Origin: a virus
Lineage: Duplodnaviria > Heunggongvirae > Uroviricota > Caudoviricetes
IMG/VR virus record: IMGVR_UViG_2795385694_000001
Length of the DNA stretch: 64,000 bases
Reading direction: 5' to 3' (one strand)
Position numbers and translations under genes: made by a program. The first letter of the stretch is position 1; the number at the start of each line of letters is the position of its first letter. The notes beneath the pieces are model-generated. The model made no database searches. It saw nothing but the letters and a program-made list of their open reading frames with translations, and had not been told where the DNA came from. Of the stretch, positions 1 through 64,000 are shown one piece after another.

Positions 1-210
1 ATGGGAACATACGAATACGGGGCCAAGCTAGAGCAGAAATGTATAGAGCCAGGACACTGGCTCATTGAGGGGTACGACGTGTGGCGCGAAGATGCTTGGG
101 CATATTCCGATACCGTCTGGCATATCGAGCAGTTCGGTAAGCGCGTAGCCACCTGTATATCCCTAGCGGATGCCAGGGATTCAATTCGGAACCGTATCTT
201 CAACACCTAA
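1..210 (+). CDS. hypothetical protein (5' partial at window edge)
   Basis: ORF runs from the window start; coding-like codon usage; no recognisable domain. Confidence 0.3.
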   Translation: MGTYEYGAKLEQKCIEPGHWLIEGYDVWREDAWAYSDTVWHIEQFGKRVATCISLADARDSIRNRIFNT

Positions 211-235
211 CCCATACCAACTAAGGATAGAAACA

Positions 236-448
236 ATGGATTACTTATACATTCGCGCATGGGATCGCATGATGGGGTCTTACCCGTCATGGACAAAAGG
301 CCAACTATCCAAAGCTCGCAGGGAGTCCGCACCAATGCTTGCCATCTACCACAGAGACGGCAAGTGGATGACGGTCAACGACATTGATGTGGTGGAAACG
401 CTTAAGCGCCTGGCATACCACGCCGCCCTACTAACCCATACCAACTAA
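236..448 (+). CDS. hypothetical protein
   Basis: ATG at 236 preceded by AAGGATAGAAACA RBS; in frame with the 170..448 ORF. Confidence 0.4.
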   Translation: MDYLYIRAWDRMMGSYPSWTKGQLSKARRESAPMLAIYHRDGKWMTVNDIDVVETLKRLAYHAALLTHTN

Positions 449-547
449 TAGAGAGGCACGTGAACTCATTGCGTGACTCACAGAAGCAATTCTGTGGGTT
501 GCGTTGTGTGCTCACGACACACAATCCACACACGGAAGGGATTAGTA

Positions 548-1081
548 ATGGAGTTCACCGAAGTCTCCAATGAAGATGGTGTTGTCACTATCGAAGTTAC
601 GGGGCGTGGTTTTGACGCCAGGGGCACGGTAACTATTGGTACTGGCACATGGCCGCTATACAACATTCCTGATTGTGTAGCGCCTACTGTCGATGTCCGA
701 TTCGTCGGCACTGTGACCATCAACGGCAAGGACTACGAGCCTTGGCGCTGTAGTTCAATGTTCCACCCATACGCCCATGGTCAGAATGAACGTGAGGTGC
801 TCACCGACAAGGGCGTACAGGTACTGCCATACATGGCTAGCGCTGGCGGTTATCACCGAGAGCTGACTGACAGTGCACGAACCAAGCTGCGTGAGCTTGC
901 AACGGCGGTGGCCGATAAGTACCTGACAACCGAAGCATCCAAGGCGGCACTCATTAACGCGGCCATTTACAAGATAGCGGACGCTCGCATCGAGAAAGAA
1001 AAGGCCGAGGCCGCAGTACGGGACCGCGTGGCCGAACTAGACAGCGCGCGTGCATATCTCGCACAAATGGAACAACTCTAA
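548..1081 (+). CDS. hypothetical protein
   Basis: ATG 548 lies 7 nt after the conserved CACACGGAAGGGAT start-associated motif; the longer ORF from 473 is unlikely. Confidence 0.6.
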   Translation: MEFTEVSNEDGVVTIEVTGRGFDARGTVTIGTGTWPLYNIPDCVAPTVDVRFVGTVTINGKDYEPWRCSSMFHPYAHGQNEREVLTDKGVQVLPYMASAGGYHRELTDSARTKLRELATAVADKYLTTEASKAALINAAIYKIADARIEKEKAEAAVRDRVAELDSARAYLAQMEQL

Positions 1082-1170
1082 GCGTATTGCTCGCTTCAGT
1101 CGGGCACGGTCCAACCGTGTCCGGTTGTGGCAATCAATCACGGGATTGCCTACACACGGAAGGGATACGC

Positions 1171-1755
1171 ATGTCAAAGAATCGGAAGTCTGACAGCCTC
1201 TCAGTTGACGAGATGGCCGATCGCCTCTATTCGATCTGGCAGAGCGCAGAACCGTGGCAGCACGATTCAGGTACCAAGTGGTATGACGCCGCCCGGCAGT
1301 GGGTTATTGAGGCTGCGGAACGTCACAATGTCAGTAATGAGGTGGTGGCCGGTGTTATCGCGGCCTACTCACCACAGACCCGATGGGTGGACAACCTGCG
1401 GGACGCTGAGTACCACCTAGCCGGGTCACCTCTTCGCTCTGGAGTGATGGGGGCGAACGTTCGTCGTGCCGCTGCTGTCATTGAGCAGGGACTAGATGGG
1501 CTAGGAAACGGACCCAAGGTTAAAGCGTTCGCGCGCAACATCCTTGGAGATACCGACGCTGTCACTGTGGATGTATGGGCAGCACGTGCAGCGTTCGGCA
1601 CAATGGACAAATCCGTTGCAGCACAAACGATTGCGTGGGTTGGTGCCTATGACAAGGTGGCCGACGCATACCGCAAGGCCGCTGCCAATGCTGGTGTTCC
1701 TGCCTCTGTTATGCAGGCAACCGTTTGGGTAGCCATTAGAGGCAAAGCCGAATAG
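1171..1755 (+). CDS. hypothetical protein
   Basis: ATG 1171 directly after ACACACGGAAGGGATACGC; followed by a hairpin terminator. Confidence 0.6.
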   Translation: MSKNRKSDSLSVDEMADRLYSIWQSAEPWQHDSGTKWYDAARQWVIEAAERHNVSNEVVAGVIAAYSPQTRWVDNLRDAEYHLAGSPLRSGVMGANVRRAAAVIEQGLDGLGNGPKVKAFARNILGDTDAVTVDVWAARAAFGTMDKSVAAQTIAWVGAYDKVADAYRKAAANAGVPASVMQATVWVAIRGKAE

Positions 1756-1772
1756 TTCTAGATAGGCAGAGT

Positions 1773-1797
1773 GGGTCGCGAGTCTTTCTCGCGGCCC
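1773..1797 (+). terminator. hairpin terminator without a U-tract (I-shaped, mycobacterial style)
   Basis: GGGTCGCGAG-TCTTT-CTCGCGGCCC forms a 10-bp stem with one G.U pair, immediately after the 1755 stop. Confidence 0.45.
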
Positions 1798-1885
1798 GCT
1801 TGGTGTATCTAGCACCAAAACATCCTATGACCTGCATCGATTGGGTGCGTGGTCGGATGGTTTCACCACACGGAAGGGATACAAA

Positions 1886-2308
1886 ATGTCTACACGTTCA
1901 ATCCTCATGATTGCGACCGATACCGGTGACGCTGGTGTCTACGTACACAGTGACGGCTACCCGGACGGGGACTATGGCCGTCTTGCGGTGTACAGCAAGA
2001 TCATCGAACGCGATGGGGTAGATAAGTTCCGGGCCACCATCCTGGCCGGTGCCGAATTCGGTGGCTGGTCATCGATTTTCGGCGAAGAGAACCCGGACAA
2101 CTACCTTGGCGCTGACCGGGCCGAGTCTGTACCTGGTTACGGCGTGCGCTATCTAGACGCTGAAAAGTGGTTAATCCGCCCGGGTGACGATCTCTACGAC
2201 GCAGGCGCGGAGTACATCTACCACATCGCCAAAGACGGCACTATCACATGGGCCGAGGTGAATACCAGCGCGTACGGCGCGCTCACTTGGAATCGATTCT
2301 CAGCCTGA
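1886..2308 (+). CDS. hypothetical protein
   Basis: ATG 1886 follows CACACGGAAGGGATACAAA; 140 aa. Confidence 0.6.
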   Translation: MSTRSILMIATDTGDAGVYVHSDGYPDGDYGRLAVYSKIIERDGVDKFRATILAGAEFGGWSSIFGEENPDNYLGADRAESVPGYGVRYLDAEKWLIRPGDDLYDAGAEYIYHIAKDGTITWAEVNTSAYGALTWNRFSA

Positions 2309-2386
2309 ATAGGCAGCATGCACAGCGTGAACCACGTTGTGCGTGTGGTGTATTCAGCACCAACACACACGGAAGGGATACAAACC

Positions 2387-3436
2387 ATGCCTACAGAATG
2401 CCACCGTATCGACAACGCTAACGGCGTCTACATGTACGCCGATTCGCGCAAAGATGCATGGCACCAGCTTGGACAGCAAGTCGGTCGCACTATGACAGCT
2501 GAGGAGGTTCTCAGCGCGTCGCACCTAGCTGGTTGGGACGTACGGAAGATGCCTATCAGCATTCCGCAAGACCCAATCATCACAATAGATGGAGTTACTA
2601 CTCCACCTGCGATCATCGTGCCTGACAGGTATGCAACGGTACGAACCAACCCGATTACCAAGGAGATTGACTACCTCGGGATTGTGGGTGATCGCTACGA
2701 GCCGGTGCAGAACGAAGCATCATGTGATCTGTTGAACGCCATCGTAGATGAATCGGGTGCTCATTTCGAGACAGCCGGTGCACTCTATGACGGTCGCCAA
2801 ACATTCGTGACCATGAAACTGCCGAAGGTGATGGACATCGCTGGTGTCGACGGCAGAATTGACCGCACCGAGTGGTATCTAGCAGCACTCAACAGCCATG
2901 ATGGATCAAGTGCATTGCGGGTGATCCTGACTGGCGTTCGTATCGTCTGCGCCAACACGCAGCGGTGGGCACTGAAGGGTGCTCAGTCGTCATTCTCGGT
3001 GCGTCACACCAAGAATGCTAAGGCGAATATCGCGGAGGCACGTCGACTGCTGGGCATTACTTGGCAGTCTATTGGCACGATCGACGCTGAGTTCCGGCGC
3101 ATGGCTGAGGCTGAGATGTCGAACATCGAAGCTGAGGAGTTCGTTCGCAAGCTGCTCAAGGCTGACGATGTCGAGCCGGGTACCGCTGCGGCTACCCGCC
3201 GCGACAATGTGGCGAACGATATTTTCGACTTGTTCGTCTCGTCGGAAACCATTGCGCCGGTGCGTGGTACACGTTATGCGTTGTACAACGCATTTACTGA
3301 GTATCAGGACCACTACGCAGCTGTTCGCGGAGCTGGTGGCCGGGATGCGGATGCGCGCGCACTGCGCACCATTCGCGACGCCGAGAGTGAAACCTCACTC
3401 AAGGCGCGTGCGTTCCGTGGCCTACAGCTGGTCTAA
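2387..3436 (+). CDS. hypothetical protein, possibly DUF932/phage-plasmid-like family
   Basis: ATG 2387 after ACACACGGAAGGGATACAAACC; 349 aa; weak recollection of DUF932-type proteins only. Confidence 0.55.
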   Translation: MPTECHRIDNANGVYMYADSRKDAWHQLGQQVGRTMTAEEVLSASHLAGWDVRKMPISIPQDPIITIDGVTTPPAIIVPDRYATVRTNPITKEIDYLGIVGDRYEPVQNEASCDLLNAIVDESGAHFETAGALYDGRQTFVTMKLPKVMDIAGVDGRIDRTEWYLAALNSHDGSSALRVILTGVRIVCANTQRWALKGAQSSFSVRHTKNAKANIAEARRLLGITWQSIGTIDAEFRRMAEAEMSNIEAEEFVRKLLKADDVEPGTAAATRRDNVANDIFDLFVSSETIAPVRGTRYALYNAFTEYQDHYAAVRGAGGRDADARALRTIRDAESETSLKARAFRGLQLV

Positions 3437-3547
3437 CGGAAATGCATATTGATGCGGGATGGGTGGTCGCGTGGCTTATCTGCGCGGCCATCTACCTAGT
3501 CCAGTACGGGAGAGCTAAATAGGGAGGGTGGGACGCGAAGGGGTGCA

Positions 3548-3573
3548 AGCCTTTTCGCGGCCCGCCCGCTGTA
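3548..3573 (+). terminator. hairpin (terminator-like)
   Basis: CGCGAAGGGG-TGCAAG-CCTTTTCGCG forms a 10-bp stem including two G.U pairs, downstream of the 3436 stop. Confidence 0.35.
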
Positions 3574-3601
3574 TTTAGCAGCACACACGGAAGGGATACC
3601 A

Positions 3602-3844
3602 ATGACAACTATCGCGGCACGCCCGTTAAATGTGATCGCGGACGAGATTAAAAGGGATTGGATTAAACCGTTTTACGGCGCTGTCCCCTACTTGGATGCC
3701 ATGGCTGCGCTCGGTGATATCGATGAGCGTTACGGGTGTGACTCTGCCGAGTCCATCGTTCTAGGCTTCCTGGCCAACTCTGGCAGCTGGCGCGGTCAGG
3801 TGGCTCGCCGGATCAAGAAGGAACTGACAGACATCCTGGGCTGA
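3602..3844 (+). CDS. hypothetical protein
   Basis: ATG 3602 after ACACACGGAAGGGATACC. Confidence 0.55.
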   Translation: MTTIAARPLNVIADEIKRDWIKPFYGAVPYLDAMAALGDIDERYGCDSAESIVLGFLANSGSWRGQVARRIKKELTDILG

Positions 3845-3901
3845 ACAGGGAGCTGTCGTAGGTCTGCTGTATTCAGGCGGCAATACACGGAAGGGGTACG
3901 A

Positions 3902-4108
3902 ATGCATACATCCAGCATTCTGGGGACCAAGGGTGAGGGCGTCATGTGGCAGGGCCCTGGCCGACTGAAGTATGACGAGGCCTATAAGGAAGCCTCTGAC
4001 CACGCTCTTTACTGGTTTGGCCGGAAGAGCGGTGAGGTGTCTGTGGACGAAACTAAGATCATCCACAACGGGGTTCACGTTGCAAACATCCTGGTAGAGA
4101 GGATCTAG
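3902..4108 (+). CDS. hypothetical protein
   Basis: ATG 3902 after ATACACGGAAGGGGTACGA. Confidence 0.5.
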   Translation: MHTSSILGTKGEGVMWQGPGRLKYDEAYKEASDHALYWFGRKSGEVSVDETKIIHNGVHVANILVERI

Positions 4109-4111
4109 ACC

Positions 4112-4474
4112 ATGGTAAATCGCACTGAAGAGCGGGTGACATTCCTTGGGGACATCTTGGACGAGGGCATGGCAGCGGCTCGGTACTGGGCACACGAGCA
4201 GTCGTGGCACGTGCGAGATGACGGTACTAATGTCGTTGAATTCCTACCCGAGGGTGAGTCACCCGCAGCCACTGTTGACATTGACGTGGTTGCGCGAGGG
4301 CTGCGCCTTATCTGCGACGGCAAGGTTGAGTACTTCAACGCCGGATATGACGGTGCCACTCGCAGTCGCATCGCGGCGTACAACCGAACTAACGGGGATG
4401 AGGCTGACGCGGACGCAATCGACTACGACTGCATCATTCAAGCAGGTTTGTTCGGTGAGATTGTCTATAGCTAA
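4112..4474 (+). CDS. hypothetical protein
   Basis: ATG 4 nt after the upstream stop; GAGAGGA RBS. Confidence 0.5.
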   Translation: MVNRTEERVTFLGDILDEGMAAARYWAHEQSWHVRDDGTNVVEFLPEGESPAATVDIDVVARGLRLICDGKVEYFNAGYDGATRSRIAAYNRTNGDEADADAIDYDCIIQAGLFGEIVYS

Positions 4475-4512
4475 TGAGCCTGAGTAGGCAGTTTAATACG
4501 GTTGGGGAGTCA

Positions 4513-4731
4513 ATGATCATCCCCGCTATCCTCATCGCAGGTAGCGTAATACTCACTCCCCCAACAGCTCCCGACTGTGCACGATACGATGTGTGCAAGT
4601 ATCAGCCGGGATATAACGGGCCCCTCATGCCCACCTGGAACACTCCAGGAACGTATGGGGGCTGGACAACCAATCAAGTCTTGTGCGACCCGGTCACGTA
4701 CCAGTGTCGGCAAGTAGTACCAGGGAGTTGA
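4513..4731 (+). CDS. small secreted or membrane protein (N-terminal hydrophobic segment, 4 Cys)
   Basis: ATG 4513 with GGGGAG RBS; MIIPAILIAGSVILTPP signal-like N-terminus. Confidence 0.4.
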   Translation: MIIPAILIAGSVILTPPTAPDCARYDVCKYQPGYNGPLMPTWNTPGTYGGWTTNQVLCDPVTYQCRQVVPGS

Positions 4732-4733
4732 CC

Positions 4734-4823
4734 ATGACTCGGTATTGCATCACCTGTGAGCGTGAACGGGAAATGAGAGTCGAGAACGGCGAACAGTACT
4801 GCTCGGTAGGGCACCGGCAATGA
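4734..4823 (+). CDS. 29-aa CxxC...C zinc-ribbon-like peptide
   Basis: ATG 4734; its TGA overlaps the ATG of the next gene (ATGA); below the ORF-track size cutoff. Confidence 0.25.
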   Translation: MTRYCITCEREREMRVENGEQYCSVGHRQ

Positions 4824-5011
4824 CTGACATCAATGCAGTAATAGAACGGCTAGAGAGGGCCGACAAAGAGTTACAGGGGCTAGTTGCAATACAGGAAGAC
4901 CGGGTTCGTCACGGTCGGGGTGGTGCGCTAGAGGAACGAACTCGACTCGCCGGAAAAGTCGAAGGCGTACGTCTAGCTCTCTCATACCTAAGGGAAGAGG
5001 CAGAGGGATGA
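4820..5011 (+). CDS. hypothetical protein
   Basis: ATGA overlap with the upstream peptide; coiled-coil-like. Confidence 0.45.
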   Translation: MTDINAVIERLERADKELQGLVAIQEDRVRHGRGGALEERTRLAGKVEGVRLALSYLREEAEG

Positions 5012-5199
5012 AGGAATGGCGCGTTGTCCCGCGCACAGACAGACTGGGCAACCAACTCTGGTCACTGCAATACGACGTTATCTACCCATTGCCGGAACCG
5101 AAACGATACAACTTATGGCGAGAGGACCGCGTATTCCGAAATGCAGGGCGTGCACTCGCTGATCTAGCCTACCTACAGCAACACAAGGAGGGTCATTGA
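5008..5199 (+). CDS. hypothetical protein
   Basis: ATGA overlap with the upstream gene. Confidence 0.45.
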   Translation: MKEWRVVPRTDRLGNQLWSLQYDVIYPLPEPKRYNLWREDRVFRNAGRALADLAYLQQHKEGH

Positions 5200-5411
5200 C
5201 ACAGCAATACCGCGTTTCACTGAAGATGGATGACGGATTCACGAATGAAGCTGAGGGGGAGGATCTTCCGCAGCTCGTCACCACCACCAACGCACTCGCG
5301 GCGGGACATGGCGGCGAAGACGTTCACGACTACTTAGACGAGAACGGATCAATCATCTATACACGCAAGGGTAAGACAATCGGACGGGCTGACGTAACGC
5401 CAGTCATCTAA
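5196..5411 (+). CDS. hypothetical protein (TTG start)
   Basis: TTG start 5 nt after an AAGGAGGG RBS; overlaps the upstream stop. Confidence 0.4.
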   Translation: MTQQYRVSLKMDDGFTNEAEGEDLPQLVTTTNALAAGHGGEDVHDYLDENGSIIYTRKGKTIGRADVTPVI

Positions 5412-5479
5412 CACATCTGAATACGGAGGAGCCGCAGCGGGAGTCATTCTCGTTGCGGCTCTGCTGTTTTCAGCACACA

Positions 5480-5511
5480 GGGCATGGGACTCACGAACCC
5501 ATGCCCTTTTT
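5480..5511 (+). terminator. rho-independent terminator
   Basis: GGGCATGGG-ACTCACGAA-CCCATGCCC is a perfect 9-bp stem followed by TTTTT. Confidence 0.6.
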
Positions 5512-5534
5512 CTATGCCCAGAGGAAGGGAACGC

Positions 5535-6002
5535 ATGTTATTGGAAGGTTGGACATCAACGCCGGTTGAATACGAACGCCTCACTCGCGCTGAGGTAGTC
5601 GAGCACGAGCGCTACTGGGCCGAGATGGTTCTCAAGGCGCGAAGCCTACGGCGCAAGTATGACCGTGCGGTATGGCTGAAGGACATAAAACGGGCTGAGA
5701 GCCTCGCAGAGGCCCTGAAATCCCTTGGCCCATCCATGTTGTATGCCCACGGACGTTGGGAGCGTCACGGGCGCTGGAACCGGTACTACCAAGTACGTGG
5801 TGGTGCTGTACACACCACGCTGACATGCCGGTGCATCAACGGGGAGACGGTACTGAACCCGCTCCCCCAATTCGCCGGTAGGTCAAGGAAGTTCATCGCA
5901 GATCGATACAAGCTGTGCCGACACTGCGGGGACACCCACACGGGCGACATTCCTGCTGATCGAGCCTATCGATCGTTCAAAGCCTACCTGCTCATTACCT
6001 AA
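5535..6002 (+). CDS. hypothetical Cys-rich protein (CRC...CRHCGDTH)
   Basis: ATG 5535 after GAGGAAGGGAACGC; the upstream ATG at 5484 lies inside the terminator hairpin. Confidence 0.5.
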   Translation: MLLEGWTSTPVEYERLTRAEVVEHERYWAEMVLKARSLRRKYDRAVWLKDIKRAESLAEALKSLGPSMLYAHGRWERHGRWNRYYQVRGGAVHTTLTCRCINGETVLNPLPQFAGRSRKFIADRYKLCRHCGDTHTGDIPADRAYRSFKAYLLIT

Positions 6003-6071
6003 AGCGCGGTCTGACCTGCATTAAGTGGGTCGGGTTTACGTTCTGAATACACGAAGGAAGGGATACCCAAA

Positions 6072-6152
6072 ATGTTCGAAGAGGAAGAGATAGATTACGG
6101 CCCCGAGTGGTGGGGTGACTACCTCCAGGAGTCAGGGAGGTTGGCCCAGTGA
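6072..6152 (+). CDS. 26-aa acidic peptide
   Basis: ATG after ACACGAAGGAAGGGATACCCAAA; its stop overlaps the GTG of the next gene (GTGA). Confidence 0.25.
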   Translation: MFEEEEIDYGPEWWGDYLQESGRLAQ

Positions 6153-6343
6153 AGTGCTCAATCAGCTACTGCTGGGAGGACTCCGTGTCCAAAGAGATGT
6201 GCGCACACCACTACCAGCAGAACTACAAGCGGGACACGCGAGGCGATCGACGCAACCGGTCACGGCTCGCTAAGCGCTTGGAGGCTAAGGGTTTCAAGGT
6301 CTCTCAGGAGTACCTGGAGCAGCGATTGGCTGGCCTACGGTGA
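6149..6343 (+). CDS. hypothetical Cys/His-containing protein
   Basis: GTG start overlapping the upstream stop. Confidence 0.45.
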   Translation: MKCSISYCWEDSVSKEMCAHHYQQNYKRDTRGDRRNRSRLAKRLEAKGFKVSQEYLEQRLAGLR

Positions 6344-6615
6344 GCGCGCCAGTCACTCGGGATATGCGCTACTGGTACGAGCTTGGTAGACACACGCTAC
6401 TTCCCGGGACAGAGGTGTCCATTAAGGGCAAGACTGGCCGGTTCCGGTTCCAGTACTGGCGACACACCAGCTCTGGCATGGATGAACTCACGTTCGTCGG
6501 TGGGCCGCTACATGGACAGGGTGAGCGTTACGTCTCGGTCTACCCCGAGCGCGTTACACGGGTACATCGAATCAACAAGACATTGACCAACATTCAGAAG
6601 GAGAAGCGCAAGTGA
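6340..6615 (+). CDS. hypothetical protein
   Basis: GTGA overlap with the upstream gene. Confidence 0.45.
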   Translation: MSAPVTRDMRYWYELGRHTLLPGTEVSIKGKTGRFRFQYWRHTSSGMDELTFVGGPLHGQGERYVSVYPERVTRVHRINKTLTNIQKEKRK

Positions 6616-6785
6616 GCGCCACGGTGCTGGAGGCGCGATGGCTCACGAAAGGCCACTACCTGCCCGAATATGAGGAAGCGGTGACCGAGGTGGTTCAACT
6701 GGAGGACTTTGTCCTCGTGACATTCGCCAACGACCAGCCAGTGAAGGTCTTCCACGAAACTGACAAGGTCGAGGTGTGGGAATGA
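6612..6785 (+). CDS. hypothetical protein (57 aa, GTG start)
   Basis: GTGA overlap upstream and ATGA overlap downstream; GC3-rich; below the track cutoff. Confidence 0.35.
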   Translation: MSATVLEARWLTKGHYLPEYEEAVTEVVQLEDFVLVTFANDQPVKVFHETDKVEVWE

Positions 6786-6976
6786 GGTACTGCCCCACTC
6801 CCGACAAGAAGTCATATGTCAACAAAGGTGTAGCACTCCGAGCGGTTACCAGGATCCGCAAGAACAGTAGGACAAGGCACAACAAGAAGCGCTACATACC
6901 GGTGGAGCCGTACATCTGCACATGCGGCGAATACCACCTCTGCACTGCCGACAAAGCGAAGTTCAAACGCAAGTAG
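6782..6976 (+). CDS. hypothetical zinc-ribbon protein (YCP...CTCGEYHLC)
   Basis: ATG 6782 overlapping the upstream stop; last gene of a translationally coupled operon. Confidence 0.45.
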   Translation: MRYCPTPDKKSYVNKGVALRAVTRIRKNSRTRHNKKRYIPVEPYICTCGEYHLCTADKAKFKRK

Positions 6977-6982
6977 AGAAGA

Positions 6983-7015
6983 GGGTCAGCCCACATGGGT
7001 TGGCCCTTTTCTTTT
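6983..7015 (+). terminator. rho-independent terminator
   Basis: GGGTCAGCCC-ACAT-GGGTTGGCCC is a 10-bp stem followed by TTTTCTTTT. Confidence 0.6.
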
Positions 7016-7080
7016 ACCCAGATCGTTAGCAGACCTAACCAAATACCCACCCAATCATTCAGTCTCCTGCGGTATCATCT
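6984..7080 (+). other. candidate attP region (not resolved)
   Basis: Intergenic stretch immediately 5' of the serine integrase, where serine-integrase attP sites commonly sit; no core was identified. Confidence 0.2.
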
Positions 7081-8481
7081 GTGACTATGCGAGCTGCCGT
7101 CTACCTGCGCCAATCAATGGATAGAGAAGGTGATGGTCTAGCCGTCGAACGTCAGCGCGAAGACTGCCTGAGGATCTGCCGTGAGCGCGGCTGGGAACCC
7201 ACTCAGTACGTCGACAACGACACTAGCGCCAGCAAGGGCCGTCGACCGTCGTATGAGCGCATGCTCGCTGATATACGCAGTGGACGCATCGACGCCGTAG
7301 TGGTGTGGGATCTTGACCGCCTGCATCGCCAGCCCAAAGAGCTCGAGCAGTTCATTGAGTTGGCCGACGAGAAGCGGCTAGCCCTAGCCACTGTAGGCGG
7401 GGATGCCGATCTCTCCACCGATAACGGTCGGCTGTTCGCGCGCATCAAAGGCGCGGTGGCCAGGGCTGAGGTGGAGCGGAAGTCGGCAAGGCAGAAGCGC
7501 GCATTTCTCCAGATGGCCCAATCTGGTAAAGGCTGGGGCCCCCGCGCATTCGGATACAACGGTGACCATGACAAGCCGAAGATTGTCCTCAAGGAAGCTG
7601 AGGCCCTGAGGCGTGGCTACAAGATGCTCCTGTCGGGCGAAACCCTCTATTCAGTTGCAAAACACTGGAATGACGCTGGTCTGAAGACTCCCCGAGGGAA
7701 CCTGTTCAACGGAACCACGGTGCGCCGGATTCTTCAGAACCCACGCTACGCAGCTGTCCGCACCTACCACGATGAAGTCGTGGGCGAGGGTAAGTGGCCT
7801 GCGATCATTGACGAGACCACCTGGCAGGCTGTGAATGCCCTCCTTAGCGACCCATCACGCCATCAGCCGCGCCAGGTTCGTAAGTACGTCCTCGGCGGCC
7901 TACTCACCTGCAGCGAGTGTGGCCACAAGATGTCTGTGGGCGTACAGCACCGGAAAGAGGGGAATGTCCCCATCTACCGGTGCAAGCACGTCAGCTGCGG
8001 CAAGGTCACCCGACGTGTTGAGCGTATGGATGAATGGGTGAGGGAGATTGTCCTGCGCAGAATGTCGAGTCGGCATTGGGTTCCCGGCAATCAGGACAAC
8101 CGGGAAAGAGCCCTCCAGCTGCGTGAGGAGCTAGACACAATCAAGCAGCGAATGAGATCCCTCGCAATTGATTTCGCTGACGGAGAACTCACCGCAAGCC
8201 AGATGCGTATCGCTAATGAGCGCATGCGGGCGAAGCTTGATGACGTTGAGGACAAGCTGCGTCGAACCAATGTGCGCCCGATCCCCGATGGGATTCTCAC
8301 CGCGAATGACCGTGGCAAGTTTTACGACGACGAGATGTCTCTGGATGCGAAACGAGCCCTCATCGAGGCCTTATGCAACTCGATTGTCGTGCATCCCCTC
8401 AACCTCAAGGGCCGCAGTGCTTCCCAGGCTCCGCTCGGGCATAACATCGACGTCCACTGGCACAAGCCCAGTAATGGCTGA
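7081..8481 (+). CDS. int: large serine recombinase (serine integrase)
   Basis: N-terminal resolvase domain MRAAVYLRQS...VVVWDLDRLHR; zinc-ribbon CSECGHKM...CKHVSCGK; C-terminal coiled coil; 466 aa; the start may instead be ATG 7087. Confidence 0.9.
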   Translation: MTMRAAVYLRQSMDREGDGLAVERQREDCLRICRERGWEPTQYVDNDTSASKGRRPSYERMLADIRSGRIDAVVVWDLDRLHRQPKELEQFIELADEKRLALATVGGDADLSTDNGRLFARIKGAVARAEVERKSARQKRAFLQMAQSGKGWGPRAFGYNGDHDKPKIVLKEAEALRRGYKMLLSGETLYSVAKHWNDAGLKTPRGNLFNGTTVRRILQNPRYAAVRTYHDEVVGEGKWPAIIDETTWQAVNALLSDPSRHQPRQVRKYVLGGLLTCSECGHKMSVGVQHRKEGNVPIYRCKHVSCGKVTRRVERMDEWVREIVLRRMSSRHWVPGNQDNRERALQLREELDTIKQRMRSLAIDFADGELTASQMRIANERMRAKLDDVEDKLRRTNVRPIPDGILTANDRGKFYDDEMSLDAKRALIEALCNSIVVHPLNLKGRSASQAPLGHNIDVHWHKPSNG

Positions 8482-8568
8482 GATCCGCGACAGCTGCGAC
8501 TGAGTGAGTGGCGGCGCATCGCCCAGGATCCTGGCAAAGATCGCCTCGTCTTCGTCTGACCATTTCAT
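8371..8568 (-). CDS. hypothetical protein
   Basis: ATGA-coupled to the upstream gene; its 3' end overlaps the int 3' end by ~110 bp, so the true extent is uncertain. Confidence 0.3.
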   Translation of the reverse strand: MKWSDEDEAIFARILGDAPPLTQSQLSRISAITGLVPVDVDVMPERSLGSTAALEVEGMHDNRVA

Positions 8569-8822
8569 CGGGGTAGTGCCCCATCCACTCGCTTCATGAC
8601 TTCAGCGACGAGCGCCCATGACCCATCCGAATATCGGTGGTGCAGTGTGCCTGACGCGCTGGCCTTCGGGATCTTCGTACCGTCAAGTAGTGTTGCCTCG
8701 CGCTGCTCCGCTTCCCATCGGTAGACGTATGCACTACCACGGTCAGGGCTGAACATCTCCTGGCGAGTGATAAACACTTCACCAATCACTTTGTTGTTAA
8801 CCATAATTGGAATGATCAGCAT
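8565..8822 (-). CDS. hypothetical protein
   Basis: ORF track; coding-like composition. Confidence 0.45.
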   Translation of the reverse strand: MLIIPIMVNNKVIGEVFITRQEMFSPDRGSAYVYRWEAEQREATLLDGTKIPKASASGTLHHRYSDGSWALVAEVMKRVDGALPR

Positions 8823-9418
8823 GGCGCACCCCTCAGAATTACAAGTGCAGCATCTGCAGACGCCTTAAGGGCCCGAGCATTGCAGTGGTTCTCTTGGTCG
8901 AGATAGTAAGGCTTTTCATCCATCACGGCAGACGCCGTCTTGACATCTGTCTCAGCGCGACTGATTGCCTCCGCTGTGCCATCGCGGTCGACCGAGTCTG
9001 CGTATAACGAAAGGAATGCGCTGCGCAGTTCATGGCGGGAATCTGAGTCTGGGAAAAGCTTCGCCAGCCGCGAGTAGTGGTATGCATTCTCGCGTAGCTT
9101 ATCGACTATCGGTGCCCTGCGTAATAGCTCTGTGCCCCAGTGTGATTCGATGTCGAGCTCATTTGGCAGGGTCACGGTTGCGAACTTCAGGACGTCATCT
9201 GAGTCAAGATCGACAGGCTGGTAGTTACCGTACTCTGCGCCTGGTTCGCCATTCATCAGCTTGGAATGCTGGGCGAGCGCACGCATAGCAAGGCGGTCAT
9301 CGCTAATCGACGTGCGGTCAAACCACCCGAACCAGCTGTTGTCATCCGCCCACATCCACCCGAAGAGAAGTGCGACGAAGGCGAATCCGACCAAGGTTCC
9401 AATGATCCCTGGCATCAT
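8816..9418 (-). CDS. membrane protein (N-terminal TM helix)
   Basis: MMPGIIGTLVGFAFVALLFGWMW hydrophobic N-terminus. Confidence 0.5.
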   Translation of the reverse strand: MMPGIIGTLVGFAFVALLFGWMWADDNSWFGWFDRTSISDDRLAMRALAQHSKLMNGEPGAEYGNYQPVDLDSDDVLKFATVTLPNELDIESHWGTELLRRAPIVDKLRENAYHYSRLAKLFPDSDSRHELRSAFLSLYADSVDRDGTAEAISRAETDVKTASAVMDEKPYYLDQENHCNARALKASADAALVILRGAPC

Positions 9419-10113
9419 GGCCGATCCTCCAAGCCCTGGATTATCTCGATGATCTGATCAAGCGCCACGGGCTTGTCGTCCCACGCGTCAAGACCGACGT
9501 GAATCTGATTGATACGTGCTGGTTTGTTGCGCAGCGCAGCACCACGCCGCTTGGCCTCCCGGCCACCGATACTCAGCTTCTCTGGGCTATGCGTGTGGCC
9601 ATGCAAGATGTAATGCCCATAATCAGGCAGGCGCCACTCGGGATAGCGATCCTCATCCGTGTGGTCGCCCGTGTACGGAAAATGTGACAGCATCGCGGTC
9701 ACGTGACCATCTCTCAGCGGAATTCGAACTTTCGCGGCCAACTGAACGCACTCGAACGGCGCAGGCCTGTCGGGTTGATCCTGGCCAAGATAGATGGGCA
9801 ACCACTTATGCGAGTCGCGGCGCAAAGGATGTGGGCCACAATGATTTCCCGGAATACCGCGCTTGCGGCCAGGGCGAGCACGCAGCCAATCCAGGGCCCT
9901 CAATTGCGCTGTCTTGGTGCCGGACGAAATGTCACCCAACACCCACACGACATCGTCAGGCGCAACCATGCTGTCCCAGTTACGGGCCAGCTGCGCGTCA
10001 TGAGAGTCGATCTCCGCGCCTACGTAGCGTGGTAGCACCCATCCACGAGTGCGTTCCCTGGCCACCTTCTCGTGGCCGATATGTAGGTCAGATGTGAACC
10101 ACACATTGCTCAT
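9415..10113 (-). CDS. calcineurin-like metallophosphoesterase
   Basis: Motifs DLHIGH, VLGDIS, GNHCG and HGHTHS match MPP family signatures. Confidence 0.75.
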   Translation of the reverse strand: MSNVWFTSDLHIGHEKVARERTRGWVLPRYVGAEIDSHDAQLARNWDSMVAPDDVVWVLGDISSGTKTAQLRALDWLRARPGRKRGIPGNHCGPHPLRRDSHKWLPIYLGQDQPDRPAPFECVQLAAKVRIPLRDGHVTAMLSHFPYTGDHTDEDRYPEWRLPDYGHYILHGHTHSPEKLSIGGREAKRRGAALRNKPARINQIHVGLDAWDDKPVALDQIIEIIQGLEDRP

Positions 10114-11153
10114 TCGATCACCTCAGTGAATGGCCCGAATCGCTCTTCGAGCAGACCCATGGAGCGCAAGGTGTACCACTCCTCGTCCCCAACCTTCGAC
10201 TTCCATGAACCTGAGACGAACTTGTACCGACGCCCTATTCGGCCATCTACAGGACTCCACACCGTTCCGTCTCTAGCCTCTTCACAATCCAGGCTCGGAA
10301 GTACACGGGGCTCAAGGATTTCGGTGTAGGGGGCATATGTGGGAGACGGGTTGCCGACAGCCCAAATGTCAGGACATTCGCGCCAGCGCCAGCCGTTCTG
10401 GTACTTCCATTCATCCCCGTCACGGTCCCGCCACCGCGATCCCTGCTCGTCTACCCCTAGACGGTCAACGACACGGGGTTTACGTCCGGTGGCGTCTTTG
10501 AATTTGACCCTCTGTTGATGGTCTGCCACGAAGTCGATTGCCGGTTCCTGTTGTGCCGTAACGTCAAAGTCAACCGAACTTTGACTTTCGTTGGACTTTC
10601 CCGGTTCCTGTTGTGCTGTTGGGTCGATTCGCTTGACCGGCCTGAACTGCTCAATGAACCGCTCGACAGGATCGTTGGCGCTGGACCATTCCCCGATCTC
10701 GTTCACCGAGGAACAGGTGTACAGGATTCGGTTTACGGTCTCTTCCCAATAGTCACGCTCCCGGAGCGCGCTATCTTCCGCCTTATCGAGGCGATCGATC
10801 TCCGCGTGTAGTTCATCGAGCGTCTTCCCTGTCGGGTCGTAGATGACAGGCCAAGAGTCTGCGTCGTCCGCATCGGTAGGTTCTTCTGCGAACAACTCCG
10901 AGTCGTACAGTGGCTTGTAGCTCCAATGGGGCGAGCCCCAGAATTTGTCTCGGTCGCCTTGGACCCGGATGGCTACAGCCTCCCCGTCTGGTCGTCGTGC
11001 GATGGTGCCAACAGGCGCACCCTCGGGGACGCTGTTAGCGGCAGCGATCATTGCGTCTACCTCGTAGAGGCCGATCACTTCATCGACATTGAACGATAGG
11101 TAGTCAGCCATCGCTTTCCTCTGCGCTTCAGACGGATTCAACACGTTCACCAA
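10110..11153 (-). CDS. hypothetical protein with internal TAQQEP repeat and a C-terminal SLDCxEARDGTVW domain
   Basis: ORF track; the C-terminal ~60 aa are paralogous to the C-terminus of the 37110..37577 product. Confidence 0.55.
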   Translation of the reverse strand: MVNVLNPSEAQRKAMADYLSFNVDEVIGLYEVDAMIAAANSVPEGAPVGTIARRPDGEAVAIRVQGDRDKFWGSPHWSYKPLYDSELFAEEPTDADDADSWPVIYDPTGKTLDELHAEIDRLDKAEDSALRERDYWEETVNRILYTCSSVNEIGEWSSANDPVERFIEQFRPVKRIDPTAQQEPGKSNESQSSVDFDVTAQQEPAIDFVADHQQRVKFKDATGRKPRVVDRLGVDEQGSRWRDRDGDEWKYQNGWRWRECPDIWAVGNPSPTYAPYTEILEPRVLPSLDCEEARDGTVWSPVDGRIGRRYKFVSGSWKSKVGDEEWYTLRSMGLLEERFGPFTEVIE

Positions 11154-11833
11154 CCAAACTCCTTTGGTACATAGACTTGGTTCTGCGGTCGGATGAAGTC
11201 CGAATCCGCTGGCGGTTGGTCAGATTCTGTGATGCGAATCAGCAGACGCCATCCACGTTCAGTAGCCTGCGACGCCTGGTGGATGTTCCACCAATCCCAT
11301 GAGTGCCAAACAGCCTCTTGCGCGACCAATTTCCGCAGGGTCGTGCAACCATCAATCCGGCGAGTTAATTCTGAGTAGAGCTGTTCGCCTTCGTCGTGCT
11401 TAATCGGCAGGTGCAGTAATCCATCAATGAACACAGTCGGGCAGTCGTTTCCAACGTGCAGCGTGTGGTAGCGCGGGTAATAGCCCTCAAGGGAACGGTA
11501 ATTCTGCAGCGGAAGGGACGGCGTGCCCCAATTCGCTGGGGTCACGGTCTCGTCTGCAGCGCTGTAGCGCGGCACACCATCGGTATGCCACCCGGGAATC
11601 GCAGGCCACCAACCAGGCATCAGCATAGAGACCTTAGTGTCCACGAAGATGTGCTTGTGGTCCCCCACAATTGGGGCTGACTGCAGGAGTCCGCGCAAGA
11701 GTGGACCTCCATAGAGCACAGCATTCGGCAGGCTCGCGCGGCGCAGGTTCGGTGTCCCCTCGATTAGCGCGTGGTCGGATTCCGCTCTGGGCCCGATCAC
11801 CACAGGGTTGCGGTTAAACCAGTAGGCGGTCAT
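11147..11833 (-). CDS. putative Fe(II)/2-oxoglutarate-dependent oxygenase (PhyH-like WHTD...H motif)
   Basis: GWHTDG then YHTLHVG motifs; start chosen at MTAYWF with ATGA overlap to Pth2. Confidence 0.4.
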   Translation of the reverse strand: MTAYWFNRNPVVIGPRAESDHALIEGTPNLRRASLPNAVLYGGPLLRGLLQSAPIVGDHKHIFVDTKVSMLMPGWWPAIPGWHTDGVPRYSAADETVTPANWGTPSLPLQNYRSLEGYYPRYHTLHVGNDCPTVFIDGLLHLPIKHDEGEQLYSELTRRIDGCTTLRKLVAQEAVWHSWDWWNIHQASQATERGWRLLIRITESDQPPADSDFIRPQNQVYVPKEFGW

Positions 11834-12183
11834 AGCAGTTTCAGCTCCCCTGTAATCGGCGCGAGTTCGTCGGCGGTCGCTGGGCCAATGGCACAACAGG
11901 TAGTTGTGAGCACGCCGTGGAACTCAGTCTGTCCGTTGTCGGTAATCAAAGAGTTCGGGATCCCGGCCTTAATTGCCTTATCCCACAGCTCAATCAGCGC
12001 ATCTTCACTCTCGACACGTACACATACCTTGGTGAAACTCCCCTGCAGCCACTCTTCAACGCGCGGATCCGAGAGGTATTCGAGCGTCGCAGCCAGCGAT
12101 GCATGTGCGCCCTGTGCGACCATCTTGCCTGCGCGCATACCAAGGTCTTTGCGCATGACGATCATTTGCTTCAGCTCACTCAT
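11830..12183 (-). CDS. pth2: peptidyl-tRNA hydrolase, PTH2 family
   Basis: KQMIVMRKDLGMRAGKMVAQGAHASL ... ITDNGQTEF...CAIGPATADELAPITGELKLL aligns along its length to archaeal/eukaryotic Pth2 (PTRH2). Confidence 0.85.
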   Translation of the reverse strand: MSELKQMIVMRKDLGMRAGKMVAQGAHASLAATLEYLSDPRVEEWLQGSFTKVCVRVESEDALIELWDKAIKAGIPNSLITDNGQTEFHGVLTTTCCAIGPATADELAPITGELKLL

Positions 12184-12299
12184 CGCCGTTCACTTCTCCC
12201 ATGGTCTGAGCGCCGTCATAGACGGTCACCGGGTCGTAGTCGCATGCCGAATCGCGGTACCCCTTGCCTGGGATCACCGGGTACTTCTCAAACCAGAAC

Positions 12300-12812
12300 T
12301 CACCGTGCAAGAGCGCACGGTCCAGTGTGTGGGTCGACGTGGTAACTGGCTGGTGGTGAACATAGCGGGCCGCTGTAGCCGAAATTGGTAACCGAGATCC
12401 CCGCGCGTTCTGCTCGCTTCATGCAATCCCAGGTACCGCGTGAATCCTTCAACGGGAAGGCGATACACGTATCGGCACCACGGTCGACCATCTCCTGGTT
12501 TCGCAGGTGCCCAGCGACCGGGCAATAGCGAGTACCGTTCTTCCACCGAACGGCATGAGTGCAGTGCTGGTCGCAGTCTCGGTACCAGTCCGCAGGAACG
12601 CCCTCGTTCATTACCGGAAGGCCCTTAGCCATCGCTTCGTCGGCCCACTGCGATGCGAACAGGTCAGCACCGCTCGGGCACTCCCCCTGCACCACAACGA
12701 GATCGCCCTGGCCGCGCTTCCCTGCAATCGCAAGCTGGGCATTCAGAGCGGAACGTACGAACTTACGGGACGGCCAGGCCCGACTACCTGTAACCAGAAC
12801 GCGGCGCGTCAT
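12300..12812 (-). CDS. SLOG/DUF2493 (YspA-like) protein; apparent frameshift near the 3' end
   Basis: VLVTGSRAW...VVQGECPSGADLFASQWA...PADW motifs; a coding-like frame continues to 12184. Confidence 0.6.
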   Translation of the reverse strand: MTRRVLVTGSRAWPSRKFVRSALNAQLAIAGKRGQGDLVVVQGECPSGADLFASQWADEAMAKGLPVMNEGVPADWYRDCDQHCTHAVRWKNGTRYCPVAGHLRNQEMVDRGADTCIAFPLKDSRGTWDCMKRAERAGISVTNFGYSGPLCSPPASYHVDPHTGPCALAR

Positions 12813-12979
12813 AGCAAGGCACCCACAACCGTCACCAATAGGCCGATCACCGCAACGACCATCGCAACCGGCAATAGTGTCAGCGGCAGGTCATAGACCA
12901 AACCCATGACGCACATTCCTGACGGAACCCCCACGAGTACGCCCGACCAGTATGGAACGAGAGGGTTCAATGCCCCCAC
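12809..12979 (-). CDS. small two-TM membrane protein
   Basis: Hydrophobic C-terminal half of the 12809..13219 ORF; GTG or ATG internal start; ATGA overlap with the downstream gene. Confidence 0.3.
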   Translation of the reverse strand: MGALNPLVPYWSGVLVGVPSGMCVMGLVYDLPLTLLPVAMVVAVIGLLVTVVGALL

Positions 12980-13073
12980 CTCAGCTCCATCAACACCGGG
13001 AAGATTAGGACCAGGATGACCACGAGCCCACCCATCGCCAGTGACACGTACCAAGCCCAATCGTCCAGGCGCT

Positions 13074-13373
13074 TCATAGCTTCTCCAGCTTGTAGGTTGA
13101 AAGAACTTTCCGGATCGCGCCTGGATAAGTCCACCCCTGTCCGGCCTCCTCTTCCACGGCGGCAATGAAGGCCTTCTCGACAGCCTCCTGCTCCTCAAGT
13201 GCCTGGTAAGTCTCAGCACGCTCTCCGAGCCATAGCGCGACCTCTCGGATTCGGTCCGTGCCTGGACTAGATGGGCCGGAAGAAATCCCGCGCCATATAA
13301 TGTCGCGCGCGAACAAAATCATTTCCGGCGTGACAGTCGGAATCCTCTCGAAGTCATAGGGATTCGATGTCAT
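13074..13373 (-). CDS. hypothetical protein
   Basis: ORF track; ATG 13373. Confidence 0.5.
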   Translation of the reverse strand: MTSNPYDFERIPTVTPEMILFARDIIWRGISSGPSSPGTDRIREVALWLGERAETYQALEEQEAVEKAFIAAVEEEAGQGWTYPGAIRKVLSTYKLEKL

Positions 13374-13484
13374 GCCTGACGCTCCATCTTGATGTTCTCA
13401 ATCAACTCCGCTACCGACGCTACGAAGTCAACCACGCTCAGGGCGACGATTGTGATGCTCAAGTACTTTCTGAATTCCTTCATA
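13372..13484 (-). CDS. 36-aa hydrophobic peptide
   Basis: MKEFRKYLSITIVALSVVDF...; preceded by an 11-aa leader ORF that starts in the ACCCACATGAACC motif. Confidence 0.25.
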
Positions 13485-13560
13485 TACCAATGCTATTGAG
13501 CGATTCGGGGTTCATGTGGGTACGAAAAATGCCCCCAGCTTTCGCTGAGGGCTCTTCGAG

Positions 13561-13631
13561 TAGTCCATGCGGGAATCAAACCCGCACCAACACCTTGAGA
13601 GGGTGGTGTGCTCTCACTACACCAATGGACC
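13561..13631 (-). tRNA. tRNA-Glu (anticodon CTC)
   Basis: Hand-folded cloverleaf: acceptor GGTCCAT/ATGGACT, T-arm GCGGG-TTTGATT-CCCGC, anticodon loop CTCTCAA. Confidence 0.6.
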
Positions 13632-13637
13632 TTAGGG

Positions 13638-13976
13638 CTATTGCTCAACCCACTTGCCGGATTCACGAACCTCTGTCTTGAGGTTAACCGGCCACATATC
13701 ACGCTCCACTTGGGCACGTTGTAGGTCTTCGCGGCCCACCTGACGTTTCACCCATAGCTGGAACTTTGGTGAGCTCACCATGCGCCTGAACGCGGCCTGC
13801 TTGTTCTGCAGCTGGCTACGCTCCTCGCGCGACTCACCCACCGCGCCAGAAGGCTCATGCGTAATCCGCACGCCCGTCTCGCGCTTGTTCTGGTTTTGAC
13901 CGCCTTTGCCCCCAGATCGGAATGTGTCCACACGACAATCCGAGAGGGTGACAGACAGTACCCGTTCTCTACTCAC
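13638..13976 (-). CDS. arfB: ArfB-like peptidyl-tRNA hydrolase (class I release-factor GGQ domain protein)
   Basis: FRSGGKGGQNQNKRETGVRITHEPSG ... ESREERSQLQNKQAAFRRM matches the GGQ catalytic domain of ArfB/ICT1 and RF1. Confidence 0.8.
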   Translation of the reverse strand: MSRERVLSVTLSDCRVDTFRSGGKGGQNQNKRETGVRITHEPSGAVGESREERSQLQNKQAAFRRMVSSPKFQLWVKRQVGREDLQRAQVERDMWPVNLKTEVRESGKWVEQ

Positions 13977-13977
13977 G

Positions 13978-14051
13978 TCAAGTCGACCGGATTTGAACCG
14001 GCGTCCCCCGCCGTGACAGGGCGGTGCTTTAGACCTCTAAGCTACGACTCG
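13978..14051 (-). tRNA. tRNA-Asp (GTC)
   Basis: Acceptor CGAGTCG/CGACTTG, D-stem GCTT/AAGC, anticodon arm CCGCC-CTGTCAC-GGCGG, T-arm GCCGG-TTCAAAT-CCGGT. Confidence 0.7.
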
Positions 14052-14302
14052 AAAGAACGTTTGCCCCCAGTGGTTTTCGAGGCCACTGGGGCAGGTACGA
14101 ACAACCTGAGCCAACTTTCTGGGAATCAAACCCTGGAGCTGCTTGGCCAAAACTCCCGTGGAGACGGTGCGAATTGAACGCGACCACACCAATCTTGCAA
14201 GGATCGGTCGCCACCTTGGAACATGCGCCCCCAAGGCCCCCGTTTTGACAAGACTGGGTCTGAACTTGGACGGTTACCTCAACGGAGCCGACAACCCTGT
14301 AG

Positions 14303-14376
14303 GGCCTCATCGAGGTCTCGAACCCCGCGCCTCTTCGTTACTAAGGAAGTGCTCTAGCCAGATGAGCTAATGAGGC
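14303..14376 (-). tRNA. tRNA, anticodon AGT (Thr?), with a C.C mismatch closing the anticodon stem
   Basis: Acceptor GCCTCAT/ATGAGGC, D-arm GCTC..GAGC, T-arm CGGGG-TTCGAGA-CCTCG. Confidence 0.55.
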
Positions 14377-14425
14377 CTGGTGCATAGGCGTTTTGAACAG
14401 GTGCCCTTGCAAGTGGCCTGTGGCG

Positions 14426-14493
14426 TACCCAGTCGAGGAATCGAACCCCGCTTGGCTGGATGTAAGCCAGCTTTCGTCCCAGACTAACCAGGC
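14426..14493 (-). tRNA. tRNA-Val (TAC), short D-arm
   Basis: Anticodon arm GCTGG-CTTACAT-CCAGC, T-arm CGGGG-TTCGATT-CCTCG, acceptor with G.U pairs; 68 nt. Confidence 0.5.
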
Positions 14494-14498
14494 ATGAG

Positions 14499-14573
14499 AA
14501 CGAGTGACCAGATTCGAACTGGCACGACCTGTTTGGAAGACAGGGATGCTAAACCGTTAAACATCACACTCGC
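14499..14573 (-). tRNA. tRNA-Gly (TCC)
   Basis: Acceptor GCGAGTG/CACTCGT, D-stem GATG/CATC, anticodon arm CCTGT-CTTCCAA-ACAGG, T-loop TTCGAAT. Confidence 0.7.
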
Positions 14574-14577
14574 ATGG

Positions 14578-14644
14578 AGCGGCAGAGGTGACTCGAACAC
14601 CCTTGCAGCGGCTTAGGAGGCCACGCACTTTCCGGAACTACCGC
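14578..14644 (-). tRNA. tRNA-Arg (CCT)?, degenerate D-arm
   Basis: Acceptor GCGGTAG/CTGCCGC, anticodon arm GTGGC-CTCCTAA-GCCGC, T-arm GGGTG-TTCGAGT-CACCT; only 67 nt. Confidence 0.45.
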
Positions 14645-14649
14645 TTGGT

Positions 14650-14719
14650 AGGTTCGCACAGAATTGAACTGTGATTGCCGACGTATCAGATCGGTGTCCT
14701 TACCGTTGGACGACGAACC
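14650..14719 (-). tRNA. tRNA-Ile (GAT)
   Basis: D-stem GTCC/GGAC, anticodon arm CCGAT-CTGATAC-GTCGG, T-arm CACAG-TTCAATT-CTGTG. Confidence 0.6.
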
Positions 14720-14721
14720 AG

Positions 14722-14793
14722 TGGGTCTGGTAGGACTCGAACCTACGTCTCCGACTTAAGAGGACGGAGCTAAACCATCTCAGCTACAAACCC
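14722..14793 (-). tRNA. tRNA-Lys (CTT)
   Basis: Acceptor GGGTTTG/CAGACCC, D-stem AGCT/AGCT, anticodon loop CTCTTAA, T-arm GTAGG-TTCGAGT-CCTAC. Confidence 0.65.
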
Positions 14794-14801
14794 ATTGTTG
14801 G

Positions 14802-14873
14802 TAGGGCGCAAGGGATTCGAACCCTCAACACGCGAGGTAAAAGCTCGGGGTGATTCCGTTTCACCAACGCCCA
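14802..14873 (-). tRNA. tRNA-Lys (TTT)
   Basis: D-stem GTGA/TCAC, anticodon arm CCGAG-CTTTTAC-CTCG, T-arm GAGGG-TTCGAAT-CCCTT. Confidence 0.6.
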
Positions 14874-14876
14874 ATA

Positions 14877-15047
14877 TCAATTCATTGCCGGAAACGCCTC
14901 CCACACATGCGGATAAGCAGCGCGGTATGCGTCGCGACTGGAGCGTGTAAGAATTGTCGTCGGCTTACACCCGACAACCACCAGCCCTTCCCTGCTCACC
15001 CTCTCCACCGCGAGCTCAGGAGTCATCCTCCTGCCGTACACAAACAT
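14877..15047 (-). CDS. small hypothetical protein embedded in the tRNA array
   Basis: The ORF 14877..15113 was trimmed to the first ATG that does not overlap the tRNA at 15085..15159; moderately GC3-rich. Confidence 0.3.
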   Translation of the reverse strand: MFVYGRRMTPELAVERVSREGLVVVGCKPTTILTRSSRDAYRAAYPHVWEAFPAMN

Positions 15048-15084
15048 CGTGCCGGTGGTCGTCTCGACATCGAATACTTTCACG

Positions 15085-15159
15085 TAGTCGGCGCGAGGAT
15101 CGAACTCGCACACACCGAGGTTTGAACTCGGCGGCTTTGCCAGGTTTGCCTAGCCGACC
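15085..15159 (-). tRNA. tRNA with anticodon CAA (Leu-type) but class I (short variable arm)
   Basis: Acceptor GGTCGGC/GCCGACT, anticodon arm CCGAG-TTCAAAC-CTCGG, T-arm GCGAG-TTCGATC-CTCGC. Confidence 0.5.
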
Positions 15160-15217
15160 ATGCTCAGCATTTAACCGACCCGAGGCGGTCGGCACCCGTG
15201 AGGGCTGTTTGAACCGG

Positions 15218-15291
15218 TACTCCAAGAGGGATTCGAACCCACAACCTCCAGGGTCTAAGCCTGTCGCCTCTGCCAGTTGGGCTATTGGAGC
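15218..15291 (-). tRNA. tRNA with anticodon TAG (reads CUA; Leu-type) but class I structure
   Basis: Acceptor GCTCCAA/TTGGAGT, anticodon loop CTTAGAC, T-arm GTGGG-TTCGAAT-CCCTC. Confidence 0.5.
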
Positions 15292-15348
15292 TTGGTGCCG
15301 ATATTGCCGCGTCGGCTTTACGGTGACTCCTACTCACCGAGCGCGTCG

Positions 15349-15420
15349 AGACGAGGGCCGGGATCGAACCGGCGTGGGTCAGGGTTGCAGCCTGCCAGCT
15401 AGCCACTCACTCACTTCGCC
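15349..15420 (-). tRNA. tRNA-Cys (GCA)?, D-arm unclear
   Basis: T-arm GCCGG-TTCGATC-CCGGC is perfect; anticodon arm CAGG-CTGCAAC-CCTG; acceptor has one A.C mismatch. Confidence 0.45.
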
Positions 15421-15428
15421 CTAAGCCG

Positions 15429-15593
15429 CTATTCTGCGGCGGGTGCTGCCTTCTTCGCGGGGGCCTTCTTGGCTACCGGCTTCTCTTCCACTGCGTAGTG
15501 GAAGTCCTCAAGGGCATCCATACGATCAATCAGGTCGTTTACCGCCTTGACGATGTCGATATGGGCGATGCCCGTGCGCAGCTTGTCAGTCAT
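15429..15593 (-). CDS. 54-aa protein with Lys/Ala-rich tail (MTDKLRTGIAHIDIVKAV...)
   Basis: ATG with AAAGG RBS at 6-nt spacing; lies between tRNAs; below the track cutoff. Confidence 0.4.
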   Translation of the reverse strand: MTDKLRTGIAHIDIVKAVNDLIDRMDALEDFHYAVEEKPVAKKAPAKKAAPAAE

Positions 15594-15616
15594 ATTGGCC
15601 TTTCGGTGTCTGTACG

Positions 15617-15687
15617 TCCCCGTGCGCGGAGTTGAACCGCGATAACCTCGGTCACAGCGAGGGGCTCTGCCATTGAGCTACACAAGG
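15617..15687 (-). tRNA. tRNA-His (GTG)
   Basis: Classic D-arm TAGCTCAATGGCAGAGC, anticodon arm CCTCG-CTGTGAC-CGAGG, T-arm CGCGG-TTCAACT-CCGCG. Confidence 0.7.
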
Positions 15688-15751
15688 TATGGCGCTGGCC
15701 AGAGCAGCATGGCATCTCTGTTCCTTCGGGCTTTGTACCGGCAGCGCTCAG

Positions 15752-15826
15752 ACCCGTTGACAGGATTCGAACCTGCATGCGTTGCGCCTTCGTAGGGCGG
15801 TGGGCGCTCCATTGCCCAACAACGGG
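15752..15826 (-). tRNA. tRNA-Arg (ACG)
   Basis: Acceptor CCCGTTG/CAACGGG, D-stem GGGC/GCCC, anticodon loop CTACGAA, T-arm GCAGG-TTCGAAT-CCTGT. Confidence 0.7.
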
Positions 15827-15905
15827 ATAGCCCGACTCTTTAACCTTCTCCGTGGGTTTCGGGACCAGACTAATTCTCCTGGGAGGTGCTGGCGAGCGGA
15901 CCCTG

Positions 15906-15980
15906 TGGCGGGTACCGGATTTGAACCGGTGGTCTCAAGGTTATGAGCCTTGCGAGATGGCCGAGCTTCTCTAACCCGCT
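15906..15980 (-). tRNA. tRNA-Met (CAT) (initiator, elongator or Ile-lysidine type not resolved)
   Basis: Anticodon arm CAAGG-CTCATAA-CCTTG is perfect; T-arm ACCGG-TTCAAAT-CCGGT. Confidence 0.65.
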
Positions 15981-16105
15981 ATGTATGGTGACTCATTCCG
16001 GCAGGACAGTTCGTCGCCTACCGTATCCGCGCGAGTCAACGCGACCTTTTACGTGGAGTGCCCAGCTTTTCACCAGTAGCTGTGGAACCTGGTTTCCCTT
16101 ACACG

Positions 16106-16179
16106 CCGACTCTCCCCGAATCGAACGGGGGCGCACCGGGCTTCAACCGGTCGCTCTTACCTAACTGAGCTAAGAGTCG
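16106..16179 (-). tRNA. tRNA-Phe (GAA)
   Basis: D-arm TAGCTCAGTTAGGTAAGAGC, anticodon arm ACCGG-TTGAAGC-CCGGT, T-arm CCCCG-TTCGATT-CGGGG, acceptor CGACTCT/AGAGTCG. Confidence 0.75.
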
Positions 16180-16473
16180 ATTGTTAGAGGCTGAGAGTAC
16201 ACCCGCTATCGAGAACCTTTCGCAGCATTATGGATTCGCTGCTTCTCCAGGCCATCCCTGACCTAGTTCTCACGCCTGGTCCGTTACCGTGAACCACTCG
16301 TTATGCCGAAAGCTACTCTGCGGCTTTCCCTTCGCGATGAGATGGCCGTCTCACTGCTGCAGTACTTGCCTACAAACCGCACTCACCTTGCGGGACTATT
16401 GTGCGGCCCAGATTCCCGAGGGTCTGGGATTAAGGCGCTTTTGCTCCTCGGCAGGGGAAGGACTTTTGCTTTT

Positions 16474-16545
16474 TATTGACGACGGGACTTGAACCCGCAC
16501 ATCCAGTTTCCAATAACTGGTGACCTACCGTTGGTCTACGCCATT
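16474..16545 (-). tRNA. tRNA with a non-standard 8-nt (or 6-nt) anticodon loop; identity unresolved
   Basis: D-arm GACC-AACGGTA-GGTC, T-arm GCGGG-TTCAAGT-CCCGT; anticodon region CCAGT-TATTGGAA-ACTGG. Confidence 0.45.
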
Positions 16546-16999
16546 CTCGCAGCGGAGAATGATTTGACTAGAGACGTGCTTCCCCATGAAGTTCCGAACC
16601 CTTTTGGGGCACAGAATGCTTCACGCCTCTCGTGCTTTCGCCTGGCGGGGCTAATTACACTCTCTCTCAACCGCATTGCGAGCCGTCGCCCGACGCGAGA
16701 TCAATCATGGAACACGCCCTTGCTTGCGAAGCTCGGACTCAGTTCCTTCCGCTCCACAGGGCGCTTGTTCGATAGCCTTTTCACACGCACGTACGTGATG
16801 GTGTCCTCAGCACTTTGCCGTTGGACGGGGCGTAACTCGCAACCTGGCAGCCATCTCTGACTGCTCAAGGATTGGATTGCATGGATTGCCCTTGCGGGTG
16901 GTGGGTTGTCACCCCACCTTTCACCACCTTGCGGTGGCTTATGGGCCATGCCCCGAATATCTTAACTATATCTCCCACAACGGAGTTCGTGTGGGTGAG

Positions 17000-17082
17000 C
17001 GGAGAGGCAGGTATTCGAAACCTACTGCGAACAGCGCTCCGGTTAGCAACCGGGCCTAGTCACCTAACTAGTTGCGCTCTCC
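17000..17082 (-). tRNA. tRNA-Ser (GCT), class II
   Basis: Acceptor GGAGAGC/CCTCTCC, anticodon loop TTGCTAA, variable stem-loop GCG-CTGTT-CGC, T-arm TAGGT-TTCGAAT-ACCTG. Confidence 0.6.
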
Positions 17083-17161
17083 ATGGTCCACCATTTCAGC
17101 ACCGACGCGATCTTCAGTGCACCTGTTCAGCCACCATTCAGGCAGGTGGAAGTCTTTAGAG

Positions 17162-17246
17162 CGGAAAGTCGAGGAATCGAACCCCCAGGACGCACTGCCT
17201 GCCCCGGTATTCGACGCCGGTTGCCGACCATTCAGCGGGACCTTCC
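17162..17246 (-). tRNA. tRNA-Ser (CGA), class II
   Basis: Acceptor GGAAGGT/ACTTTCC, anticodon loop GTCGAAT, long variable arm GCAGG..CCTG. Confidence 0.55.
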
Positions 17247-17328
17247 ATCGCCCCAGAATTCATGACGCAGCCTGGCGCACACTGCGGACAGCCAACTCAT
17301 GGCAGGTACCTACCGGTTGACCCAAATG

Positions 17329-17401
17329 CTGATGACCCTGGATTCGAACCAAGACCTACGTGGTTCAGAGCCACGTGTGCTGCCGGTTACACCAATCATC
17401 A
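17329..17401 (-). tRNA. tRNA-Gln (CTG)
   Basis: D-arm GTG-TAACCGGCAG-CAC, anticodon arm CGTGG-CTCTGAA-CCACG is perfect, T-arm CTTGG-TTCGAAT-CCAGG. Confidence 0.7.
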
Positions 17402-17480
17402 ATGCTGAGACTGGCCTTGCGGGCGGGGGAACGTTTCTGCTTGCCGCAAGCCTTCAGTTCGTTCCACACCAGTCTCATTG

Positions 17481-17557
17481 TCTCGCCGTCAGGAGTCGAA
17501 CCTGCACACCCGAAGGAGCAGATTTACAGTCTGCGTTGATCGCCTATTCGCGACGAG
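17481..17557 (-). tRNA. tRNA-Tyr (GTA)
   Basis: Anticodon arm GCAGA-CTGTAAA-TCTGC is perfect; extended variable region; T-arm GCAGG-TTCGACT-CCTG. Confidence 0.6.
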
Positions 17558-17609
17558 ATTGGAGCCAGTGCTCGGCTTCTCGCCGATTCGCATGCACACA
17601 CTGACATGG

Positions 17610-17682
17610 CTGGCTTGGAAGGATTCGAACCTACACCTCGCGAGTTAACAGCTCGCTGCTCTACCAATTGAGCTACAGGCCA
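17610..17682 (-). tRNA. tRNA-Asn (GTT)
   Basis: D-arm TAGCTCAATTGGTAGAGC, anticodon arm GCGAG-CTGTTAA-CTCGC, T-arm GTAGG-TTCGAAT-CCTTC. Confidence 0.7.
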
Positions 17683-17801
17683 AGAGCGAGGGTCGCCAGT
17701 GTCAGCGCGCTTTCCGACCTGTGCGACCCTCTTGCCCGTCCTGCTTAGAGATGAGACGGAGCCGAAAACACCCGTACGGTCATCATACGTGATGACCAAC
17801 G

Positions 17802-17876
17802 TCTGCCAGGCGCGATTTGAACACGCGATCTCCTGGACCCAAACCAGGCGGGATGGCCAAACTTCCCTACAAGCAG
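17802..17876 (-). tRNA. tRNA-Pro (TGG)
   Basis: Anticodon arm CCTGG-TTTGGGT-CCAGG is perfect; T-arm GCGTG-TTCAAAT-CGCGC. Confidence 0.6.
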
Positions 17877-18156
17877 ATGATGGACGACACGGCCCAGGTA
17901 CGGCACCTCAGGTCGGATCCTTTTTATCGGAACCTACTGCGGGATTACCCTGCCATCCATATGGCCACCGGCATCCCGATGGTCGCGCGGAGATGTCTCT
18001 CCACATTCCCCGTACGACCGACGCTTTCCTGGAGCTACCTGTACTTGCGCATGTGGTCTGACAGCCGGGGCCACACTGACTAACGAGGATGTTCTCCCTT
18101 TGCACTACCGGCAGCCTACGCCGCCAGTCGGGGCTCGAACCCGAATCTTCCTCTCG

Positions 18157-18510
18157 TGGAGCTGCCCGGAATTGAACCGGGATGTTACGTGACTTGTCAC
18201 AGTCTTCTACGTGCGTAGTCCACCGATTGGGTCGGTTGGGGTGGACGCCTGTCCGAATCGAGACCTCAGACTCTCGACCGATCTTCCAGCACAGTTTGTC
18301 GCCTGAGAGCTGGTCATTGCGAGTTCCCCGTATTCGCGACGGTGGATTGGTACACGGAACGGGTAAACCGTGGTACCCCACCGGACTACGCAGCTAGGGC
18401 GTAGTCGGACTGAGCAGAAGCTGCAGTTATTGTGGTTGCACTGTTACGGGCGTTGCGGGCCCGGCACGCTTCTCAGTAAGTTGACACGCAATCGAATACC
18501 TGTCAGCCCC
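18157..18510 (-). ncRNA. ssrA: tmRNA (ssrA), one-piece, mycobacterial type
   Basis: 5' GGGGCTGACAGG...GAAGCGTGCCGG...GCAACCACAATAACT then tag reading frame GCA GCT TCT GCT CAG TCC GAC TAC GCC CTA GCT GCG TAG (AASAQSDYALAA), 3' CCCGGTTCAATTCCGGGCAGCTCCA; this parallels the M. tuberculosis ssrA layout (tag ADSHQRDYALAA, as recalled). Confidence 0.85.
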
Positions 18511-18567
18511 ATTGAAGTATCTATATCTCTATGGAATTTTCAAATGTCATGCCACACAGAGGCATTG

Positions 18568-18638
18568 CACGGGCGGAGAGAATCGAACTCCCACTAACGG
18601 GTTTGGAATCCGTTGTCCTACCTTTGGACCACGCCCAT
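18568..18638 (-). tRNA. tRNA-Trp (CCA)
   Basis: D-stem GTCC/GGAC, anticodon loop TTCCAAA, T-arm GGGAG-TTCGATT-CTCTC. Confidence 0.6.
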
Positions 18639-18688
18639 ATCACCGGGATTTCCGGCTCCGGTAACCGGTGTGAACTAAGTCTACGGCC

Positions 18689-18702
18689 CACCCACATGAA
18701 CC
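18689..18702 (+). promoter_or_regulatory. representative copy of the recurring ACCCACATGAACC motif (see findings)
   Basis: CACCCACATGAACC between the terminator and the first gene of the tRNA array. Confidence 0.5.
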
Positions 18703-18710
18703 TCTAGCGA

Positions 18711-18748
18711 ATAAAAACGGGCCCCGATCCACTGAGGAACCGGGGCCC
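18711..18748 (-). terminator. rho-independent terminator for - strand transcription
   Basis: GGGCCCCG-(14-nt loop)-CGGGGCCC followed on the - strand by GTTTTTAT. Confidence 0.55.
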
Positions 18749-18768
18749 AACGTCGAGAAAGCCTACGC

Positions 18769-18948
18769 TTACTGCTTGGTTGGGAAGGTTCCGTCATCAG
18801 CCGGAATGGTGCCGTTCCACCATCCGTGAGCCTTCGCCTGTGACCACTTGTCGCGGTCAGCCGACCCATAGATGGCCTCGACCACCTGCGAGCGGAACAG
18901 GTCAGCCTGTGGAGTTCCCGCTACGGGCTTGTTGTTCTGATTCGCCAT
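18769..18948 (-). CDS. 59-aa hypothetical protein (MANQNNKPVAGTPQADLFRSQ...)
   Basis: ATG 18948; just below the 60-aa track cutoff; followed by the terminator. Confidence 0.4.
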   Translation of the reverse strand: MANQNNKPVAGTPQADLFRSQVVEAIYGSADRDKWSQAKAHGWWNGTIPADDGTFPTKQ

Positions 18949-19026
18949 GTGGTGAGTCCTTGCCTGAAAGTCTTTGATGCACAGACACTGTGCTTACATC
19001 TATATTCTAGCACGCGTTTGCTGTGA

Positions 19027-19344
19027 CTATTCCCGCCAGTTCCTTGACGTGGGATGTTTGACCTTCTTCTTCGCCTTCCCGCCTCGACGCTGATTGCAAA
19101 CCAGGTGGCAGGGAACGAGATTCGAAACGTCGTAGCAGAGTGGGTCATCCCAGGCGAGATCTTTCACGGGGATGATGTGGTCTACGGTCGCGCTCATCGG
19201 GTCAGGCCATTTGAGGCTCAGGTCAATGAACTCGTGGCATTCGTCGCAGATCTGGTTTGCACGTAGTACGCGGGCTTTCGCCTTATCGAACTTGACGCCA
19301 GTACGACCGAGAGAGCGCGGGCCGTTCTTCGATGAAGTCGGCAA
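19027..19344 (-). CDS. HNH endonuclease
   Basis: CDECHEF...HIIPV...NLVPCHLVCNQRRG is an HNH motif. Confidence 0.75.
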   Translation of the reverse strand: MPTSSKNGPRSLGRTGVKFDKAKARVLRANQICDECHEFIDLSLKWPDPMSATVDHIIPVKDLAWDDPLCYDVSNLVPCHLVCNQRRGGKAKKKVKHPTSRNWRE

Positions 19345-19365
19345 TGGGTTCCTCTACCCATTATC

Positions 19366-19599
19366 TCACGAGCTCTTGGCTTCGCTCTCTGCATCGCTGT
19401 AGCCCATGTCGTATCCCTCGTCATAACCGGCGTCATAGCCTCGGCGGTAGTCTGCATTGCTTCTTGAGTCGCCCAGTCTGTGTGCCAAATCTTCCCAGCG
19501 AAGCTGCTCTTCGTGCTCCAGTTCGTACCAGTACTTCGAGCCACATGGACGCCACAGGTCGTAAAGTTCAGCACCGGTCACTGTGGCAACCCAGCCCAT
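19366..19599 (-). CDS. hypothetical protein
   Basis: ORF track. Confidence 0.45.
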   Translation of the reverse strand: MGWVATVTGAELYDLWRPCGSKYWYELEHEEQLRWEDLAHRLGDSRSNADYRRGYDAGYDEGYDMGYSDAESEAKSS

Positions 19600-19913
19600 C
19601 CTTCAAGGCGTGCCAGTTGGCGCTCAAGCTCATCCAGGCTTGCGTTCTGGGCCTTGTTAGCACTCTTGGTGGTTGCCCCAAACCCGGCCTTCACGAGAGC
19701 CTCTGCGGCTTCCTTTGCGGACAATGGGCTAATTCGATACAACCCACTTACGACCTGCGCGTTCTTGAAGTTAGTGCGCCCATGCTTCTCGATGATCGCA
19801 GCCATCACATCGACGTCGGACACGTCCCCACCTACTTGGTGGGGACTGTCGGCATGACCGGCGTCGGCCAGCAGAGGAGCGCAATGCCCTTGTCCTTGGC
19901 GATGTCCAGACAC
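19578..19913 (-). CDS. hypothetical protein; possibly the frameshifted C-terminal part of the upstream SPFH gene
   Basis: Overlaps the 19832..20692 3' end by 82 nt in a different frame; coiled-coil-like tail. Confidence 0.35.
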   Translation of the reverse strand: MSGHRQGQGHCAPLLADAGHADSPHQVGGDVSDVDVMAAIIEKHGRTNFKNAQVVSGLYRISPLSAKEAAEALVKAGFGATTKSANKAQNASLDELERQLARLEGWAGLPQ

Positions 19914-20692
19914 TTGGAGACCAGCACGTTGGGGTCGCGTGATACGGAGCTTGACAGAATCTCATTTGCGCGGGCCTGGGCCTCGGCAGTCTTCTGGTCC
20001 TGCAGGGCCACCGAGGTGGCAGCGCGGGACTGGTTGATTTGATTGATCTTCTGTTCGGTGCCCTCGTCGTAGTCGATCGTCGGGACAGCTACGTCCAAGA
20101 TTTCGACTTGGGTGCCCACCTTGCTTGCAAGGATTTTGCGGGCCTGCTCCGACAGCTCTGGCAGTGGAGACTGGTCGAGATTCTTCGGGGCCAAAGGGTC
20201 GAACGTTGCGAACACCTCGTTCAATGCAACCTGCAGGTTTCGGGTGACCAGGTTGGTTCGAACGTTGTCGAATGTCTTGTACTGGACGAATAGCTCTGGC
20301 GTGGCTTCCTGCTTAATCTGCCAACGAACTGACACATCCGCGTCTGCAGTGGAAGAGTTACCTAGACGAACCTTGATGCGGTTATCACCCTTGTGCTGGT
20401 CGATCTGGATCGCCCCGTCCATCTCAGTGACGTTCGCCCACGGGGCCTTGAAGTGTAGGCCGTTGGACAGCGTTGAGCCATTCGGTCGCCCGAACGTGGT
20501 CTCGATACCAATCTGTCGAGTACCAACGGTGGTAATCGAAGCGAAGATACCGAAGATCAGCGCGAATACACCGGCACCGGCAGCGGTGAGGAGTGGGATG
20601 TATCGATCTTTGTGGGGCGCGATCGGAGTTGCAATAACGGCAATTCCGGCAACGATGAGCAGGATCAGGGTGATCCACATTGTGGGCGGCAT
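19832..20692 (-). CDS. SPFH/band-7 (prohibitin-like) membrane protein
   Basis: N-terminal TM segment then VGTRQIGIETTFGRPNG..GLHFKAPW...VSVRWQI typical of the SPFH domain. Confidence 0.7.
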   Translation of the reverse strand: MPPTMWITLILLIVAGIAVIATPIAPHKDRYIPLLTAAGAGVFALIFGIFASITTVGTRQIGIETTFGRPNGSTLSNGLHFKAPWANVTEMDGAIQIDQHKGDNRIKVRLGNSSTADADVSVRWQIKQEATPELFVQYKTFDNVRTNLVTRNLQVALNEVFATFDPLAPKNLDQSPLPELSEQARKILASKVGTQVEILDVAVPTIDYDEGTEQKINQINQSRAATSVALQDQKTAEAQARANEILSSSVSRDPNVLVSKCLDIAKDKGIALLCWPTPVMPTVPTK

Positions 20693-20796
20693 AGACGGCT
20701 CCTAGATTTCGGTGGTGAGTAATTCGGCTACGGTCACGGGGCGCTGAGACCCACGTCTGAAGTGAAATAGCCTGTGGTAGAGGTAGATGAGCTGCT

Positions 20797-21309
20797 TCAC
20801 GCAACGTTTCCGAACAGGCGCTCCATCACGTTGTCGGTAGAGGCCCGGAACTCGGCAAGGTTCTTCGAGTGGTTGTCCACATCGCCTGGCTGAGTGCTGA
20901 GACGTGAACGCCACTCGAGGTTGTCGGCGTCGCAGTTTTGTGGATCACCGTCAATGTGGTGGACACGCCACTTCTGCACTTCACGTTGATCAGCTCGGTT
21001 GTACGGCACGCCATGGAATGCAGAAGCGACTAGGGTGTCTACCCGTAAGAGCAGACTCCAACTCGCAGTACGCCCGGATCCACGATGAATCGACACGTAT
21101 AGATGGTCATCAGCTGGTCGGTTCTTACTGGCGTTCCGGCCAATTCGCCGCGACAGGTAGTAGCCGTTGTAGTTGCGTTTCCATGTCGTGCCGTCCTTGC
21201 GGGTGAATTCCCGGGTGAACGGCAACGATCGAACGATACCTGTGTTGGACACTTCATACCGCTGGTCCAGGAAAGGGATTGGCTTCCAGATCAGCTCAGG
21301 TGTCTCCAT
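20797..21309 (-). CDS. HNH homing endonuclease (NUMOD4-like N-terminus plus HNH)
   Basis: YEVSNTGIVRSL motif; VHHIDGDPQNCDADNLEW. Confidence 0.8.
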   Translation of the reverse strand: METPELIWKPIPFLDQRYEVSNTGIVRSLPFTREFTRKDGTTWKRNYNGYYLSRRIGRNASKNRPADDHLYVSIHRGSGRTASWSLLLRVDTLVASAFHGVPYNRADQREVQKWRVHHIDGDPQNCDADNLEWRSRLSTQPGDVDNHSKNLAEFRASTDNVMERLFGNVA

Positions 21310-21524
21310 CAGCGTCCCTCCTCGGCCCAGTAAGCCTCCATCACCTTCGTGACGGCCTTGTACCAGTCAGGGCGTCCACTCAGCTCGCCGTCAACGGCAT
21401 CGAAATAGACCTCGCCCGTTGCGGTTTCTTCGATCTCGCCGTCCAGATGCTGGCGGTCAAGCTCGCTGATGAGAACCTCTTCGAGCTGGCGGATAAGCAC
21501 TGTGTCATCGGGGCGCAGGCTCAC
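21309..21524 (-). CDS. hypothetical acidic protein
   Basis: ORF track. Confidence 0.45.
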   Translation of the reverse strand: MSLRPDDTVLIRQLEEVLISELDRQHLDGEIEETATGEVYFDAVDGELSGRPDWYKAVTKVMEAYWAEEGR

Positions 21525-21737
21525 CTAGATCTGCTCCAGGGCCTTGACGACCTCTTCCGGGAAGAGGCCTGACTCTTTCACAGCCAAAATAAACGCGTCA
21601 GAAAGCGCCATGATTCCATCGGCGGTGCCAAGCCAAGAGAAAAACTCACCAGCTAGGTCGATGGGAATGCCATTGAAACCAATGCTAACGGTGTCGTTGC
21701 TGTTGATCTTGAAAGTGGTTTCGATTTGGTTCTTCAT
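21525..21737 (-). CDS. hypothetical protein
   Basis: Start moved to ATG 21737 (MKNQIETT) with AGGAA RBS; the longer form would overlap the upstream gene. Confidence 0.45.
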   Translation of the reverse strand: MKNQIETTFKINSNDTVSIGFNGIPIDLAGEFFSWLGTADGIMALSDAFILAVKESGLFPEEVVKALEQI

Positions 21738-21739
21738 AG

Positions 21740-22546
21740 TCAGATTCCTGTCACGTTGGTGGATGCAATGCAATGGGTGTCTTTCAGCCACTTACCGCAG
21801 TCCTGGCACTGGAAGCGCGTGTAAACACGAGTGGCGTTCTTTCGAGTGCCCTGCTTGGTGATGTGCGTGGAATTGCAGTTTGGGCAATGCATCTCGCCGT
21901 CCTCGGTCCACAACCCGAGGTTCATTCCACGCAGCCACGGACGGGTGTCGTAGTAGAGCTCCACCGTCTGATCGACGTCGCGCATGTTGTAGCTCTTCAT
22001 TGACCGACGAGCACGGCGTAGCACATCGCCCTGGCCGAAGCGCAGTGTGCGCCAAAGGCCATTCTCGGTGTTCTCCTTGCCCTCCATCGCCTTTGCCTTT
22101 GCGACGTAGCGCATTGACTTGGCGTATGGGTTGAAGTTTCGCGAGATTTCCTTCATGAGATCGATGTCCACATGAGGAGCTGGTGGCATTAGGTCGTAGT
22201 ACCAGAACGCAGTATTGAGGTGCTTGACGTCGAAATTCTTGCTGTTGTACCCGACGACGTAGTCAGCTGCCGACAGGAGGTCCCAAGCCTGCTCCACCAT
22301 GTTCTGATGTCCACCACCCGGGGTGTGAGACTGGTTGTCCTGCGGGAGGTTCCCATCCCATTCGGCAACGAACTTGGTCTTGTGGTCGGGGTCGTCAATC
22401 CACCGGTAGGCGAAGCAGATGGTGCGAGGAGGCTCGATAACGCGTTCGGGGGCGATCCAACTGCCGTACTGCTTGCCTTCCCACACCCCGTCAACCAAAG
22501 CCGACTGGCGCTCGATATCGATTGCCAGGATCTTCGCATCCGTCAT
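21740..22546 (-). CDS. DEDD-type 3'-5' exonuclease (DnaQ/RNase-T-like) with C-terminal zinc ribbon
   Basis: LAIDIE, YNSKNFD and Y..D motifs; CPNC...CQDC. Confidence 0.65.
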   Translation of the reverse strand: MTDAKILAIDIERQSALVDGVWEGKQYGSWIAPERVIEPPRTICFAYRWIDDPDHKTKFVAEWDGNLPQDNQSHTPGGGHQNMVEQAWDLLSAADYVVGYNSKNFDVKHLNTAFWYYDLMPPAPHVDIDLMKEISRNFNPYAKSMRYVAKAKAMEGKENTENGLWRTLRFGQGDVLRRARRSMKSYNMRDVDQTVELYYDTRPWLRGMNLGLWTEDGEMHCPNCNSTHITKQGTRKNATRVYTRFQCQDCGKWLKDTHCIASTNVTGI

Positions 22547-22559
22547 ATGTCTGCCTATC

Positions 22560-22793
22560 TCAGTTCTGGAACTGTTCTTCGAGCTTCGCGGTGGTGAGCT
22601 TGTCCCAATGGGCGATGAATTCTTCTGTCATGACATGCAATTGCTCACCGGACACGAGAAAGGCATGTGGCTCACCGCTCTTATGGGTGAGCACCTGAAT
22701 GAAGATGTTCTCAGTGACCCGGACGGTCACGCCCATGTCTGTCTCAATGGCTTCGAGCTGACCGAGATGCTCGAACTCGCCCGTAGCGCTCAC
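22560..22793 (-). CDS. hypothetical protein
   Basis: ORF track. Confidence 0.45.
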   Translation of the reverse strand: MSATGEFEHLGQLEAIETDMGVTVRVTENIFIQVLTHKSGEPHAFLVSGEQLHVMTEEFIAHWDKLTTAKLEEQFQN

Positions 22794-23059
22794 TCGGGGG
22801 CCGCGAAGCAGTCGAGGGTCGTACCAGCGAGAAAGGCCGCGAACAGCCTGTCAGCCATCTCGCCCCGCTCTTCTACGGTCTGCACCCAGACGCTCTTTGG
22901 AGACGCTACGAGCGTGTCGGGGCCTGCGACGATTAGGAGGTAGCGTCCATCCTCCAGCGCAACAGTGAGGTGTCCGTTGGAGTAGTGGAATGGGAGCCGC
23001 GTCCCTGGTGTTTTCAAAGTTTCCATGTGTCCCAGTCTATTTCGGTAAAATGGGATCAT
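22790..23059 (-). CDS. hypothetical protein
   Basis: Start placed at the ATG inside the ACCCACATGATCCC motif (MIPFYRNRLG); the longer annotated form overlaps the upstream gene. Confidence 0.45.
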   Translation of the reverse strand: MIPFYRNRLGHMETLKTPGTRLPFHYSNGHLTVALEDGRYLLIVAGPDTLVASPKSVWVQTVEERGEMADRLFAAFLAGTTLDCFAAPE

Positions 23060-23067
23060 GTGGGTAG

Positions 23068-23289
23068 TTATTTTCGACCGAAACCCGTGTACGGATCGAC
23101 CCTCTCGCTCAGGTAGTTCAGGAGATGGAGCCCCGTAATAGCCACGGCGGCATGACAAATAGCCCAACCAAGACGAGAGCTCAGCCACCTATCAAACTGG
23201 TGACTGAGCTTCTCATCTTCGGGCGCAAAGTATTCAACGGCGGCAATGTACACCACCAGGCCGATCCAGCCCTTTTCTGAATAGCGCAT
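23068..23289 (-). CDS. small membrane protein (2 TM)
   Basis: WIGLVVYIAAVEYF and WAICHAAVAITGLHLL hydrophobic segments. Confidence 0.4.
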   Translation of the reverse strand: MRYSEKGWIGLVVYIAAVEYFAPEDEKLSHQFDRWLSSRLGWAICHAAVAITGLHLLNYLSERVDPYTGFGRK

Positions 23290-23660
23290 TAGTCGCGGAA
23301 CTTCTCCAACCCCTTCGGGCCCTTGAAACGATCATCGAACTCGGGGAAGTTCTTGCGGAAATACATCAATGCCAAAGCATGGAAGATCACGGCGGTGAGG
23401 TGCTCCAGGCCGGTGCCGCCCTCGCCATTGTCGAACTCTTCGCCATTCCACCACGCCATAGCGTGACGCATCATCGCGTCGTACGACTTAGACCACTCAT
23501 AGCCCTTGGCCCAGTTATGGTCTGAGTACTTCTTCGCGCCCTTGCCGTACAGCTCCGCAACCTCTAGGAGCTCACGCACCGGCAGCAGGGACATGCGGAC
23601 GTCGTTGCCCGCCTTCTGCCCTCCCGTGGAGGAGGTGGTCATCACTTCCCCGACACTCAC
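23289..23660 (-). CDS. hypothetical protein (possible MazG-like NTP pyrophosphohydrolase, weak)
   Basis: ORF track; helical, acidic; weak resemblance only. Confidence 0.45.
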   Translation of the reverse strand: MSVGEVMTTSSTGGQKAGNDVRMSLLPVRELLEVAELYGKGAKKYSDHNWAKGYEWSKSYDAMMRHAMAWWNGEEFDNGEGGTGLEHLTAVIFHALALMYFRKNFPEFDDRFKGPKGLEKFRD

Positions 23661-23932
23661 GCGCCAAGCTCCCTTGCTGCTTCGTTCAGAAAATCATTGG
23701 CCTGGTCGTGGATCCCACGCAGGACGTCCTCGTCAACCTCGATGAGTTCATCGCGCTCATACACAGAGCTGAACTCGATTCCGTCTTCGAGGTGTTCGAT
23801 TGCGATCCGGCGAGCGACCTCAGTGATCGCTTCTGGGGTCACTTCTTGACCCACACTGTGATGGTCTTCTCCTGTGAGACAACCTCTTCGGTGGGTCCGT
23901 CGTAGTAGCCACCATTGAAGGAGGCATACCAC
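23657..23932 (-). CDS. hypothetical protein
   Basis: ORF track. Confidence 0.45.
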   Translation of the reverse strand: MVCLLQWWLLRRTHRRGCLTGEDHHSVGQEVTPEAITEVARRIAIEHLEDGIEFSSVYERDELIEVDEDVLRGIHDQANDFLNEAARELGA

Positions 23933-24267
23933 CCATCACGACGGAAGTAGCGAACCTCGCCATTATCATCGGTAATCTTGAAGACAAACCAGTACTGGTC
24001 GCCTTGACCTTCGCCTCCGAAGGTGTCCTCAAGCTCAATACGCCCGAAGCCTTCGAAGTACTTGTAATCAATCTCCGACTCGGGGATCGGAGCGAATTTG
24101 CGGGCGTCCGGGTTCCACCGCTCCTTGCTCACCCCGATGTATTCCTCGAACTCGTGCCAGCCGGTGATGTGCTCAGTCTTCGGCTCGGTCTCTTTGTACG
24201 GAATGTAGGTCACATCCCAGCCGGTATCCTGTACCAGCTCTTCGATATCCTCGACGGTGTAGCTCAC
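23839..24267 (-). CDS. hypothetical protein, paralog family member 1 (MSYTVEDI...)
   Basis: Shares the MSYT(V/I)xDI...GGEG...FKV(T)...R(Y/H)FRR.G(W/Y)YASF.GG.YDGPT.EV pattern with the next two genes. Confidence 0.5.
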   Translation of the reverse strand: MSYTVEDIEELVQDTGWDVTYIPYKETEPKTEHITGWHEFEEYIGVSKERWNPDARKFAPIPESEIDYKYFEGFGRIELEDTFGGEGQGDQYWFVFKITDDNGEVRYFRRDGWYASFNGGYYDGPTEEVVSQEKTITVWVKK

Positions 24268-24599
24268 TTGATCTCCTCATATACGTTCATAAGCTTCTGC
24301 GTGACCCTTACTTCCCTTGTAGGGCCGTCATAGTCGCCGCCCACGAAGGATGCGTAGTAGCCACTGCGTCGGAAGTGGCGCTCAGTGCCATCAAGGCTGG
24401 TGACCTTGAAGATCATCCAAAGGTCTTCACCCTTTCCTTCGCCGCCGTACTGATCGATAAAGGTCGCTCGCCCGATGCCAGGGATCACTACCTCTTCATC
24501 CCCGTACTCGAGCAGATCTTCGAACTCGAACCAGTTACCGGACCACTCGTTTTCTTCGTCTTCGATCGCCTTGTTGAGTTCCTTGATTGTGTAGCTCAT
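24264..24599 (-). CDS. hypothetical protein, paralog family member 2
   Basis: Tandem paralog; ATGA overlap with neighbours. Confidence 0.5.
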   Translation of the reverse strand: MSYTIKELNKAIEDEENEWSGNWFEFEDLLEYGDEEVVIPGIGRATFIDQYGGEGKGEDLWMIFKVTSLDGTERHFRRSGYYASFVGGDYDGPTREVRVTQKLMNVYEEIK

Positions 24600-24928
24600 C
24601 AGATAGACCTCCAGTCAGCCTTCTTTACGTGCGCGGCCTCTACCTCGAATGTGTCTCCACCCCAGTGGATTCCGTCATAGGAAGTGGCATAACCACTGTG
24701 CTTGAAATGGCGAATGCCCGAGAAACTCCTCACCTCGAAAACGAAGTACACCTGTGTACTCACGCCCTGTTCCTTCTCTGGGGTGTGGGCCTCAACAAGG
24801 GTGGCTATGCCGATGCCCGGAAGACCGACAGAGGCACCCATCTGCAGAAGGTTGTAGAGCCCTTCCCAGGCGATCCCGGGTGCTACGAAGGTCGTAGCGA
24901 GGTCGGTGATGTCGTCAACGGTGTAGCT
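24599..24928 (-). CDS. hypothetical protein, paralog family member 3
   Basis: Start taken at the internal MSYTVDDI to match its paralogs; the track ORF extends to 24976. Confidence 0.45.
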   Translation of the reverse strand, partial: SYTVDDITDLATTFVAPGIAWEGLYNLLQMGASVGLPGIGIATLVEAHTPEKEQGVSTQVYFVFEVRSFSGIRHFKHSGYATSYDGIHWGGDTFEVEAAHVKKADWRSI

Positions 24929-25734
24929 CATACGGTTTCCAATCGCTTCAAAAAGTGGCTGTTGTCTTTGTGCCACTGCACGTAATCGAGATCCGGCTTA
25001 CGGAACTCGTCAAAGTGGCTGACGATGAACTGAGCGCTTCTCCCCTTCGTTAGGGAGGTGATTGTGCGGCGCAGGGCCCACTGGTATGCCGCCCCGGGTG
25101 AGTACTTGTAGTCATTGGGGATCACCAACCGCTCCAGTGCGGTCACGTAGATCTCCTCGCGGAACATCTGCACGATGCGCGCATGGGGCATCGCCCAGAC
25201 CTTCCCCATGTCCATCTGGACCGTCTTGCCGTCCTTCAGGCACTCGTCATAGATGGGCTTCCCGGGTGTGTAGGCCACGGAGTGGTGGATGGAGTCATGG
25301 TCATAGATGCGCCTCACCGCGTCGGTGAAGAACTCGTCCGACTCCTGGGTGAGGTCCACCTGCTTCTTGCCGTGGAGGTCTTCCCACACCCTGTAGAGCA
25401 CGTCATGCCATTCGGGGATGAGCTTGGCTCCCCTACGCTTGAGGTCCAGCATGTCGGCCATGTGCTTGCCCCAGGAGTTGTTCTTCAGCTCCCAGTAGGC
25501 GTGCGAGTGCTTGATTGTGTACAGCTGATCTGGGCTTGCGAATACGGACGTCTTGTCCGTCAACTCCAGAATCTCGTACAGCCGGGGATCCCAGAATGCG
25601 TCCCCTCGGATAGATGGGTCCGCGAGTGAGGTGTTTGGCTCGTTCGTGAAGAGGTCCACGTCCTTCGGTTCCCGCCAGTCGGGAAACCAGTGCTTCGCGG
25701 CTACCGAGCCGACGATGAGCGTGGTCAAATCCAT
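24928..25734 (-). CDS. putative nucleotidyltransferase-fold protein
   Basis: LIVGSVAAKHWFPDWREPKDVDLF resembles the Pol-beta NTase hG[GS]x(n)DxD motif; otherwise unassigned. Confidence 0.4.
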   Translation of the reverse strand: MDLTTLIVGSVAAKHWFPDWREPKDVDLFTNEPNTSLADPSIRGDAFWDPRLYEILELTDKTSVFASPDQLYTIKHSHAYWELKNNSWGKHMADMLDLKRRGAKLIPEWHDVLYRVWEDLHGKKQVDLTQESDEFFTDAVRRIYDHDSIHHSVAYTPGKPIYDECLKDGKTVQMDMGKVWAMPHARIVQMFREEIYVTALERLVIPNDYKYSPGAAYQWALRRTITSLTKGRSAQFIVSHFDEFRKPDLDYVQWHKDNSHFLKRLETV

Positions 25735-25931
25735 GCCTTCTGTCGGCGGATGCGGTGGATGCGACGGCGAACGCGCGACCGCTTCGGGTTGTACTCCCCT
25801 CGTCCCACGGCGAGGCTGCGCTTCAGAGCGCGGCCCGGGACTCGAGACCAGCGCTCACGGGCTTCAATCGAATCGGCGGGAACCATCGGGTTCTCGCCGT
25901 CCACGTGGACGTGGCCTTCGTGCTCACTCAC
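25725..25931 (-). CDS. small Arg-rich protein
   Basis: ORF track; ATGA-coupled with the upstream peptide. Confidence 0.35.
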   Translation of the reverse strand: MSEHEGHVHVDGENPMVPADSIEARERWSRVPGRALKRSLAVGRGEYNPKRSRVRRRIHRIRRQKAWI

Positions 25932-26072
25932 TCGCAGGCTGCCTTACCGGGGAGGTAACCGTTTACACCGCTAGCAATCCAGAGCAGCGCAACCCAAGGA
26001 AACGGGACGAAGCCTGACACTAGGATGATGCCGAGGAGGCTCAGACTCAGGGGGATAACCAGGGGATTCATT
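25928..26072 (-). CDS. 47-aa membrane peptide (MNPLVIPLSLSLLGIILVSGFVPFPWVALLWIASG...)
   Basis: ATG overlaps the stop of the 26068..26526 gene; two hydrophobic segments; below the track cutoff. Confidence 0.3.
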
Positions 26073-26526
26073 TCTCTCCACATCCGTTGTGATTGATGAA
26101 CTTTCGCCAGTGTTTCCAGCCATTTGGACAGTGGAAACCCCAGTCACGAGTCACGCGGCCAGTGATGATCAGGGTGGTGGCTGGCTTCTCGTACCACCGG
26201 TCGTGTTCGAAGCTCCATATCGGCAGAGGCACCAGCTCCACACGATGGGCCACGGTCGCTCGCCGGAACGCGATACTCGGGGCCTTTCGCAGGTTCCGTG
26301 ATCCGTCCGCGCGATGCTCCCAGTAGGAGCCCTTCAATAGAATCGACACAAACCACCAGGGATGGTCGTGAAGTGCGCGATCGTCATCCGACCCGAGGAA
26401 CTTGTGAAGGTAGATGTTGAAGCGCTTATTGCGCGGAATGACGTGCCACCGCAATAGGTATGGGGTCCCATCCTGGCGGTTGAGAGTGATGTCAGGAGCC
26501 CTCATGCGCGGAGTTCCTCCAAACAC
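26068..26526 (-). CDS. hypothetical protein with conserved HKF...DDDRALHDHPW motif (possible metal-dependent enzyme)
   Basis: ORF track; His/Asp-rich motif. Confidence 0.5.
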   Translation of the reverse strand: MFGGTPRMRAPDITLNRQDGTPYLLRWHVIPRNKRFNIYLHKFLGSDDDRALHDHPWWFVSILLKGSYWEHRADGSRNLRKAPSIAFRRATVAHRVELVPLPIWSFEHDRWYEKPATTLIITGRVTRDWGFHCPNGWKHWRKFINHNGCGEK

Positions 26527-26792
26527 TGATTGGCGATTGCTTGAACCCGAGCAAGAGGATCCACCGGCAACGAACCGATGGCACCGTGACGGTGCCTAAC
26601 CCCATATGTTTCGAAGCGGATATCTGACAAGGCACTTCTTGCTTTGTCTAGTCGGCTAGACAAAAGGTGGATCGTAGTCTGCTGTGTCGCAATGATTTCC
26701 GCCATCGTCTGAATGCTGCCATTCAGCGATGCCGTTGCGCCCCAGTCGTTTCCATCCATGGAAATAATCGTATCGACGGGATTCGGGTTCAT
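26502..26792 (-). CDS. hypothetical protein
   Basis: ATG 26792 is the ATG inside the ACCCACATGAACCC motif (MNPNPVD...). Confidence 0.5.
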   Translation of the reverse strand: MNPNPVDTIISMDGNDWGATASLNGSIQTMAEIIATQQTTIHLLSSRLDKARSALSDIRFETYGVRHRHGAIGSLPVDPLARVQAIANQCLEELRA

Positions 26793-26928
26793 GTGGGTGA
26801 GAAAAAGTAGAGCCCCGGTCGGCGGCGCGTGAGAGGGCGTCTAGATACATCGACCGGGGCGACTACTGGAGCGTAGCTCTACAGCAGCTACTTACATTAT
26901 ATAGCTATGGTGCGCAAGCCTGAGTTTG

Positions 26929-27552
26929 CTAAAGACCCAGTTCGCGACATACCAAGCTAAAGAGCTGGCTGAAGAAGTTCGATGACTTCCCAATGCGTGC
27001 AGCTAGATCCGTGGTTGGAACGGAAGGGTTGGCAATGATCGCGTTCAACACATCCAGGCATGCTGCGCGACTCTGATGCCCGACACGGCGATGGAACACA
27101 GCGAAGTCGGGACGAGCTGTCACCAGCTCATGGGCGGCACGTGCCTTTTCCAGGCGGTTGCGGTAGCGAGTATCCACACCGTTGTGAGCGTGGAGAGCTT
27201 CGCCAGTCAGTGCCTCTACCGGCATGGTGATCTGCTTAATATCAGGCCACTCGGGGCGCATCGCTGCGCGTTCAGCTGGAGTGGTCCCACCCCAGATGCC
27301 GAATTCCTCGCCATTATCCAAAGCCCAGGTACGGCACATGTCCAGAACGGGGCAGCGTGAGCACGTGGCCTTTGCGCGCTGCTCGGCGTAGGCCACCATT
27401 TCGGTAGCCAACTCCGGAGTGACTCCATCCTCGACCAGCTCTTCCACGGTGAGGAAATGCGACTCCTGGTCATCAGGGTCACATACGGCTTTGCTGCGCC
27501 AATCAAGATCCAGGTCGCTGGCCGTAGGTGGGCGCTCGATCATAGCGGTCAT
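26929..27552 (-). CDS. WhiB-like transcriptional regulator with C-terminal HTH extension
   Basis: AVCDPDD...CSRCPVLDMCRTWAL...GIWGGTTPAER Fe-S cluster Cys pattern and G[IV]WGG motif. Confidence 0.7.
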   Translation of the reverse strand: MTAMIERPPTASDLDLDWRSKAVCDPDDQESHFLTVEELVEDGVTPELATEMVAYAEQRAKATCSRCPVLDMCRTWALDNGEEFGIWGGTTPAERAAMRPEWPDIKQITMPVEALTGEALHAHNGVDTRYRNRLEKARAAHELVTARPDFAVFHRRVGHQSRAACLDVLNAIIANPSVPTTDLAARIGKSSNFFSQLFSLVCRELGL

Positions 27553-27571
27553 TTGGTTTGTATCCCTTCAA

Positions 27572-28030
27572 TCAGTCCCGGTCGTGTACCGGGACTTTTG
27601 TTGCAAGTGCGACAAGTTCGGCCAGGGTGCAGCTAACCCACTGCTTCATGGGATCAGTTGTGCCCTTGCGCTTGTGAACGAAGAACCCGGCAAGAGCTCC
27701 CGCGTTCTTGGCCTCTACTTTAGCCTCCCCAACCCCTTCGGGAAGGCTTAATGTAGCTACGTCCTTAGTTTCGATAACGATGTCGTGACCGTCAATACGG
27801 AAGTTGACAACATCGCCCTTGTCAACACTCCCCCAGCTCGGTGCAACCTGAATGTTGGGGTCCTGCAATGCTTCTCGCAGCCCATCAACAATGAGGCGAT
27901 TGAACTTCGCCCCTGCGGCTTTCGCCGACTTCCGGTTCCTACTCAACGACCCGCTACCTTTACGTCCGAACCTGTTTACGCGACAGACCCTCAACCTCCC
28001 CGGCTGACTGTCCGTCAGTGGAATGACCAT
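27572..28030 (-). CDS. putative PD-(D/E)xK-family nuclease
   Basis: Start at ATG 28030 (MVIPLTD), 25 bp downstream of an ACCCACATGAAC motif; GDVVNFRIDGHDIVIETK resembles a D...ExK motif. Confidence 0.4.
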   Translation of the reverse strand: MVIPLTDSQPGRLRVCRVNRFGRKGSGSLSRNRKSAKAAGAKFNRLIVDGLREALQDPNIQVAPSWGSVDKGDVVNFRIDGHDIVIETKDVATLSLPEGVGEAKVEAKNAGALAGFFVHKRKGTTDPMKQWVSCTLAELVALATKVPVHDRD

Positions 28031-28194
28031 ACAGAGAGGGTATGACAACCGGCACCCACATGAACTGCAAACGCCTCCCCACCGATGCACAGATGCCCTC
28101 CCAAGTCTCGTTTGGCAGACTGTAACCCTGGTCACACGGGGTCAACATCTGGGGACTCGGCTTTACCAGACAACTGACTGGTTGGGTTTGCCGC

Positions 28195-28518
28195 CTAGCG
28201 GATGAAGTCGGGCCGGTCATCCTCTTCCTCGGGGATCCTGCGGGCCATGGCCGCATAGAACTCCGCGCGTCGCGCCTTCGCCTTGGGGGTCTTCCCGAAC
28301 ATCTCGGGAATCCATTCACCAGCCACCCACACCGTACTCTCCTGGCGGTCAACGCAATTAGCCTTCAAGCACTCAGGACGTACCGGACATTCGCCACAGA
28401 TGCTCTGGACCTCGGCAGTATCCTTCTCGCCAAGTTCGTTGGGGTCCTTGATGAAACGGATATCTCCACCACACTGGATGTACTGATACCACTCCTGGTT
28501 TGAATTCCAGAGCTTCAT
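28195..28518 (-). CDS. WhiB-like regulator
   Basis: CGECPVRPECLKANC plus an upstream Cys; ~107 aa. Confidence 0.65.
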   Translation of the reverse strand: MKLWNSNQEWYQYIQCGGDIRFIKDPNELGEKDTAEVQSICGECPVRPECLKANCVDRQESTVWVAGEWIPEMFGKTPKAKARRAEFYAAMARRIPEEEDDRPDFIR

Positions 28519-29810
28519 GCCGCGAACCGCATCTGGTCGAAACGTTCAGCAAGGATCACGACATCCTCAGGGCCCTGGCGATTCTTCACGAAGCACGCGT
28601 TCATCAGTGGCACGCCCTGGTCTTCGTCATCTCCATGGGACGTAGGTGGACGGGACAGGATGACAGCGACATCAGCCGTCTGCTCAATGCCGCCCGATTC
28701 TCGAAAGTCCGACTTGTTCGGAAGACGCGGCTTGCCGTTGTGCTGCTCGAGGCTGCGATTCAACTGTGCTGCAACAAGAACCGCACAGTCCAGCCGCCGC
28801 GCAATGCTACGAGCCATGGTCGCGATGTAGTCGACTTCCAGCACACGCGAGTCAAATCGCTTGGCAGACTTGACCAGCTGCAGATAGTCAATGAATACGA
28901 AGTCCAGACCGAACCGCTGCTTGTGCACCCGGCACCTCTGCGCGATCTCCTCGATGGTGAGGTCTGGCTCATCATCGATCGTGAAACGGATCTCTGCATT
29001 GTCAGCGGCCCATCGGCTGATCTTCTCCTGCTGAGACGGATCCATCTTGCGCCGGAAGATCGGCTTGTAAGGGGTCTCTGTTCCACATGCAGCAAGACGG
29101 CCCATCAGGTCGTCCTTGGAGAGCTCCAGGGAGAAGACCAGCGTCTCGTACCCCTGCTTGGCGATATGCCACGACACCTGCGTGCCGAAGATCGTCTTGC
29201 CGCAGCCAGGGCGTGCGCCCGTCACATACAGCCGCTGACTCTGATAGCCCCCACCGAGCTGGTCATTGACGTTCATCCAGGGTGTTGGCAAGAACGGACG
29301 ATCATCCTCCTGCGCTGTAGACCACTGGTCATATAGTTCGCGGAAGCCAAGGGAGTAGACCTCCTGCATGTCATCCAGCTGGTCAAGGAAGGATCGCGCG
29401 GCCTCCAACGCCTCCGGGATCTCGCCCGGGTCGTCATGAAGCGCCTGGAACCTCTGCCCCAGGCTGTTGACGGTTCGGATCTTCCACTGCTCAGTGACGA
29501 TCTGCGCGTAATAACCGACGTTCCCCGGCACATTGCAGTGCTCCATGCAGGTCTGCAGGTAGGGGGCTCCACCAGACTTACGCAGATCCTTACTTCGGCG
29601 CAGGCGGTCGAATACCGTCATGGCGTCAATAGGCACCGCCTCCGCATACATGCCCTGAATGCACGTAAAGAGGAGTTCGTTGGTTGGGTGATAGAAGTGA
29701 TCAGCCCTCAGGCCCTCCAGCTTGGAGAACACGTCAGGGTTCAGGAGGAGCGCTCCGATTACACCTTGCTCAGCTCGGAGGTCGTGGGCTGGCTCTCGGT
29801 CTCCTGACAC
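28515..29810 (-). CDS. dnaB: DnaB-like replicative helicase
   Basis: N-terminal DnaB domain (GVIGALLLNPDVF), Walker A GARPGCGKT, RecA-like core with Walker B and arginine finger. Confidence 0.9.
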   Translation of the reverse strand: MSGDREPAHDLRAEQGVIGALLLNPDVFSKLEGLRADHFYHPTNELLFTCIQGMYAEAVPIDAMTVFDRLRRSKDLRKSGGAPYLQTCMEHCNVPGNVGYYAQIVTEQWKIRTVNSLGQRFQALHDDPGEIPEALEAARSFLDQLDDMQEVYSLGFRELYDQWSTAQEDDRPFLPTPWMNVNDQLGGGYQSQRLYVTGARPGCGKTIFGTQVSWHIAKQGYETLVFSLELSKDDLMGRLAACGTETPYKPIFRRKMDPSQQEKISRWAADNAEIRFTIDDEPDLTIEEIAQRCRVHKQRFGLDFVFIDYLQLVKSAKRFDSRVLEVDYIATMARSIARRLDCAVLVAAQLNRSLEQHNGKPRLPNKSDFRESGGIEQTADVAVILSRPPTSHGDDEDQGVPLMNACFVKNRQGPEDVVILAERFDQMRFAA

Positions 29811-30280
29811 TCGACCCTCTCTCTATAAATCTGGGTGATCCATGCCCGTGAAATCTCCCTGTGCCAGAAGCGGATAGCTTCTGGGTCGGTCATGTCGTCG
29901 GGTGGATACTGCTTGGGCATCTTGATGCCGAACCGGTTCTCCACAGCTTTTACGTTCGTGGTCTTCCACTGCTGCTTCATCCAATTCCGTTGGGCTGCAC
30001 GCTCGTCTGCGAAAAGATCGACGTCGTCGTACCGGCCCTGCTTTAGCCACGAATGCGCTGCGGGAACATAGGTCAAGTCGTCCGGGTCACATGACATCGC
30101 AAAGTTGCGCGCGGACTCAATGAGCTTGGCCGGATCTTGCCCCTTGTTTTCGACCAGGTCAGCGAAAACACGCTCGGCCTCACTGATGGCAGTGTGTTTG
30201 GGATAGGCATCCCAGAACTGCCTGAAAGACCGAGCGTGTTTCTTACGCGCCTCGCCGGGGGTTAGCTTCTCGCTCACCAA
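29759..30280 (-). CDS. hypothetical protein
   Basis: ORF track; the start may be internal. Confidence 0.4.
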   Translation of the reverse strand: MVSEKLTPGEARKKHARSFRQFWDAYPKHTAISEAERVFADLVENKGQDPAKLIESARNFAMSCDPDDLTYVPAAHSWLKQGRYDDVDLFADERAAQRNWMKQQWKTTNVKAVENRFGIKMPKQYPPDDMTDPEAIRFWHREISRAWITQIYRERVECQETESQPTTSELSKV

Positions 30281-30705
30281 TCCGGTTCATCGTTGTTGGA
30301 GTCGCCGCCCCAAGCATCTTCTGTGGGCTTCTGGCGTTGCGCGCCGCCCTTCTGCGGAGCTGCAGTGGCAAAGCGAAGATCGGGGCCGAAGGAGTCGAAC
30401 TCAACTTCCAGCACGGAGCGCTTCTCACCCTCGCGGGTCTCAAATGAGCGCTGCTTGATCTGGCCGTGGCCGATAACGCGGTCTCCGCGCGAAAGGCTCT
30501 CGGCTACATTCTCCGCGAACACATCCCAGATGGTTCCGTTCAGGAACGTGGTGTCGCCGTCGACCCAGTTTCCACCCGGGTCCTTCTTTCGGGTGTTCGT
30601 CGCCACCGACACATTGACCACGGCCTTACCGCCGCCAGTAAAACGGACCTCGGGATCACGAGTGAGGGTGCCAACAACAGTGACTTCAGGAAGGGTGATG
30701 CTCAT
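30274..30705 (-). CDS. ssb: single-stranded DNA-binding protein
   Basis: OB-fold SSB signature VVGTLTRDPEVRFTGGGKAVVNVSVA...; Gly/Gln-rich acidic tail. Confidence 0.85.
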   Translation of the reverse strand: MSITLPEVTVVGTLTRDPEVRFTGGGKAVVNVSVATNTRKKDPGGNWVDGDTTFLNGTIWDVFAENVAESLSRGDRVIGHGQIKQRSFETREGEKRSVLEVEFDSFGPDLRFATAAPQKGGAQRQKPTEDAWGGDSNNDEPDW

Positions 30706-30726
30706 ATGCTCTCAATTCGTTCGGGA

Positions 30727-31080
30727 TCAGTTGCTGGACCATGGGTCTCGTAGATCGATGTCTCTATGATATTCGGCCCCCAGTAGGTTCATGTGGGTGA
30801 ACTTTCCCAGGTGGTGCTGGTAAATCGGGATGGAAGCTGGCTCTTCCCAAGGCCTTACGTGATAGCCCTCAGAGTGTGCTGCGTTGGGGTTGTGTTCAAT
30901 CCACCCATGGCAACCGACAGTTCCGTGTCCGCACACGTGGACGATGTTGTCAAGGCTCCACAGGCCTCCCTGAGACCTCTTCTTGCGGTGGTGCATAGAC
31001 AGTCCACCACCGATGCCGCAACGCTCGCATAGGCCACCTGAGCGGCGTGGGACCTCTACGCGGCACTGCTTCTCGGTCAT
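30727..31080 (-). CDS. HNH endonuclease
   Basis: CERCGIG...MHHRKKRSQGG...NIVHVCGHGTVGCHGWIEHN; start at MTEKQC with TAATG overlap upstream. Confidence 0.65.
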   Translation of the reverse strand: MTEKQCRVEVPRRSGGLCERCGIGGGLSMHHRKKRSQGGLWSLDNIVHVCGHGTVGCHGWIEHNPNAAHSEGYHVRPWEEPASIPIYQHHLGKFTHMNLLGAEYHRDIDLRDPWSSN

Positions 31081-31235
31081 TAAATGGGGAGGAGGATCCG
31101 CGCAAGCTGACGAAGCAACTCCCGCTGCCACGGAATGACGATCTCACCGAGCATCGCCTCAAGCTGCTGAATGAAGTTGGGTGCAGGCCTTACAAACTCG
31201 CGAAGCTCAGCGTCCAATGCGTCAAAGTCAGCCAT
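31080..31235 (-). CDS. 51-aa hypothetical peptide
   Basis: ATG 31235; its stop overlaps the HNH start (TAATG). Confidence 0.3.
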   Translation of the reverse strand: MADFDALDAELREFVRPAPNFIQQLEAMLGEIVIPWQRELLRQLARILLPI

Positions 31236-31406
31236 TGCGTGTCCTTCTCCTCAGTTCCTCGCGCTGGTGGGTCTGCAAGCTCTTCAAAACCTTCGTGAAC
31301 GGCCACGTCTTGCCATCGTGAATCAGCTTGCCGTCGCGGTCATACGCGGGCCGCTGGTCAGGGAGCTTGTTCGGCAACGCGGGGGCGTGAAAATGCGATG
31401 GGCGCA

Positions 31407-31745
31407 TCAGGATCCGAGTCCTCTCATCTGTACGTCAGTCCCAGCTAGAGAGCTATACAGCGTCCAGCGGGATGGGAAGTTGAAACCGAGATCCTCGAAC
31501 CAGTCGCGGTCCCATTCGGGAGTCTCTGTAGCCCAGATGAATTCACCATTGGACAGCTCAATGACTGCTGATTTCACCGTCTTCTCTTCGGGGTGTGCGA
31601 AGAGGTAGTCGCCCATGTAGTAGCACAGCCAAGCGCCCGGGGTAAGGTCCGGCTCTTTCAGTTCGCCGGAAAGATTCTGAAACAGCTGACGCAAAGAACT
31701 AAGTAGCTTCACAGCACGTTCTCCTTGAATTCCAGAGTGAGCCAA
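31407..31745 (-). CDS. hypothetical protein
   Basis: ORF track. Confidence 0.4.
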   Translation of the reverse strand: MAHSGIQGERAVKLLSSLRQLFQNLSGELKEPDLTPGAWLCYYMGDYLFAHPEEKTVKSAVIELSNGEFIWATETPEWDRDWFEDLGFNFPSRWTLYSSLAGTDVQMRGLGS

Positions 31746-31911
31746 AGCCCGTCTGGCTCTTGAGTAATTCGAACGGAATACGCATCACCCCCGGGGATCG
31801 TCAGTAGCGCAGCGCCGTGGGTAAGCGTCAGGGCAACCTGGTAGTCCGAGTGAGGGTGACTGCGAATAGCTTGTGCGATGCGGCTTTCCAGTCGCACGCG
31901 GACGGAGTTCA
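31709..31911 (-). CDS. hypothetical protein (67 aa, GTG start)
   Basis: GTGA overlap with the upstream stop; the longer track ORF overlaps 31909..32433. Confidence 0.35.
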
Positions 31912-32433
31912 CATCTCCCCCAGGTACTTTGTTTCGGTGTAGCTTTGGGACTGACTTGGCGCGTCCATGACGGCCTCCCAGTCGTGGAAGTTCCTCACGC
32001 AGAAGCGAAGGTTGGTTTCCTCGTTCGGCTTGTCCCACCAGACAACGTCGTCATCGAGAACTCGATACTCGACATAGCCGTTCGCAGCATCACACCGCAG
32101 GATGGTGAAGCCGAAGGGCGACTGAAGTTCGGTAAGCCGATCCTTTTGACAGCGAGCGGGATCCAGATCTTTGGCGATCAACGCAAACTCATCAGCCGCA
32201 GTAATCACTGGGCGGTCAGTAGCGTCGCGATCGATGCGAAATCGTCCGACCTCGCCGTGACCTTCAGCGATTAGAGTGGAGTTGAAGAACTCCTCGCCAG
32301 TCTCCGGGTCCTGCCAACCCTCATCGGGGTACTTTCCCACTAGTCGAAGCACAATCTCACTCAAGACCCAGCTCCTTCGCCCACTCCTGGAAGTGCTCTG
32401 CCGAGCTCTCGTCACGCAACGCCTTGCTGTCAA
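31909..32433 (-). CDS. hypothetical protein
   Basis: ORF track. Confidence 0.5.
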   Translation of the reverse strand: MTARRCVTRARQSTSRSGRRSWVLSEIVLRLVGKYPDEGWQDPETGEEFFNSTLIAEGHGEVGRFRIDRDATDRPVITAADEFALIAKDLDPARCQKDRLTELQSPFGFTILRCDAANGYVEYRVLDDDVVWWDKPNEETNLRFCVRNFHDWEAVMDAPSQSQSYTETKYLGEM

Positions 32434-32668
32434 GCCACTTTGCGAGGCCTTCCGCTGACTGCGCTGTGTAGCGCTTCACTGCAACCTCCGAGATGCCGCG
32501 CGACTGAAGAAGCTTCGTGCGGTCATGGTCATAGGAGGCGAGCACTACACGGATGTTCGCGGCCATACCATGCGGGTATTCACCGTGCTCCTCGAGATAG
32601 TCGAGGACGTGCGAAAGTGCAACGTACAGAACCTCTCCGTAGGAGATGGGGATCTGGGCGCTACTCAT
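32357..32668 (-). CDS. hypothetical protein
   Basis: Start trimmed to MSSAQIPIS to avoid a 130-nt overlap. Confidence 0.4.
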   Translation of the reverse strand: MSSAQIPISYGEVLYVALSHVLDYLEEHGEYPHGMAANIRVVLASYDHDRTKLLQSRGISEVAVKRYTAQSAEGLAKWLDSKALRDESSAEHFQEWAKELGLE

Positions 32669-33020
32669 CGCGCATCTCGTCTTCAAGCCGGTTGAAGAAC
32701 TCGCCTTCAGCCTCTTTGTACTGCTCGGTGATTGCCGCCAGGAAGTGTTCGCCAACCTCACGGGCGATAGCGTCTCCAGCCACCAAACCAACAGGACCGT
32801 AATTGGCGTGAAGATACTCTGCGACTAGCTCGTTGTATCCGAGCAGCCAGTCCGCGATCTTGTCGCGGTACGCCTTTGGGATATTCGTATGCAAGGCTAG
32901 GAAGTTGATAAACGTACGCGGTGCTTCTGCGATGGTGAATGGCAGCGAGAGGTTCATTGAATCGACCCGCTTGGGCTGGGCAGGAAGCTTGATGGGGTCA
33001 GGGATTGGCTTACGGGCCAT
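32661..33020 (-). CDS. hypothetical protein
   Basis: ORF track. Confidence 0.45.
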   Translation of the reverse strand: MARKPIPDPIKLPAQPKRVDSMNLSLPFTIAEAPRTFINFLALHTNIPKAYRDKIADWLLGYNELVAEYLHANYGPVGLVAGDAIAREVGEHFLAAITEQYKEAEGEFFNRLEDEMRDE

Positions 33021-33397
33021 CAGAAGTTTCCTCCACCAGTTCCGAATACTTGTGCCAGCAGTTTGGAGCGCATTCCGATCGCGATCAGCTCTTTCTCAAG
33101 GGCTGACAATCGGCGTTCACAGAGACCAAGCTGGGCATTGGCGATATCGAGGTCAATGCGCTCCTGCTCGGTCTCCTCGGCTGCGTGAGCCTTCGCCTTG
33201 CCGACAGCACCAGTGAATGCCATCATCTTGCGGGCTTCGGCTACGGCGAATCGAGTCGCGCGCCAATCCTTCTGCGCCCTATGCCAGGCAAGAATCTTGT
33301 TCCACTTCGTGATAAGGAAGTTGACCCTATCCAGCTCGCGGTCGATAAGGTCGGGCGTGAGATCCGTATACGTATAGTCCACCAACTCGTCGCTCAT
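33020..33397 (-). CDS. hypothetical protein (coiled-coil)
   Basis: ORF track. Confidence 0.5.
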   Translation of the reverse strand: MSDELVDYTYTDLTPDLIDRELDRVNFLITKWNKILAWHRAQKDWRATRFAVAEARKMMAFTGAVGKAKAHAAEETEQERIDLDIANAQLGLCERRLSALEKELIAIGMRSKLLAQVFGTGGGNF

Positions 33398-33603
33398 TCG
33401 ACCTCATACCAGTCAGTGACAGTGCGCTGCAATAGTTTCCGCCCGCTGGCTTCATCCACGTACTTACGTGCCTGGGCTTCCGTCAGTTCACCCACTTCTT
33501 CACGGCAGGCAACCTCTCCGCATGGGTACGAAAAGCTCCATTCGACGTAGCACTTTGGCAGCGGCTTGTTCTGCGCTTCGAGCTGCTCCTGCACGCTACT
33601 CAT
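33394..33603 (-). CDS. hypothetical protein
   Basis: ORF track; ATGA overlaps. Confidence 0.45.
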   Translation of the reverse strand: MSSVQEQLEAQNKPLPKCYVEWSFSYPCGEVACREEVGELTEAQARKYVDEASGRKLLQRTVTDWYEVE

Positions 33604-34118
33604 CCGATGCCGTCCACAATGCCAAGGGCAACGGCTTCATCCATCGCCAAATACCATTCCTTGTCCCGCATGTGCTCACGGAACTCGTTGTAAGACAGCT
33701 TGCAACGGGTGTGAGCTTTGATGTAGCGCTCGACCCACTTCTCGCTGAACTCGAGCTCATTGCGTACCTGAGCCATCGTCTGGTCGTGAAAGGTCAGTAG
33801 CGGCTCATGGATGTAGATGTAGCCCATCTGCCCACCTAGACGTACGTCGCCAGCCTGGAGGATCAATGAGGCTGCAGAAGCGGCTCGTCCGCGCACACGA
33901 GTGGTGATGTGGTGTCCCCCACCACCGGCCTCAGACATTCGCACGAGCTCGTCATAGATGGCGTCCCCATGCTCCATGGATCCGCCTGGTGAGTTGATGA
34001 TCAACTCAATCGGACGCCCCGGGTGGTCGATACCAATATCGCGCAGGAGGTTGAGGGTCTTGCGTGCGCCCTTCTCGTCAATCTCGCCATGTAGCCACAG
34101 CTCTGCCGGTTCCATCAT
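33600..34118 (-). CDS. ClpP-like serine protease
   Basis: INSPGGSMEHGDAIYDEL and AASLILQAGD...GQMGYIYIHEP are ClpP-family motifs. Confidence 0.75.
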   Translation of the reverse strand: MMEPAELWLHGEIDEKGARKTLNLLRDIGIDHPGRPIELIINSPGGSMEHGDAIYDELVRMSEAGGGGHHITTRVRGRAASAASLILQAGDVRLGGQMGYIYIHEPLLTFHDQTMAQVRNELEFSEKWVERYIKAHTRCKLSYNEFREHMRDKEWYLAMDEAVALGIVDGIG

Positions 34119-34972
34119 GCAACTCGCTTCAGCTCAGGGACGACACGCAGCTTGCGGGCCCACTGGCCACCGCGAACAATGTCGCGGCCACGGGCGAGGG
34201 GAACCTCGTAAATCCCCCACCTCCATTTCCCGCGCTTATCGGGAGTCTGGGGACAGTGGAACATCAATGCTGTCTCGGTATCGCAGTCATGGTCAGCGAA
34301 TTCAGCCGTACTGTCACCGTTCGGCCAGAAGTCGGCCCATGGAATGTCTTGCTGGACAACTGAATCCTGATACAGCTGACCCATCACGTAAAGCGCCAGC
34401 TGAGCGCAGACACCCATGCGGTACTGGTCGTCCTTGCCGGTCTTGATGTCCACCATGTAGCGGACACCATTCCATTCGACAATGCGGTCAGCAGAACCAG
34501 CAGCGCGTAGCGTAGACACTCGGCCATCGGGTAGCTCCATGCGATCGTTCGCTTGGAGGAAGACCTCTCGCGCCAAGAACGTCATCCCGGGAATGGATGC
34601 GATGCACTCGTGATACCCGTCCAGAATGGGCTTCATATCCTCATCGACCAGTGACCAGTCGAGGTTGCCCTCTTCCAGGACTCCGGTGAAGTCGTGAATC
34701 GATGTTCCACGCGATGACTTGTTCATCGCACCGCCGATGGTCTCGGCCTGGTTGATGACTTCCTTGATCTCGCCCTTGCTCGAGTCCCAGCTGCCGCCCT
34801 TGGCGATGATCGCCTTCACGCGGTTGAGCAGCTGAGGGTTCTGCGCAAGGCCGAACATGGCGTTGGCCTGATGCCAGGCAAACAGCCCGTCCCCCGGCTT
34901 GTCCAAATCCTTAGCGAGAGTTGAACAACGGGAGTATGCGACCCTTCGTCCCCCATCGGGGGTGTACAGCAT
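34115..34972 (-). CDS. recombination exonuclease (YqaJ/lambda-Exo-like, PD-(D/E)xK)
   Basis: VDIKTGKDDQYRMGVCAQLALY motif; sits directly downstream of the annealase gene. Confidence 0.65.
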   Translation of the reverse strand: MLYTPDGGRRVAYSRCSTLAKDLDKPGDGLFAWHQANAMFGLAQNPQLLNRVKAIIAKGGSWDSSKGEIKEVINQAETIGGAMNKSSRGTSIHDFTGVLEEGNLDWSLVDEDMKPILDGYHECIASIPGMTFLAREVFLQANDRMELPDGRVSTLRAAGSADRIVEWNGVRYMVDIKTGKDDQYRMGVCAQLALYVMGQLYQDSVVQQDIPWADFWPNGDSTAEFADHDCDTETALMFHCPQTPDKRGKWRWGIYEVPLARGRDIVRGGQWARKLRVVPELKRVA

Positions 34973-35013
34973 GGGTCGCTGATACCGGTCCCGGGGGATT
35001 GCCCAGTCAGTAA

Positions 35014-35637
35014 TTAGGCACTCGCAAGCAGCTCGAAGTGGGTGGCAGTCGCAGTCAAGGCGTCCACGTCAGTGGAGCTCACCACGGCACCGCCATCTGG
35101 GTACTGCTCCGCGAACCAGACCTGCACGTCCTTCGATGCCACGCCAGCGGCCTTGGCTGCAGCCTTCACGCGCTCCAGCGCCTCTGCGGCCCCAGGGTTG
35201 GTGGTCTTCTTCGGGGCAGCCTTGCGTGGTGCGGCCTTGGCGGAAGCGGCGTTGCCATCATCATCAACATCGGCCACCAAGCCGAGTGCTGCCATGTAGG
35301 CGTAGCGGCGTGCGTAGGTGATCGCGGAGCCGTGGGCCTGTGGGTCGTTCTTCACTGGGTGAAGGACCATCGTGGAAGAGATCTGCTCGCCGCTCTCGTG
35401 GATGACAACAGTCTTGAGCGTGTCGTAAACCTTGCCATCGGCGTTGACATAGGAGGGCTGCTGGGAGACAGCAAGACCATGCTTAGCCAGCACCGGCTGA
35501 GCCTCGCGCATCACTGCCGGAAGGTCGGCGTACTTGGACTTGAAGAACGGGTTCGCCGTGTCCTTGGCGATCACCCCGAACTCGGACTGTGCAGCAACGA
35601 GGGCCTCTGCGAGGGTTGAGTGCTTGAATTCGCTCAC
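35014..35637 (-). CDS. single-strand annealing protein (Erf/RecT-like recombinase)
   Basis: KDTANPFFKSKYADLPAVMREAQPVLAKHGL resembles the Erf-type NxFxKxKY motif; Ala/Lys-rich C-terminus. Confidence 0.7.
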   Translation of the reverse strand: MSEFKHSTLAEALVAAQSEFGVIAKDTANPFFKSKYADLPAVMREAQPVLAKHGLAVSQQPSYVNADGKVYDTLKTVVIHESGEQISSTMVLHPVKNDPQAHGSAITYARRYAYMAALGLVADVDDDGNAASAKAAPRKAAPKKTTNPGAAEALERVKAAAKAAGVASKDVQVWFAEQYPDGGAVVSSTDVDALTATATHFELLASA

Positions 35638-35704
35638 CAGTCAGTAGCTCCTATGTAGAGAAAAACGAACAAAACGACTCCCCATGGCCACCATGGGATT
35701 TGAA

Positions 35705-35932
35705 TCACTTAGAAAAATCTTCAAGAGACTTAGCCACCAGCCAGACCATTCCGGCAACGAGCGCGATCACCACCGCGAGCGCAATCGGGCCCCAGAGAGG
35801 GGCAGTGACCCACCACCACGACCAATCCTGAACCGGGTTCTCCCAAGGGCAGATTTTCATCATGGCGAGAATGCCGAAGAGAACCGTTCCGCCTAGACCC
35901 GAAATCGCCTGAGAATTCCCAGAATCACTCAC
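35705..35932 (-). CDS. small two-TM membrane protein
   Basis: GTG start with GTGA overlap; GTVLFGILAMMKI and WVTAPLWGPIALAVVIALVAGMVWLV. Confidence 0.4.
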   Translation of the reverse strand: MSDSGNSQAISGLGGTVLFGILAMMKICPWENPVQDWSWWWVTAPLWGPIALAVVIALVAGMVWLVAKSLEDFSK

Positions 35933-36360
35933 GCTGGTGTCACCTTCTTCTGAGCCTGCAGGACTGTGCCGTGGTTCCGGGCAACCCCTCGGACAAGTTC
36001 GACAACCTGTCCCTGAGTGCGGCTCGGGTCGTCGTTGTAAGCCGACACGTCCCCGCCGAATCCAGCTGGGATGGCGCGCGAGATCAACCGGTGAGCACCC
36101 CACCAAGCGCGCATATCGTCCCGAGCGGCGGACTTACCCACCGCAGCGTCCAAGGCTCCAAGGATGTCGTAGCGCACGGTGTCCCCGATACGCTCATGTC
36201 GCACACCCTGCGTCCAACCATTTGCCAGAAGGCGCGCCGCAATCTGGAGTGTTGCCGCTACAGCCTCGGGATCATCCAGCACCACAACGTTATTCTTGCG
36301 GGCGAGACGGCGTAGCCAATCAGCAGTAGACATAGCTGTAATTTTATCAACTACCCACAT
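35929..36360 (-). CDS. hypothetical protein
   Basis: ATG 36360 is the central CATG of a CTACCCACATGATG motif. Confidence 0.5.
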   Translation of the reverse strand: MWVVDKITAMSTADWLRRLARKNNVVVLDDPEAVAATLQIAARLLANGWTQGVRHERIGDTVRYDILGALDAAVGKSAARDDMRAWWGAHRLISRAIPAGFGGDVSAYNDDPSRTQGQVVELVRGVARNHGTVLQAQKKVTPA

Positions 36361-36623
36361 GATGCAGTTTGCTGGCGAATCATCCAGCTGTTGTCACGAG
36401 TCTTGTCGAGATCCCATGGCTCAGCACCCATATTCCGTAGCTCACGACACACCCTGGTGCGCTGAATCTTGAGTGTCAGCACGGCGTCAGCGTCAGATTC
36501 CCTGTGCCGCTCACGAATTGACTCATCAAGCAGGAAGAGGTCGAGAAGCTTCTCGTTCCTATTCTCCAGAAACTTGGCTGCGGATTCACTCACGCATACC
36601 AGGCTGAGCCCATACACCGACAT
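36351..36623 (-). CDS. hypothetical protein
   Basis: Start at MSVYGLSL, whose ATG lies in the motif variant ACCCACACGAACATG. Confidence 0.4.
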   Translation of the reverse strand: MSVYGLSLVCVSESAAKFLENRNEKLLDLFLLDESIRERHRESDADAVLTLKIQRTRVCRELRNMGAEPWDLDKTRDNSWMIRQQTASCG

Positions 36624-37109
36624 GTTCGTGTGGGTATGAGCGCCGAGGGACACGACCCCCTCGGCGGCGCGACTGCGCACTCAGGTCGACAGGAAGGGAT
36701 ACTACTTTGCTCGGCCTCCCTGAGTCTCGAAACCCATTCTACTGATCCTGGCTTAGATGGAATCCCACAACGGAAATAATGAACCATTTCCGCAGGTCAG
36801 GGTGTTTCACCCACATGAACCCATGCGCCATGTCGTAGCCTCCTAAAAGGAGAGTGCGAACGCAGTGAGCACGCACCTCCCGCTAGGGAGGCCCACGCCG
36901 GATTGGCGTGGCTGCCCGGAGGGCATCAACCTCCAGACCGCAGCGTCCCCACTTGAGCATGGTTCTCGGTGAAATGAATAACCCTTGCACTCAAGGTATC
37001 TCACGTTGAGATGGAGGTAGTCGTTACGTAAGTCGGGAACGGTACTAGAGCGCGTGCGCGCGAGCCCGCTACCCACATGAACCCGAAATGCGCTGCAAGA
37101 CTTTGACGC

Positions 37110-37577
37110 ATGGGAATTGAAGTACAGAAGGCTCGCGGGAACGAGGTCATCTACCGCACCCCGGACGGCCCGATCCACATCAAGGCTTGGGATGACGAGA
37201 ATGGTAGGTGGTACGTATCGCTGAACGCCCCTGACCGGTACCCGAACGGATCACGCAAGCAAACTACCCGCACCCTGCATATCGGCACGCAGTTTCGCGG
37301 CGATATCGAGGCGTTTGTCCAGGCATTCGCAACGATCTACGAGGCGGCCAGCGCTCCGAAGTCTCTAGAACCCCTCCGTGTGCTTACGTCCCTAGACTGC
37401 GATGAAGCGCGTGACGGCACGGTGTGGGCTGACTCGGATGAGGGATTCCCTTTCCACTACCGATTCCGGGGTAGTCACTGGGAATATTTCGCTCTCGAGG
37501 GTGAGCGCAGGTGGGCGGCGCTGGACGACCCACACTTGCTTAGCGGTTGCGGCCCCTATGTCGAGGTGCCCGCGTGA
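37110..37577 (+). CDS. hypothetical protein with a C-terminal SLDCDEARDGTVW domain
   Basis: First gene of the + strand island; C-terminal domain paralogous to the 10110..11153 product. Confidence 0.55.
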   Translation: MGIEVQKARGNEVIYRTPDGPIHIKAWDDENGRWYVSLNAPDRYPNGSRKQTTRTLHIGTQFRGDIEAFVQAFATIYEAASAPKSLEPLRVLTSLDCDEARDGTVWADSDEGFPFHYRFRGSHWEYFALEGERRWAALDDPHLLSGCGPYVEVPA

Positions 37578-38242
37578 GCCATCGCTCCCCTCGCCACAAA
37601 GAGGTCGCATCAAAAGGACTAATCCTCCTCGCTGAGGTTGGATCCGGCCTCCACGGTGTGACCCTGGAGGGCACCGACGACCATGACGAGATGGGTATCT
37701 GCATTCCCCCACCGGAATGCGTTCTGGGCCTGGAGAAGTTCGAGCAGTACACCGATCGTTGGCACTCAGACGGGACACGCATTCCTGACGGAGTGCGCAG
37801 TCAGCATGGCGATACCGACCACACGACGTATGCGCTGAACAAGTGGGCTCGCCTTGCAGCGCAGGGGAACCCGACCGTTCTACTCCCGTTGTTCGCACCC
37901 AAGGGAAAGATCTATAAGCAGACGCTGGAGGGCACTCAACTTCTTAGGGCCCGGAGTCTGTTCCTCTCGAGGGACGCTGGATGGCGGTTCCATGGGTATC
38001 TGAAAGCCCAGCGTGCGCGCATGATCGGCGAAAAGGGTGTGTCGAAACACAAGAATCGCCGCGAGCTGGTGGAGCAGTTCGGTTTCGACACGAAGATGGC
38101 CTACCACGCTCTGCGCCTGGCTGTTCAGGGTTCAGAATTGATGACTCGCCAAACCATCACAGTTCCCATGGCTGCTTCGAACGTGAGTTGGCTTCGGTAC
38201 GTGCGCAATGGCGGGGCATCACTCGAGGACGTGACGCGGTAG
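37574..38242 (+). CDS. Pol-beta superfamily nucleotidyltransferase; ORF ends at an in-frame TAG with a coding-like 44-codon extension to 38377
   Basis: LLAEVGSGLHGVTLEGTDDHDEMGI matches the hG[GS]x9-13DhDh NTase motif; GTG start overlaps the upstream stop. Confidence 0.55.
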   Translation: MSHRSPRHKEVASKGLILLAEVGSGLHGVTLEGTDDHDEMGICIPPPECVLGLEKFEQYTDRWHSDGTRIPDGVRSQHGDTDHTTYALNKWARLAAQGNPTVLLPLFAPKGKIYKQTLEGTQLLRARSLFLSRDAGWRFHGYLKAQRARMIGEKGVSKHKNRRELVEQFGFDTKMAYHALRLAVQGSELMTRQTITVPMAASNVSWLRYVRNGGASLEDVTR

Positions 38243-38395
38243 CTGGATCGCCTTACCGCTGCGCTCGAAATCGACATCGCGGCCTCGAGCCTCCCCGATC
38301 ACGTCGACCACGACCAACTGAACGACTTTCTCATCGGCCTGCACTACAGCTACTGGAAATGCACCGGTCAACTCTAAACACGAAGGGATAAGCAT

Positions 38396-38755
38396 ATGAG
38401 CAACAAGCGCAAGGACAGCATCGGAGTTCTCTCCAAGACCCAGGGAATGGTCAAGCTCGCGAAGCCGGGACCACCTGTTGCGGTTGGCACTCGCGTCACT
38501 GGGCACAACCTGGGCGCAGTGACGCACATTATCTCGATCGAAGCTGAGCGCGTAGGTGAGAAGCGTGCCATCGGTATCACTTTCAATGAGGATGGCAGCC
38601 TTCACGCTGTGACCGTCCACTCCGCCGAAGGTCCGCTCGCGGAATTCAAGCCAGGCACCCTCCTGAGCATTGGCGATAGTGGAGACCTTGTCGTCTTCGA
38701 TGAGGAGTACTTCTTCGACCCCGTCAGCGGTGCCAGGGTGGTTGAGGTTCGCTGA
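38396..38755 (+). CDS. hypothetical protein
   Basis: ATG after ACACGAAGGGATAAGCAT start-associated motif. Confidence 0.55.
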   Translation: MSNKRKDSIGVLSKTQGMVKLAKPGPPVAVGTRVTGHNLGAVTHIISIEAERVGEKRAIGITFNEDGSLHAVTVHSAEGPLAEFKPGTLLSIGDSGDLVVFDEEYFFDPVSGARVVEVR

Positions 38756-39024
38756 TGAAGACCTACGTCCACAACCCCACTGAGGTTGAGGCTATCCAGG
38801 TAGTGCGGCCATGGAAGGGCGTTCAGGACGCTGTCCCGTTCGCTCACATGGTGAAGAAAGCCTCTGGCGCGTTCGACTACTTCAAGGTTTCATTTCCCGG
38901 CATCTCAGAGGTTGAGCGCGCGTACGAAGGTGACTGGATCGTGAAGGACCACGGTTACTACGAAGTGCTCACGAATGTTCAGTTCCAGTATTACTACGGA
39001 GATGCCAATGGCCACGGCGACTGA
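38755..39024 (+). CDS. hypothetical protein
   Basis: TGATG overlap with the upstream gene. Confidence 0.5.
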   Translation: MKTYVHNPTEVEAIQVVRPWKGVQDAVPFAHMVKKASGAFDYFKVSFPGISEVERAYEGDWIVKDHGYYEVLTNVQFQYYYGDANGHGD

Positions 39025-39292
39025 GGCGGATGTCTCGCATCTGGTGGAGTCGGCATTTGATGAATGCGGATCCACCAATAATGATGTCGAGCATCAGGGC
39101 AAAATCGCGGCGCTTTGGGTTGGTCACACTTGCGCTACCTACCTCATGTGCGAGGCACACTTCAAGCGGGCAATCGACGTGCATATCCCTCGGCACAATC
39201 TCAAGATTGCGCAGATTGGCCACATCACCTGCGCGCTGTGTGATCGAAAGTTCCTCACCGCAGAGGAGTTCGTGAAGGTGTATCCACTATGA
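39008..39292 (+). CDS. hypothetical Cys-rich protein
   Basis: ATG 39008 with GGAG RBS; 7 Cys/His residues. Confidence 0.45.
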   Translation: MATATEADVSHLVESAFDECGSTNNDVEHQGKIAALWVGHTCATYLMCEAHFKRAIDVHIPRHNLKIAQIGHITCALCDRKFLTAEEFVKVYPL

Positions 39293-39906
39293 CCATCACA
39301 CTCCCCGACCTTGGGGATCTCGACATGGAGTCCGTGTTGGAGAACTCCTACAAGGACTTCCACTGCAAGGGCTTTGATTACCTCTGCCTGTTTCGCTCAC
39401 CTGAGCTCACGCTGAAGGCCTACTTCTTCGAGGGTGACGCCCAGGACGCGAGTGAGGTGGTGAACCCTCACAACCATCGCTACGACTTCCACACCACGTG
39501 CCTGTCCGGCGCGGTGGAGAATCGCTGGTACCGGTCCTACCCATTCACCTTCGACGCTGAGTCGAAGCCACAGAACTACAACATGTTTGACTGGCACACG
39601 CCTCTCAACGGTGGTGGTGGCTTCACGATCTCTGGTGAGATCACGTTGCAGAATTACAAGTCGATCCAACGCACCCCTGGTGGTGGATACCGGATGGCTG
39701 CAGATGAGCTGCACACCATCAAGATCCTGAAGCCAGACACAGTTCTGTTTCTCGTGCAGTACGAAGACGTGGTGCCATTGGACCAGCCAACGCAGACATT
39801 TACTCAGTCTGTCCAGCCACCTGACCTGTCGGGCCTGTACAACAAGTTCACCGCCGACCAGGCAGTGAAGAGGATTAAGCAGCTCCAGGAGCTGGCGAGG
39901 CCCTGA
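39289..39906 (+). CDS. hypothetical protein, possible cupin-like metalloprotein (NPHNHRYDFH)
   Basis: ATGA overlap upstream; His cluster. Confidence 0.45.
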   Translation: MTITLPDLGDLDMESVLENSYKDFHCKGFDYLCLFRSPELTLKAYFFEGDAQDASEVVNPHNHRYDFHTTCLSGAVENRWYRSYPFTFDAESKPQNYNMFDWHTPLNGGGGFTISGEITLQNYKSIQRTPGGGYRMAADELHTIKILKPDTVLFLVQYEDVVPLDQPTQTFTQSVQPPDLSGLYNKFTADQAVKRIKQLQELARP

Positions 39907-39926
39907 GACCCCCTGTAACGAAAGAA

Positions 39927-39959
39927 CCCCGGCTCACTATGGAGTCGGGGTTTTCTCTT
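39927..39959 (+). terminator. rho-independent (probably bidirectional) terminator
   Basis: CCCCGGCTC-ACTATG-GAGTCGGGG stem followed by TTTTCTCTT; lies between convergent genes. Confidence 0.6.
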
Positions 39960-39981
39960 GCCTACAGCCAGCTGAGGGCAG

Positions 39982-40233
39982 CTATGCGGCCAATGCACGG
40001 TAGTCCGCAATCAGCTCCTTCAGCTCCTCGGAGGCGAAGCCCTCCCAGACATTGTCGTCATCGATCAGCACAACAGGTGCGTTCATGAACCCGTGAGACG
40101 TCACGCGCTGATGCCATGTCGCGTCCTCGTCCAGACGGATCTCCTCGAAAGGGATCTCGTTCTTCTTGAGCTGGTTCTTCACCAACGTGCAGCGGTGACA
40201 GGACGGCCCGGTTGAAAAGACAGTGATGGTCAA
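39982..40233 (-). CDS. nrdH: NrdH-like glutaredoxin
   Basis: MTITVFSTGPSCHRCTLVK has the CxxC redox motif in a thioredoxin fold; ~83 aa. Confidence 0.75.
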   Translation of the reverse strand: MTITVFSTGPSCHRCTLVKNQLKKNEIPFEEIRLDEDATWHQRVTSHGFMNAPVVLIDDDNVWEGFASEELKELIADYRALAA

Positions 40234-40241
40234 GAGATTCC

Positions 40242-41207
40242 TTAAAGCGAACGCAGGTATGCCACTGCGGGTTCGATGTCGTAATTGATGTGAGGAAGGG
40301 TTGGCGGCGATTGTGCGACGAACTGACCGCCATAGATGATTGCCCTGAACACTGCGAAGATCTCCACGGGTGGATTGCGGATAATCTGCCCGACCTGTTC
40401 CAGAAGAGAGTCGGCCCCGATGAAGGCGTTCTTCAACTCCTGAACCACGCGGTAGACGGCGGTCATCATCTCTCCGGTTTTATCGTCCGGGGTGTCGGTG
40501 TAGATATCGCGGCCCCACACGCTGTTGGCCCCGTGGGCGTAGTCGTACCACCATGCCGGGGTGTCAACCAGGTGATCGTCGCCAATTCCGCGACCTGCCG
40601 GAACGGGCCAACCTGCGGCGCGGTTTCCGTTCGCCACGCCGACCTCACGACATGGGTTGCCATAAGTGACTGCACCGATGATGCGATCCTCGAGGTCGGT
40701 GCCCTTGATGTAGCGCTTCCACACCATCGAGGTGACAATGGCTCCCTGCGAGTAGCCGACCAGGACGAACTTTGCGGCCGGGAAACGGTCCAACCGCAGC
40801 TTCATCTGCCTCAGCAGTTCCGCGATACCAGCGTCCACCGAAGGCCCCATCGGGAATGCAGCAGCGGGATAGCCAATCCCCTGCCAGCGGAACAAGTCGA
40901 GAACCGCACGTGCCAGGTCAGCCGGATAGCCAGCGTCCCAGCCCGCTCCCGTGCCAGCGACAGTGAACAGCCACGGCTTCAACGCCTCAGGAACCCCGAG
41001 CGCCTTCTGCGTGGCGAAGTCCATCACGCCGTCAGTGCGTAGGCCACCCTTGTTGCGCTGGAAAGTCTTCAGGGCTTCGGTCAGCTCTGAGGTGAACTTC
41101 TCGGTGAGTTTCAGTGACTTGCCGTACGAGAACTTCGCGCGCAACTCCCCAATCGCCGCGAGAACAGGCAGGCCTTCCATGCCTTCCTGCCAGCCAATCC
41201 ATGCCAT
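40242..41207 (-). CDS. lysB: lysin B (mycolylarabinogalactan esterase)
   Basis: N-terminal peptidoglycan-binding domain; cutinase-like core with VLVGYSQGAIV catalytic Ser motif. Confidence 0.85.
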   Translation of the reverse strand: MAWIGWQEGMEGLPVLAAIGELRAKFSYGKSLKLTEKFTSELTEALKTFQRNKGGLRTDGVMDFATQKALGVPEALKPWLFTVAGTGAGWDAGYPADLARAVLDLFRWQGIGYPAAAFPMGPSVDAGIAELLRQMKLRLDRFPAAKFVLVGYSQGAIVTSMVWKRYIKGTDLEDRIIGAVTYGNPCREVGVANGNRAAGWPVPAGRGIGDDHLVDTPAWWYDYAHGANSVWGRDIYTDTPDDKTGEMMTAVYRVVQELKNAFIGADSLLEQVGQIIRNPPVEIFAVFRAIIYGGQFVAQSPPTLPHINYDIEPAVAYLRSL

Positions 41208-41270
41208 GGGTACTTCTTTCAGAGATGACGAACGGACCCACCAATAGCGGTGAGCCCGTCGCGTTTTGGG

Positions 41271-41585
41271 TTAGTGAGAGGTGCGGTACTGGTCGATCAA
41301 TTCCTGAACCAACTCCGGGTTGGCCTTCACCACAGCCTCAACGTGAACGGGGTCAGTCGAGCCCTCATGGAGGATCTTCTCCACCAAGTCCACGGCGGTC
41401 TTGTTCTTCTTCAGGAACGTCAAAACTGCAGTAACACCTGCGAATCCGACCATGAGTCCATGAACCCAGTTGGGCGGCAGGCCATCAGCGATGGCAAGAA
41501 CAGTCCCTTCCTGAGCGGCGAGCGCGCCGAGGAAGGCTACAAGGGCCTTGTAGATCTCAGGTAGGCGACGTAGGAGATCCATCAC
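41271..41585 (-). CDS. putative holin or membrane protein
   Basis: Hydrophobic segments; located between lysin A and lysin B. Confidence 0.4.
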   Translation of the reverse strand: MMDLLRRLPEIYKALVAFLGALAAQEGTVLAIADGLPPNWVHGLMVGFAGVTAVLTFLKKNKTAVDLVEKILHEGSTDPVHVEAVVKANPELVQELIDQYRTSH

Positions 41586-41791
41586 TTACCTCCGAACAAC
41601 TTTCCGATCGGTCCGAGAAACTGCTCTACCGCGTTCCCAACCGTCTTCTCGATGCAGTCGGGAAGCATCTCCCAGGCTTCGTTCTTGGCCTGCTGGATCT
41701 CCTCGCGGATGATCTTCTCGATCACCGGCTTGAGCTCGCGAACAATCGGCGAAACAAACGCCTCTCCAACGAACTTCGCTACAGCGCTCAC
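41582..41791 (-). CDS. hypothetical protein
   Basis: ORF track; ATGA overlaps. Confidence 0.4.
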   Translation of the reverse strand: MSAVAKFVGEAFVSPIVRELKPVIEKIIREEIQQAKNEAWEMLPDCIEKTVGNAVEQFLGPIGKLFGGK

Positions 41792-43182
41792 TTCGCGGCC
41801 TCCTTGTAGGCCTCGAGGATCTCCTTCGGGACACTGGCAAGAATCTTCTTGGCACGTGCGATGTTGCCCTTGTCGGTAACCGCGCCTTCACCTGCAGCAG
41901 TGCGGATTACGCGCTGTAGTGCGTCCTCATCACCCAGAACGGCAAGGCGCTCGATGAGCTCGGCGTGCTCCATGCCATCGTCGTTCAACAGCATTCCAGC
42001 CAGCGTGTCCACGGGGCCCTCACCCGGGGTGCGGTAAATCGAGCGAGACTCCCAGCGATTGGTCAGCTCGAAGTAGATGCGGTTCAGCTTCAGCCGATCG
42101 TCATCAGTGAACATGTCATCCTCTCCAGCCTGAGCTGAGAATTCGAGTAGGTAGTTGTTGAAGACGTCCCACGGAAAGTTCGGCCCCACGTCGGTGTGGT
42201 TGCCGATACCAAGGCCGACAGTGATTCCGTTGTGGTCGGTAATTCCGTCAGTGGTAGGAAGCTGCGAATACTTGTTTCCCACAAGGATCTGGACCGGAAT
42301 CCCGTACTTCACACAGTCCTGCACAGCCAAGTAAGCAGAGACTCGAATTGCTTTGTCGTACTTCTGAAGCCATTCGATGCGGCTCATTGAGGCGTAAGAT
42401 CCTGCGAACACCTGATTGATCGTGTATCCATTGGCATCCAACACAGACCATGAAGCGTCGTCGGTGTCAACGAGATCCAACGTCTTCCCGTCTGGATCAA
42501 TCACGTAGTGGTAAGAGACACCCGCACCGGCCATATAGTTGACCAGGTCCATACCAAGTGCGTTGCCCTCTTCGGTGTGGAGGACGATCAGGCGTGGCTT
42601 TCGACCATTGCGCGACTGCCAATTTGGAGCCCACTGCCCGATAATGTTCTCCTCTTCAAAGAACCTCGGCGGCAGAACAATCCCAGTGGTCAGTCGGTTG
42701 AAGTACTCAACAGCCACTCCCATTGCCTGGTCGTAACGATCGGGGAACGCGGAGCGCTGTACTTTCTGGGCACACTGGCCCGGGGTAAGCCCAGGATCGT
42801 TGTAATCGAACGCTTTAAGCCCAAACTTGCGAGGGTTCGCCAGATGGTCATAAAACATGGCAGCAGCCTTGTAAGGGTCCATGCGATCATCGAGCGAACC
42901 CCACTCAGGAAAGTTCTGCTGCTGAAACTCATTAACGGACGTACCGTCCGTTCCCACCGCGTCATACTTGAACCTCTTGTCAAGGGACTCTGGGTAATTC
43001 GAGTTTGCGTACATCACGAACTTCGACTCCACCCACGCGGTGGCCAGCGCAATGTGGATGCCGCGTGAAGTGATGCCGAGATCCTGCCCGCAACGAATGA
43101 CGATCCGTGCGATGTCGTCCTTGGTGTAGAACATGAAGCCCTTAAGGGGTGTCAGCGATGATGATGTCGGAGATCTCCACAC
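41788..43182 (-). CDS. lysA: lysin A (endolysin with amidase-2/PGRP-type domain)
   Basis: RLIVLHTEEGNALGMDLVNYMAGAGVSYHYVIDPDG...DASWSV is an N-acetylmuramoyl-L-alanine amidase signature; multidomain, 464 aa. Confidence 0.85.
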   Translation of the reverse strand: MWRSPTSSSLTPLKGFMFYTKDDIARIVIRCGQDLGITSRGIHIALATAWVESKFVMYANSNYPESLDKRFKYDAVGTDGTSVNEFQQQNFPEWGSLDDRMDPYKAAAMFYDHLANPRKFGLKAFDYNDPGLTPGQCAQKVQRSAFPDRYDQAMGVAVEYFNRLTTGIVLPPRFFEEENIIGQWAPNWQSRNGRKPRLIVLHTEEGNALGMDLVNYMAGAGVSYHYVIDPDGKTLDLVDTDDASWSVLDANGYTINQVFAGSYASMSRIEWLQKYDKAIRVSAYLAVQDCVKYGIPVQILVGNKYSQLPTTDGITDHNGITVGLGIGNHTDVGPNFPWDVFNNYLLEFSAQAGEDDMFTDDDRLKLNRIYFELTNRWESRSIYRTPGEGPVDTLAGMLLNDDGMEHAELIERLAVLGDEDALQRVIRTAAGEGAVTDKGNIARAKKILASVPKEILEAYKEAAK

Positions 43183-44146
43183 CTGGTGTCAGGAGATCCG
43201 ACTTAAATCCGAGGCCGAAATAGCGCTCGCCCTCACCGTGGTTCACGAGCTGCGTTGTGTCTGTCCAGCTGACAATCGGCGTCAACGAGGTACCGACGTA
43301 CAGTGAGTACGCATTGGTGAGTGGGTTGTATTCGGCGGTGTAGTTCTGGTTAGTGGCAGTGGTGTACTGCACCGGAGTGACGCGACTCTGCGTGGTAACT
43401 GGGCCCGTCCCGGTAACAACCTCGACAGTGTCGTGCTGCCACAGGCCATTCAGAAAGACACCATTGTGTTTCAGTGCCGCATAATTGGTCATGTCGTAGT
43501 TCGAACAGATCGCAATCCACGCGGTGCCAGAACCGAATCGAATCGTGTTGTATGTCAGGCGAATCGCATCGGTTTTCAAGGGCGCGTAGTACAGCATGGC
43601 CACGTCGTCAAACAACGTAGGTCCACCACCAGCGCCATCGGTAATCGATGCCGCCGCGACCGCATTCGGAAGGCTGCGGTACGCGTTGTCGTAGACGCGC
43701 GGCTTGCCATTCATGATGCGCCACGCAGGATCCACCACGAAGCCGGGAGTGCCGAAGCTGTAGCGGTACTGCACACCATCGAACTCGCCAGACTGAGGCG
43801 GTGCATCAGGGAATGGAGCTTCGCTTCGAATCACAGTTCCCTGTAGCTCGAGCCGGGGCTCATCCAACTCCGGGGTCTGAATATGCAGAGTCCACGAAGC
43901 GCCACGCGGCAAGGCATTCGAAATAGCCTTGGCCTCAAGGAAGGTCACTGTAGAACCAGCGACAATGCCTTCAAATGTGGCGAGCGTCTGGCTATAAGTG
44001 TTTTTGATCGTCAGGAATGCTGTAGTTCCAGATGGGAACTTCTTACCACCACTGAGCGTGTACTTATAGTGAAGCGGATTGTCGCGATTCAGCTCAAGAG
44101 GCTGGTTGCTGAGAACCCGAGTCGAAGGCGTCCAAATCGCCATCAA
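43142..44146 (-). CDS. minor tail protein (putative)
   Basis: Position at the distal end of the tail gene block; beta-rich composition. Confidence 0.45.
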   Translation of the reverse strand: MMAIWTPSTRVLSNQPLELNRDNPLHYKYTLSGGKKFPSGTTAFLTIKNTYSQTLATFEGIVAGSTVTFLEAKAISNALPRGASWTLHIQTPELDEPRLELQGTVIRSEAPFPDAPPQSGEFDGVQYRYSFGTPGFVVDPAWRIMNGKPRVYDNAYRSLPNAVAAASITDGAGGGPTLFDDVAMLYYAPLKTDAIRLTYNTIRFGSGTAWIAICSNYDMTNYAALKHNGVFLNGLWQHDTVEVVTGTGPVTTQSRVTPVQYTTATNQNYTAEYNPLTNAYSLYVGTSLTPIVSWTDTTQLVNHGEGERYFGLGFKSDLLTPGVEISDIIIADTP

Positions 44147-44165
44147 AACTCTCTCTTTCAGTGTA

Positions 44166-44522
44166 TCAGGAGACGCGCTTCGCGAGATTGATCTTGCGGC
44201 GCAATGCGATACGCTCTTCTTCGTTCAGTCCGGTAATCTTCGGGAACAGGTCATCCAGGATGTCCGTAAGCCCGGTGACCGCGCCCACCAGCTGATCCAA
44301 CCGGTCGCGAAGTTCCGCATTCTCCTTGCGCACTTCCTCGCGGATTGCGGTGGAGATAGCCGAAAGTACTTGCGCTTCATCGACCTTGCGCTTACGTCGA
44401 CCTGTTGCGAGCTCAATAATCTTGCTCAGCACACCACCAGCGGCCAGGGCCCCAAACAGGGAGACCACTGTCTCGGCGTCAAGATCAATGAGCTCGTCCA
44501 CCAGGCTCACAACTCGGCCCAA
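44166..44522 (-). CDS. hypothetical protein
   Basis: TTG or GTG start; helical. Confidence 0.4.
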   Translation of the reverse strand: MGRVVSLVDELIDLDAETVVSLFGALAAGGVLSKIIELATGRRKRKVDEAQVLSAISTAIREEVRKENAELRDRLDQLVGAVTGLTDILDDLFPKITGLNEEERIALRRKINLAKRVS

Positions 44523-44667
44523 TCTGCTACCTCAGCTTCGGGGGCGTAGTGCCCACCAACTTCTGAGTGCATCACCGCCCACTTGCCATCGGTGCGCTGA
44601 ATGGCTACGGCCATTCGGTCGGGGGACACGCGAATCACTGGATTCGTGTTGTCAGTCAATGTGTTTC

Positions 44668-46254
44668 CTATACAGATGCGGTGTTGTCGTGTCCTGGGAC
44701 ATCGACATCACGTGCCGCCTCAACAACGGAGAGCCCTCTGTCCTCCGGGGAAACGACACCAAGACGATCAACCGCCGCGATACTCATAGCCCGCTCGGTC
44801 TCACCCACAGTTGCGCTGCGTTCGCTTTCATTTACCGCGATATCGCGTTCAGTTTGAGGAACATTGACGGATCGATCGACTGGATCGATATAGACGATCT
44901 CGCGGATGGATCCGAACCATGCCCACATCGATGCGTTTACCGACAAGTCGGCATCAGCGGTGAACTTCGCCCCGACCGTTCCGGTTCCAAGAACCTCTAC
45001 CGCCAAGCTGGCAGCTGCCGCGTAGTTCACCTGCGCTGCTGCGGTCATAGCCGCGATCAGATCTAGGTTGGTATCTGCGACATTTCCACCAGTCGAATCT
45101 GGAGTACTGTCGAACTCTATTCCCAGCGCTGCTTCTGCGCTGACGGTCTTGTATGCCTCTGCGGTGATAAAGGCCATCGCCACTAGGTTCGCGGCCAGGC
45201 TTCCCTGATACTTCAGTCCAGCTTCAAGGCCAGCACCAACGCCGAGTGCGCTCCCAATCGCTTGCCCGCGTGCTGCCACTGCAGTGACAGCGGTAACCAG
45301 ATTCAGGGCGCTCGCGACACCGAGGTCTACATTCGCACCTGCCAGCAACGAAGCTGTCAGGGCGAGATTTACGTCCCCTACCCCGTACTCGGTGGCTGCA
45401 GCTGAGGTGGACGTGTTTACCGCCAGCGAGGCTGCCCCGTTCAATACCTTGACGATCGCACCGACTGGCGTAGACGAGAGAAACAGGCTCGACTGAACCT
45501 TGGCGTCATACCGATTGATACCAACGGGTGTGGCCGCAGCGGAAAGATTCGCACCCATGGACTGGCCCCGAGAGCCGGTCACGGATGACGTGGCGGTTAC
45601 TGCCAAGGCTGCACCCACGACAGCGCTGTTAGTCAGTCGTGCGGTGGGCGATGCGATAGCCGAAAGATTGGCGTCAGCTGTCCAAGCGACTGGCTCGTAC
45701 CAGGCGAAGAACCAGATCTGCCCACCACCACCAGGCCGTCCTGGCTTCACACCGATCGTAAAGAATCCGCCCGTGCCTGGACCACCACCGCCGCCTGGCG
45801 CTAGGCCATCGTTGTTGGCAGCGGCTGTACCGCCACCTGTATAGGCATTACCGTTGTAGGTGATGCTCCCAGGCGACTCTCCAGGAGTGTTCTTACCGTT
45901 TCCCGCATAGGCACCAGCACCGCCAGCACCACCAGCAGCAGTCGTGGTGGAGCCATTGAATGTCGCGGATGATCCGCCCCCAGCTCCACCGGCTTTCTCA
46001 ATCGGGCCTGCGGAGCCGCTGGCTCCAACCGACCAATCAATATTGGGCGCGGCCCAAGAAGCCCCTGGTGGACGAGTAAGCGTGAAGGTCTGCCATGACC
46101 CTTTCTTGCCGCCCTCGCCTGTGGTGTTCTGGCCACCGTCACCGCCACCGCCACCACCGCCAGCTCCAAGGAGGATTACATCTACCCGGTTCGCTTCGGG
46201 TGGCAGCACGTAAGAACCGGAGCCTGACGTATATGTAGTCGACCCCAGCGCCAT
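44668..46254 (-). CDS. minor tail protein with Gly-rich (collagen-like) segment
   Basis: GGGGGGGDGGQ and GGAGG repeats typical of actinophage minor tail proteins. Confidence 0.6.
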   Translation of the reverse strand: MALGSTTYTSGSGSYVLPPEANRVDVILLGAGGGGGGGDGGQNTTGEGGKKGSWQTFTLTRPPGASWAAPNIDWSVGASGSAGPIEKAGGAGGGSSATFNGSTTTAAGGAGGAGAYAGNGKNTPGESPGSITYNGNAYTGGGTAAANNDGLAPGGGGGPGTGGFFTIGVKPGRPGGGGQIWFFAWYEPVAWTADANLSAIASPTARLTNSAVVGAALAVTATSSVTGSRGQSMGANLSAAATPVGINRYDAKVQSSLFLSSTPVGAIVKVLNGAASLAVNTSTSAAATEYGVGDVNLALTASLLAGANVDLGVASALNLVTAVTAVAARGQAIGSALGVGAGLEAGLKYQGSLAANLVAMAFITAEAYKTVSAEAALGIEFDSTPDSTGGNVADTNLDLIAAMTAAAQVNYAAAASLAVEVLGTGTVGAKFTADADLSVNASMWAWFGSIREIVYIDPVDRSVNVPQTERDIAVNESERSATVGETERAMSIAAVDRLGVVSPEDRGLSVVEAARDVDVPGHDNTASV

Positions 46255-46644
46255 TTACGCCGCCAGAGGGCCCAGGGACAAGCCGCAGTTAGTCAGGGTC
46301 AAGGTGTCACCCGACTGAACACTCTTCGGGACAGACAGAACAGCCGACCACTGAAAGTTGCCTCCGGTAGAAGCGTCCCAGATCGAAATATGGGTGATGG
46401 TTTCAGTGGCGGTCATTGACCAGGACGGGTTCGTTCCGGTCAGTGCAATAGCACCAGATGCAGCCGCAGCGAATGCTGCCTGACTCCTCGCGGATACAGC
46501 CGATCCTGCAGCGGTGCCAGCCGCGCCCGGGTCTGCGGTGTGAAGCCGTACCCATAGGCCACCGGGCTGAGCCCAGGCGGTCCCACCACGTAGGTGGTCA
46601 AGAATCTTATTGGCAAGATTGGCAGTGTGAAGACCAACGGTCAT
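46255..46644 (-). CDS. hypothetical tail-associated protein
   Basis: ORF track; synteny. Confidence 0.45.
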   Translation of the reverse strand: MTVGLHTANLANKILDHLRGGTAWAQPGGLWVRLHTADPGAAGTAAGSAVSARSQAAFAAAASGAIALTGTNPSWSMTATETITHISIWDASTGGNFQWSAVLSVPKSVQSGDTLTLTNCGLSLGPLAA

Positions 46645-46730
46645 TCGGAATCCTTTGAATCACTTGGTCGCTCAACCTCAGCGTCTGCCCACGCCGTTAG
46701 AGCGAAAACGATCTCAGTAGGCTCGTTCAC

Positions 46731-47012
46731 CTACATCTCCTTGATTTCGACCGTGAAAGTTCGGTCATCCTCACGACCACCGTTGGTAATGACGTGAACG
46801 GTGACGTCGTACTTACTTCCGGCTGCACCGGCAGAGACCCAAACAGTCACTGCGTCAACCGTGTTTGAGACAGTTCCGACAGTCAGGCCGCCAGTTGGGG
46901 ACACCGTCGCCGTTGCCGACGTGATCGTGTCGCCAGGGGCAAGCCAGTCAGCCCAATTAAGGGTGTAGTCGAGAACCGCGTCAGGATCCTGTTTAAATGT
47001 CCTGAGCGACAA
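46731..47012 (-). CDS. hypothetical protein
   Basis: ORF track. Confidence 0.45.
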   Translation of the reverse strand: MSLRTFKQDPDAVLDYTLNWADWLAPGDTITSATATVSPTGGLTVGTVSNTVDAVTVWVSAGAAGSKYDVTVHVITNGGREDDRTFTVEIKEM

Positions 47013-47021
47013 AGTAACTCC

Positions 47022-47348
47022 CTAAGACTTAGGAATGGATTCGTAACCCATGGCCGAAAGCGCCGCATCATGTGACGAGCACTCTTCAATCCGGCACAGC
47101 GGAGTCAGCCCATTGGCTGGGTTGAAGTCCGCGTCAAGAACCACCGCGTTCTCGTCTGACAGGAAGACGTCAACTGTCTTCGGCAGGTGGAGCATGTTCA
47201 CCGGAATGCCAAGCAGATTGCCCAGGGACTCGGCAGACGCAACAGTGATCAGTAGGTACCACGTTGTGTCACCATCCGAGCAGCGGTAGTGATTAGTCTT
47301 CGGGCAGAACTGCGGTAGAAACTCCGAAATCAGTTCGGCTGTATGCAT
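47022..47348 (-). CDS. hypothetical protein
   Basis: Start at MHTAEL with TAATG coupling; the long track form (MRWWRWRW...) is an artefact of G-rich overlap. Confidence 0.45.
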   Translation of the reverse strand: MHTAELISEFLPQFCPKTNHYRCSDGDTTWYLLITVASAESLGNLLGIPVNMLHLPKTVDVFLSDENAVVLDADFNPANGLTPLCRIEECSSHDAALSAMGYESIPKS

Positions 47349-49018
47349 TAACCCTCTTTCCAGAACACCCACAGCACACCACTGGCCCCGGGGCCTCCTG
47401 TACCGCCCGATCCTTTGCTTCCGGTGTCGTAGCCAGCGCCACCACCCCCGCCACCCCCGCCACCACCGGGGTATCCGCCAGCACCACCATTCCCGCCCTT
47501 GGCCTGAGCCAAAGTGCCGGTCGGGTTTCCACCGCCACCGCCACCGCCACCGCCACCACCGCATTTGGTGTCGACCCCAGCGGATACTGACTCTCCAGCC
47601 GTCCCGTTTGTTGCCGGTAGTGCGCTAGGTGATCCACCAGTTCCGCCTACCGCAGATGCGGACGCGACTCCGGTTCGACCTGTGGTTCCATAGTTGGCCG
47701 ATGTTCCGGCTTTATAACCACCGGTGCCACCTGCCCCGCCACTGCCAGGTGTGGACGACGTTGCCAGGAAGGCGAATTCGCTCTTGCTTTGGATACCGCC
47801 AGCACCAGCGACAGTCGTCAAATAGGACCCAAACGATGTGTCGTTGCCATTCGTTCCGATTGTTACGTTGACCGGCCAAGTAATGGCAGACGGGTCGAGC
47901 CCTAGCTTCAGGAACCCGCCGTTCAGACCACCAGAACCGGCAGCCCCACCAGCTGACGTGGTTCCACTAGATCCACCAAACCCGTTACTACCAGAGCCAA
48001 TTCCGATAACGAATACTTCGCTAAGATTTGCAGCCGGTTTCTCGTAGGACTGCGATGAAACGATTGTGTCCACGGTGTAGCCGTTGATTACGGCTTGCTT
48101 GATCGCCTCGATAGTCGTCTTGACTTCAGCTGGCGAGCCTGTCGCGGACGATCCACCGAACCAGCCATTGGTGATCGCCTGAAAGCCCCCGACAACGACG
48201 TTTCCGAGATCTACCAGGCCCTCAACAGCACTCTTCGCCACCTCACCAACCAGCTTGGAGGCGTCATACCCACCTTCGCCATTCAGGTGAGACGTCTTGC
48301 CAGTGATGGCATTCCACCAGTCCTTGACATCTTGGAGAGCCTGGTTGATAGGCGTGACCAAGACACCACGGAAGATGTCAATGACCTGGTTGATCATGGA
48401 GTTGATGCCGTTAAGCACTCCCCCGAGGCCCGCGATCATATCCTGCGCAAACTGGCCGGAAACGATCTTCGAAGCGTCGAGGCCGGGAATCACACTGCCC
48501 GACAGCAGGCCACCGATCAGTGTGGCGAGCTTTCCCACCGGGGCGAGGATCATGTCAATGAAGTCAGCCGCAGCCGCAAGCGGATTGAACGACGGCGAGT
48601 TGAAGTCGATGTGCGCGAGGAACTTCTTCAGATTGTCGAACCAGAGCTTCAGCTCAGCGATTCCGCCATCCGCGATACCGGTGATCCACTTGACGATGTC
48701 ACCGAGAAGCGGAACTTCCTTGAGACTGTTGAGGAATGCCTCCATTCCCTCGTCAAGATTGATATTCAACCCGGGGAACAGACGATTTACCAACGCCTCG
48801 AGGATCGCAAGAGGCAGTCCCAGCGCCGCATTCAATCCATGGAAGATCGCATCAGACGCGTTATTCAGTGAACTGGTGTTCTGAACGCGCTGCTTGAGCA
48901 TCTCCTCAATGGGCCCACGCGTTCGACCAGCTAGATTGCCAAGCCCCGCACCAACAACGCCACCGTCATGTCCAGATAGGTCATACCCACTCGGATCGCT
49001 GCCAGTCGGCATCGTCAT
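47348..49018 (-). CDS. minor tail protein with Gly-rich C-terminus
   Basis: GGGGGGGGGGNP, GGNGGAGGYPGGGGGGGGG. Confidence 0.6.
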   Translation of the reverse strand: MTMPTGSDPSGYDLSGHDGGVVGAGLGNLAGRTRGPIEEMLKQRVQNTSSLNNASDAIFHGLNAALGLPLAILEALVNRLFPGLNINLDEGMEAFLNSLKEVPLLGDIVKWITGIADGGIAELKLWFDNLKKFLAHIDFNSPSFNPLAAAADFIDMILAPVGKLATLIGGLLSGSVIPGLDASKIVSGQFAQDMIAGLGGVLNGINSMINQVIDIFRGVLVTPINQALQDVKDWWNAITGKTSHLNGEGGYDASKLVGEVAKSAVEGLVDLGNVVVGGFQAITNGWFGGSSATGSPAEVKTTIEAIKQAVINGYTVDTIVSSQSYEKPAANLSEVFVIGIGSGSNGFGGSSGTTSAGGAAGSGGLNGGFLKLGLDPSAITWPVNVTIGTNGNDTSFGSYLTTVAGAGGIQSKSEFAFLATSSTPGSGGAGGTGGYKAGTSANYGTTGRTGVASASAVGGTGGSPSALPATNGTAGESVSAGVDTKCGGGGGGGGGGGNPTGTLAQAKGGNGGAGGYPGGGGGGGGGGAGYDTGSKGSGGTGGPGASGVLWVFWKEG

Positions 49019-49021
49019 GGG

Positions 49022-49477
49022 TTACTCCTTGGATTTGATGTACTCAGTGAGCAGGATCAATTTCTTGATCTCGGACTCGAACTGTTTGGAGATCTTGGCG
49101 CGCTCCTCATCGGAACCAGCCGCCTTGATCTTCTTGAGAAGTTCCGCATACTCGGGATGTTCTTCAGCGATATACCCAAGAACCTCTTCGGCTTTAGCCT
49201 TCAGGTCGTTGGACTTACCGAAGTCTTCTGGCTTCTCATCCACAATGTCCGCGACGGCGAACTGGCCCCCACCTACAGCCCACTTCGTGGCAAGCTCTGG
49301 GTGCCAACGCAATCCGAGTTTCCACCACAGTTCAGATGTGGGTTCCCAGGACTGAACGATCGCCATAACCTGGTTCGGATTCGCACCTGGTCGCGGATCA
49401 ACCATGCCTACGCCAAGGACCCAGGCCATTCCTTTAGGGTGCTCTGGATCGGGCGGATGAACATTAACCGGAGGCAT
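49022..49477 (-). CDS. hypothetical tail-associated protein
   Basis: ORF track; synteny. Confidence 0.45.
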   Translation of the reverse strand: MPPVNVHPPDPEHPKGMAWVLGVGMVDPRPGANPNQVMAIVQSWEPTSELWWKLGLRWHPELATKWAVGGGQFAVADIVDEKPEDFGKSNDLKAKAEEVLGYIAEEHPEYAELLKKIKAAGSDEERAKISKQFESEIKKLILLTEYIKSKE

Positions 49478-49522
49478 CTGCTCCTACCTCTATTGTCTCA
49501 CGGATTAGCCTGCAGGCCAGCA

Positions 49523-51292
49523 CTAACTAATGAGGTGGACACCGATGTTCTGGAGGATGTCCTTGATCTTCTTAGTTAGCCGAGCAAGACGTTCACCGAC
49601 CGACATTGCGGCCTTGTTCTGCCCGATCTTCACCTGGACGCTGAGTGGCGTATTGGACGCGTTATCCCATGAAGGAATGATCTCCTCGACCTGGGAAACG
49701 AAAATGCGGTCACCGTAACCACGGCTAGTGGAGCCGACGCGGGAACCAATTGCGAAGTGTGCACCCGGAATAATCCACGAGTTACCCCTCAAGGACAGTG
49801 TATGCGAGGTCTCAGACTTCGACGCCAGGAAACCACCACGTAGAGCGGCCAGCGCAGACAGCGACCACGAGTTGTTTTCAGCACCCTGCTGGTACAGCTC
49901 CCAAAGGTGCACCCACCCAAGGTTCTTCGCGCGGCCAGTGTTCTTCCATTCCAACCACGCGGCGATCGTGCCCACCAGGAATGGCATGATCACGTCAGCT
50001 GCGATGGTTCCCGCCGACGAGAATCCACCAAGTAGGAAGTATCCCAGGATATTTCCGGTGGTCTCGATGATCAAACGTGCGATGGCATCCGCTGCCGGGT
50101 TGTCACCACCAACCACCACAGACACTGCAGTGGCAGGGCTCCACGTGAGCTCGCTGGTCTCGACTGGAGACCAGCTCGAATCTCTGATGACCAACCACGG
50201 CATTTGCGCCAAGGTGGCAAGCCACCCGCTCCCGTAGTACTCGTCAGGATGGTAAGTCTCGTCATCTGCGATGACTGACGCGGTGTCCTCAATGAAGCCA
50301 CCGACATACTGCACGACCGAACGGACCATGCCATCTGCGATCGTTCCGCCGAGGAAGGTTCCGCCCAGGATGGGGTTGTAATACCCGCTGTCGTCAACGA
50401 TCTCGAAGATCAGTGCGCCATTCGCTGGAGTCTCAACGAACAGAATGCCGTTCTCAGTCTCGCCCTCATCGGAGAAGCAACGCCTCCACCTGATGGTCAG
50501 CTGTGCATCCTCCAGGGCGTCCGCGATCACCGAATCGATCGGGTTCATGCGGGTACCGAGGACGGTCCACAGGGACGAATCATCAAGCGGTAGTGGATTG
50601 GCCTTGATGTGACACTGCCAGTTCTCCCACTCGGTAGGCAGTAGCCCGAGCCACTGGCTGAGGTCGAATGGGTCGTCTGGCAGGTGATAGATAGGTGCCT
50701 GTACTCGAATCAGGTTGATCAGGATCATGATCGAGCAGGCCCATTTCGCAGGGCCCAGGATGGGTAGCACCCTTGGCCACTGGAAAACCGGGATAGGCAG
50801 GGCCGGGTTCGGGGGCCCGAGTAGGAACTGGAGGAACTGGAGGTCGTCGTTGAACGTTAGTTCCATGTACGCCATGCCATCTCGCATCTTCTTGGCATGG
50901 TGGTGAAGCAAGCCCGTCCAACGGAGCTTGCCGCCGAAGAAGTCGATACGGATGACAACGTTCTTGCGCGCGTGAGGATCATCAGGAATGGAGCGCATCC
51001 ACTCCGAGATGTAGTGATCGAAACGCAGCTCAAGCACACCCTGAGTGGAGGTGTTCTTCTTAAACGGGAACGAGGCCTTGATAGTGTCGCGGTAATCGAC
51101 ACGTCCGTAGTACTCGAGGCCTGGCGATCCGTCTTCCTTGTTGCGCCAGAAGGAGATCACCGGCTTTGCCATGCGAAGCCACATCAGCTCCTGGCGATAT
51201 GCCTCGACAGACTCATTGATGCCCGAGATCTCCTCGAGCGTCCTTAGGCTCATACAGCCCCCACTGGTCGGCTCCAGGGGCGCGAGTACCAC
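49523..51292 (-). CDS. minor tail protein
   Basis: 589 aa, immediately downstream of the tape measure gene. Confidence 0.55.
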   Translation of the reverse strand: MVLAPLEPTSGGCMSLRTLEEISGINESVEAYRQELMWLRMAKPVISFWRNKEDGSPGLEYYGRVDYRDTIKASFPFKKNTSTQGVLELRFDHYISEWMRSIPDDPHARKNVVIRIDFFGGKLRWTGLLHHHAKKMRDGMAYMELTFNDDLQFLQFLLGPPNPALPIPVFQWPRVLPILGPAKWACSIMILINLIRVQAPIYHLPDDPFDLSQWLGLLPTEWENWQCHIKANPLPLDDSSLWTVLGTRMNPIDSVIADALEDAQLTIRWRRCFSDEGETENGILFVETPANGALIFEIVDDSGYYNPILGGTFLGGTIADGMVRSVVQYVGGFIEDTASVIADDETYHPDEYYGSGWLATLAQMPWLVIRDSSWSPVETSELTWSPATAVSVVVGGDNPAADAIARLIIETTGNILGYFLLGGFSSAGTIAADVIMPFLVGTIAAWLEWKNTGRAKNLGWVHLWELYQQGAENNSWSLSALAALRGGFLASKSETSHTLSLRGNSWIIPGAHFAIGSRVGSTSRGYGDRIFVSQVEEIIPSWDNASNTPLSVQVKIGQNKAAMSVGERLARLTKKIKDILQNIGVHLIS

Positions 51293-52164
51293 TTAGGCAC
51301 CTCGAGCTGGAGGCGATAGCCACCAACGGCGTCCTTCACCTGAACCGGGAGGCGGCTATAAGTCCCGCCAGCAATCGGGTACAGAAGATCCTTACCCTTC
51401 CAGAGTCCCTGAAGATGAATACGGTTGGCTGCCATCAGGGTTTGCACTCGCGGGTCTGAGTTCGCAACACAGCCAGCGCCCTTGGGCAGGTACGGGAGCT
51501 CGACGGTTCTACCGGAGTCCTGGATGCCTCGCCCATACTCTTCGTTGCCAAAGGAGAAGTCGGGCAGACGCCAGCGCGCCTGGTCGGTGAGAGTCCACTT
51601 AGGCCAGACGGGAACGTCACAGTCAACATCAAGCTTGAAAGTGGTTCGACCACTGGCGGTGTCGCCGTCCCACTCGTAGAAGTCCGAGGGCCCCACAAAG
51701 AACGGCAACTCAGCGGCAACAGTCATCACGACGGTGCTGCAGGCATACAGCGCGGGGTCCTTGCCCTCCCAGGGACCGTCCTCGTATGCGCGGGGTTCTT
51801 CGAGAAGACGAACCCTCAAATCGCGGTAGCCATCCGAGGTGGTGAAGCGAATGGTCGCTTCCTTCACGTAGTCAAACGCGAACCGCCACTTGGAGTCGAC
51901 TGTGCGCCAAACCTCAGGGTCTCCCCCGTCATCAAAGATGTTGACGGTGAATACGACGTCCCTACGCTCCCATCGGAAGTCAACGAACGTCTGTCCATAC
52001 GCACCCGGAAGCCACATCGACTTGACCGGGGCATCGATCATCCCCTTGAGCTTGGGCATGAGCTCCACGCCCTGCTCACCCTTACCGGGCCCGGAGATAC
52101 AGAAGTACTCTCCGTGCACGCCGAAGATCTCAATCTTCGCGGTGTAATCGATTGTGTCCATCAC
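51250..52164 (-). CDS. minor tail protein
   Basis: Gene directly after the tape measure gene. Confidence 0.5.
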   Translation of the reverse strand: MMDTIDYTAKIEIFGVHGEYFCISGPGKGEQGVELMPKLKGMIDAPVKSMWLPGAYGQTFVDFRWERRDVVFTVNIFDDGGDPEVWRTVDSKWRFAFDYVKEATIRFTTSDGYRDLRVRLLEEPRAYEDGPWEGKDPALYACSTVVMTVAAELPFFVGPSDFYEWDGDTASGRTTFKLDVDCDVPVWPKWTLTDQARWRLPDFSFGNEEYGRGIQDSGRTVELPYLPKGAGCVANSDPRVQTLMAANRIHLQGLWKGKDLLYPIAGGTYSRLPVQVKDAVGGYRLQLEVPKWYSRPWSRPVGAV

Positions 52165-52209
52165 AAGTTTCCGTAGAATGGAAATGAAACGCGCAGCGGC
52201 AGTGTGCGT

Positions 52210-55200
52210 TTAGCCGTACTTGGAGATGTAAGGCATTGCTGCCTGCGCATCCGATGTCGCCTGAACCCTCTTGAATTCATCAAGGTTCGTGACGTGGTAC
52301 TGACGGTTGTCGTTGACCAACTTCGGTACGCCGGTCTGCTGCGGCTGACGAGAAGGCAGCATTGGGATACCCGAGGCAGACTGGGTGGATCCACCAGTGG
52401 CGGTACCAACCAGTAGCGACGACAGGATGTTCACGGCACCAGAGATGGCCTGGCCACCCATCTGGAAACCGGCCTGAATCCCCTGCCCTGCAGCTCCACC
52501 AGCGCCAGGCGCGGCGGTGTTGATACCCATAGAGGCAGCCATCGCGGCTAGGCCACCAATGGCTCCTGCAGCGCCCTTGATCGCACCCGAGACACTGGGG
52601 TTGTTGTGCTCCTGCGAGGTAGGTGCAGCACCCAGGGTCGCGCGCATGTCTGGCTGATCGGTAGGAGATGCGCCAGGCTGTGCACCTGGATCACCCGCCT
52701 GTGGCCCGGCACCCATAGCGGCACCAGCTCCACCAACCTCAGTCAAAGCGTCATTGACCTGAGGAAGAGCGCCAGGGTCAGGAGCGGGAGCAGTCGCCCC
52801 GGGCCCTGGCGCACCTCCGGTCGAAGGGACCGCACCAGCTGCGCCAATAGATGGCACCTGAACAGCGGGAGCAGGCTGCTGCTCGGGCTGATCTAGGTCT
52901 AGCGGTCCAGGGGTCTGGCCACCAGCTCCAGGAGCAGGAGGAGGCGGAATGAAGAGCGGGAATCCACCGTCAGCGAATCCCTTGGCGACGTTGCGTGGAA
53001 CCTTCTTGCTGTTGAGCGCATCGAACAGCGCGGGCCCATAGAACTGGGTCGCGTCTCCGCTGGTGCGATACTCACCAGTCGACAGCCATGCCAAGTCGTT
53101 GGCCCAGCCACCATCGGCAAAACCGACACCGCGCCCGATCTGGTTTGGCGATCCGTCCTTGTTAACGCCCCATCGCTTGATGGTGTAGTTGATGGCAGCG
53201 GCGATCTGGGATACCGGGTCGTTGATACTTCCCGAGCCGATGTTTTCGACCTTGTAGGAGTCGAAAGTGGTTGGTAGGAAGTTAAATAGACCCTGGACGG
53301 TTTGCCTTCCGCCCTTGCCATCCGTGTCATTGGGATTGATCGAGAACGGATCACCCTTCGACTCGGTCCAGATCTGCTCCTCAAGGGGCTTCTGCCACAA
53401 GGAGGGATCCACGCCCATTGCCGCACAGATCTGTGCGATGAGCGCTCCATAGCGCGCGTGGATCTGCTCCTTCGTGGTCGACTGTCCGAGACCGCTCGTA
53501 GGAGCCCCACCCTTGCCCGAGCTGTATGCACTCGGATCGAATGACATCCCGTTGGCCGCTAGCTTCTGCTGCAGCTGAGGGCTCAAGCCTGCGACACCGC
53601 TTGAGTAGTCAGACATCGCCTGGTCGGCCACATCAGCGCCCGCGTTGGATCCGTTGGATCCATTGAGTGCGCTCATGAATTTGTCGAGCGGGTTGGAATT
53701 CTTCTTAGGCTCGTCGCTCAGGTAGTAGTTGCCGATCTGCTGGGCCGCCTGGACATACGACAAGTCAAGGCCGAAGATTCCAGCCAGCGCCTGCAGACCG
53801 ACCTGGCCGACCTGCTTCGCGATCGATACCGGCTGAATGTTGTCAGGCAGAGTCTTCAATGCTGCCAATAGGTTTGGTGTACCCGATCCACCGCCGTGCT
53901 GGTAGATGTTAGGCAGCATCGCCCGGCCACCAGGCAATGGGATAGACCAGCTCTGACGGGTGTGGACGTGGTCGGTGTGTCCACCCCAGTCGTCGCGGTA
54001 GTAGTCCTCAATCGACTGGTTAGCGCCACGATCACCTGGATCAACGCCGATCTTGGTTCCGTCACGCGGATCCATGAAGATGACCTGCTCCATGCCGGGA
54101 ACAGACTTCACGTACTCCGCGAAAGCACGAAGGTTCTCGGGAGGACCAGTCCAGTCGATGCCCTTGTTCAGGCCACTCTTTTCCTGGTGCCCCGGATAAG
54201 TGGATGCCTTCAGTCCGAAGGCCGAACCGAGCTGGTTGACCCAGTCAGGGAACTTAACTCCCTGGCCGCCGAAGCCTTCGCTATTGGATCCGACCGCAAT
54301 GCCGTATGGCTCGCGGATATCAGGCACCCCGCCACCCAGTGCAATGTCCGCACCCGGGATACTGAAATCAGTTCCAGGGCCCGGTGTTACGGGCGTATCG
54401 CCAAGATGAGGGGCTGGCTTACCGATCGAAGGTGCTGCACCACCAGGGTTTAGCGTCTGCTTCGGGCCAATCGGAGGAAGATCGGGCGCAGGAGCAGGAC
54501 GTGGTGGAGGTGCAGGAAGAGGCGCAGGTGCTGGAGCGGGCGCTGGAGCGGGTGCTGCTGGCTCGGGCATGAAACCAGGCGCGACAGCGGGCATTGGCGC
54601 GATACCCCCACCACCGCCAATGGGGCCGATAGGGCTCGGCACCGGCATAGGAGGCTGCTGTGGGATATCGAACGGGAATCCGCCGCCGAAGTGGCGAGGA
54701 ATCCTCTTGTTGTTCAGGTCGTCAAATAGCTTGACACCGTAGTAACTAACGGCATCTGCATTGGTAATGTGCTCGTATGGCGAGACGCGAACCAGGTTCA
54801 TGTCGTCGCGCGGACCACCGATACCCCGAACGAGACCGCCGTCCTTGAACTTCTGGACATCTAGAAGCTGAGCAGTGGCATCAGCAGTCAGGTGAGTCTC
54901 GTACTGGCCGTCGCGAACCTTTGTGGTCGAACCGATCGTCTCATCAACGTTCGGATCACGGTCGGTAGTGATTACACCGTTACCGTCCTGACCGATCGCA
55001 ATGTGCGAGGAGTCATTCAGCCCACCGAAGGGCCCGAAGATCGCAGCGCCACGGCCACCAGGCTTGAAGCGCCCCTGTCCGTTAGATGCCTCGTTGACCT
55101 GTCGCTTGTCCGCACCATGCTGGCCCAGCGAGCTCGGGATGTCGCTAAGACCGATCAGCGGGGCCGCGAGATCGATGGTCCCAGTAGACTTCAGTACCGA

Positions 55201-57960
55201 GGTGAAATCGTGCGGGATAGCTCCAGTGGCCTGTCCAGCAGAAATGCGAGGCGTGTTAACGGCAGCAGGCATCCATGGAAAGATGTTGTGGCTCTGGAGA
55301 ATATCGTTGTATGCCTTGTCGACCTTCTCCTTAGCCTTCTGGTCACCACGCAGACCGGCCACGAAAGTGTCAAGGTCAATGCCACGCTCGCTCCATAGGT
55401 CAGCGTCACCACGCCAGACCTCGCTCGAACCGATGATCGACTTCAGCTGCTCCTGGCCCGCGCCAAGGAGCTGATTGCGCTGTGCGTCGTTACCAGGGAG
55501 CATCGCAGCGAGAAGCTGGGCATCGCTCTGAACCAGGTTGGAGCGACGAGCATCCTCAAAGAGGTTCCTATCCCCCAGGCCAGGGATGGCGTACTTCTGG
55601 GCGCTCTTAGCAGTCTCGGTTACACCCTGCGCGTTGAGATTGCCAGTGACGTCGTCAATAGCACCCTTCAGGCCATCGAGCGCAACCCTCTGCCTATCGG
55701 CGTCCTCGGCAGCCTTGCGGTGAGACTCTCCGAGCTTGTCAATGGCGATGATCGCACCACCCACGGCAGCAGTGAGCGCCAGCGGTCCGAACAGGGCCCC
55801 GGCGAGCGCACCAACACGGGTGAGCATCGAAGCCCTACCGGCCCCGCCGATCTTCTCCCCCGCACGCGTGGCCGCGTCACCAACATCGTTGATGCCCTTG
55901 CGAGCATTGCCTGCCGCAGTAGTAGTCGCGGTGAGCTTGGGCTCAACCTCTTTGACCTTGCGACCGAATGCGTCATACCGGTTACCTGCGCGGTCTACAG
56001 CCTCACCAAAGCGCAGGGCCTCCTCACGCGCCTGACGGCTCGAGAGACCAGGAAGCTCCTCGCCCTTGGCGACACGGAGGTTGCGCGCGGTCGCCTGAAC
56101 GCCAGGGATGTTGCGAGTTCCCTCGAAACGTGCAGCGGCCTCAACAACCTTGTTGTAGTTCTTCCAGGCCCCAGTGAGCCCCTCAAGAATGGGCTTGACC
56201 GTGCGGTAGGTCAGATAGACCTTCAGCAGCGTGGAGAGCGCATGAGTGTGCTGCTCAATCCACCTCGCGGAGCTGATGAATACGCCGAGGGCTCCAAGCA
56301 TCGCTGCCGACCACTCGCGCGCAGCCTCTACCGCATCTCCGATTCCCCCCTTGACACGCTTCAACGCATCCCAGAGGCGATCAATGAAGTCGCGAGCCTC
56401 ACCGAAGTACTTCGCCAACATGTTCTGGCCACGTGTGGACTTCAGGAAGTCGTCAAGCTTCTTCGTTCCATCGGCCAACGAGGAGATGAATCCGCCCTTA
56501 TGACCGGAAGCCTTGTCGAAGGCAGCGGCCACCGACGAGACGATCCCGCCGATGTTCAACAGCGAGTTGCCAAGATCACCGATGGCCTTCAGGCCTGAGT
56601 CAATCCAGCGGTCGAGCGAACCGTCAGTGGAAACTCGCTTGGTGAACCGATCGAAGCGGTCGAAGACCGAAGAGAACGCATTACCAATGCGTGGCAGGAA
56701 GTCCGAGGACTCCTTGGTCAACCGGGTGAAGCCACTGATCAGTGGGTCCATTCCCCGGGCCATGTTGCGCCAGAAGATGTCAGTGTTGCCGAAGATCGCG
56801 GACATCAATCCCTGGTTGGCATTGCCGCCAACAGAGGACAGCGCGCTCCTCAGGGCAGCGTTGATTCCGCTTGCGGTGCGACGGATTCCGATGGACAGTC
56901 CCGGCAAGGCCTTCTGGCCTAGCTCCGTAATCGCTACGTCGAGGCCCTCGCTAAGCGCGTCCTGAGAGCTCTGCTGAAGTTCATGCCATGCACCCGATAG
57001 CCCATGGACCGCCTCAACGGTCTTGCGCATATTCGGCGACAGCTGGCCGAGCGCCTTATCTACCTCTGAGATCTTCGAGGCGCTGAGAGCCTCTGTGTTC
57101 TTCGCAATCTGGTCGAGGGCATCAAGTACCCGATCCGCGCCTTCTACGCCCTGAGCGTTCGCGTCAGCGGCATCCTGCGCAGTCCTCTGCGCCCTGGTCT
57201 GGACCTCCTGTAGGTGATCCAGTGCCTGAAGGTACGAAAGCTGGTCACGCTTCAACTCAGTGAGCGAACGCTGACCACCCTCACGAATACGGTCAGCAGC
57301 CTCCTGCACGGACAGAACGGCATCCGCCACATTCAAGGACGAACGACGGTTCTCCGCATTCAGGTCCTGAATCTCGCGGATAGTGTCGCGAACAGCCATG
57401 CGATACGAGCGATACGAGCTCTCCACATTGCGGTTCGCAGTGGCGATCTCACGCGCGCGAGTCGTTGCGTCCTTGGAGTCTGCCGAGTAGGCCTTGAAAG
57501 CAGCGCCAACACCATTGAGTCCAACGGCAAGTGCGCCAACCGATGCCAGTGCACCGCCAAGTAGGCCAGGAAGAGCAAAGGCGCTCTTAGCCAACGCGTC
57601 TAGGCCCGACGTGGCGCTACCAGCCGCATACGCAAGAGCCGGTAGGGCGTCGAGCCCAATTACCTTGATGTTTAGGCGAAGTGCCTTAGAAAGAGAGTTC
57701 CGCTTGAAGATGTGCTCAACCTGCGAAAGGTCGCGACGGAACGTCTGGAGATCTGCCCGGACGGGGATCGAAACCGCATTCAGTTCCTGGCGCTGACGCC
57801 AAGCCTGTACTTCTGCTTCGGCCTTGCCGAGCTGCGGGTCAAATTCGATCTTGATGTGATCGAACTTCATCGCATTGAGGCGGCGATCCGCCTCAGTCTT
57901 GAACCCACGCAGAGTAGGGACAATGCGGATTGCGGCCTCACCCACTAGGGTGGCAGCCAT
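52210..57960 (-). CDS. tape measure protein
   Basis: 1916 aa; long helical N-terminal region with hydrophobic segments; internal motifs commonly embedded in tape measure proteins. Confidence 0.9.
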   Translation of the reverse strand: MAATLVGEAAIRIVPTLRGFKTEADRRLNAMKFDHIKIEFDPQLGKAEAEVQAWRQRQELNAVSIPVRADLQTFRRDLSQVEHIFKRNSLSKALRLNIKVIGLDALPALAYAAGSATSGLDALAKSAFALPGLLGGALASVGALAVGLNGVGAAFKAYSADSKDATTRAREIATANRNVESSYRSYRMAVRDTIREIQDLNAENRRSSLNVADAVLSVQEAADRIREGGQRSLTELKRDQLSYLQALDHLQEVQTRAQRTAQDAADANAQGVEGADRVLDALDQIAKNTEALSASKISEVDKALGQLSPNMRKTVEAVHGLSGAWHELQQSSQDALSEGLDVAITELGQKALPGLSIGIRRTASGINAALRSALSSVGGNANQGLMSAIFGNTDIFWRNMARGMDPLISGFTRLTKESSDFLPRIGNAFSSVFDRFDRFTKRVSTDGSLDRWIDSGLKAIGDLGNSLLNIGGIVSSVAAAFDKASGHKGGFISSLADGTKKLDDFLKSTRGQNMLAKYFGEARDFIDRLWDALKRVKGGIGDAVEAAREWSAAMLGALGVFISSARWIEQHTHALSTLLKVYLTYRTVKPILEGLTGAWKNYNKVVEAAARFEGTRNIPGVQATARNLRVAKGEELPGLSSRQAREEALRFGEAVDRAGNRYDAFGRKVKEVEPKLTATTTAAGNARKGINDVGDAATRAGEKIGGAGRASMLTRVGALAGALFGPLALTAAVGGAIIAIDKLGESHRKAAEDADRQRVALDGLKGAIDDVTGNLNAQGVTETAKSAQKYAIPGLGDRNLFEDARRSNLVQSDAQLLAAMLPGNDAQRNQLLGAGQEQLKSIIGSSEVWRGDADLWSERGIDLDTFVAGLRGDQKAKEKVDKAYNDILQSHNIFPWMPAAVNTPRISAGQATGAIPHDFTSVLKSTGTIDLAAPLIGLSDIPSSLGQHGADKRQVNEASNGQGRFKPGGRGAAIFGPFGGLNDSSHIAIGQDGNGVITTDRDPNVDETIGSTTKVRDGQYETHLTADATAQLLDVQKFKDGGLVRGIGGPRDDMNLVRVSPYEHITNADAVSYYGVKLFDDLNNKRIPRHFGGGFPFDIPQQPPMPVPSPIGPIGGGGGIAPMPAVAPGFMPEPAAPAPAPAPAPAPLPAPPPRPAPAPDLPPIGPKQTLNPGGAAPSIGKPAPHLGDTPVTPGPGTDFSIPGADIALGGGVPDIREPYGIAVGSNSEGFGGQGVKFPDWVNQLGSAFGLKASTYPGHQEKSGLNKGIDWTGPPENLRAFAEYVKSVPGMEQVIFMDPRDGTKIGVDPGDRGANQSIEDYYRDDWGGHTDHVHTRQSWSIPLPGGRAMLPNIYQHGGGSGTPNLLAALKTLPDNIQPVSIAKQVGQVGLQALAGIFGLDLSYVQAAQQIGNYYLSDEPKKNSNPLDKFMSALNGSNGSNAGADVADQAMSDYSSGVAGLSPQLQQKLAANGMSFDPSAYSSGKGGAPTSGLGQSTTKEQIHARYGALIAQICAAMGVDPSLWQKPLEEQIWTESKGDPFSINPNDTDGKGGRQTVQGLFNFLPTTFDSYKVENIGSGSINDPVSQIAAAINYTIKRWGVNKDGSPNQIGRGVGFADGGWANDLAWLSTGEYRTSGDATQFYGPALFDALNSKKVPRNVAKGFADGGFPLFIPPPPAPGAGGQTPGPLDLDQPEQQPAPAVQVPSIGAAGAVPSTGGAPGPGATAPAPDPGALPQVNDALTEVGGAGAAMGAGPQAGDPGAQPGASPTDQPDMRATLGAAPTSQEHNNPSVSGAIKGAAGAIGGLAAMAASMGINTAAPGAGGAAGQGIQAGFQMGGQAISGAVNILSSLLVGTATGGSTQSASGIPMLPSRQPQQTGVPKLVNDNRQYHVTNLDEFKRVQATSDAQAAMPYISKYG

Positions 57961-57973
57961 TTAGTCTCCTGGA

Positions 57974-58264
57974 CTATTGACGCTGTGTCCGTTCGCGATT
58001 GCGCTGCTGCGCGCGCTCGACAGCGTTCTTGGTTTTGATCAACTTCCGCTGGAGACGCAATTCGAGGCCCTGAATGACAGGACCCGGCAAGGACTTACCG
58101 ATCTGCACCTCGACGAGGCGCTTCAGCCACGCGATATCTTCGGTGTGCCCGAAGATGCGTACCTTGTTGGGACCGTCATCGCTGTCCTTACGAGACCCCA
58201 TCCATTCGATAGTTTCCGGGTCGTTGAGAACAGCCTCATTGGTCAGAGTGCCCTGGATATTCAT
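57974..58264 (-). CDS. tail assembly chaperone, frameshift (T) part
   Basis: The -1 frame is open from within the end of the upstream G gene (58426) through this ORF without a start codon. Confidence 0.5.
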   Translation of the reverse strand: MNIQGTLTNEAVLNDPETIEWMGSRKDSDDGPNKVRIFGHTEDIAWLKRLVEVQIGKSLPGPVIQGLELRLQRKLIKTKNAVERAQQRNRERTQRQ

Positions 58265-58422
58265 CAGGGTGTCAAAGAATCCGAGTAGCTCATCAATGGG
58301 CCGCTTGCGTCGCCATCGGCCATCGCCAACCGGCTCCCACTGGAAGTACTCGTATGCAGAAAAATGAAGAAGGTGCTGGCAATCCCAGCAGATCGCTGAC
58401 CAGTAACGGTCAACGATCGTGA

Positions 58423-58713
58423 TTAGTCTTTTAGGCCCTCATCACCCGGCGCTCCGAAGAAGTGGCGCAGGTAGAGGGTGTTGAAGTTCTCCCACACGTG
58501 CTTTGGCAGCGGGTCGAACAGCTCGTGGACGGCGTCGTACAGATCACCGAACAAGGCGCGCTCACCGGCCTCAATCGTTGGGGCGGAACGCCACGCGTTC
58601 ACCTGCGCCTGAGTTGGCTCAAGGAACTTTAGTCCCTGGAACTCCAGCGGAGGGATAGCATTTTCAGTCTGGAGCTTCTCCCAGACTGAATCGGTGTTCT
58701 TTGCAGTAGCCAC
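58423..58713 (-). CDS. tail assembly chaperone (G)
   Basis: Position between the major tail and tape measure genes; ~96 aa. Confidence 0.55.
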   Translation of the reverse strand: MATAKNTDSVWEKLQTENAIPPLEFQGLKFLEPTQAQVNAWRSAPTIEAGERALFGDLYDAVHELFDPLPKHVWENFNTLYLRHFFGAPGDEGLKD

Positions 58714-58807
58714 TTGATCTGCTCCTATCGAAAGTGGTTGTTACAGAGGTAATCCCCAGCCCCGCAGCGCTGCCGCAGGGCCGGGGAAAGTCATTGAATT
58801 GCCAGGA

Positions 58808-59701
58808 TTAGCTGACGGTGATACTCACCGTCGAGGTCTTGCCCTGGTAGGTCGCGGTAATAGTTGCGCTACCGGTTGCGACACCAGTGACCTTGCCGTG
58901 CTTATCAACCGACGCCTTGGTAGGTGCCGAGCTGGTGTACTTGGCGATCGGGGTGTAGTTGATCCCGTTATCACCGGTCACGGTGATCTGCGAGTTGGCA
59001 GCCACGGCCACAGTCGCAGTCGAAGGAGTCGCAGTGATCGAAGCGATCGGAGCCACGAAGCCGGTCTTATCAACCAGGCGTAGCCAGCCAGGTCCGCACC
59101 AACCCTGAAGGACCGAGAAGCCCATTTCCTTGTCGCGGAAGGCCTGGAACGTCATCTTGTAGGTGACTGCTCCATCGTCCTTGCTGTCCTGGTTGTCGAC
59201 CTTCACCAGCTTGGTACGCGGCATGATGTAGTAGGCGAAGAGGTCCTCACCGTTCACGTCATCGCTGGCCACCAGGTAGGCGCGGTAGAAGATATTGCGC
59301 GGCAGCGTGGGAGCCTTCAGGGTCACACCACCACCGGGCGAAACCTCGAGGTTAGTGCTGTCGAAGACAGTTCCCCAGAACTTCTCCAGCACAACCTTCT
59401 TGGTCTCAAGGAACTCGGCCTCGAACTGAACGGTGCGCTTGGAGATGATGGTGCGCGCAGGCTCCGCGTCACCGTAGGACTCGATGTCAGTCGAATCGAT
59501 GTTGTGGGTGATCGAGACACCGGCCTTCTTCTCGATCATGCCTGCAGACTCGGCGGTCGCGGGCACGTCAAGGTCGCCGGTAACTAGATCCTCGAGAGTC
59601 GCGACAGCGGGGTTATCCATGTCATCGAACAGGATCGCGAAGTGCATGTTCGCACGGATGAGATCGTTGTTCGCGTCGCGAATGGTCTCAAAATCAGCCA
59701 T
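58808..59701 (-). CDS. major tail protein with C-terminal Ig-like (Big_2) domain
   Basis: C-terminal TATPSTATVAVAANSQITVTG...KVTGVATGSATITATYQGKTSTVSITVS. Confidence 0.7.
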   Translation of the reverse strand: MADFETIRDANNDLIRANMHFAILFDDMDNPAVATLEDLVTGDLDVPATAESAGMIEKKAGVSITHNIDSTDIESYGDAEPARTIISKRTVQFEAEFLETKKVVLEKFWGTVFDSTNLEVSPGGGVTLKAPTLPRNIFYRAYLVASDDVNGEDLFAYYIMPRTKLVKVDNQDSKDDGAVTYKMTFQAFRDKEMGFSVLQGWCGPGWLRLVDKTGFVAPIASITATPSTATVAVAANSQITVTGDNGINYTPIAKYTSSAPTKASVDKHGKVTGVATGSATITATYQGKTSTVSITVS

Positions 59702-59719
59702 GAGCTAGAGATGTCCTTG

Positions 59720-60229
59720 TTAGGGAAGCGATTTGATGATCTGCCGGTACTTCGGCAGCCCTTCGGGCTCGCGGAGCGAGATCTTGAAGGAGATGGGGAT
59801 GAACTTCTCGTCCACGTACTCCTCAGGTACGAGCTGTGGACCGAGCCACTCCTCCGACTTGCGGATCGTGGTTGTATCGCCATCTGGCAGGGTGATCGGA
59901 AGTCCCGTCACCACTTCGTCATCCATCATTCGACGGACGAAACGGATTAGTTTCCAAGACTCTTTGCGAGTCGGCGTAATAGCGGCGATCTGGATCACTG
60001 CCTGATCCATGCGAAGTGAGGGATCAAACCGTCCAGGCTGTCGCCATACCCGCAGAGTGGGCTGCGTACCACCAACTTCCTCACCTGGAGAAAGGCTGTA
60101 CCAACCTGGCGGAAGCCAAGTGCATACTTTGACCTTGTCTCCAAGGAGCCGCGAAAGATAGCTCATAACAAGCACTTCCGCGTCGGTATCATCGTCCTCG
60201 TACCAGTCGGGAAGTTCCAACATGGTCAT
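59720..60229 (-). CDS. head-tail joining or tail terminator protein (putative)
   Basis: Synteny. Confidence 0.4.
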   Translation of the reverse strand: MTMLELPDWYEDDDTDAEVLVMSYLSRLLGDKVKVCTWLPPGWYSLSPGEEVGGTQPTLRVWRQPGRFDPSLRMDQAVIQIAAITPTRKESWKLIRFVRRMMDDEVVTGLPITLPDGDTTTIRKSEEWLGPQLVPEEYVDEKFIPISFKISLREPEGLPKYRQIIKSLP

Positions 60230-60648
60230 AGAGGCGGCAATTCTGCGTAGAGGGCTGAGCGAAGCGCTCCCGAACCCTGATAGATGGATCCGTGCTGGCC
60301 CTCAGATGGGTTCTTACGACCCATCTCATCTGCGAGCGCGTAACGCACTCCAACAGTGATTTGGCCAATCCAGCGGTCAGTCTTGTATCCACCAATGAAC
60401 ACTTCGGCAGAAACAGCACCAGCCATCGCGCCCGGGTGACGGTCGCTCTGCTGCTTGGGTCGGGCCTCGAGACTGGTCACGTAGTTGACGGCGACCTTGG
60501 CGGTGTACTCGCCGGTTAGCGCGTGAAGTCGCGTCCCTACAAGGATTTGCGCGAGAGCCGGGTTCGGATCCTTGTAAAAGTAGGCAAGCCCACCCTCTGC
60601 GTGACGTTCGAGCGGGTAGCCCTTGTCAGCGTCAGTTGATGGTGGCAT
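60226..60648 (-). CDS. head-tail connector protein (putative)
   Basis: Synteny. Confidence 0.4.
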   Translation of the reverse strand: MPPSTDADKGYPLERHAEGGLAYFYKDPNPALAQILVGTRLHALTGEYTAKVAVNYVTSLEARPKQQSDRHPGAMAGAVSAEVFIGGYKTDRWIGQITVGVRYALADEMGRKNPSEGQHGSIYQGSGALRSALYAELPPL

Positions 60649-61039
60649 CTACAGTTACCCAGTGGTATTCAGGTGGGGTACCGGTCATCAGCTGGGGGTA
60701 GTCCCACATGCCAGTCGAAGTGACCTTGTACTTCATTTCATTGATCACTAGACGGTCACCGAACTTGACCTTGATGGCGTTCTTGTTCGGGATCCCAATC
60801 TGGCCAGTGGTATTCGAAGACTCTTGGCGATCCAGGGAGGAGAATGGAGCCTGTCCACCCATGATCAATCCATAGACGGTTCCGATACACCCATCGTCGC
60901 CTTCAAGGCGAATAACGTTGCCGTGCTCGTCAATCGGGTCTCCGTGCTCATCACGGCTATGTACTGCCCGGTAGACCTTCGCTGACAGCGAGCCGCGCCG
61001 AATCACAGATGCTCGCTCTCCATCCACCCCGGATCCCAA
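60632..61039 (-). CDS. head-tail connector protein (putative)
   Basis: Synteny. Confidence 0.4.
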   Translation of the reverse strand: MGSGVDGERASVIRRGSLSAKVYRAVHSRDEHGDPIDEHGNVIRLEGDDGCIGTVYGLIMGGQAPFSSLDRQESSNTTGQIGIPNKNAIKVKFGDRLVINEMKYKVTSTGMWDYPQLMTGTPPEYHWVTVDATIN

Positions 61040-61482
61040 GGGTTGAAATAAGGAAGTGGCTTGTCGAAACCGAGGATTCGCACGTAGCCGAGAACCATGT
61101 CCATGTCATCTCGACAAGTCCCCTGCACCCAGAGCTGTCCGCTAGGGCGGTACTTCTGGAGAAAGGCCTTCTCAGCGTCTGTAAAGAACCCGTTCGGGTA
61201 TGCAAGACGGTCGTACGAAGCGGACTCGGGGCCCTTGACCTCGTAGGTGACGTGGCGGGGGTTTTCGAACTCCCTGCGCGCAGCAGCGGCGACAATGCCG
61301 CGAACTGTGACGGAAACCGTGTCACGATCCGGCCAGAGCTTGCCCGAGATCATTCGAGCCCACCCGGAGGCCACACGGAGGATGAACCTCGCGCGGGCCT
61401 TGTCGTCGTCATCGAAGACGACGCCCATCCAGGTGGCTAGCTCATCTGCGGTGGCAAGCTGGTCGGGAAAATCGTCGGCCAT
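61003..61482 (-). CDS. head-tail adaptor (putative)
   Basis: Synteny, directly downstream of the capsid gene. Confidence 0.45.
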   Translation of the reverse strand: MADDFPDQLATADELATWMGVVFDDDDKARARFILRVASGWARMISGKLWPDRDTVSVTVRGIVAAAARREFENPRHVTYEVKGPESASYDRLAYPNGFFTDAEKAFLQKYRPSGQLWVQGTCRDDMDMVLGYVRILGFDKPLPYFNPWDPGWMESEHL

Positions 61483-61494
61483 CTTGCCTCCCGA

Positions 61495-62637
61495 TCAGGC
61501 GACAGTGATGGTGTAGTTGTCCGTAACCGAACCGATAGTCGCGGTGATCTTGGCGGTACCTGCTGCCACACCAGTCACGACGCCGTTCGCGTCAACGGTC
61601 GCCTTGGCGGGGGTGTCCGAGACCCAAGTGACCATCGAGTCACCGGCACGGTTGTCCAGGTTGGAATCAACCAACGAGAGCGCGCGAGTCGCACCTACAG
61701 CCACGTCGCCCTTGTTGCCGATGGCAACCGACGTTGCGGCTAGCTGGATACGAGCTGCGCGGACAAACCCGGGATCGGGATCAACCACGGCCTTGTATCC
61801 GGCCCAGGTGTCGACCAACGAACGGTCAGTAGTGATCTGCGAGTCGTAGTCACCCAGCCAACGCAGGCCAATTCCATTCTCGGAACCAACAGTCGACACA
61901 GCGACGTTGTTGGAGAACGGCTTACCAGGTGCGCGGGTAACCAGCACGAAGGCAGTTGGGTGGAACAGGAACGCCGCACCGTGAGGGATGGTGTCCACCA
62001 CAACCACGTCATATCCGGCCAGACGACCGATACGGGCGTTGGTCAGGCGGTCAGCACCAGCCTGTCCCGCCGAGTCGTAGCGCACGAAACGGTCGTCAAG
62101 AAGCAGGGCCTCTTCGACAGCCGATCCGACAAGAAGGACGCGTCCCTCACGGGGAACGAAAGCGTCATTAAGCTGACGACGGGCGTGGATCACCGCGTTG
62201 TAGATCGCATCCACGGCAGCGGTGTGCACCTGCTGGTATGGGGCGTCAACGATGGTGGCCGCGACACCGGCCTCGAGCTTCTCGCTGACAGAGCGGACCT
62301 GACGTGGCAGGACGTCGACGCCAAAACTGTGGACGTCGAGCTCGCGCTCCTCGTCAGTCAGAGCGATCAGGTTGTACACCACATCGGTCAGACGGACATC
62401 GACCGAAGTCTCAGTCAGGTCGCTGACCTGCATAAGACGGTCCTGCCCAGTCGCGCGAAGCTTGCGCGTGTGAGCGATAGTTGGCTGCGGGATACGGATG
62501 GTGATCGTGTCGTTGTACTTGCCACCGAAGTCACCCAAACCGTCCTTCCACACGAAGTGTGGGAGAACAAGTTCCGACTGCAGCATGCCGAGGATCGTGT
62601 TAATGATCACGGTCGGCTTCAGGAATGCGTTAGCCAT
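61495..62637 (-). CDS. major capsid protein (HK97-like) with C-terminal Ig-like domain
   Basis: 380 aa downstream of the scaffold gene; C-terminal DSMVTWVSDTPAKATVDANGVVTGVAAGTAKITATIG is a Big_2-like decoration. Confidence 0.8.
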   Translation of the reverse strand: MANAFLKPTVIINTILGMLQSELVLPHFVWKDGLGDFGGKYNDTITIRIPQPTIAHTRKLRATGQDRLMQVSDLTETSVDVRLTDVVYNLIALTDEERELDVHSFGVDVLPRQVRSVSEKLEAGVAATIVDAPYQQVHTAAVDAIYNAVIHARRQLNDAFVPREGRVLLVGSAVEEALLLDDRFVRYDSAGQAGADRLTNARIGRLAGYDVVVVDTIPHGAAFLFHPTAFVLVTRAPGKPFSNNVAVSTVGSENGIGLRWLGDYDSQITTDRSLVDTWAGYKAVVDPDPGFVRAARIQLAATSVAIGNKGDVAVGATRALSLVDSNLDNRAGDSMVTWVSDTPAKATVDANGVVTGVAAGTAKITATIGSVTDNYTITVA

Positions 62638-62674
62638 AAGCTACGAAATGTCCTTGGATTAAAGGGAAACCGGG

Positions 62675-63421
62675 TTAGCGCCGAGTGGTGAGCCCACCGC
62701 GCTCGCGGTCCTGCTTGATCTGATCGAGGATCGATGCGGTCATCGCCTCGTCCGAGTCCTCACTGGACCCGCCTCCACCACTCTGACCCTTACGAGGTCC
62801 ATCGCCCTGTGGCGCAGTATCTTTCGGAGCCTTCTGCGCAGGCGTCTTCTTGGTGTTTGACCCGCCCTCACTCAGGACGTCGAGTAGTTCTTGTGCGTCG
62901 GCACGCATCGCATCTTCGTCATCTCCCGTGATGCGGGAGGCGAATCGGACTGGAAGTCCAATCTCTTCGGCGATCTCACGCGCGAGATTGTTGCGATCGG
63001 TAGATGCTTTGAATTCGCGGAGCTGCTGAAGCTCATTTGCCAGAGTGGCCTTTTCAGCCTCCCAACGCTGCGCGTCGGTCTGACCGGCTGCCTCAAACTG
63101 CTTGAGGCGCTCTACCTCTGCCTTTAGTGTATCACGCTCAGCGGTAAGGGGATCGAGCTTGTTCTTACGATCACGCGCGAGGCGGTCAGTGACCAGCTTG
63201 TTTCCCCACTCGGTAGCGGCTTCCTTGCTCTCGAAGCTCCACCAGTTGTTTGCCGCAGGAGGGGTGATATCCGCTCCGTCATTGCCGGAATCGTCGCCTG
63301 CCCCAGCGTCATTCCCAGCATCCTCAGACCCGCCCATGATGGGCCAGATAGGGCCGCGCGAGGTGAAACCAATAGCCTGAAGGCCGGTGGTTGGGTGAAT
63401 GGGCATCAGTGATTCGCTCAC
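62675..63421 (-). CDS. scaffolding protein
   Basis: Glu/Ala/Arg-rich coiled coil (ERDTLKAEVERLKQFEAAGQTDAQRWEAEKATLANELQQLREF); Gly/Asp-rich N-terminus. Confidence 0.65.
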   Translation of the reverse strand: MSESLMPIHPTTGLQAIGFTSRGPIWPIMGGSEDAGNDAGAGDDSGNDGADITPPAANNWWSFESKEAATEWGNKLVTDRLARDRKNKLDPLTAERDTLKAEVERLKQFEAAGQTDAQRWEAEKATLANELQQLREFKASTDRNNLAREIAEEIGLPVRFASRITGDDEDAMRADAQELLDVLSEGGSNTKKTPAQKAPKDTAPQGDGPRKGQSGGGGSSEDSDEAMTASILDQIKQDRERGGLTTRR

Positions 63422-63472
63422 TGCATTCTCTTCTCTCCGAACCGTTTTCGGTCGTTCGTGAAACCGTCCTGG

Positions 63473-63988
63473 CTACGCAGCCAGTTGCGAAAGGCGCGTG
63501 TTCGCCCACTCCACCTGGGGAGAATTACGGCTGAATCCTGCGCCGAGGAGAGCTCGCGATCGGCTCTCAAGTTCTTTGCGCACCATGCCTAGATCGGGTG
63601 TGGTGCGCTTGAAAGGGGTGTACTGCTCGCGGAACTTCGCGGCCTGATCTTTGTTTGATAGCCAGTACCATTCGCGGGAAACCTTGTCCCACTGATCGAA
63701 ATAGAACTGAGCCTCTTCGTCGCGGATCGCTTCGTGCTTCTGTCCGAACGACTTCTCGCGCGCATAGACCGGACGCAATTGGCAGCGGCAGTGGTTGTGC
63801 ACCTTGGCGACATTCGAGAAGCCTTCGGGCAACTCTGGTCCATCCTTCGGTGCGATGAAGTCCTGGTCTCCCTTGGTTAGGGATCCGTTCCAAGGATTAG
63901 CTCGGCCACCCTTGAACGAACTCTTTCGGAAAACCGCTCCCCTACTTGCCAATAGGGCGCAGAACCAACAGGGGTTGCCATCGGTCAC
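63473..63988 (-). CDS. capsid morphogenesis protein (MuF-like or protease C-terminal region), probably 5' partial
   Basis: The ORF reaches the window edge; HNHCRC motif; synteny upstream of the scaffold gene. Confidence 0.35.
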   Translation of the reverse strand: MTDGNPCWFCALLASRGAVFRKSSFKGGRANPWNGSLTKGDQDFIAPKDGPELPEGFSNVAKVHNHCRCQLRPVYAREKSFGQKHEAIRDEEAQFYFDQWDKVSREWYWLSNKDQAAKFREQYTPFKRTTPDLGMVRKELESRSRALLGAGFSRNSPQVEWANTRLSQLAA

Positions 63989-64000
63989 GCGTGCATAGCC

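Follow-up and report, generated by a model that had tools for sequence, protein, structure and literature searches.

Temperate mycobacteriophages of cluster A have many copies of short (13-14 bp) asymmetric sites, the operators and stoperators of their repressors (L5 gp71 or Bxb1 gp69). One such site overlaps the -35 region of the early promoter Pleft, and the stoperators share a single orientation inside transcription units, where they block elongation. The middle promoters of phage T4 have a MotA box at -30, which works with AsiA-remodelled sigma-70 ("sigma appropriation"). In Streptomyces, WhiA and WhiB co-activate promoters such as that of sepX, whose transcript is leaderless; WhiB binds region 4 of sigma-A, and the C-terminal domain of WhiA binds an asymmetric motif near -35, in either orientation and with variable spacing (PMC10243135). 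Finally, conserved repeats CR1 and CR2 are described for cluster M phages (Bongo, PegLeg, and Rey) by Pope et al. 2014 (J Virol 88:2461), as cited in PMC7953290.

The window (the whole stretch of 64,000 nucleotides that we analyzed) is a cluster MabI prophage of Mycobacterium abscessus, and its organization is like that of cluster M mycobacteriophages. Its most frequent 13-mer is ACCCACATGAACC. Across the window, with up to two mismatches allowed, we found 12 matches instead of the 1.58 expected, and none of 100 shuffles reached this count. Six matches are exact (13509-, 18690+, 26786-, 30786-, 36809+, and 37071+, with the strand as suffix), three have one mismatch (23053-, 28054+, and 50542-), and three have two mismatches (16984-, 36353+, and 36623-). 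We rejected the look-alike at 50542..50554 (-), ACCCGCATGAACC, because it is part of the coding sequence of a conserved minor-tail gene and recurs in Bongo, Estes, and prophiGD54-2, genomes that otherwise differ in the motif. This leaves 11 genuine copies, with a possible degenerate twelfth at 6018. Within the genome, the edges of the block are sharp: pairwise identity is 0.90 across the 13 positions and 0.24-0.29 in the flanks.

A sequence-only reading of this genome had proposed that a motif at the boundaries of operons is non-random, asymmetric, and regulatory, that it flanks the tRNA array, and that it clusters in the divergent control region. All of this is borne out, and the genome-wide frequency is above expectation, as that reading would have it. 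The ten sites that it listed are all present, within 1-3 nt, but it missed the copy within the tRNA array (16984-) and the degenerate one (6018-6030). It also placed every copy in a short intergenic gap. This is roughly right, except that the copy at 30786 falls inside an HNH gene, in its last 70 nt, and the copy at 36353 sits where genes 67 and 68 meet.

Mycobacterial promoters have ANNNT or TANNNT at -6 to -13, without a -35 consensus; A or G is the usual first nucleotide, and leaderless transcripts make up about 24% (PMC6448022). All 11 copies of the motif have an ANNNT-type hexamer in one of two geometries, and at every copy this -10 is directed into the adjacent gene or operon. In the forward class (8 copies), the motif is 13-16 nt from the -10: mostly 13 nt, with 14 or 16 nt in three copies. 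In the inverted class (3 copies), the gap is 6 nt, or 11 nt in one copy. TANNNT is found at +14 or +15 in 6 of the 11 copies (background, 0.6%; P = 2e-11); when the inverted class is counted too, 9 of the 11 have it at one of four fixed positions (P = 3e-16). Also, seven promoters have an ATG or GTG 6-7 nt past the hexamer. Both geometries hold in prophiGD54-2, Bongo, and Estes as well.

We conclude that the 13-mer is very probably embedded in promoters. As judged from these patterns, the prophage's own early and middle promoters probably form a family with ACCCACAYGAACC as their conserved upstream element; roughly a dozen early promoters would belong to it. We infer that the host RNA polymerase with SigA initiates 6-7 nt after the hexamer, which would yield seven leaderless mRNAs. 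Relative to the predicted starts, the motif spans about -38 to -26 (forward) or -31 to -19 (inverted), so it would be absent from the mRNA of its own promoter, along with the ATG that it contains. The earlier proposals of an operator and of a phage promoter both fit in modified form, since the promoters that contain the element have an ordinary SigA-type -10 (TANNNT).

At the RtcB end, the exact forward copy at 13509..13521 (-) lies directly after a terminator (13531-13552). Its -10 is TAGCAT (13490-13495, -), and the predicted start, 13483, is at a predicted leaderless ATG (13481-13483, -) for a small membrane protein, followed by the RtcB operon. Just downstream of a strong terminator (18718-18749), the exact inverted copy at 18690..18702 (+) is separated by 6 nt from TAGACT (18678-18683, -); the predicted start is near 18671, and this promoter is predicted to drive tRNA-Trp, the tmRNA, and the tRNA array. 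Within the array, the forward variant ACCCACACGAACT (16984..16996, -) has TATAGT at 16965-16970 (-) and a predicted start near 16958. It is the array's predicted internal promoter, upstream of the ORF at 16701-16949 and the downstream tRNAs.

The forward copy ACCCACATGATCC (23053..23065, -; one mismatch) has TAGACT at 23034-23039 (-) and a predicted leaderless ATG at 23024-23026 (-; predicted start 23026) for the operon that contains DnaQ. The exact forward copy at 26786..26798 (-) follows directly after a hairpin (26812-26860) and a T-run, with TACGAT at 26767-26772 (-); the predicted leaderless ATG (26757-26759, -; predicted start 26759) encodes a Met that is conserved in orthologues. The inverted copy ACCCACATGAACT (28054..28066, +) has an 11-nt gap to TACCCT (28037-28042, -), and the predicted leaderless ATG (28028-28030, -; predicted start 28030) is in frame with a Holliday-junction-resolvase ORF, which precedes a long WhiB gene. 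At the exact forward copy at 30786..30798 (-), with TATCAT at 30766-30771 (-) and a predicted start near 30759, we predict a leadered transcript for the SSB, RepA-like, DnaB, and short-WhiB genes.

In the divergent control region, the inverted copy ACCCACATGATGC (36353..36365, +) has a 6-nt gap to TAAAAT (36341-36346, -), and the predicted leaderless ATG (36331-36333, -; predicted start 36333) is the conserved Met of a DUF6197 protein (gene 68). A hairpin precedes the forward variant ACCCACACGAACA (36623..36635, -), which has a 16-nt gap to CAGCCT (36601-36606, -); the predicted leaderless GTG (36591-36593, -; predicted start 36593) is that of the first gene of the main early operon. The other strand has two exact forward copies. 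The copy at 36809..36821 (+), with TAGCCT at 36836-36841, has a predicted start near 36848 for an unannotated transcript of ~200 nt whose conserved 5' end is AAGGAGAGTGCGAACGCAGTGAGC. The copy at 37071..37083 (+), with AAGACT at 37097-37102, has a predicted leaderless ATG at 37110-37112 (predicted start 37110) for an operon with a nucleotidyltransferase. The possible twelfth copy (6011..6030, -; inverted geometry) reads ACCCACTTAATGC, which overlaps and is followed by (T)GCAGGTCAG, with TACGTT at 6037-6042 (+), and it is syntenic with Bongo 70572 and Estes 73647.

Seven further MabI prophages keep all nine sites within reach, with unchanged geometry. Their hexamers vary (for example, TAAAAT/TAGAAT, TAGACT/TACACT/TAAACT, and TACGAT/TACCAT) but are always TANNNT. 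Beyond MabI, syntenic sites have different lineage-specific words: ACCCACATGAACC in MabI corresponds to TCCTGTAATCACC in M1 and M2 (Bongo and Estes), TTCCCGTCTTACC in L118, TTCCCGTTTTGCG in L117, and ACCTGTTTCAC in L122. The last three lineages show the forward geometry with a slightly larger gap. Between Bongo and Estes, motif identity is 0.94 while flank identity is 0.37-0.50. K-mer counts gave no obvious repeated word in L121 (MG009575), although it has a homolog of the WhiB-HTH protein discussed below.

The Bongo and Estes words are probably the CR1/CR2 repeats reported for cluster M. The genomes that carry them are built like those of MabI, and the words take up matching syntenic places, in the divergent control region and the right arm, upstream of SSB and DnaQ, before the tRNA array and RtcB, and after the long WhiB gene. 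In both clusters, a 13-bp asymmetric block stands in two geometries to TANNNT, with predicted leaderless starts. The words differ, with 7 of 13 positions in common (xCCxxxAxxxACC). Also, MabI has one word for both geometries, whereas the inverted sites of M1 and M2 carry an extended variant, ...TCGCAGGTCAG. We regard the motif as a new sequence of an already known kind of repeat.

What reads the motif? The 13-mer would occupy the usual place of the -35 hexamer, yet it does not resemble one. This, together with the swapping of the word at the same positions in sister lineages, suggests a docking site for a lineage-specific regulator rather than a sigma-contact sequence. It is quite likely that a phage-specific protein reads the 13-mer. 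Our best candidate, put forward tentatively and as an activator, is the 207-aa WhiB-HTH fusion encoded at 26929-27552 (-), a gene that had already been named as a candidate binder and that we keep as such. In this protein, a WhiB domain (residues 18-98) and a flexible linker are followed by a long helix and a modelled helix-turn-helix (124-207); Pfam reports the Whib domain and a weak HTH. In the AlphaFold2 model, the C-terminal domain has a pLDDT of about 90 and resembles the C-terminal DNA-reading part of WhiA, in a model built from a 10-sequence alignment with a mean pLDDT of 68; comparison at the sequence level did not support this resemblance. Members of the family are rare, and those found all come from this type of phage early region. 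The putative recognition helix does not vary within MabI, is alike in M1 and M2 (which have a common motif), and differs from lineage to lineage, a covariation that is confounded with phylogeny because all of the carriers are syntenic relatives.

If this candidate is correct, the WhiB domain would hold region 4 of sigma-A while the flexibly linked, WhiA-like helix-turn-helix would read the 13-mer. The protein would supply the missing -35 recognition and turn on the forward promoters, and it might damp the inverted ones. One inverted promoter precedes the operon that holds the long WhiB gene itself; in Bongo and Estes, there is no inverted site ahead of this gene. Since the first early promoter (36623-) also has the motif, it would need some basal, factor-independent firing if the WhiB-HTH protein were required at all forward promoters. 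The inverted sites lie in the -35/-10 spacer, which is the classical position for a repressor and speaks against an activator.

As with WhiA/WhiB, an asymmetric word stands next to the core promoter in either orientation, and a WhiB-family domain for sigma-A region 4 would be linked to a helix-turn-helix of the modelled WhiA C-terminal fold. But a single 207-aa chain that lacks the homing-endonuclease-like domain would have both functions; the 13-bp word covers the -35 or the spacer, while the Streptomyces WhiA word lies upstream of it; and the sequence is not GACAC. As in T4, a phage box replaces the -35 at a fixed distance from a normal -10, and the proposed reader is a phage factor attached to region 4 of sigma. 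The proteins and sequences are unrelated, and T4 early promoters lack the box while the first early promoter of MabI has the motif.

The main alternative, which is possible but which we think unlikely, is that the promoter-embedded sites are operators of the MabI immunity repressor, by analogy with L5 gp71 at Pleft and at stoperators. One molecule per site would cover the -35 region (forward) or the spacer (inverted) and keep the early promoters silent in the lysogen, and heteroimmunity between lineages would account for their different words. With about 12 separate early promoters, a temperate phage must shut off every one, including the first, which has the motif too. In either geometry the site overlaps the core promoter, an arrangement that suits a repressor whatever the orientation. 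Furthermore, M1 and M2 phages have identical 13-mers despite diverged flanks, and these phages are reportedly homoimmune. According to PMC8092301, M. abscessus prophages are mostly transcriptionally silent and the repressor of MabI is unknown; no known protein is therefore excluded. However, simple occlusion needs no exact register, and the register persists across four genomes (13 nt at about 20 forward sites and 6 nt at about 10 inverted sites) despite diverged spacers and hexamers. Among 15 small proteins tested, there was no repressor candidate with a recognizable DNA-binding domain. The likeness to cluster A is also partial. Its stoperators likewise occur in many copies in non-coding gaps of temperate mycobacteriophages, but they differ in sequence, number 24-36 instead of about 12, and are scattered within operons, not tied to a -10, whereas each MabI copy has its own -10 in fixed register, in two orientations. 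The cluster A sites have known repressors, and the MabI motif has no assigned one.

It is far less probable that the 13-mer is a -35-type sequence for a sigma factor, either an alternative one of the host or one of the phage, or for a phage-encoded RNA polymerase. A conserved word at the -35 position, with fixed spacing to the -10, would fit, and its 3' end (TGAACC) presumably resembles the -35 elements of ECF-type sigma factors. But the downstream hexamer is the housekeeping TANNNT and not an ECF-type -10, and an ECF promoter would need more than the 13 nt that separate TGAACC and the hexamer. Near-identical sigma factors in the hosts would leave five different words unexplained, the inverted class is unreadable as a -35 element, and the annotations of prophi86-1, prophiGD54-2, Bongo, and Estes include no gene for a sigma factor or RNA polymerase.

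We give the least credence to the proposal that leaderless or specially initiated mRNAs use the motif's central ATG (or CAT) as their start codon, or that the motif is an RNA processing site. At 26786 and 23053, the ATG shares its frame with the downstream ORF; at 13509, it opens an 11-codon ORF whose stop overlaps the next ATG; and it is the annotated start of prophi86-1 genes 89 and 68 (it is not that of genes 100 and 138). But the ATG is ACG in 36623-, 16984-, and copies from the related prophages L092 and L096, positionally equivalent motifs in four other lineages lack it, and orthologous N-termini align to a Met 9-11 codons downstream. In prophiGD54-2, the annotation of the gene 89 orthologue begins at the downstream ATG, and the short frame at 37071 is not kept. 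Also, the ATG has no suitably spaced -10 upstream but a fixed-distance hexamer downstream, the three inverted copies would have to be read from the other strand, and the motif lies upstream of the predicted transcription start, which leaves a start-associated or RNA-processing element unsupported. The start-associated sequences (SAS) of cluster K and the CR3/CR4 repeats of cluster M are also short conserved words near mycobacteriophage gene starts, but they include the Shine-Dalgarno sequence, a few nt ahead of the start codon. Their MabI counterpart is not ACCCACATGAACC but another word, CACACGGAAGGGATAC, the genome's real start-associated (Shine-Dalgarno-type) repeat, which is found at 531-6066.

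The 13-bp asymmetric element ACCCACATGAACC is the most frequent 13-mer in the window. Allowing up to two mismatches, we found 12 matches in a genome-wide pattern search, versus 1.58 expected, and none of 100 shuffled sequences reached 12, so the repetition noticed in the sequence-only reading is well above expectation. We rejected the match at 50542 as a member of the family: it sits in a conserved minor-tail gene, and the same word is found in the cluster M phages Bongo (M1) and Estes (M2) and in prophiGD54-2, so we count it as a look-alike within coding sequence. Genuine copies are absent from the window's structural-gene half. Among the genuine copies, the conserved block is exactly 13 bp, with a pairwise identity of 0.90 inside the block versus 0.24-0.29 in the flanks. 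The sites listed in the sequence-only reading are all confirmed, while a copy at 16984 (-) and a degenerate one at 6018-6030 had been overlooked. The copies at 13509 and 18690 directly follow strong intrinsic terminators (13531-13552 and 18718-18749, respectively), and a third copy is preceded by a hairpin with a T-run. This suggests that the sites mark boundaries where a terminator is followed by a new promoter.

The 64-kb window is a prophage. It has ~97% nucleotide identity to prophi86-1 and prophiT49-2; within 26000-38000, ~97% of the sequence matches these two and 83% matches prophiGD54-2, and all three are Mycobacterium abscessus prophages of cluster MabI. (The window's orientation is reversed relative to those three records.) By its identity to these prophages, and given the organization reported for MabI, we class it as a cluster M-like phage, a type with the gene order of a long-tailed siphovirus, a large tRNA array with a tmRNA, RtcB, and a serine integrase that is far from attP. 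MabI prophages, which reside in clinical M. abscessus strains, resemble cluster M mycobacteriophages in organization according to published descriptions, which call the MabI repressor "unclear" (PMC9934374, PMC8092301). Cluster M phages are known for the conserved repeats CR1-CR4 (PMC7953290). No deposited MabI prophage is identical to the window; the match to prophi86-1 is interrupted at 550-1750, 12600-13380, and elsewhere by segments that this prophage lacks, a sign of mosaic replacement. Also, the tRNA at 16474-16545 (-) has an irregular anticodon loop ("tg" according to ARAGORN); the equivalent gene of prophi86-1 is annotated as tRNA-Gln(ttg), and that of prophiGD54-2 as tRNA-Gln|Pro(tg).

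Aligning all of the copies by their 13-bp block revealed a -10 hexamer of the mycobacterial type at a fixed distance. TANNNT begins 14-15 nt past the motif in 6 of the 11 copies (background 0.6%, P = 2e-11). At 18690+, 28054+, and 36353+, the hexamer is on the opposite strand, which is the strand of the gene, 6 or 11 nt past the 5' end of the motif; we therefore rejected the idea that these three are orphan or antisense copies. The hexamer is thus found on either strand, and the copies fall into two classes of geometry. Forward copies are upstream of the -10 in their own orientation and span about -38 to -26, whereas inverted copies span about -31 to -19. A full TANNNT is present at one of four fixed positions in 9/11 copies (P = 3e-16), and the hexamer is directed into the adjacent gene or operon in 11/11 cases. 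A canonical sigma-70 scan (TTGACA-N16-18-TATAAT) recovered none of these predicted promoters, as expected from the absence of a -35 hexamer.

Of the promoters of M. smegmatis, 79% carry ANNNT at -6 to -13, and TANNNT is favored; there is no -35 consensus, the +1 is usually A or G, and 24% of transcripts are leaderless (PMC6448022). From that study, we defined a SigA-type leaderless promoter as (T)ANNNT at -6 to -13 with a +1 A or G that begins an ATG or GTG, and the motif-linked sites have this sequence arrangement. An ATG or GTG lies 6-7 nt past the hexamer at 13509, 23053, 26786, 37071, 36623, 28054, and 36353. The combination of hexamer and ATG/GTG is the signature of mycobacterial leaderless mRNAs, and it predicts the start sites. 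Counting downstream from the motif and across the intervening -10, the predicted start is reached after 25-29 nt at forward copies and after 18-23 nt at inverted ones.

These predicted starts are not the ATG within the motif itself, which the sequence-only reading had proposed to be a frequent start codon. The T of that ATG is C at 36623 (-) and 16984 (-), and two other MabI prophages have the same substitution in their gene-66 promoter; the equivalent words of other lineages have no ATG. We compared the products of gene 68 (DUF6197) and gene 89 with their orthologs from Bongo, Estes, and two more distant syntenic lineages (L118 and L122). The orthologs align from a methionine that is 9-11 codons downstream, and this conserved methionine is the predicted leaderless start. 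The short frame that opens at 37071 is not maintained in prophiGD54-2. Finally, a search for a -10 ahead of the ATG in the motif gave no consistent hexamer, so we reject leaderless initiation at the motif. Nor does the motif resemble the start-associated sequences of cluster K, which contain a Shine-Dalgarno sequence and lie 3-8 nt upstream of the start codon: it has no purine-rich core. The annotated starts of prophi86-1 genes 68 and 89 are probably 9-11 codons too early (window 36331-36360 and 26757-26792 (-)), and the start of gene 87 (Holliday-junction resolvase; 27946-28030 (-)) may be a predicted leaderless ATG at 28030, which is 28 codons upstream of the annotated one. The analysis thus offers revised starts for genes 68 and 89, and probably 87, in prophi86-1-like records.

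The sites are conserved in related prophages. All 11 are retained in prophiGD54-2, where a further site, at record position 8820, falls beyond the range of the window. In seven further MabI prophages from IMG/VR, all of the reachable sites (9/9) are kept with the same geometry; their hexamers vary but are still TANNNT. Bongo and Estes have a different word, TCCTGTAATCACC, at the same syntenic places, site by site. At their forward sites it lies 13 nt before the hexamer, and at their inverted sites an extended form (...TCGCAGGTCAG) lies 6 nt before the hexamer. Between Bongo and Estes, the identity of the word is 0.94, versus 0.37-0.50 in the flanks. By synteny, then, the MabI copies correspond to the repeats of Bongo and Estes, which are probably the CR1/CR2 of cluster M, a kind of element that was reportedly described in 2014 by Pope et al. 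However, they do not match the cluster M consensus: TCCTGTAATCACC is absent from the window, and 7 of 13 positions are common to the two words. Conversely, ACCCACATGAACC is absent from Bongo and Estes outside of the tail gene. The forward-site words of the more distant lineages are TTCCCGTCTTACC (L118), TTCCCGTTTTGCG (L117), and ACCTGTTTCAC (L122), with comparable spacing to TANNNT, and the words of the various lineages have a 5' theme of WCCYRY in common. That the position is fixed while the sequence changes from lineage to lineage points to a reader that is specific to each lineage, a protein other than the host's sigma factor. When viral contigs were scanned with the conserved element AAGGANAGTGCGAACGC, the matches were known M and MabI genomes and unrelated chance hits, with no new class of motif.

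The promoter of the first early gene (36623) has a longer spacing: the gap between motif and hexamer is 16 nt, versus 13 at the other MabI forward sites. The corresponding promoter of L122 (position 1471) has a gap of 19 nt instead of 16, which is likewise 3 nt longer. In Bongo and Estes this gap is the normal 13 nt. The promoter of the first early gene has a conserved GC-rich hairpin upstream.

The sequence-only reading had suggested the phage's WhiB-like proteins as binders of the motif. For one of these, the 207-aa product of 26929-27552, the candidacy is supported by a WhiB domain together with a modelled helix-turn-helix (HTH). This long WhiB protein matches Pfam's Whib (E = 2e-18) and WhiB structures in PDB; the four cysteines that bind the cluster in WhiB domains are present and invariant (C24, C64, C67, and C73). 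There is also a weak match to an HTH at the C-terminus. The C-terminal 85 residues are modelled as a long helix and an HTH (pLDDT ~90), joined to the WhiB domain by a low-confidence linker. A sequence-profile search with this domain found no significant match in PDB. The domain is rare: we found 8 representatives among 1.8 billion sequences, which are ~190-210 aa long except for one weak match of 933 aa, and six of the 8 align as WhiB plus the C-terminal domain. All of the contigs recovered with it are from the early region of cluster M-like phages. A profile scan of genome contigs with the WhiB alignment found only generic host WhiB genes.

In Streptomyces, WhiB binds region 4 of sigma-A, and the C-terminal HTH of WhiA recognizes the asymmetric sequence GACAC regardless of its orientation and over a range of distances; sepX, the model promoter there, is leaderless (PMC10243135). 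The sigma-binding patch is generally retained in phage WhiB-like proteins (PMC13013590). We think there is a reasonable chance, though somewhat short of even, that the long WhiB protein would act as a sigma-tethered activator that reads the motif. A single protein would combine the WhiB domain and the HTH, and the putative recognition helix tracks the word of the lineage: all MabI members have the same helix (KSSNFFSQLF), M1 and M2, which have the same word as each other, have similar helices (RRGEYINSML in Bongo), and the helix differs elsewhere. But this covariation is confounded with phylogeny, the putative match to the WhiA fold is based on a model, the spacer is an unusual site for an activator, and the first early promoter carries the word too.

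It is also possible, if on balance unlikely, that the motif is an operator for the immunity repressor. Both geometries overlap the core promoter, and a lysogen requires that all early promoters be silent. M1 and M2 phages, which share a word, were reported in 2014 to be homoimmune. However, the exact register is left unexplained by occlusion alone, and searches of 15 small proteins from the right arm and control region against Pfam and PHROGs identified no candidate for the repressor. The activator and operator models are compatible and are not mutually exclusive.

The resemblance to the stoperators of cluster A, proposed in the sequence-only reading, is partial. Cluster A stoperators and operators, which are bound by the immunity repressor, are also asymmetric sites of 13-14 bp with many copies in temperate mycobacteriophages. 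In contrast to stoperators, which lie within transcription units in one orientation and independently of a -10, each MabI copy keeps a fixed register to a -10, and both orientations are used. We rejected the idea that TGAACC is an ECF-type element because of the spacing and the type of the -10.

We tentatively propose, as a doubtful but specific scheme, that in cluster M-like phages (M, MabI, and at least three further lineages) a single-chain fusion of WhiB and a WhiA-like HTH runs the early program. It would clamp region 4 of sigma-A and use the 13-bp word as a surrogate for the -35, activating at forward sites and repressing at inverted sites, including that of its own operon. The inverted site at 28054 precedes the operon that contains the long WhiB gene, which would allow autoregulation. 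If so, this would be a one-protein counterpart of the appropriation of sigma by T4, with a specificity that is swapped between phage lineages. It would also be the first defined function of a phage WhiB beyond TM4 and would offer orthogonal promoter/regulator pairs for mycobacterial genetics.

In our literature search, neither motif string appeared in a phage context, and the MabI word was unmentioned. The two-geometry promoters, the leaderless starts, the lineage-specific words, and the fusion of WhiB to a WhiA-like domain also seem to be undescribed, although the 2014 cluster M paper may hold part of this. As far as we can see, the mechanistic hypothesis is new. Given the promoter geometry and a named candidate reader, the function of the cluster M repeats, open since 2014, is now testable. 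The outcome is a catalog of ~12 predicted promoters and their exact predicted start sites, and a short DNA word that is predicted to control the entire early program.

Other conserved sequences were also noticed. A second family of repeats, (CA)CACGGAAGGGATAC, lies 2-6 nt upstream of the ATG starts of small right-arm genes, at 531-544, 1155-1168, 1869-1882, 2368-2381, 3586-3599, 3886-3899, and 6053-6066 (all +), and also at 36692. This is a start-associated sequence of the Shine-Dalgarno type; its counterpart in Bongo and Estes is ACACGGAGAAGGGAA, which is probably CR3/CR4.

Downstream of the promoter at 36809 is an unannotated stretch of ~200 nt (36847-37050, +). Its 5' end, AAGGAGAGTGCGAACGCAGTGAGC, is kept in MabI, Bongo, and Estes, while the hairpins that follow differ. 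The short ORFs in this stretch are not conserved, and a 1-nt insertion breaks the frame in Estes. The stretch may encode a small RNA. Rfam had no match for it and nothing credible across the control region.

A short sequence, (C/T)GCAGGTCAG, recurs beside the promoter motif, at 36791-36800 and 6011-6020 in the window and at 36959, 37849, 60330, 63831, and 70581 in Bongo; both Bongo and Estes also have it close to the right end of the genome. In the M phages it is fused to inverted copies, which places its reverse complement, CTGACC, at the -35 position. Finally, the predicted M1 and M2 promoter upstream of DnaQ would start a four-codon leaderless mini-ORF (MENR* at 50236-50250 of Bongo, L005; MENQ* at 52592-52605 of Estes). 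The stop codon of the mini-ORF overlaps the ATG of DnaQ (ATGA), an arrangement suggesting that the translation of DnaQ is coupled to that of the leaderless mini-ORF.

Follow-up and report, generated by a model that had tools for sequence, protein, structure and literature searches.

A short open reading frame (ORF) embedded in a tRNA array of a mycobacterial prophage raises the question of which kind of GGQ-bearing factor it encodes, and of what such a factor could do for the phage. A preliminary description of this DNA had assigned the product to the ArfB type of ribosome rescue factors. The window, that is, the whole stretch of 64,000 nucleotides that was analysed, corresponds to a cluster MabI prophage of Mycobacterium abscessus and, in the region of the gene referred to here as the mini release factor (mini-RF) gene, is 97% identical to prophiT49-2. 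The ORF runs from a GTG start codon at 13976 to a TAG stop codon. The features of the window that bear on its interpretation are collected in Table 1.

Table 1. Location of the mini-RF gene and of neighbouring features in the window.
Feature	Coordinates	Strand	Description and evidence
Mini release factor (mini-RF) gene	13638..13976	minus	112 aa; ORF, Pfam, PHROG, dN/dS, AF2
GGQ codons (GGC GGT CAA)	13896..13904	minus	Residues 25-27, catalytic motif; direct sequence reading
tRNA array including the mini-RF gene	13560..18638	minus	20 tRNAs (ARAGORN), tmRNA and GOLLD RNA, all on one strand; ARAGORN, Rfam
tRNA-Asp(gtc)	13977..14051	minus	ARAGORN; Rfam tRNA 13978-14051, 64.7 bits
tRNA-Glu(ctc)	13560..13631	minus	ARAGORN; Rfam 58.8 bits; last gene of the array
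Terminator-like GC-rich hairpin with T-run	13531..13552	minus	Consensus scan; directly after tRNA-Glu
Phage tmRNA	18156..18510	minus	Tag peptide AASAQSDYALAA; ARAGORN; Rfam tmRNA 82 bits; about 4.2 kb upstream of the mini-RF gene
Pth2-type peptidyl-tRNA hydrolase	11830..12183	minus	Pfam PTH2 E=5e-32; downstream, same direction
SLOG/YAcAr-domain protein ("DprA-like" in GenBank)	12300..12812	minus	Pfam PF10686 E=2.5e-10

The ORF is a real phage gene under selection, with match scores far above chance. The Pfam RF-1 domain (PF00472) was detected with an E-value of 1.1e-18 and 67.7 bits, against a cutoff of 35, and PHROG 3122 was matched with an E-value of 1.1e-59, residues 1-112 covering positions 19-130 of the 136 in the profile. 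In comparisons with three related prophages, dN/dS ranged from 0.02 to 0.04 at dS values of 0.2-0.7; the orthologues of prophi86-1 and prophiGD54-2 differ from the window copy by 30-36 synonymous and 3-5 non-synonymous changes (dS 0.5-0.7). The GGQ motif highlighted in the preliminary description is indeed present, within the segment RSGGKGGQNQNKRETGVRITHEPSG (residues 20-44), and was invariant in sets of 48 and 120 close homologues. The GTG at 13976 is the correct start, as it coincides with the point where the protein begins in 48 and in 120 family members. For the same reason, the 97-aa coding sequence annotated in prophiT49-2, which starts at V16 and loses the first strand of the domain, is regarded as a truncation; the 112-aa form is the one annotated in prophi86-1 and prophiGD54-2.

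The gene itself is not a discovery. The mini-RF region shares 91-97% DNA identity with three M. abscessus prophages of cluster MabI (Vilmaviridae/Mclasvirinae), namely prophiT49-2, prophi86-1, and prophiGD54-2 (for the assignment of prophiGD54-2, see PMC8092301), and near-identical copies are already in GenBank, the closest being gene 135 of prophiT49-2 (97% identity). A tblastn search located the mini-RF in 208 Mycobacterium phage records at 72-75% protein identity, including cluster C1 myoviruses such as Cali and the Wildcat-like EniyanLRS. These mycobacteriophage proteins, annotated as "RF-1 (domain) peptide chain release factor", belong to the same family (PHROG 3122) and have the same length as the window copy; members include prophiT49-2 gene 135, prophiGD54-2 gene 125, Cali gp203, and EniyanLRS gp129. 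The GenBank name of the family, "RF-1 domain peptide chain release factor", is given at the level of the domain only. The presence of a release factor in such arrays has been noted in two papers: one grouped it with tRNAs and tmRNA under "translational reprogramming" (PMC8092301), and the other reported that tRNA arrays of mycobacteria include genes for RF-1, Pth, and tmRNA (Morgado and Vicente 2018, PMC5966550). A literature search found no functional study, biochemical or genetic, of phage GGQ or mini release factors, and the survey of RF domains by Burroughs and Aravind (PMC6514570) makes no mention of phages.

The family is large. In a large protein collection, 1638 homologues were retrieved at E<=1e-5, the best 120 of which were 97-142 aa long. 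An exhaustive profile search brought up 150 or more representatives of clusters formed at 50% identity, with lengths of about 95-190 aa in nearly all cases and matches to nearly the full profile in most; all cluster representatives outscored canonical release factors by far. The architecture is steady at about 110-125 aa. Within the family, conservation is 100% for G25 and G26 and 92-100% for Q27, and the GG pair, H40, N58, A62, and W75 are near-invariant. Wherever the context was looked at, the family was found in phages or prophage-like regions. Tblastn matches in Lak megaphages were rejected as mini-RFs, as they correspond to a full-length RF2 of 378 aa. Because it corresponds to only part of a class I release factor, the mini-RF might be taken for the functionless remnant of a host prfA or prfB gene that was captured and is decaying; this reading, however, deserves virtually no credence given the strength of purifying selection (dN/dS 0.02-0.04), the constant architecture, and the full-length conservation over at least 150 clusters, with catalytic and structural residues invariant.

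The comparison with known GGQ proteins separated the mini-RF from ArfB. The preliminary description held that the protein matches ArfB rather than RF1/RF2, but scores with NCBIfam models followed the opposite order: 69.8 bits for prfB, 64.2 for prfA, 54.2 for prfH, and 25.2 for ArfB. The ArfB model (NF006718, cutoff 100) aligned only with residues 6-40, which contain the GGQ loop. The RF1/RF2 models, of about 350 positions, were matched at positions 209-293 only, with scores 5-6 times under the prfA and prfB cutoffs (69.8 bits versus 370 for TIGR00020, and 64.2 versus 400 for NF001859). In the case of the PrfH model (TIGR03072, cutoff 166.65), residues 11-87 aligned to positions 105-179 of 200, and the N-terminal half of PrfH is absent. 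When the family profile was compared with PDB sequences, E-values were 1e-14 to 1e-17 for RF1, RF2, and mtRF1, 1e-13 for PrfH, 1e-7 for C12orf65, 3e-4 for ArfB (GGQ loop only), and above 0.2 for ICT1. Similarly, phmmer searches of PDB sequences with the mini-RF matched RF1, RF2, mtRF1, and PrfH, and neither ArfB nor ICT1.

Alignments with the Escherichia coli proteins, taken from the K-12 record, agree with this order. Positions 12-102 of the family profile align to residues 237-326 of RF2, a stretch that takes in the switch loop and reaches the IRSYV strand, and the pattern GGQ..NK....VRI.H.PSG......ERSQ..NK..A is shared with RF1/RF2, the best match in both sequence and fold. ArfB, in contrast, aligns only as two short pieces split by the ArfB insertion; profile positions 38-46 span ArfB residues 39-71, which means that the insertion of about 24 residues (approximately 40-70 in E. 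coli) is missing from the mini-RF. Only 22 residues of the ORF precede the G-x-GGQ motif (GKGGQ, residues 23-27), nothing lies N-terminal to domain 3, and the codon-recognition domain 2 with its PxT or SPF motif is absent. With only 112 aa, there is no room for domains 2/4 or domain 1. Thus, the part of the preliminary description that saw here a catalytic peptidyl-tRNA hydrolase domain only, devoid of codon-recognition domains, holds, although the lineage to which this domain belongs is a different one.

Structure prediction with AF2 gave a confident model (mean pLDDT of 87.8, with C-terminal blocks at about 76-85). The model contains strands at residues 15-21, 32-40, and 45-49, helices at 55-68 and 70-93, and a hairpin formed by 102-105 and 108-111. 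As judged from sequence and predicted fold, the mini-RF is domain 3 of RF1/RF2/PrfH, not ArfB, followed by a long helix and one short beta-hairpin, with domains 1 and 2 missing; the hairpin corresponds to the first strands of release factor domain 4. The predicted fold is much nearer to RF1/RF2/PrfH than to ArfB. Compared with RF1/RF2, the mini-RF has kept little of domain 4 and nothing of domains 1 and 2, and hence has no stop-codon reading. It is the most reduced derivative of class I release factors seen so far.

The C-terminal region also departs from that of ArfB. A basic tail of the ArfB type had been proposed, but the net charge of residues 85-112 is 0 and that of residues 71-112 is +2, whereas residues 101-140 of E. 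coli ArfB carry +13. In 120 close homologues the mean C-terminal net charge was -1.3, and the median for 124 cluster representatives (50% identity) was -3 (range -10 to +4). Instead of a basic tail, the region is predicted to be folded as a long alpha-7-like helix and a beta-hairpin with W75 and W109, both of which are near-invariant, as are E102 and G107. One further residue drew attention: in a profile alignment of the actinophage subgroup, W95 coincides with the switch-loop W319 of RF2, which stacks on A1492 during termination (PMC5378476). W95 is 75% conserved in the close homologues of this subgroup and is not conserved across the wider family; its equivalence to W319 was consequently dropped as a family-level mechanism.

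These observations weigh directly on the possibility that the mini-RF is an ArfB/ICT1 orthologue, in which a basic tail attached to a GGQ domain would probe the mRNA channel left empty on non-stop ribosomes. In favour of this reading, the GGQ domain stands alone, the size of the protein is roughly that expected, and the GGQ loop is weakly ArfB-like (25 bits with NF006718; 3e-4 with ArfB in the PDB). However, the ArfB model is far under its cutoff and covers residues 6-40 only, RF1/RF2/PrfH are much closer in sequence and fold, the ArfB insertion is missing, and in place of a basic tail there is a folded, neutral to acidic segment anchored by Trp. Membership in the ArfB family was therefore rejected on the grounds of model score, profile E-values, missing insertion, and missing basic tail, and orthology is very improbable. 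What the mini-RF shares with ArfB (YaeJ) and ICT1 is the concept of a lone GGQ domain acting without a stop codon; it belongs to another GGQ-domain lineage and has neither the insertion nor the linker and basic helical tail. Codon-independent release of the ArfB kind is nevertheless plausible as a functional analogy.

Taken overall, the best explanation, and one that we consider reasonably likely, is that the mini-RF is a minimal factor derived from class I release factors that would act as a stop-codon-independent peptide release factor. Judging from its context, ribosome-dependent release that does not require a stop codon is the most likely function. Early in lytic growth, the protein would enter the A site of ribosomes that have stalled, with no need to read a stop codon, and place its GGQ motif in the peptidyl-transferase centre; the nascent chain would then be released, and the ribosomes would be freed for phage translation. 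In this task, the mini-RF may work together with the phage tmRNA, Pth2, the array of about 20 tRNAs and, in relatives, the RNA ligase RtcB, as a module for translation maintenance or counter-defence. The conserved helix-hairpin (W75, E102, G107, W109) is a candidate sensor or partner-binding element. The isolated GGQ domain of ArfB requires its tail for ribosome binding, and the acidic-to-neutral C-terminus of the mini-RF at the place of that tail counts against the rescue reading.

A further alternative is that the mini-RF modulates ordinary termination, as an extra or competing factor at stop codons that would speed up termination or alter read-through. Its GenBank name of "release factor" and its grouping under "translational reprogramming" (PMC8092301) point in this direction. 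Yet domain 2 and the PxT/SPF tripeptide are both missing, which leaves the protein with no known means of reading a stop codon and makes this role improbable.

In the window, the tmRNA and Pth2 genes share a block with the mini-RF gene, an association that points to ribosome rescue or RNA repair. As noted in the preliminary description, the gene is wedged between tRNA genes: the space from tRNA-Asp(gtc) to tRNA-Glu(ctc) is taken up by the ORF, whose stop codon lies 6 nt before the 5' end of tRNA-Glu at 13631. The hairpin that follows tRNA-Glu is a possible end of the array transcript, but the number of such sites in the consensus scan equals the shuffle expectation and the evidence is accordingly weak. 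With the same kind of scan, whose counts likewise equalled the shuffle expectation, no promoter of its own was found near the ORF, and no TANNNT-like element was seen by eye upstream of the GTG.

In the MabI relatives, the order in the direction of transcription is tRNA-Asp, RF, tRNA-Glu, an RtcB-like ligase, a SLOG-domain protein, a small ORF, and Pth2, RtcB being found immediately downstream in prophiT49-2, prophi86-1, and prophiGD54-2. The window copy has the same tRNA-Asp, RF, tRNA-Glu cassette but no RtcB after it: a tblastn search of the window with the RtcB of prophiT49-2 (E<=1) found none, and small ORFs without matches take its place. The small ORFs near the window mini-RF had no Pfam match, and one of them, of 99 aa, had no PHROG match either. 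The gene for the SLOG/YAcAr-domain protein lies near the mini-RF in the window, in the MabI relatives, and in EniyanLRS. In Mycolicibacterium palauense, the cassette of tRNA-Asp, RF (72% protein identity), and tRNA-Glu(ctc) is also present, with RtcB two genes downstream. Two distant loci, L091 and L094, in which RF identity drops to 53-56%, have RtcB 30-300 nt from the mini-RF. In the Acidobacteria phage Tunturi_4, a permuted tmRNA (Rfam 79 bits) comes 5 nt after the gene for a 115-aa mini-RF.

A survey of 80 IMG/VR loci put these cases in perspective. At least one tRNA was found within 10 kb in 48 of them and none in the other 32; 28 loci had five or more tRNAs within that distance, and in 17 a tRNA lay within 100 nt of the mini-RF. 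A tmRNA was detected in 8 of the 80 loci, and RtcB within 10 kb in 6 (including L091 and L094). Against the idea of a translation module, the mini-RF of cluster C phages and of a 167-kb contig is located among replication and not translation genes; in cluster C phages such as Cali, it is flanked by the genes for DNA polymerase III alpha and a UvsX-like recombinase. Mini-RF genes are enriched in neighbourhoods with tRNA, tmRNA, RtcB, or Pth2, though not universally, and this is an association only.

The recurrence of RtcB brings in the main rival to the favoured explanation, namely a PrfH-like factor tied to RNA repair. Such a factor would release peptides from ribosomes jammed by nuclease damage (16S rRNA cleaved at the decoding centre, cleaved tRNA, or cleaved mRNA), after which RtcB could religate the RNA, as a counter to ribotoxins or anticodon nucleases. 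The adjacency of RtcB in the three GenBank MabI prophages, in M. palauense, and in L091 and L094 mirrors the known RtcB2-PrfH operon (PMC9304027). In addition, PrfH is among the nearest structures, and the loop and hairpin kept in the mini-RF correspond, by an approximate mapping, to the PrfH segment with R181, H184, and R189 that contacts C1914 and A1493P. On the other hand, the window is without any RtcB, so that a PrfH-like pairing cannot be claimed for this copy, and 74 of the 80 IMG/VR loci have no RtcB within 10 kb. The score with TIGR03072 is low (54 bits versus 167), and most of the damage pocket of PrfH is formed by an N-terminal portion (F9-P12, R83-N90) that is missing from the mini-RF; PrfH keeps a modified domain 2/4 that recognizes cleaved A1493, and the mini-RF does not. 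We grant this reading a minor, although appreciable, chance.

A somewhat different mode of action would follow if the mini-RF resembled mtRF-R (C12orf65), operating on split large subunits that carry peptidyl-tRNA instead of on 70S ribosomes, perhaps together with a partner protein. Both are short GGQ proteins with a C-terminal helical extension and their likeness is detectable by profile comparison. An acidic to neutral C-terminus would suit contact with a protein or a tRNA better than insertion into the mRNA channel, and small overlapping upstream ORFs exist in some relatives (gp128 of EniyanLRS and a 71-aa ORF in L007). Nevertheless, the likeness to C12orf65 (E=1e-7) is weaker than that to RF1/RF2 (1e-14 to 1e-17), and no conserved adjacent partner gene, nor any MTRES1/Hsp15-like partner, was found among the neighbours: gp128, an annotated "RNA binding protein" that overlaps the RF start, had no Pfam match, and the tRNA-flanked versions have no adjacent ORF. 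An action of this type is rather unlikely.

For the favoured reading, that is, stop-codon-independent release by a minimal class I derivative, the junction between tRNA-Asp and the mini-RF offers a clue to expression. The preliminary description placed the start codon 2 nt from the 3' end of tRNA-Asp, which agrees with our coordinates by position count, with 0-1 nt intervening: the tRNA ends at 13977 according to ARAGORN and at the discriminator base, 13978, according to Rfam, so the GTG lies 0-1 nt past it. The 3' end of the tRNA (discriminator A at 13978 and C at 13977) abuts the GTG, and the 30 nt upstream of the ORF are made up of the T-arm and acceptor arm of tRNA-Asp. No Shine-Dalgarno sequence was found upstream of the window mini-RF or at the other starts abutting a tRNA, whereas a GGAG-type Shine-Dalgarno sequence was present in all four homologues checked outside arrays.

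The exact junction, consisting of discriminator base, C, and start codon, recurs in at least three lineages and with tRNAs for Asp, Leu, or Ser. The combination of tRNA-Asp(gtc) and GTG was found in the window, the MabI relatives, M. palauense, and L019, with three different tRNA-Asp sequences; tRNA-Leu(caa) is joined to ATG in L048, and tRNA-Ser(gct) to ATG in L075, L076, and L081. Every mini-RF start abutting a tRNA is either ATG or GTG. Mycobacterial initiation on leadered mRNAs depends on a Shine-Dalgarno sequence, whereas leaderless initiation requires only, and cannot do without, an ATG or GTG at the very 5' end (PMC4633059). A start that abuts a tRNA 3' end without a Shine-Dalgarno sequence suggests a leaderless mRNA. 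The mini-RF message would be cut from the tRNA precursor by tRNA end-processing, and the excised message would be translated as a leaderless mRNA, a mode that is efficient in mycobacteria. In its simplest reading, then, the mini-RF mRNA is probably leaderless and released by tRNA processing, as inferred from the arrangement of the sequence; cleavage at the discriminator base, however, would give a leader of 1 nt (C), which goes against a strictly leaderless route.

This recurrent start, abutting a tRNA and devoid of a Shine-Dalgarno sequence, looks new. If confirmed, the fusion of a tRNA 3' end with a start codon would be a bacterial or phage case of tRNA-punctuated leaderless mRNA and, if true, the making of a ribosome rescue factor would be coupled to tRNA processing. 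A bolder proposal, which we put forward tentatively and regard as possible but doubtful, is that the mini-RF constitutes a fifth, phage-specific class of bacterial-type GGQ rescue factors, beside RF1/2, ArfB/ICT1, PrfH, and C12orf65, in which the acidic helix-hairpin or a bound partner would serve as the sensor and which, in tRNA-array phages, would be made from a tRNA-punctuated, leaderless, and nearly UTR-less mRNA as in animal mitochondria. The substrate and timing of the mini-RF would show how tRNA-rich phages, including M. abscessus prophages of interest to phage therapy, keep ribosomes working under host attack.

The 3' side of the gene is similarly compact. In the MabI prophages 6 nt separate the stop codon from the next tRNA, and in the M. 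palauense type, L031, and L084 the ORF overlaps the following tRNA by 10-27 nt.

At several loci, the start codon of the gene for the small GGQ-domain release factor (mini-RF) was found to adjoin the 3' end of an upstream tRNA gene on the same strand, the junction consisting of the discriminator base, a C and ATG or GTG. This arrangement is present in the window (13974..13978), in the loci of the M. palauense type (L008/L022) and in the further loci L019, L048 and L075/L076/L081, and involves three tRNA species (Asp, Leu-caa and Ser-gct). No Shine-Dalgarno sequence was detected at any of these tRNA-abutting starts, suggesting that the mini-RF mRNA is leaderless at these loci and is made through tRNA 3' processing. 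In some GenBank records, the CDS is annotated as a 97-aa product that begins at the internal residue V16 and so lacks the conserved first strand; alignment of the family members supports instead the start of the 112-aa form, which abuts tRNA-Asp.

In some relatives, the other end of the mini-RF ORF runs 10-27 nt into the downstream tRNA gene, which thus contains the stop codon; only non-conserved C-terminal residues are touched by this overlap. Cleavage by RNase P at the overlapping tRNA would leave a mini-RF message without a stop codon. That the overlap might serve self-regulation of the rescue factor is pure speculation.

Coordinates of features in the tRNA array and around the mini-RF gene (L001, prophiT49-2; L012 and L013, the other GenBank MabI relatives; L003, EniyanLRS; L008, L031 and L084, further mini-RF loci)
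Feature	Location	Strand	Evidence or label
GOLLD RNA, full-length	window 16188..16631	(-)	Rfam RF02032, 195.7 bits, model positions 1-416
tRNA-like element embedded in GOLLD RNA	window 16474..16545	(-)	ARAGORN 'tRNA-???', 2-base anticodon (tg)
97-aa mini-RF annotation	L001 12166..12459 (gene 135)		GenBank; proteins P0004, P0005
mini-RF ORF end/downstream tRNA overlap	L008 6334..6348
mini-RF ORF end/downstream tRNA overlap	L031 about 10336..10345
mini-RF ORF end/downstream tRNA overlap	L084 about 10355..10381
RtcB-like RNA ligase	L001 10773..12011
RtcB-like RNA ligase	L012 1625..2857
RtcB-like RNA ligase	L013 1639..2964
SLOG/YAcAr-domain protein	window 12300..12812	(-)
SLOG/YAcAr-domain protein	L003 4270..4707
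SLOG/YAcAr-domain protein	L012 1116..1625
SLOG/YAcAr-domain protein	L013 1127..1639

Directly after tRNA-Glu, all three GenBank MabI relatives encode an RtcB-like RNA ligase. No RtcB was found in the window by tblastn; in its stead, positions 12813..13559 hold small ORFs with lengths of 37, 99 (13074..13373) and 55 aa. Pfam gave no match for any of them, nor did PHROG for the 99-aa ORF. A SLOG/YAcAr-domain protein, which GenBank labels 'DprA-like' and PHROG 289 labels 'GTP-binding domain', is located near the mini-RF gene in MabI prophages and in the Wildcat-like phage EniyanLRS, and at 7 of the 80 IMG/VR loci.

Within the tRNA array of the window lies a GOLLD RNA, and the odd tRNA call made there by ARAGORN is a tRNA-like element embedded in this RNA, which is annotated 'tRNA-OTHER Gln|Pro(tg)' in GenBank relatives. 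For mycobacterial tRNA clusters, GOLLD RNAs that contain a pseudo-tRNA have previously been reported (PMC6582537). Between tRNA-Asp and tRNA-Thr, prophiT49-2 carries tRNA-Glu(ttc) and tRNA-Ala(tgc), and prophiGD54-2 carries tRNA-Ala(tgc), whereas neither ARAGORN nor Rfam called a tRNA in the 250-nt gap of the window (14052..14301). Thus, the tRNA content of the array differs among close relatives. A GC-rich hairpin, GCCCCAGTGG...CCACTGGGGGC (window 14060..14096, minus strand), was noticed by eye on the array strand, immediately upstream of tRNA-Asp; it is missing from the terminator-scan output and may function in processing or attenuation.

Outside the mycobacterial phages, the Tunturiibacter phage Tunturi_4 (L004 4980..5741) carries a 115-aa mini-RF gene with a permuted tmRNA (Rfam RF04321, 79.2 bits) lying 5 nt downstream of it. 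This association of mini-RF with tmRNA, in a phage of Acidobacteria, is an independent one.

What the first reader, a model, noticed from the sequence alone, without database searches (positions are those of the whole stretch)
18157..18510. Phage-encoded one-piece tmRNA with tag AASAQSDYALAA
The - strand reads GGGGCTGACAGG...GAAGCGTGCCGG...CAACCACAATAACT, then GCA GCT TCT GCT CAG TCC GAC TAC GCC CTA GCT GCG TAG, and ends ...CCCGGTTCAATTCCGGGCAGCTCCA. The 5' and 3' ends pair as a tRNA-Ala-like acceptor (GGGGCTG/CAGCTCC). The tag has the same length and the same C-terminal DYALAA as the mycobacterial SsrA tag (ADSHQRDYALAA as I recall it). This points to a Mycobacterium-like host and means tagged proteins would be directed to host ClpXP.
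Basis: partly seen in the sequence, partly recalled or inferred. Interest (0 to 1): 0.7.

Follow-up and report, generated by a model that had tools for sequence, protein, structure and literature searches.

The report
Known prophage-encoded tmRNA gene
This is a genuine, full-length ribosome-rescue RNA (tmRNA) carried by a Mycobacterium abscessus prophage inside its tRNA gene array, but the same gene with the same tag is already annotated in GenBank and described in the literature, so it is real but not new.

Summary
ARAGORN (18156-18510, - strand, tag AASAQSDYALAA*) and Rfam RF00023 (82 bits against a cut-off of 47, E 3e-30, full model) both call a standard one-piece tmRNA. The window is a cluster MabI M. 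abscessus prophage, about 96-97% identical to prophiT49-2. GenBank already annotates a tmRNA with exactly this tag there. Dedrick et al. 2021 and Morgado & Vicente 2018 already describe the tRNA array, the tmRNA and the release factor.

All 12 MabI and Cluster M relatives examined keep the gene directly after tRNA-Trp. They keep the G3:U70 pair, a 12-codon reading frame that starts with an Ala codon, and helices with compensatory changes. The gene is therefore under selection and is not a relic.

It is at most 63% identical to any sampled host ssrA, so it belongs to a phage lineage and was not recently captured. No SmpB is encoded, so it must use the host's.

The last six tag residues (DYALAA) match the host tags ADS[N/H]QRDYALAA. 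Targeting to Clp proteases is therefore plausible but untested. Mycobacterial ClpC1P1P2 also degrades SsrA-tagged substrates, and the M. smegmatis Cluster M relatives end in AVGA, AVAA or AVGV.

Verdict: real, functional-looking, already known, low interest.

The parts
18157..18510 (-). tmRNA gene, from G1 (18510) to the discriminator A (18157). The next bases, CGA (18156-18154), do not encode CCA.
   Evidence: ARAGORN; Rfam RF00023 at 82 bits, E 3e-30; sequence
18504..18510 (-). Acceptor stem 5' strand GGGGCUG. G3 forms the G3:U70 alanine identity pair.
   Evidence: all 7 pairs are invariant in 12 phage homologues, with GU at pair 3 in all 12
18158..18164 (-). Acceptor stem 3' strand CAGCUCC
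18165..18181 (-). T-arm: CCCGG / UUCAAUU loop / CCGGG
   Evidence: two of the five pairs show C-G to G-C compensatory changes between MabI and Cluster M
18438..18463 (-). Pseudoknot PK1. P3 is CGGG/CCCG. P4 is GCA/UGC.
   Evidence: P3 is invariant and was recovered by RNAalifold. P4 has one compensatory pair, C-G to A-U.
18386..18424 (-). Tag reading frame: resume codon GCA (18424-18422), 12 codons coding AASAQSDYALAA, stop TAG (18388-18386). It is preceded by the conserved AUAA motif.
   Evidence: All 12 phage homologues keep 12 codons, an Ala resume codon and the upstream AUAA.
18384..18406 (-). Helix H5 (GACUACGC / GCGUAGUC), which contains the stop codon
   Evidence: 100% of cells paired in 12 sequences. 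The compensatory change C-G to U-A links Asp GAC/GAT to stop TAG/TGA.
18327..18383 (-). PK2: a long hairpin (outer CGGUGG/CCACCG, inner GGUAC/GUACC) whose loop CCCGU pairs with the downstream ACGGG
   Evidence: Three compensatory pairs in the inner stem; the loop-to-downstream pairing is invariant; the hairpin was recovered by RNAalifold.
18219..18325 (-). Variable region corresponding to PK3/PK4. It cannot be aligned between sub-lineages.
   Evidence: Low posterior probability in the Rfam alignment; unalignable in A1 and A2.
18516..18543 (-). Promoter-like site TTGAAA-16-GATACT, ending 5 nt upstream of G1
   Evidence: Consensus scan. The -35-like motif is conserved upstream of the tmRNA in MabI and Cluster M phages and is unique in the window. 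Function is inferred only.
18567..18638 (-). tRNA-Trp(cca), the first gene of the array and the conserved upstream neighbour of the tmRNA
   Evidence: same arrangement in the 12 MabI and Cluster M relatives fetched; in Kumao no tRNA is annotated upstream.
13560..18638 (-). tRNA array in which the tmRNA sits: 20 typed tRNAs, one odd tRNA-like element inside GOLLD, and the tmRNA
13638..13976 (-). Stand-alone GGQ (RF-1 domain) protein inside the array, the annotated 'release factor'. Context for translation rescue.
   Evidence: Pfam PF00472 at 67.7 bits; far below the full-length RF1, RF2, PrfH and ArfB cut-offs.
11830..12183 (-). Pth2-type peptidyl-tRNA hydrolase just downstream of the array. 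Context.
   Evidence: Pfam PF01981 at 110.9 bits; NCBIfam TIGR00283 at 98.1 bits against a cut-off of 82.

Best explanation
This is a functional, standard (non-permuted) tmRNA gene belonging to a temperate mycobacteriophage of cluster MabI, a relative of Cluster M, integrated in or derived from Mycobacterium abscessus. It is the second gene of the phage's tRNA array, which the literature assigns to early lytic expression. Shown here: it has a complete tRNA-like domain with the G3:U70 alanine identity pair. It has PK1, an Ala resume codon behind the conserved AUAA motif, a 12-codon tag frame whose stop lies in helix H5, and PK2. These features are conserved with compensatory base changes across the phage lineage. 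Inferred: the transcript is matured by host RNase P and 3' processing enzymes, and CCA is added by the host enzyme because CCA is not encoded. It is charged by host AlaRS and delivered by host SmpB and EF-Tu, since the phage has no SmpB, to ribosomes stalled on broken or stop-less mRNAs during lytic growth. The ribosome resumes on the tag frame, releases at UAG and is recycled. The nascent chain receives A-AASAQSDYALAA. Its last six residues equal those of mycobacterial SsrA tags, so the chain is probably handed to the host ClpX/ClpC1-ClpP1P2 proteases. Together with about 20 tRNAs, a GGQ-only release-factor-like protein and a Pth2 hydrolase, it most likely keeps translation capacity high while the phage reprograms the cell.
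For: Two detectors agree: ARAGORN and Rfam RF00023 at 82 bits against a cut-off of 47, E 3e-30, full length. The window is collinear with prophiT49-2 at roughly 84-99% across blocks, about 96-97% for the large ones. There the tmRNA with tag AASAQSDYALAA* is annotated, as it is in prophi86-1. Full-length RF00023 hits of 86-118 bits occur at the same position in prophi86-1, prophiGD54-2, eight Cluster M phages and Kumao. On 12 phage sequences the helix model is 93.4% paired, against 31-49% when the partners are slid by 1-3 columns. Seven pairs show changes on both sides, in the T-arm, H5, PK1 and PK2. RNAalifold independently recovers P1, P2d, PK1-P3, H5, the PK2 hairpin and the T-arm. G3:U70 and the discriminator A are invariant. 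All 12 keep an Ala resume codon, the upstream AUAA and exactly 12 codons. Identity to 115 host tmRNAs is at most 63%, while hosts with ADS[N/H]QRDYALAA tags average 85% among themselves, so this is a long-maintained phage gene. No SmpB is present in the window: an HMM of 65 host SmpBs against the six-frame translation gave a best E of 0.71. None is annotated in prophiT49-2, although 4.2 kb of that record, 50001-54241, was never fetched. Host tags end in DYALAA. Mtb SsrA-tagged substrates are degraded by ClpXP1P2 and ClpC1P1P2 in vitro (PMC4416901). The literature interprets the array, tmRNA and release factor as translational reprogramming in lytic growth (PMC8092301).
Against: There is no expression, aminoacylation or tagging data for this RNA or for any MabI or Cluster M tmRNA. 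The Rfam score is the lowest in the lineage (82 bits against 86-118). The PK3/PK4 region aligns poorly, and the middle of helix P2 is irregular, with P2a only 74% paired. Cluster M relatives have tags ending in AVGA, AVAA or AVGV instead of ALAA, so proteolytic targeting may not be the conserved function of the lineage. The promoter call is a consensus match only.
Confidence: 0.8

Rival explanations
1. The RNA acts mainly as a competitor. By binding host SmpB, and perhaps EF-Tu and AlaRS, it diverts or inhibits host trans-translation. On this view the tag frame matters little. This resembles the proposal for the TLD-only ssrA of mycobacteriophage DS6A.
For: The phage encodes no SmpB, so any activity consumes the host protein. 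Hudson et al. 2014 note that a TLD-only molecule strongly inhibits tmRNA, perhaps by titrating SmpB (PMC4131195). Tags in Cluster M relatives drift away from the ALAA degron.
Against: A decoy needs only the tRNA-like domain. Here PK1, the AUAA resume context, a 12-codon frame of fixed length, the stop inside H5 and PK2 are all conserved, with compensatory changes. In MabI the degron end DYALAA is kept exactly.
Confidence: 0.08
2. The gene is a non-functional passenger, a decaying ssrA copy that hitch-hikes in a horizontally mobile tRNA array.
For: The array is mosaic. This window lacks two tRNAs, an HNH gene and the RtcB gene found in prophiT49-2. The PK3/PK4 region is highly variable. ARAGORN fails on six Cluster M homologues.
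Against: The gene is retained at the same position in every MabI and Cluster M phage examined. The TLD and resume context are invariant, the reading frame is intact with constant length, and there are 7 compensatory pairs. Between the window and prophi86-1 overall identity drops to 84% while the tag frame stays identical at the nucleotide level.
Confidence: 0.07
3. It is host ssrA sequence: a piece of the bacterial tmRNA gene duplicated at a phage attachment site, or a recent capture of the host gene.
For: Some M. abscessus prophages (MabG, MabM) and Cluster K phages do integrate into the host tmRNA gene (PMC8092301; PMC10865867).
Against: The gene is full length and sits about 10 kb from the serine integrase, inside the tRNA array. 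It is at most 63% identical to 115 sampled host tmRNAs. Its H5 and PK2 differ from the host type. MabI phages use a serine integrase at other attB sites.
Confidence: 0.01

Closest known systems
tmRNA of M. abscessus prophages prophiT49-2 (OQ417962 gene 110) and prophi86-1 (MW584160 gene 112), cluster MabI
   Same: Same gene: 98.6% and about 83% nucleotide identity. Identical tag frame and tag AASAQSDYALAA*. Same position after tRNA-Trp in the same tRNA array.
   Different: Five substitutions against prophiT49-2, all outside the TLD and the tag frame. The surrounding array differs: this window lacks tRNA-Ala(tgc), tRNA-Glu(ttc), one HNH gene and RtcB.
tmRNA of prophiGD54-2 (MabI) and of Cluster M mycobacteriophages (Rey, PegLeg, Bongo, GenevaB15, Aziz and others)
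   Same: Homologous gene at the same position. Same TLD, PK1, H5 and PK2 architecture, and a 12-codon tag with a central DYA. Described with the array in PMC8092301 and PMC7953290.
   Different: The tags differ: ANAHQSDYALAA in GD54-2, and AAFVAADYAVGA, AAFVDADYAVAA or AAFVAADYAVGV in Cluster M, which lack the host-like LAA end. The stop is TGA instead of TAG, with a compensating GAT for GAC. The PK3/PK4 region is unrelated.
Chromosomal ssrA of Mycobacterium and Mycolicibacterium (tags ADSHQRDYALAA and ADSNQRDYALAA)
   Same: Same RNA family and overall design. Same tag length, same last six residues DYALAA, same acceptor stem, and the shared GAAGCGUGCCGG segment of P2.
   Different: Only 60-63% identical overall. 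PK1 is shorter and H5 and PK2-4 differ. Tag positions 2-6 differ (ASAQS against DS[N/H]QR). In 65 of the sampled host loci smpB lies within the 8 kb stretch around ssrA, whereas the phage has none.
tmRNAs of Cluster C (Bxz1 group) and Cluster V (Wildcat) mycobacteriophages, Bacillus phage G, and the TLD-only ssrA of DS6A
   Same: They set the precedent that phages, especially tRNA-rich mycobacteriophages, carry ssrA without smpB (PMC4131195; PMC1475703).
   Different: They are different phage lineages. No significant nucleotide similarity to them appeared in the blastn search of the phage collection. DS6A has only the tRNA-like domain, whereas this gene is complete.

Membership tests
Standard one-piece tmRNA (Rfam RF00023) | Covariance-model score above the curated gathering threshold over the full model | tested here: met
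   82.0 bits against 47, E 3e-30, model positions 1-374 of 374
Standard one-piece tmRNA (Rfam RF00023) | The 5' and 3' ends pair as a tRNA-like acceptor stem with G3:U70 and discriminator A (alanine identity) | tested here: met
   GGGGCUG/CAGCUCC followed by A. All 7 pairs are invariant and pair 3 is GU in all 12.
Standard one-piece tmRNA (Rfam RF00023) | T-arm with a GUUCNANNC-type loop and no anticodon arm, replaced by the long helix P2 | tested here: met
   CCCGG-UUCAAUU-CCGGG with 2 compensatory pairs. P2d is 6 of 6 invariant, P2a has 5 conserved pairs, and the middle of P2 is irregular.
Standard one-piece tmRNA (Rfam RF00023) | Pseudoknot PK1 immediately upstream of the resume codon | tested here: met
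   P3 is 4 bp and invariant. P4 is 3 bp with one C-G to A-U compensatory change. It is small compared with the host PK1.
Standard one-piece tmRNA (Rfam RF00023) | Ala resume codon behind a conserved A-rich motif, then a short frame ending in a hydrophobic ...ALAA, with the stop in helix H5 | tested here: met
   AAUAACU|GCA, then 12 codons coding AASAQSDYALAA, with UAG inside the 8-bp H5.
Standard one-piece tmRNA (Rfam RF00023) | Downstream pseudoknots PK2-PK4 | tested here: inconclusive
   PK2 is well supported, with 3 compensatory pairs. The PK3/PK4 region has plausible local helices but cannot be aligned between relatives and has low posterior probability in the Rfam alignment.
Standard one-piece tmRNA (Rfam RF00023) | Works with SmpB, is aminoacylated with alanine, and tags nascent chains | not testable with these tools
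   No SmpB in the phage, but it is present next to host ssrA. Binding, charging and tagging need experiments.
Permuted (two-piece) tmRNA (Rfam RF04321 and relatives) | Acceptor and coding pieces in permuted order, processed into two RNAs | tested here: not met
   No permuted-tmRNA hit at gathering score in the window. In the relatives RF04321 scores 30-45 bits, below its cut-off of 47, and spans the neighbouring tRNA-Trp. The gene ends form the acceptor stem.
Host ssrA or attachment-site remnant | Near identity to the chromosomal ssrA and location at a prophage end | tested here: not met
   At most 63% identity to 115 host tmRNAs. The location is internal, in the tRNA array. M. abscessus ssrA itself was not in the sample.
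SsrA-type Clp degron | C-terminal ...LAA-COOH recognised by ClpX (and by ClpC1 in mycobacteria) | tested here: met
   The tag ends in DYALAA, identical to the host tags. This is a sequence criterion only. Degradation is known for the host tag (PMC4416901) and is untested for the phage tag.

The most novel reading that the evidence does not exclude
The tmRNA is one component of a phage-borne translation-rescue island: about 20 tRNAs, the tmRNA, a GGQ-only release-factor-like protein, Pth2, GOLLD RNA, and RtcB in sister phages. The selected role of this island would be counter-defence. It would restore ribosome and tRNA function when the host or competing prophages trigger abortive-infection nucleases that cut tRNAs or mRNAs. 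It might also capture host SmpB, so that rescue runs on the phage's own tag. The host-like DYALAA end in M. abscessus prophages, against the AVGA/AVAA/AVGV ends in M. smegmatis phages, would then reflect host-specific tuning of what happens to rescued chains.
Probability: 0.2. Interest if true: 0.55.

Novelty: already known. Interest (0 to 1): 0.15.

Why it matters
As a discovery it matters little. The gene, its tag and its context are in GenBank and in at least two papers. It remains a useful marker, since it identifies the window as a MabI/Cluster M-type mycobacteriophage. It is also a good experimental handle, because nobody appears to have tested what a phage tmRNA without its own SmpB does. 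The natural tag variation in this lineage (ALAA against AVGA, AVAA and AVGV) offers a ready-made test of whether rescue or proteolytic tagging is the selected function. M. abscessus prophages are also relevant to phage therapy and strain diversity.

Tried and rejected
The host comparison therefore rests on other Mycobacterium, Mycolicibacterium, Rhodococcus, Nocardia, Gordonia and Corynebacterium genomes.

2. ARAGORN on the Cluster M loci found a tmRNA in only 2 of 8, plus Kumao. I rejected this as evidence of absence after Rfam found full-length hits in all of them.

3. I tried to define the middle of helix P2 and PK3/PK4 by hand. The pairings were ambiguous or lineage-specific, so I left them out of the tested structure.

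4. I tested whether the conserved upstream motif TTGAnAAyTnnATAG is a repeated array promoter. It occurs only once in the window, so it is specific to the tmRNA and its function is unproven.

5. I expected an RtcB-PrfH-like repair pair from the prophiT49-2 annotation. RtcB is absent from this window, and the GGQ protein is far below the PrfH and ArfB cut-offs.

6. I considered the ClpP-like ORF (33603-34118) as a dedicated protease for the tag. Its similarity to ClpP and head-maturation proteases is weak and nothing links it to the tmRNA, so I did not pursue it.

7. I searched for phage-encoded SmpB. There are 68 phage records with SmpB-like sequence, and none of the listed organism groups is Mycobacterium.

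Full report
**1. Observation**

ARAGORN reports a tmRNA at 18156-18510 (-) with tag peptide AASAQSDYALAA*. The Rfam tmRNA covariance model RF00023 matches 18154-18510 (-) from the first to the last model position. It scores 82.0 bits against a gathering score of 47, with E = 3e-30.

The next bases are CGA, so CCA is not encoded.

**2. What the window is**

A 20 kb stretch around the gene is 95.8% identical to Mycobacterium phage prophiT49-2, a prophage of M. abscessus T49. It is 94.4% identical to prophi86-1 and 85% identical to prophiGD54-2. A local blastn shows the whole window is collinear with prophiT49-2 from about 14.9 kb to 78.9 kb. The aligned blocks range from 84% to 99% identity, with the large ones at about 96-97%. 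This stretch covers the portal (cut by the window end) through the tail genes, lysis genes, replication genes, the tRNA array and the serine integrase.

These prophages form cluster MabI, which is organised like the Cluster M mycobacteriophages. Dedrick et al. [quoted passage not shown] Morgado & Vicente 2018 had already reported a tmRNA, a structured RNA of about 430 nt, RF-1 and Pth genes inside mycobacterial tRNA arrays (PMC5966550).

The GenBank records annotate a tmRNA with 'Tag peptide: AASAQSDYALAA*' in prophiT49-2 (gene 110) and prophi86-1 (gene 112), and 'ANAHQSDYALAA*' in prophiGD54-2. The exact tag-encoding string also occurs in four IMG/VR viral contigs of 78-80 kb. ARAGORN called the tmRNA with the same tag in two of these; the stretches held for the other two were too short. 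The finding is therefore already known.

**3. Is it a maintained, functional-looking gene?**

*Conservation of position.* Rfam finds a full-length tmRNA (86-118 bits) at the same position in prophi86-1, prophiGD54-2, eight Cluster M phages and Kumao. In the MabI and Cluster M genomes it lies directly after tRNA-Trp.

*Structure.* I aligned the 12 MabI and Cluster M sequences (A2) and tested a helix model that includes two pseudoknots.
- 93.4% of cells form standard pairs, against 31-49% when the 3' partners are slid by 1-3 columns.
- Seven pairs have changes on both sides: two in the T-arm, one in H5, one in PK1-P4 and three in the PK2 inner stem.
- RNAalifold, which did not know my model, recovers the acceptor stem, P2d, PK1-P3, H5, the PK2 hairpin and the T-arm.
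- One compensatory change is especially telling. MabI has Asp GAC paired with stop UAG, while Cluster M has Asp GAU paired with stop UGA. This keeps both the coding and helix H5.

*Reading frame.* G3:U70 and the discriminator A are invariant. All 12 sequences keep an Ala resume codon, the upstream AUAA motif and a frame of exactly 12 codons. Between the window and prophi86-1 the RNA is only 84% identical overall, yet the 39-nt tag frame is identical. This pattern fits purifying selection on both the tRNA-like and the mRNA-like parts. It does not fit a decaying relic or a pure decoy.

*Weak points.* The middle of P2 is irregular, and the PK3/PK4 region cannot be aligned between sub-lineages.

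**4. Relation to the host gene**

One genome scan returned 120 Mycobacteriales loci. ARAGORN found 115 host tmRNAs in them.
- The host tags are ADSNQRDYALAA (47 loci) and ADSHQRDYALAA (28 loci), plus Corynebacterium-type AEK(N/T)SQRDYALAA and AENTQRDYALAA and a few others.
- Behra et al. 2019 also report that mycobacterial tags vary only at position 4, His or Asn (PMC6582537).
- No host locus carried the phage tag.

The phage RNA is at most 63% identical to any host tmRNA (mean 60%). Hosts with ADS[N/H]QRDYALAA tags average 85% identity among themselves. PK1 is shorter, and H5 and PK2-4 are built differently. The gene is therefore an old phage-lineage ssrA. It is neither a recent capture nor an attachment-site remnant, although some other M. 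abscessus prophages do integrate into host ssrA.

The shared DYALAA identifies the order Mycobacteriales and not the genus Mycobacterium.

**5. Partners**

smpB lies near ssrA, within the 8 kb stretch held, in 65 of the host loci. A profile built from those 65 proteins finds nothing in the six-frame translation of the window (best E 0.71, all filters off). No SmpB is annotated in the fetched parts of prophiT49-2; record positions 50001-54241 were not fetched, but the window covers their counterpart. A tblastn of an actinobacterial SmpB against 50,697 phage records gives 68 hits, and none of the listed organism groups is Mycobacterium. The phage RNA must therefore use host SmpB, AlaRS, EF-Tu, RNase P and the CCA-adding enzyme. 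That is an inference from established tmRNA biology.

**6. Mechanism proposed**

Shown:
- a complete and conserved tmRNA anatomy;
- a location in the phage's tRNA array, which the literature assigns to early lytic transcription;
- a strong terminator-like hairpin upstream of tRNA-Trp (18749-18718);
- a promoter-like TTGAAA-16-GATACT ending 5 nt before G1. Its -35-like motif is conserved upstream of the tmRNA across the lineage and is unique in the window.

Inferred: during lytic growth the RNA is charged with alanine and enters stalled ribosomes with host SmpB. Translation then switches to GCA GCU UCU ... GCG UAG and the ribosome is released. The chain carries A-AASAQSDYALAA.

Because the last six residues equal the host degron, degradation by Clp proteases is likely. 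In vitro both ClpXP1P2 and ClpC1P1P2 of M. tuberculosis degrade substrates bearing the Mtb tag (PMC4416901), so 'ClpXP' alone is too narrow.

The Cluster M relatives that infect M. smegmatis carry AAFVAADYAVGA, AAFVDADYAVAA or AAFVAADYAVGV. This suggests that ribosome release, not proteolysis, is the function conserved across the lineage. Classic E. coli work points the same way: charging, but not a degradable tag, is needed for growth of lambda-immP22 (my own knowledge, not checked here).

The neighbours fit a translation-maintenance role. They are a stand-alone GGQ/RF-1-domain protein (13638-13976; Pfam 67.7 bits; far below the RF1, RF2, PrfH and ArfB cut-offs) and a Pth2 peptidyl-tRNA hydrolase (11830-12183).

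**7. Rivals**

- SmpB-titrating decoy. This idea was raised for the TLD-only ssrA of phage DS6A (PMC4131195). It is not excluded, but it does not explain the conservation of PK1, the resume context, the fixed-length frame, H5 and PK2.
- Non-functional passenger. This is contradicted by the compensatory changes and the intact frame.
- Host fragment. This is contradicted by the 60% identity and the internal position.
- Permuted tmRNA. This is excluded by the end-to-end RF00023 match.

**8. Novelty and score**

The gene is already known. It is annotated with the same tag in two GenBank records and discussed in PMC8092301 and PMC5966550. Phage ssrA genes have been catalogued since the Bxz1 genome (PMC4131195, PMC1475703).
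- covariation support for the phage-type structure;
- the measurement that the gene is only about 60% identical to host ssrA;
- the direct demonstration that no SmpB is encoded;
- the observation that the tmRNA is present in every Cluster M genome fetched (8 plus Kumao) but often unannotated.

Interest is low (0.15). The most novel reading still open is a counter-defence translation-rescue island, which I put at about 0.2 probability.

Noticed in passing
window 16188-16631 (-): Full-length GOLLD RNA (RF02032, 195.7 bits against a cut-off of 150, E 1e-53) in the middle of the tRNA array. A tRNA-like element is embedded at 16474-16545; ARAGORN calls it 'tRNA-???' with anticodon 'tg'. It is conserved in prophiT49-2 (L001:7943-8386, 198.6 bits), where only the embedded 'tRNA-OTHER' is annotated. 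GOLLD with a pseudo-tRNA in mycobacterial tRNA clusters is already published (PMC6582537). It is probably the '~430 nt structured RNA' of PMC5966550.
   Followed up: partly
L124-L127, L131 (MrMagoo, Estes, Nanosmite, Reindeer, SlimJimmy), positions 401 to about 750-810: The tmRNA is under-annotated in Cluster M phages. Rfam finds full-length tmRNAs (96-112 bits) where the GenBank records have no tmRNA feature and ARAGORN finds none. The Estes/Aziz genome announcement reports a tmRNA only in Aziz (PMC7953290). The gene was found in every Cluster M genome fetched here (8 plus Kumao).
   Followed up: yes
window 13638-13976 (-): [quoted passage not shown] It lies between tRNA-Asp and tRNA-Glu. It is far below the NCBIfam cut-offs for RF1, RF2, PrfH and ArfB, so it is a stand-alone GGQ protein of unknown partner. 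It may be a second ribosome-rescue or peptidyl-tRNA release activity.
   Followed up: partly
window 11830-12183 (-): An archaeal/eukaryotic-type Pth2 peptidyl-tRNA hydrolase (Pfam PTH2, 110.9 bits; TIGR00283 above its cut-off) just downstream of the array. This is unusual for a bacterial virus and fits the translation-maintenance theme.
   Followed up: partly
window 12299-13470 (-): The RtcB-like RNA ligase of prophiT49-2 (gene 137) is absent from this window; tblastn finds nothing. Its slot holds a SLOG/YAcAr-domain ORF (12300-12812) and a 99-aa ORF with no family match (13074-13373). This is a cassette swap next to the array.
   Followed up: partly
window 13977-14376 and 15980-16105 (-): Compared with prophiT49-2, the array here lacks tRNA-Ala(tgc), tRNA-Glu(ttc) and the HNH endonuclease between tRNA-Phe and tRNA-Met. 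This fits the HNH-associated turnover of tRNA repertoires described for Cluster M.
   Followed up: no
window 37574-38377 (+): The homologue of the prophiT49-2 'nucleotidyltransferase' (gene 63, 96.6% identical) carries an in-frame stop at codon 222. This could be a pseudogene, a strain difference or a sequencing error.
   Followed up: no
window 33603-34118 (-): A ClpP-like ORF (172 aa) lies in the early/replication region and not in the head-assembly module. Its similarity to ClpP and ClpP-related head-maturation proteases is weak and below all NCBIfam cut-offs. No link to the tmRNA tag was established.
   Followed up: partly
window 18516-18543 (-) and 18718-18749 (-): The AT-rich promoter-like element TTGAAA-16-GATACT ends 5 nt before the tmRNA 5' end. 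Its -35-like motif is conserved upstream of the tmRNA in MabI and Cluster M phages and is unique in the window. A 13-bp GC-rich terminator-like hairpin with a T-run lies just upstream of tRNA-Trp. Together these suggest the array starts a new transcription unit and that the tmRNA may have its own promoter.
   Followed up: partly
PMC8092301 Table 1 against MW584160: The published table lists prophiGD86-1 with 20 tRNAs and no tmRNA. The GenBank record annotates a tmRNA (gene 112), and Rfam confirms it at 85.9 bits.
   Followed up: yes
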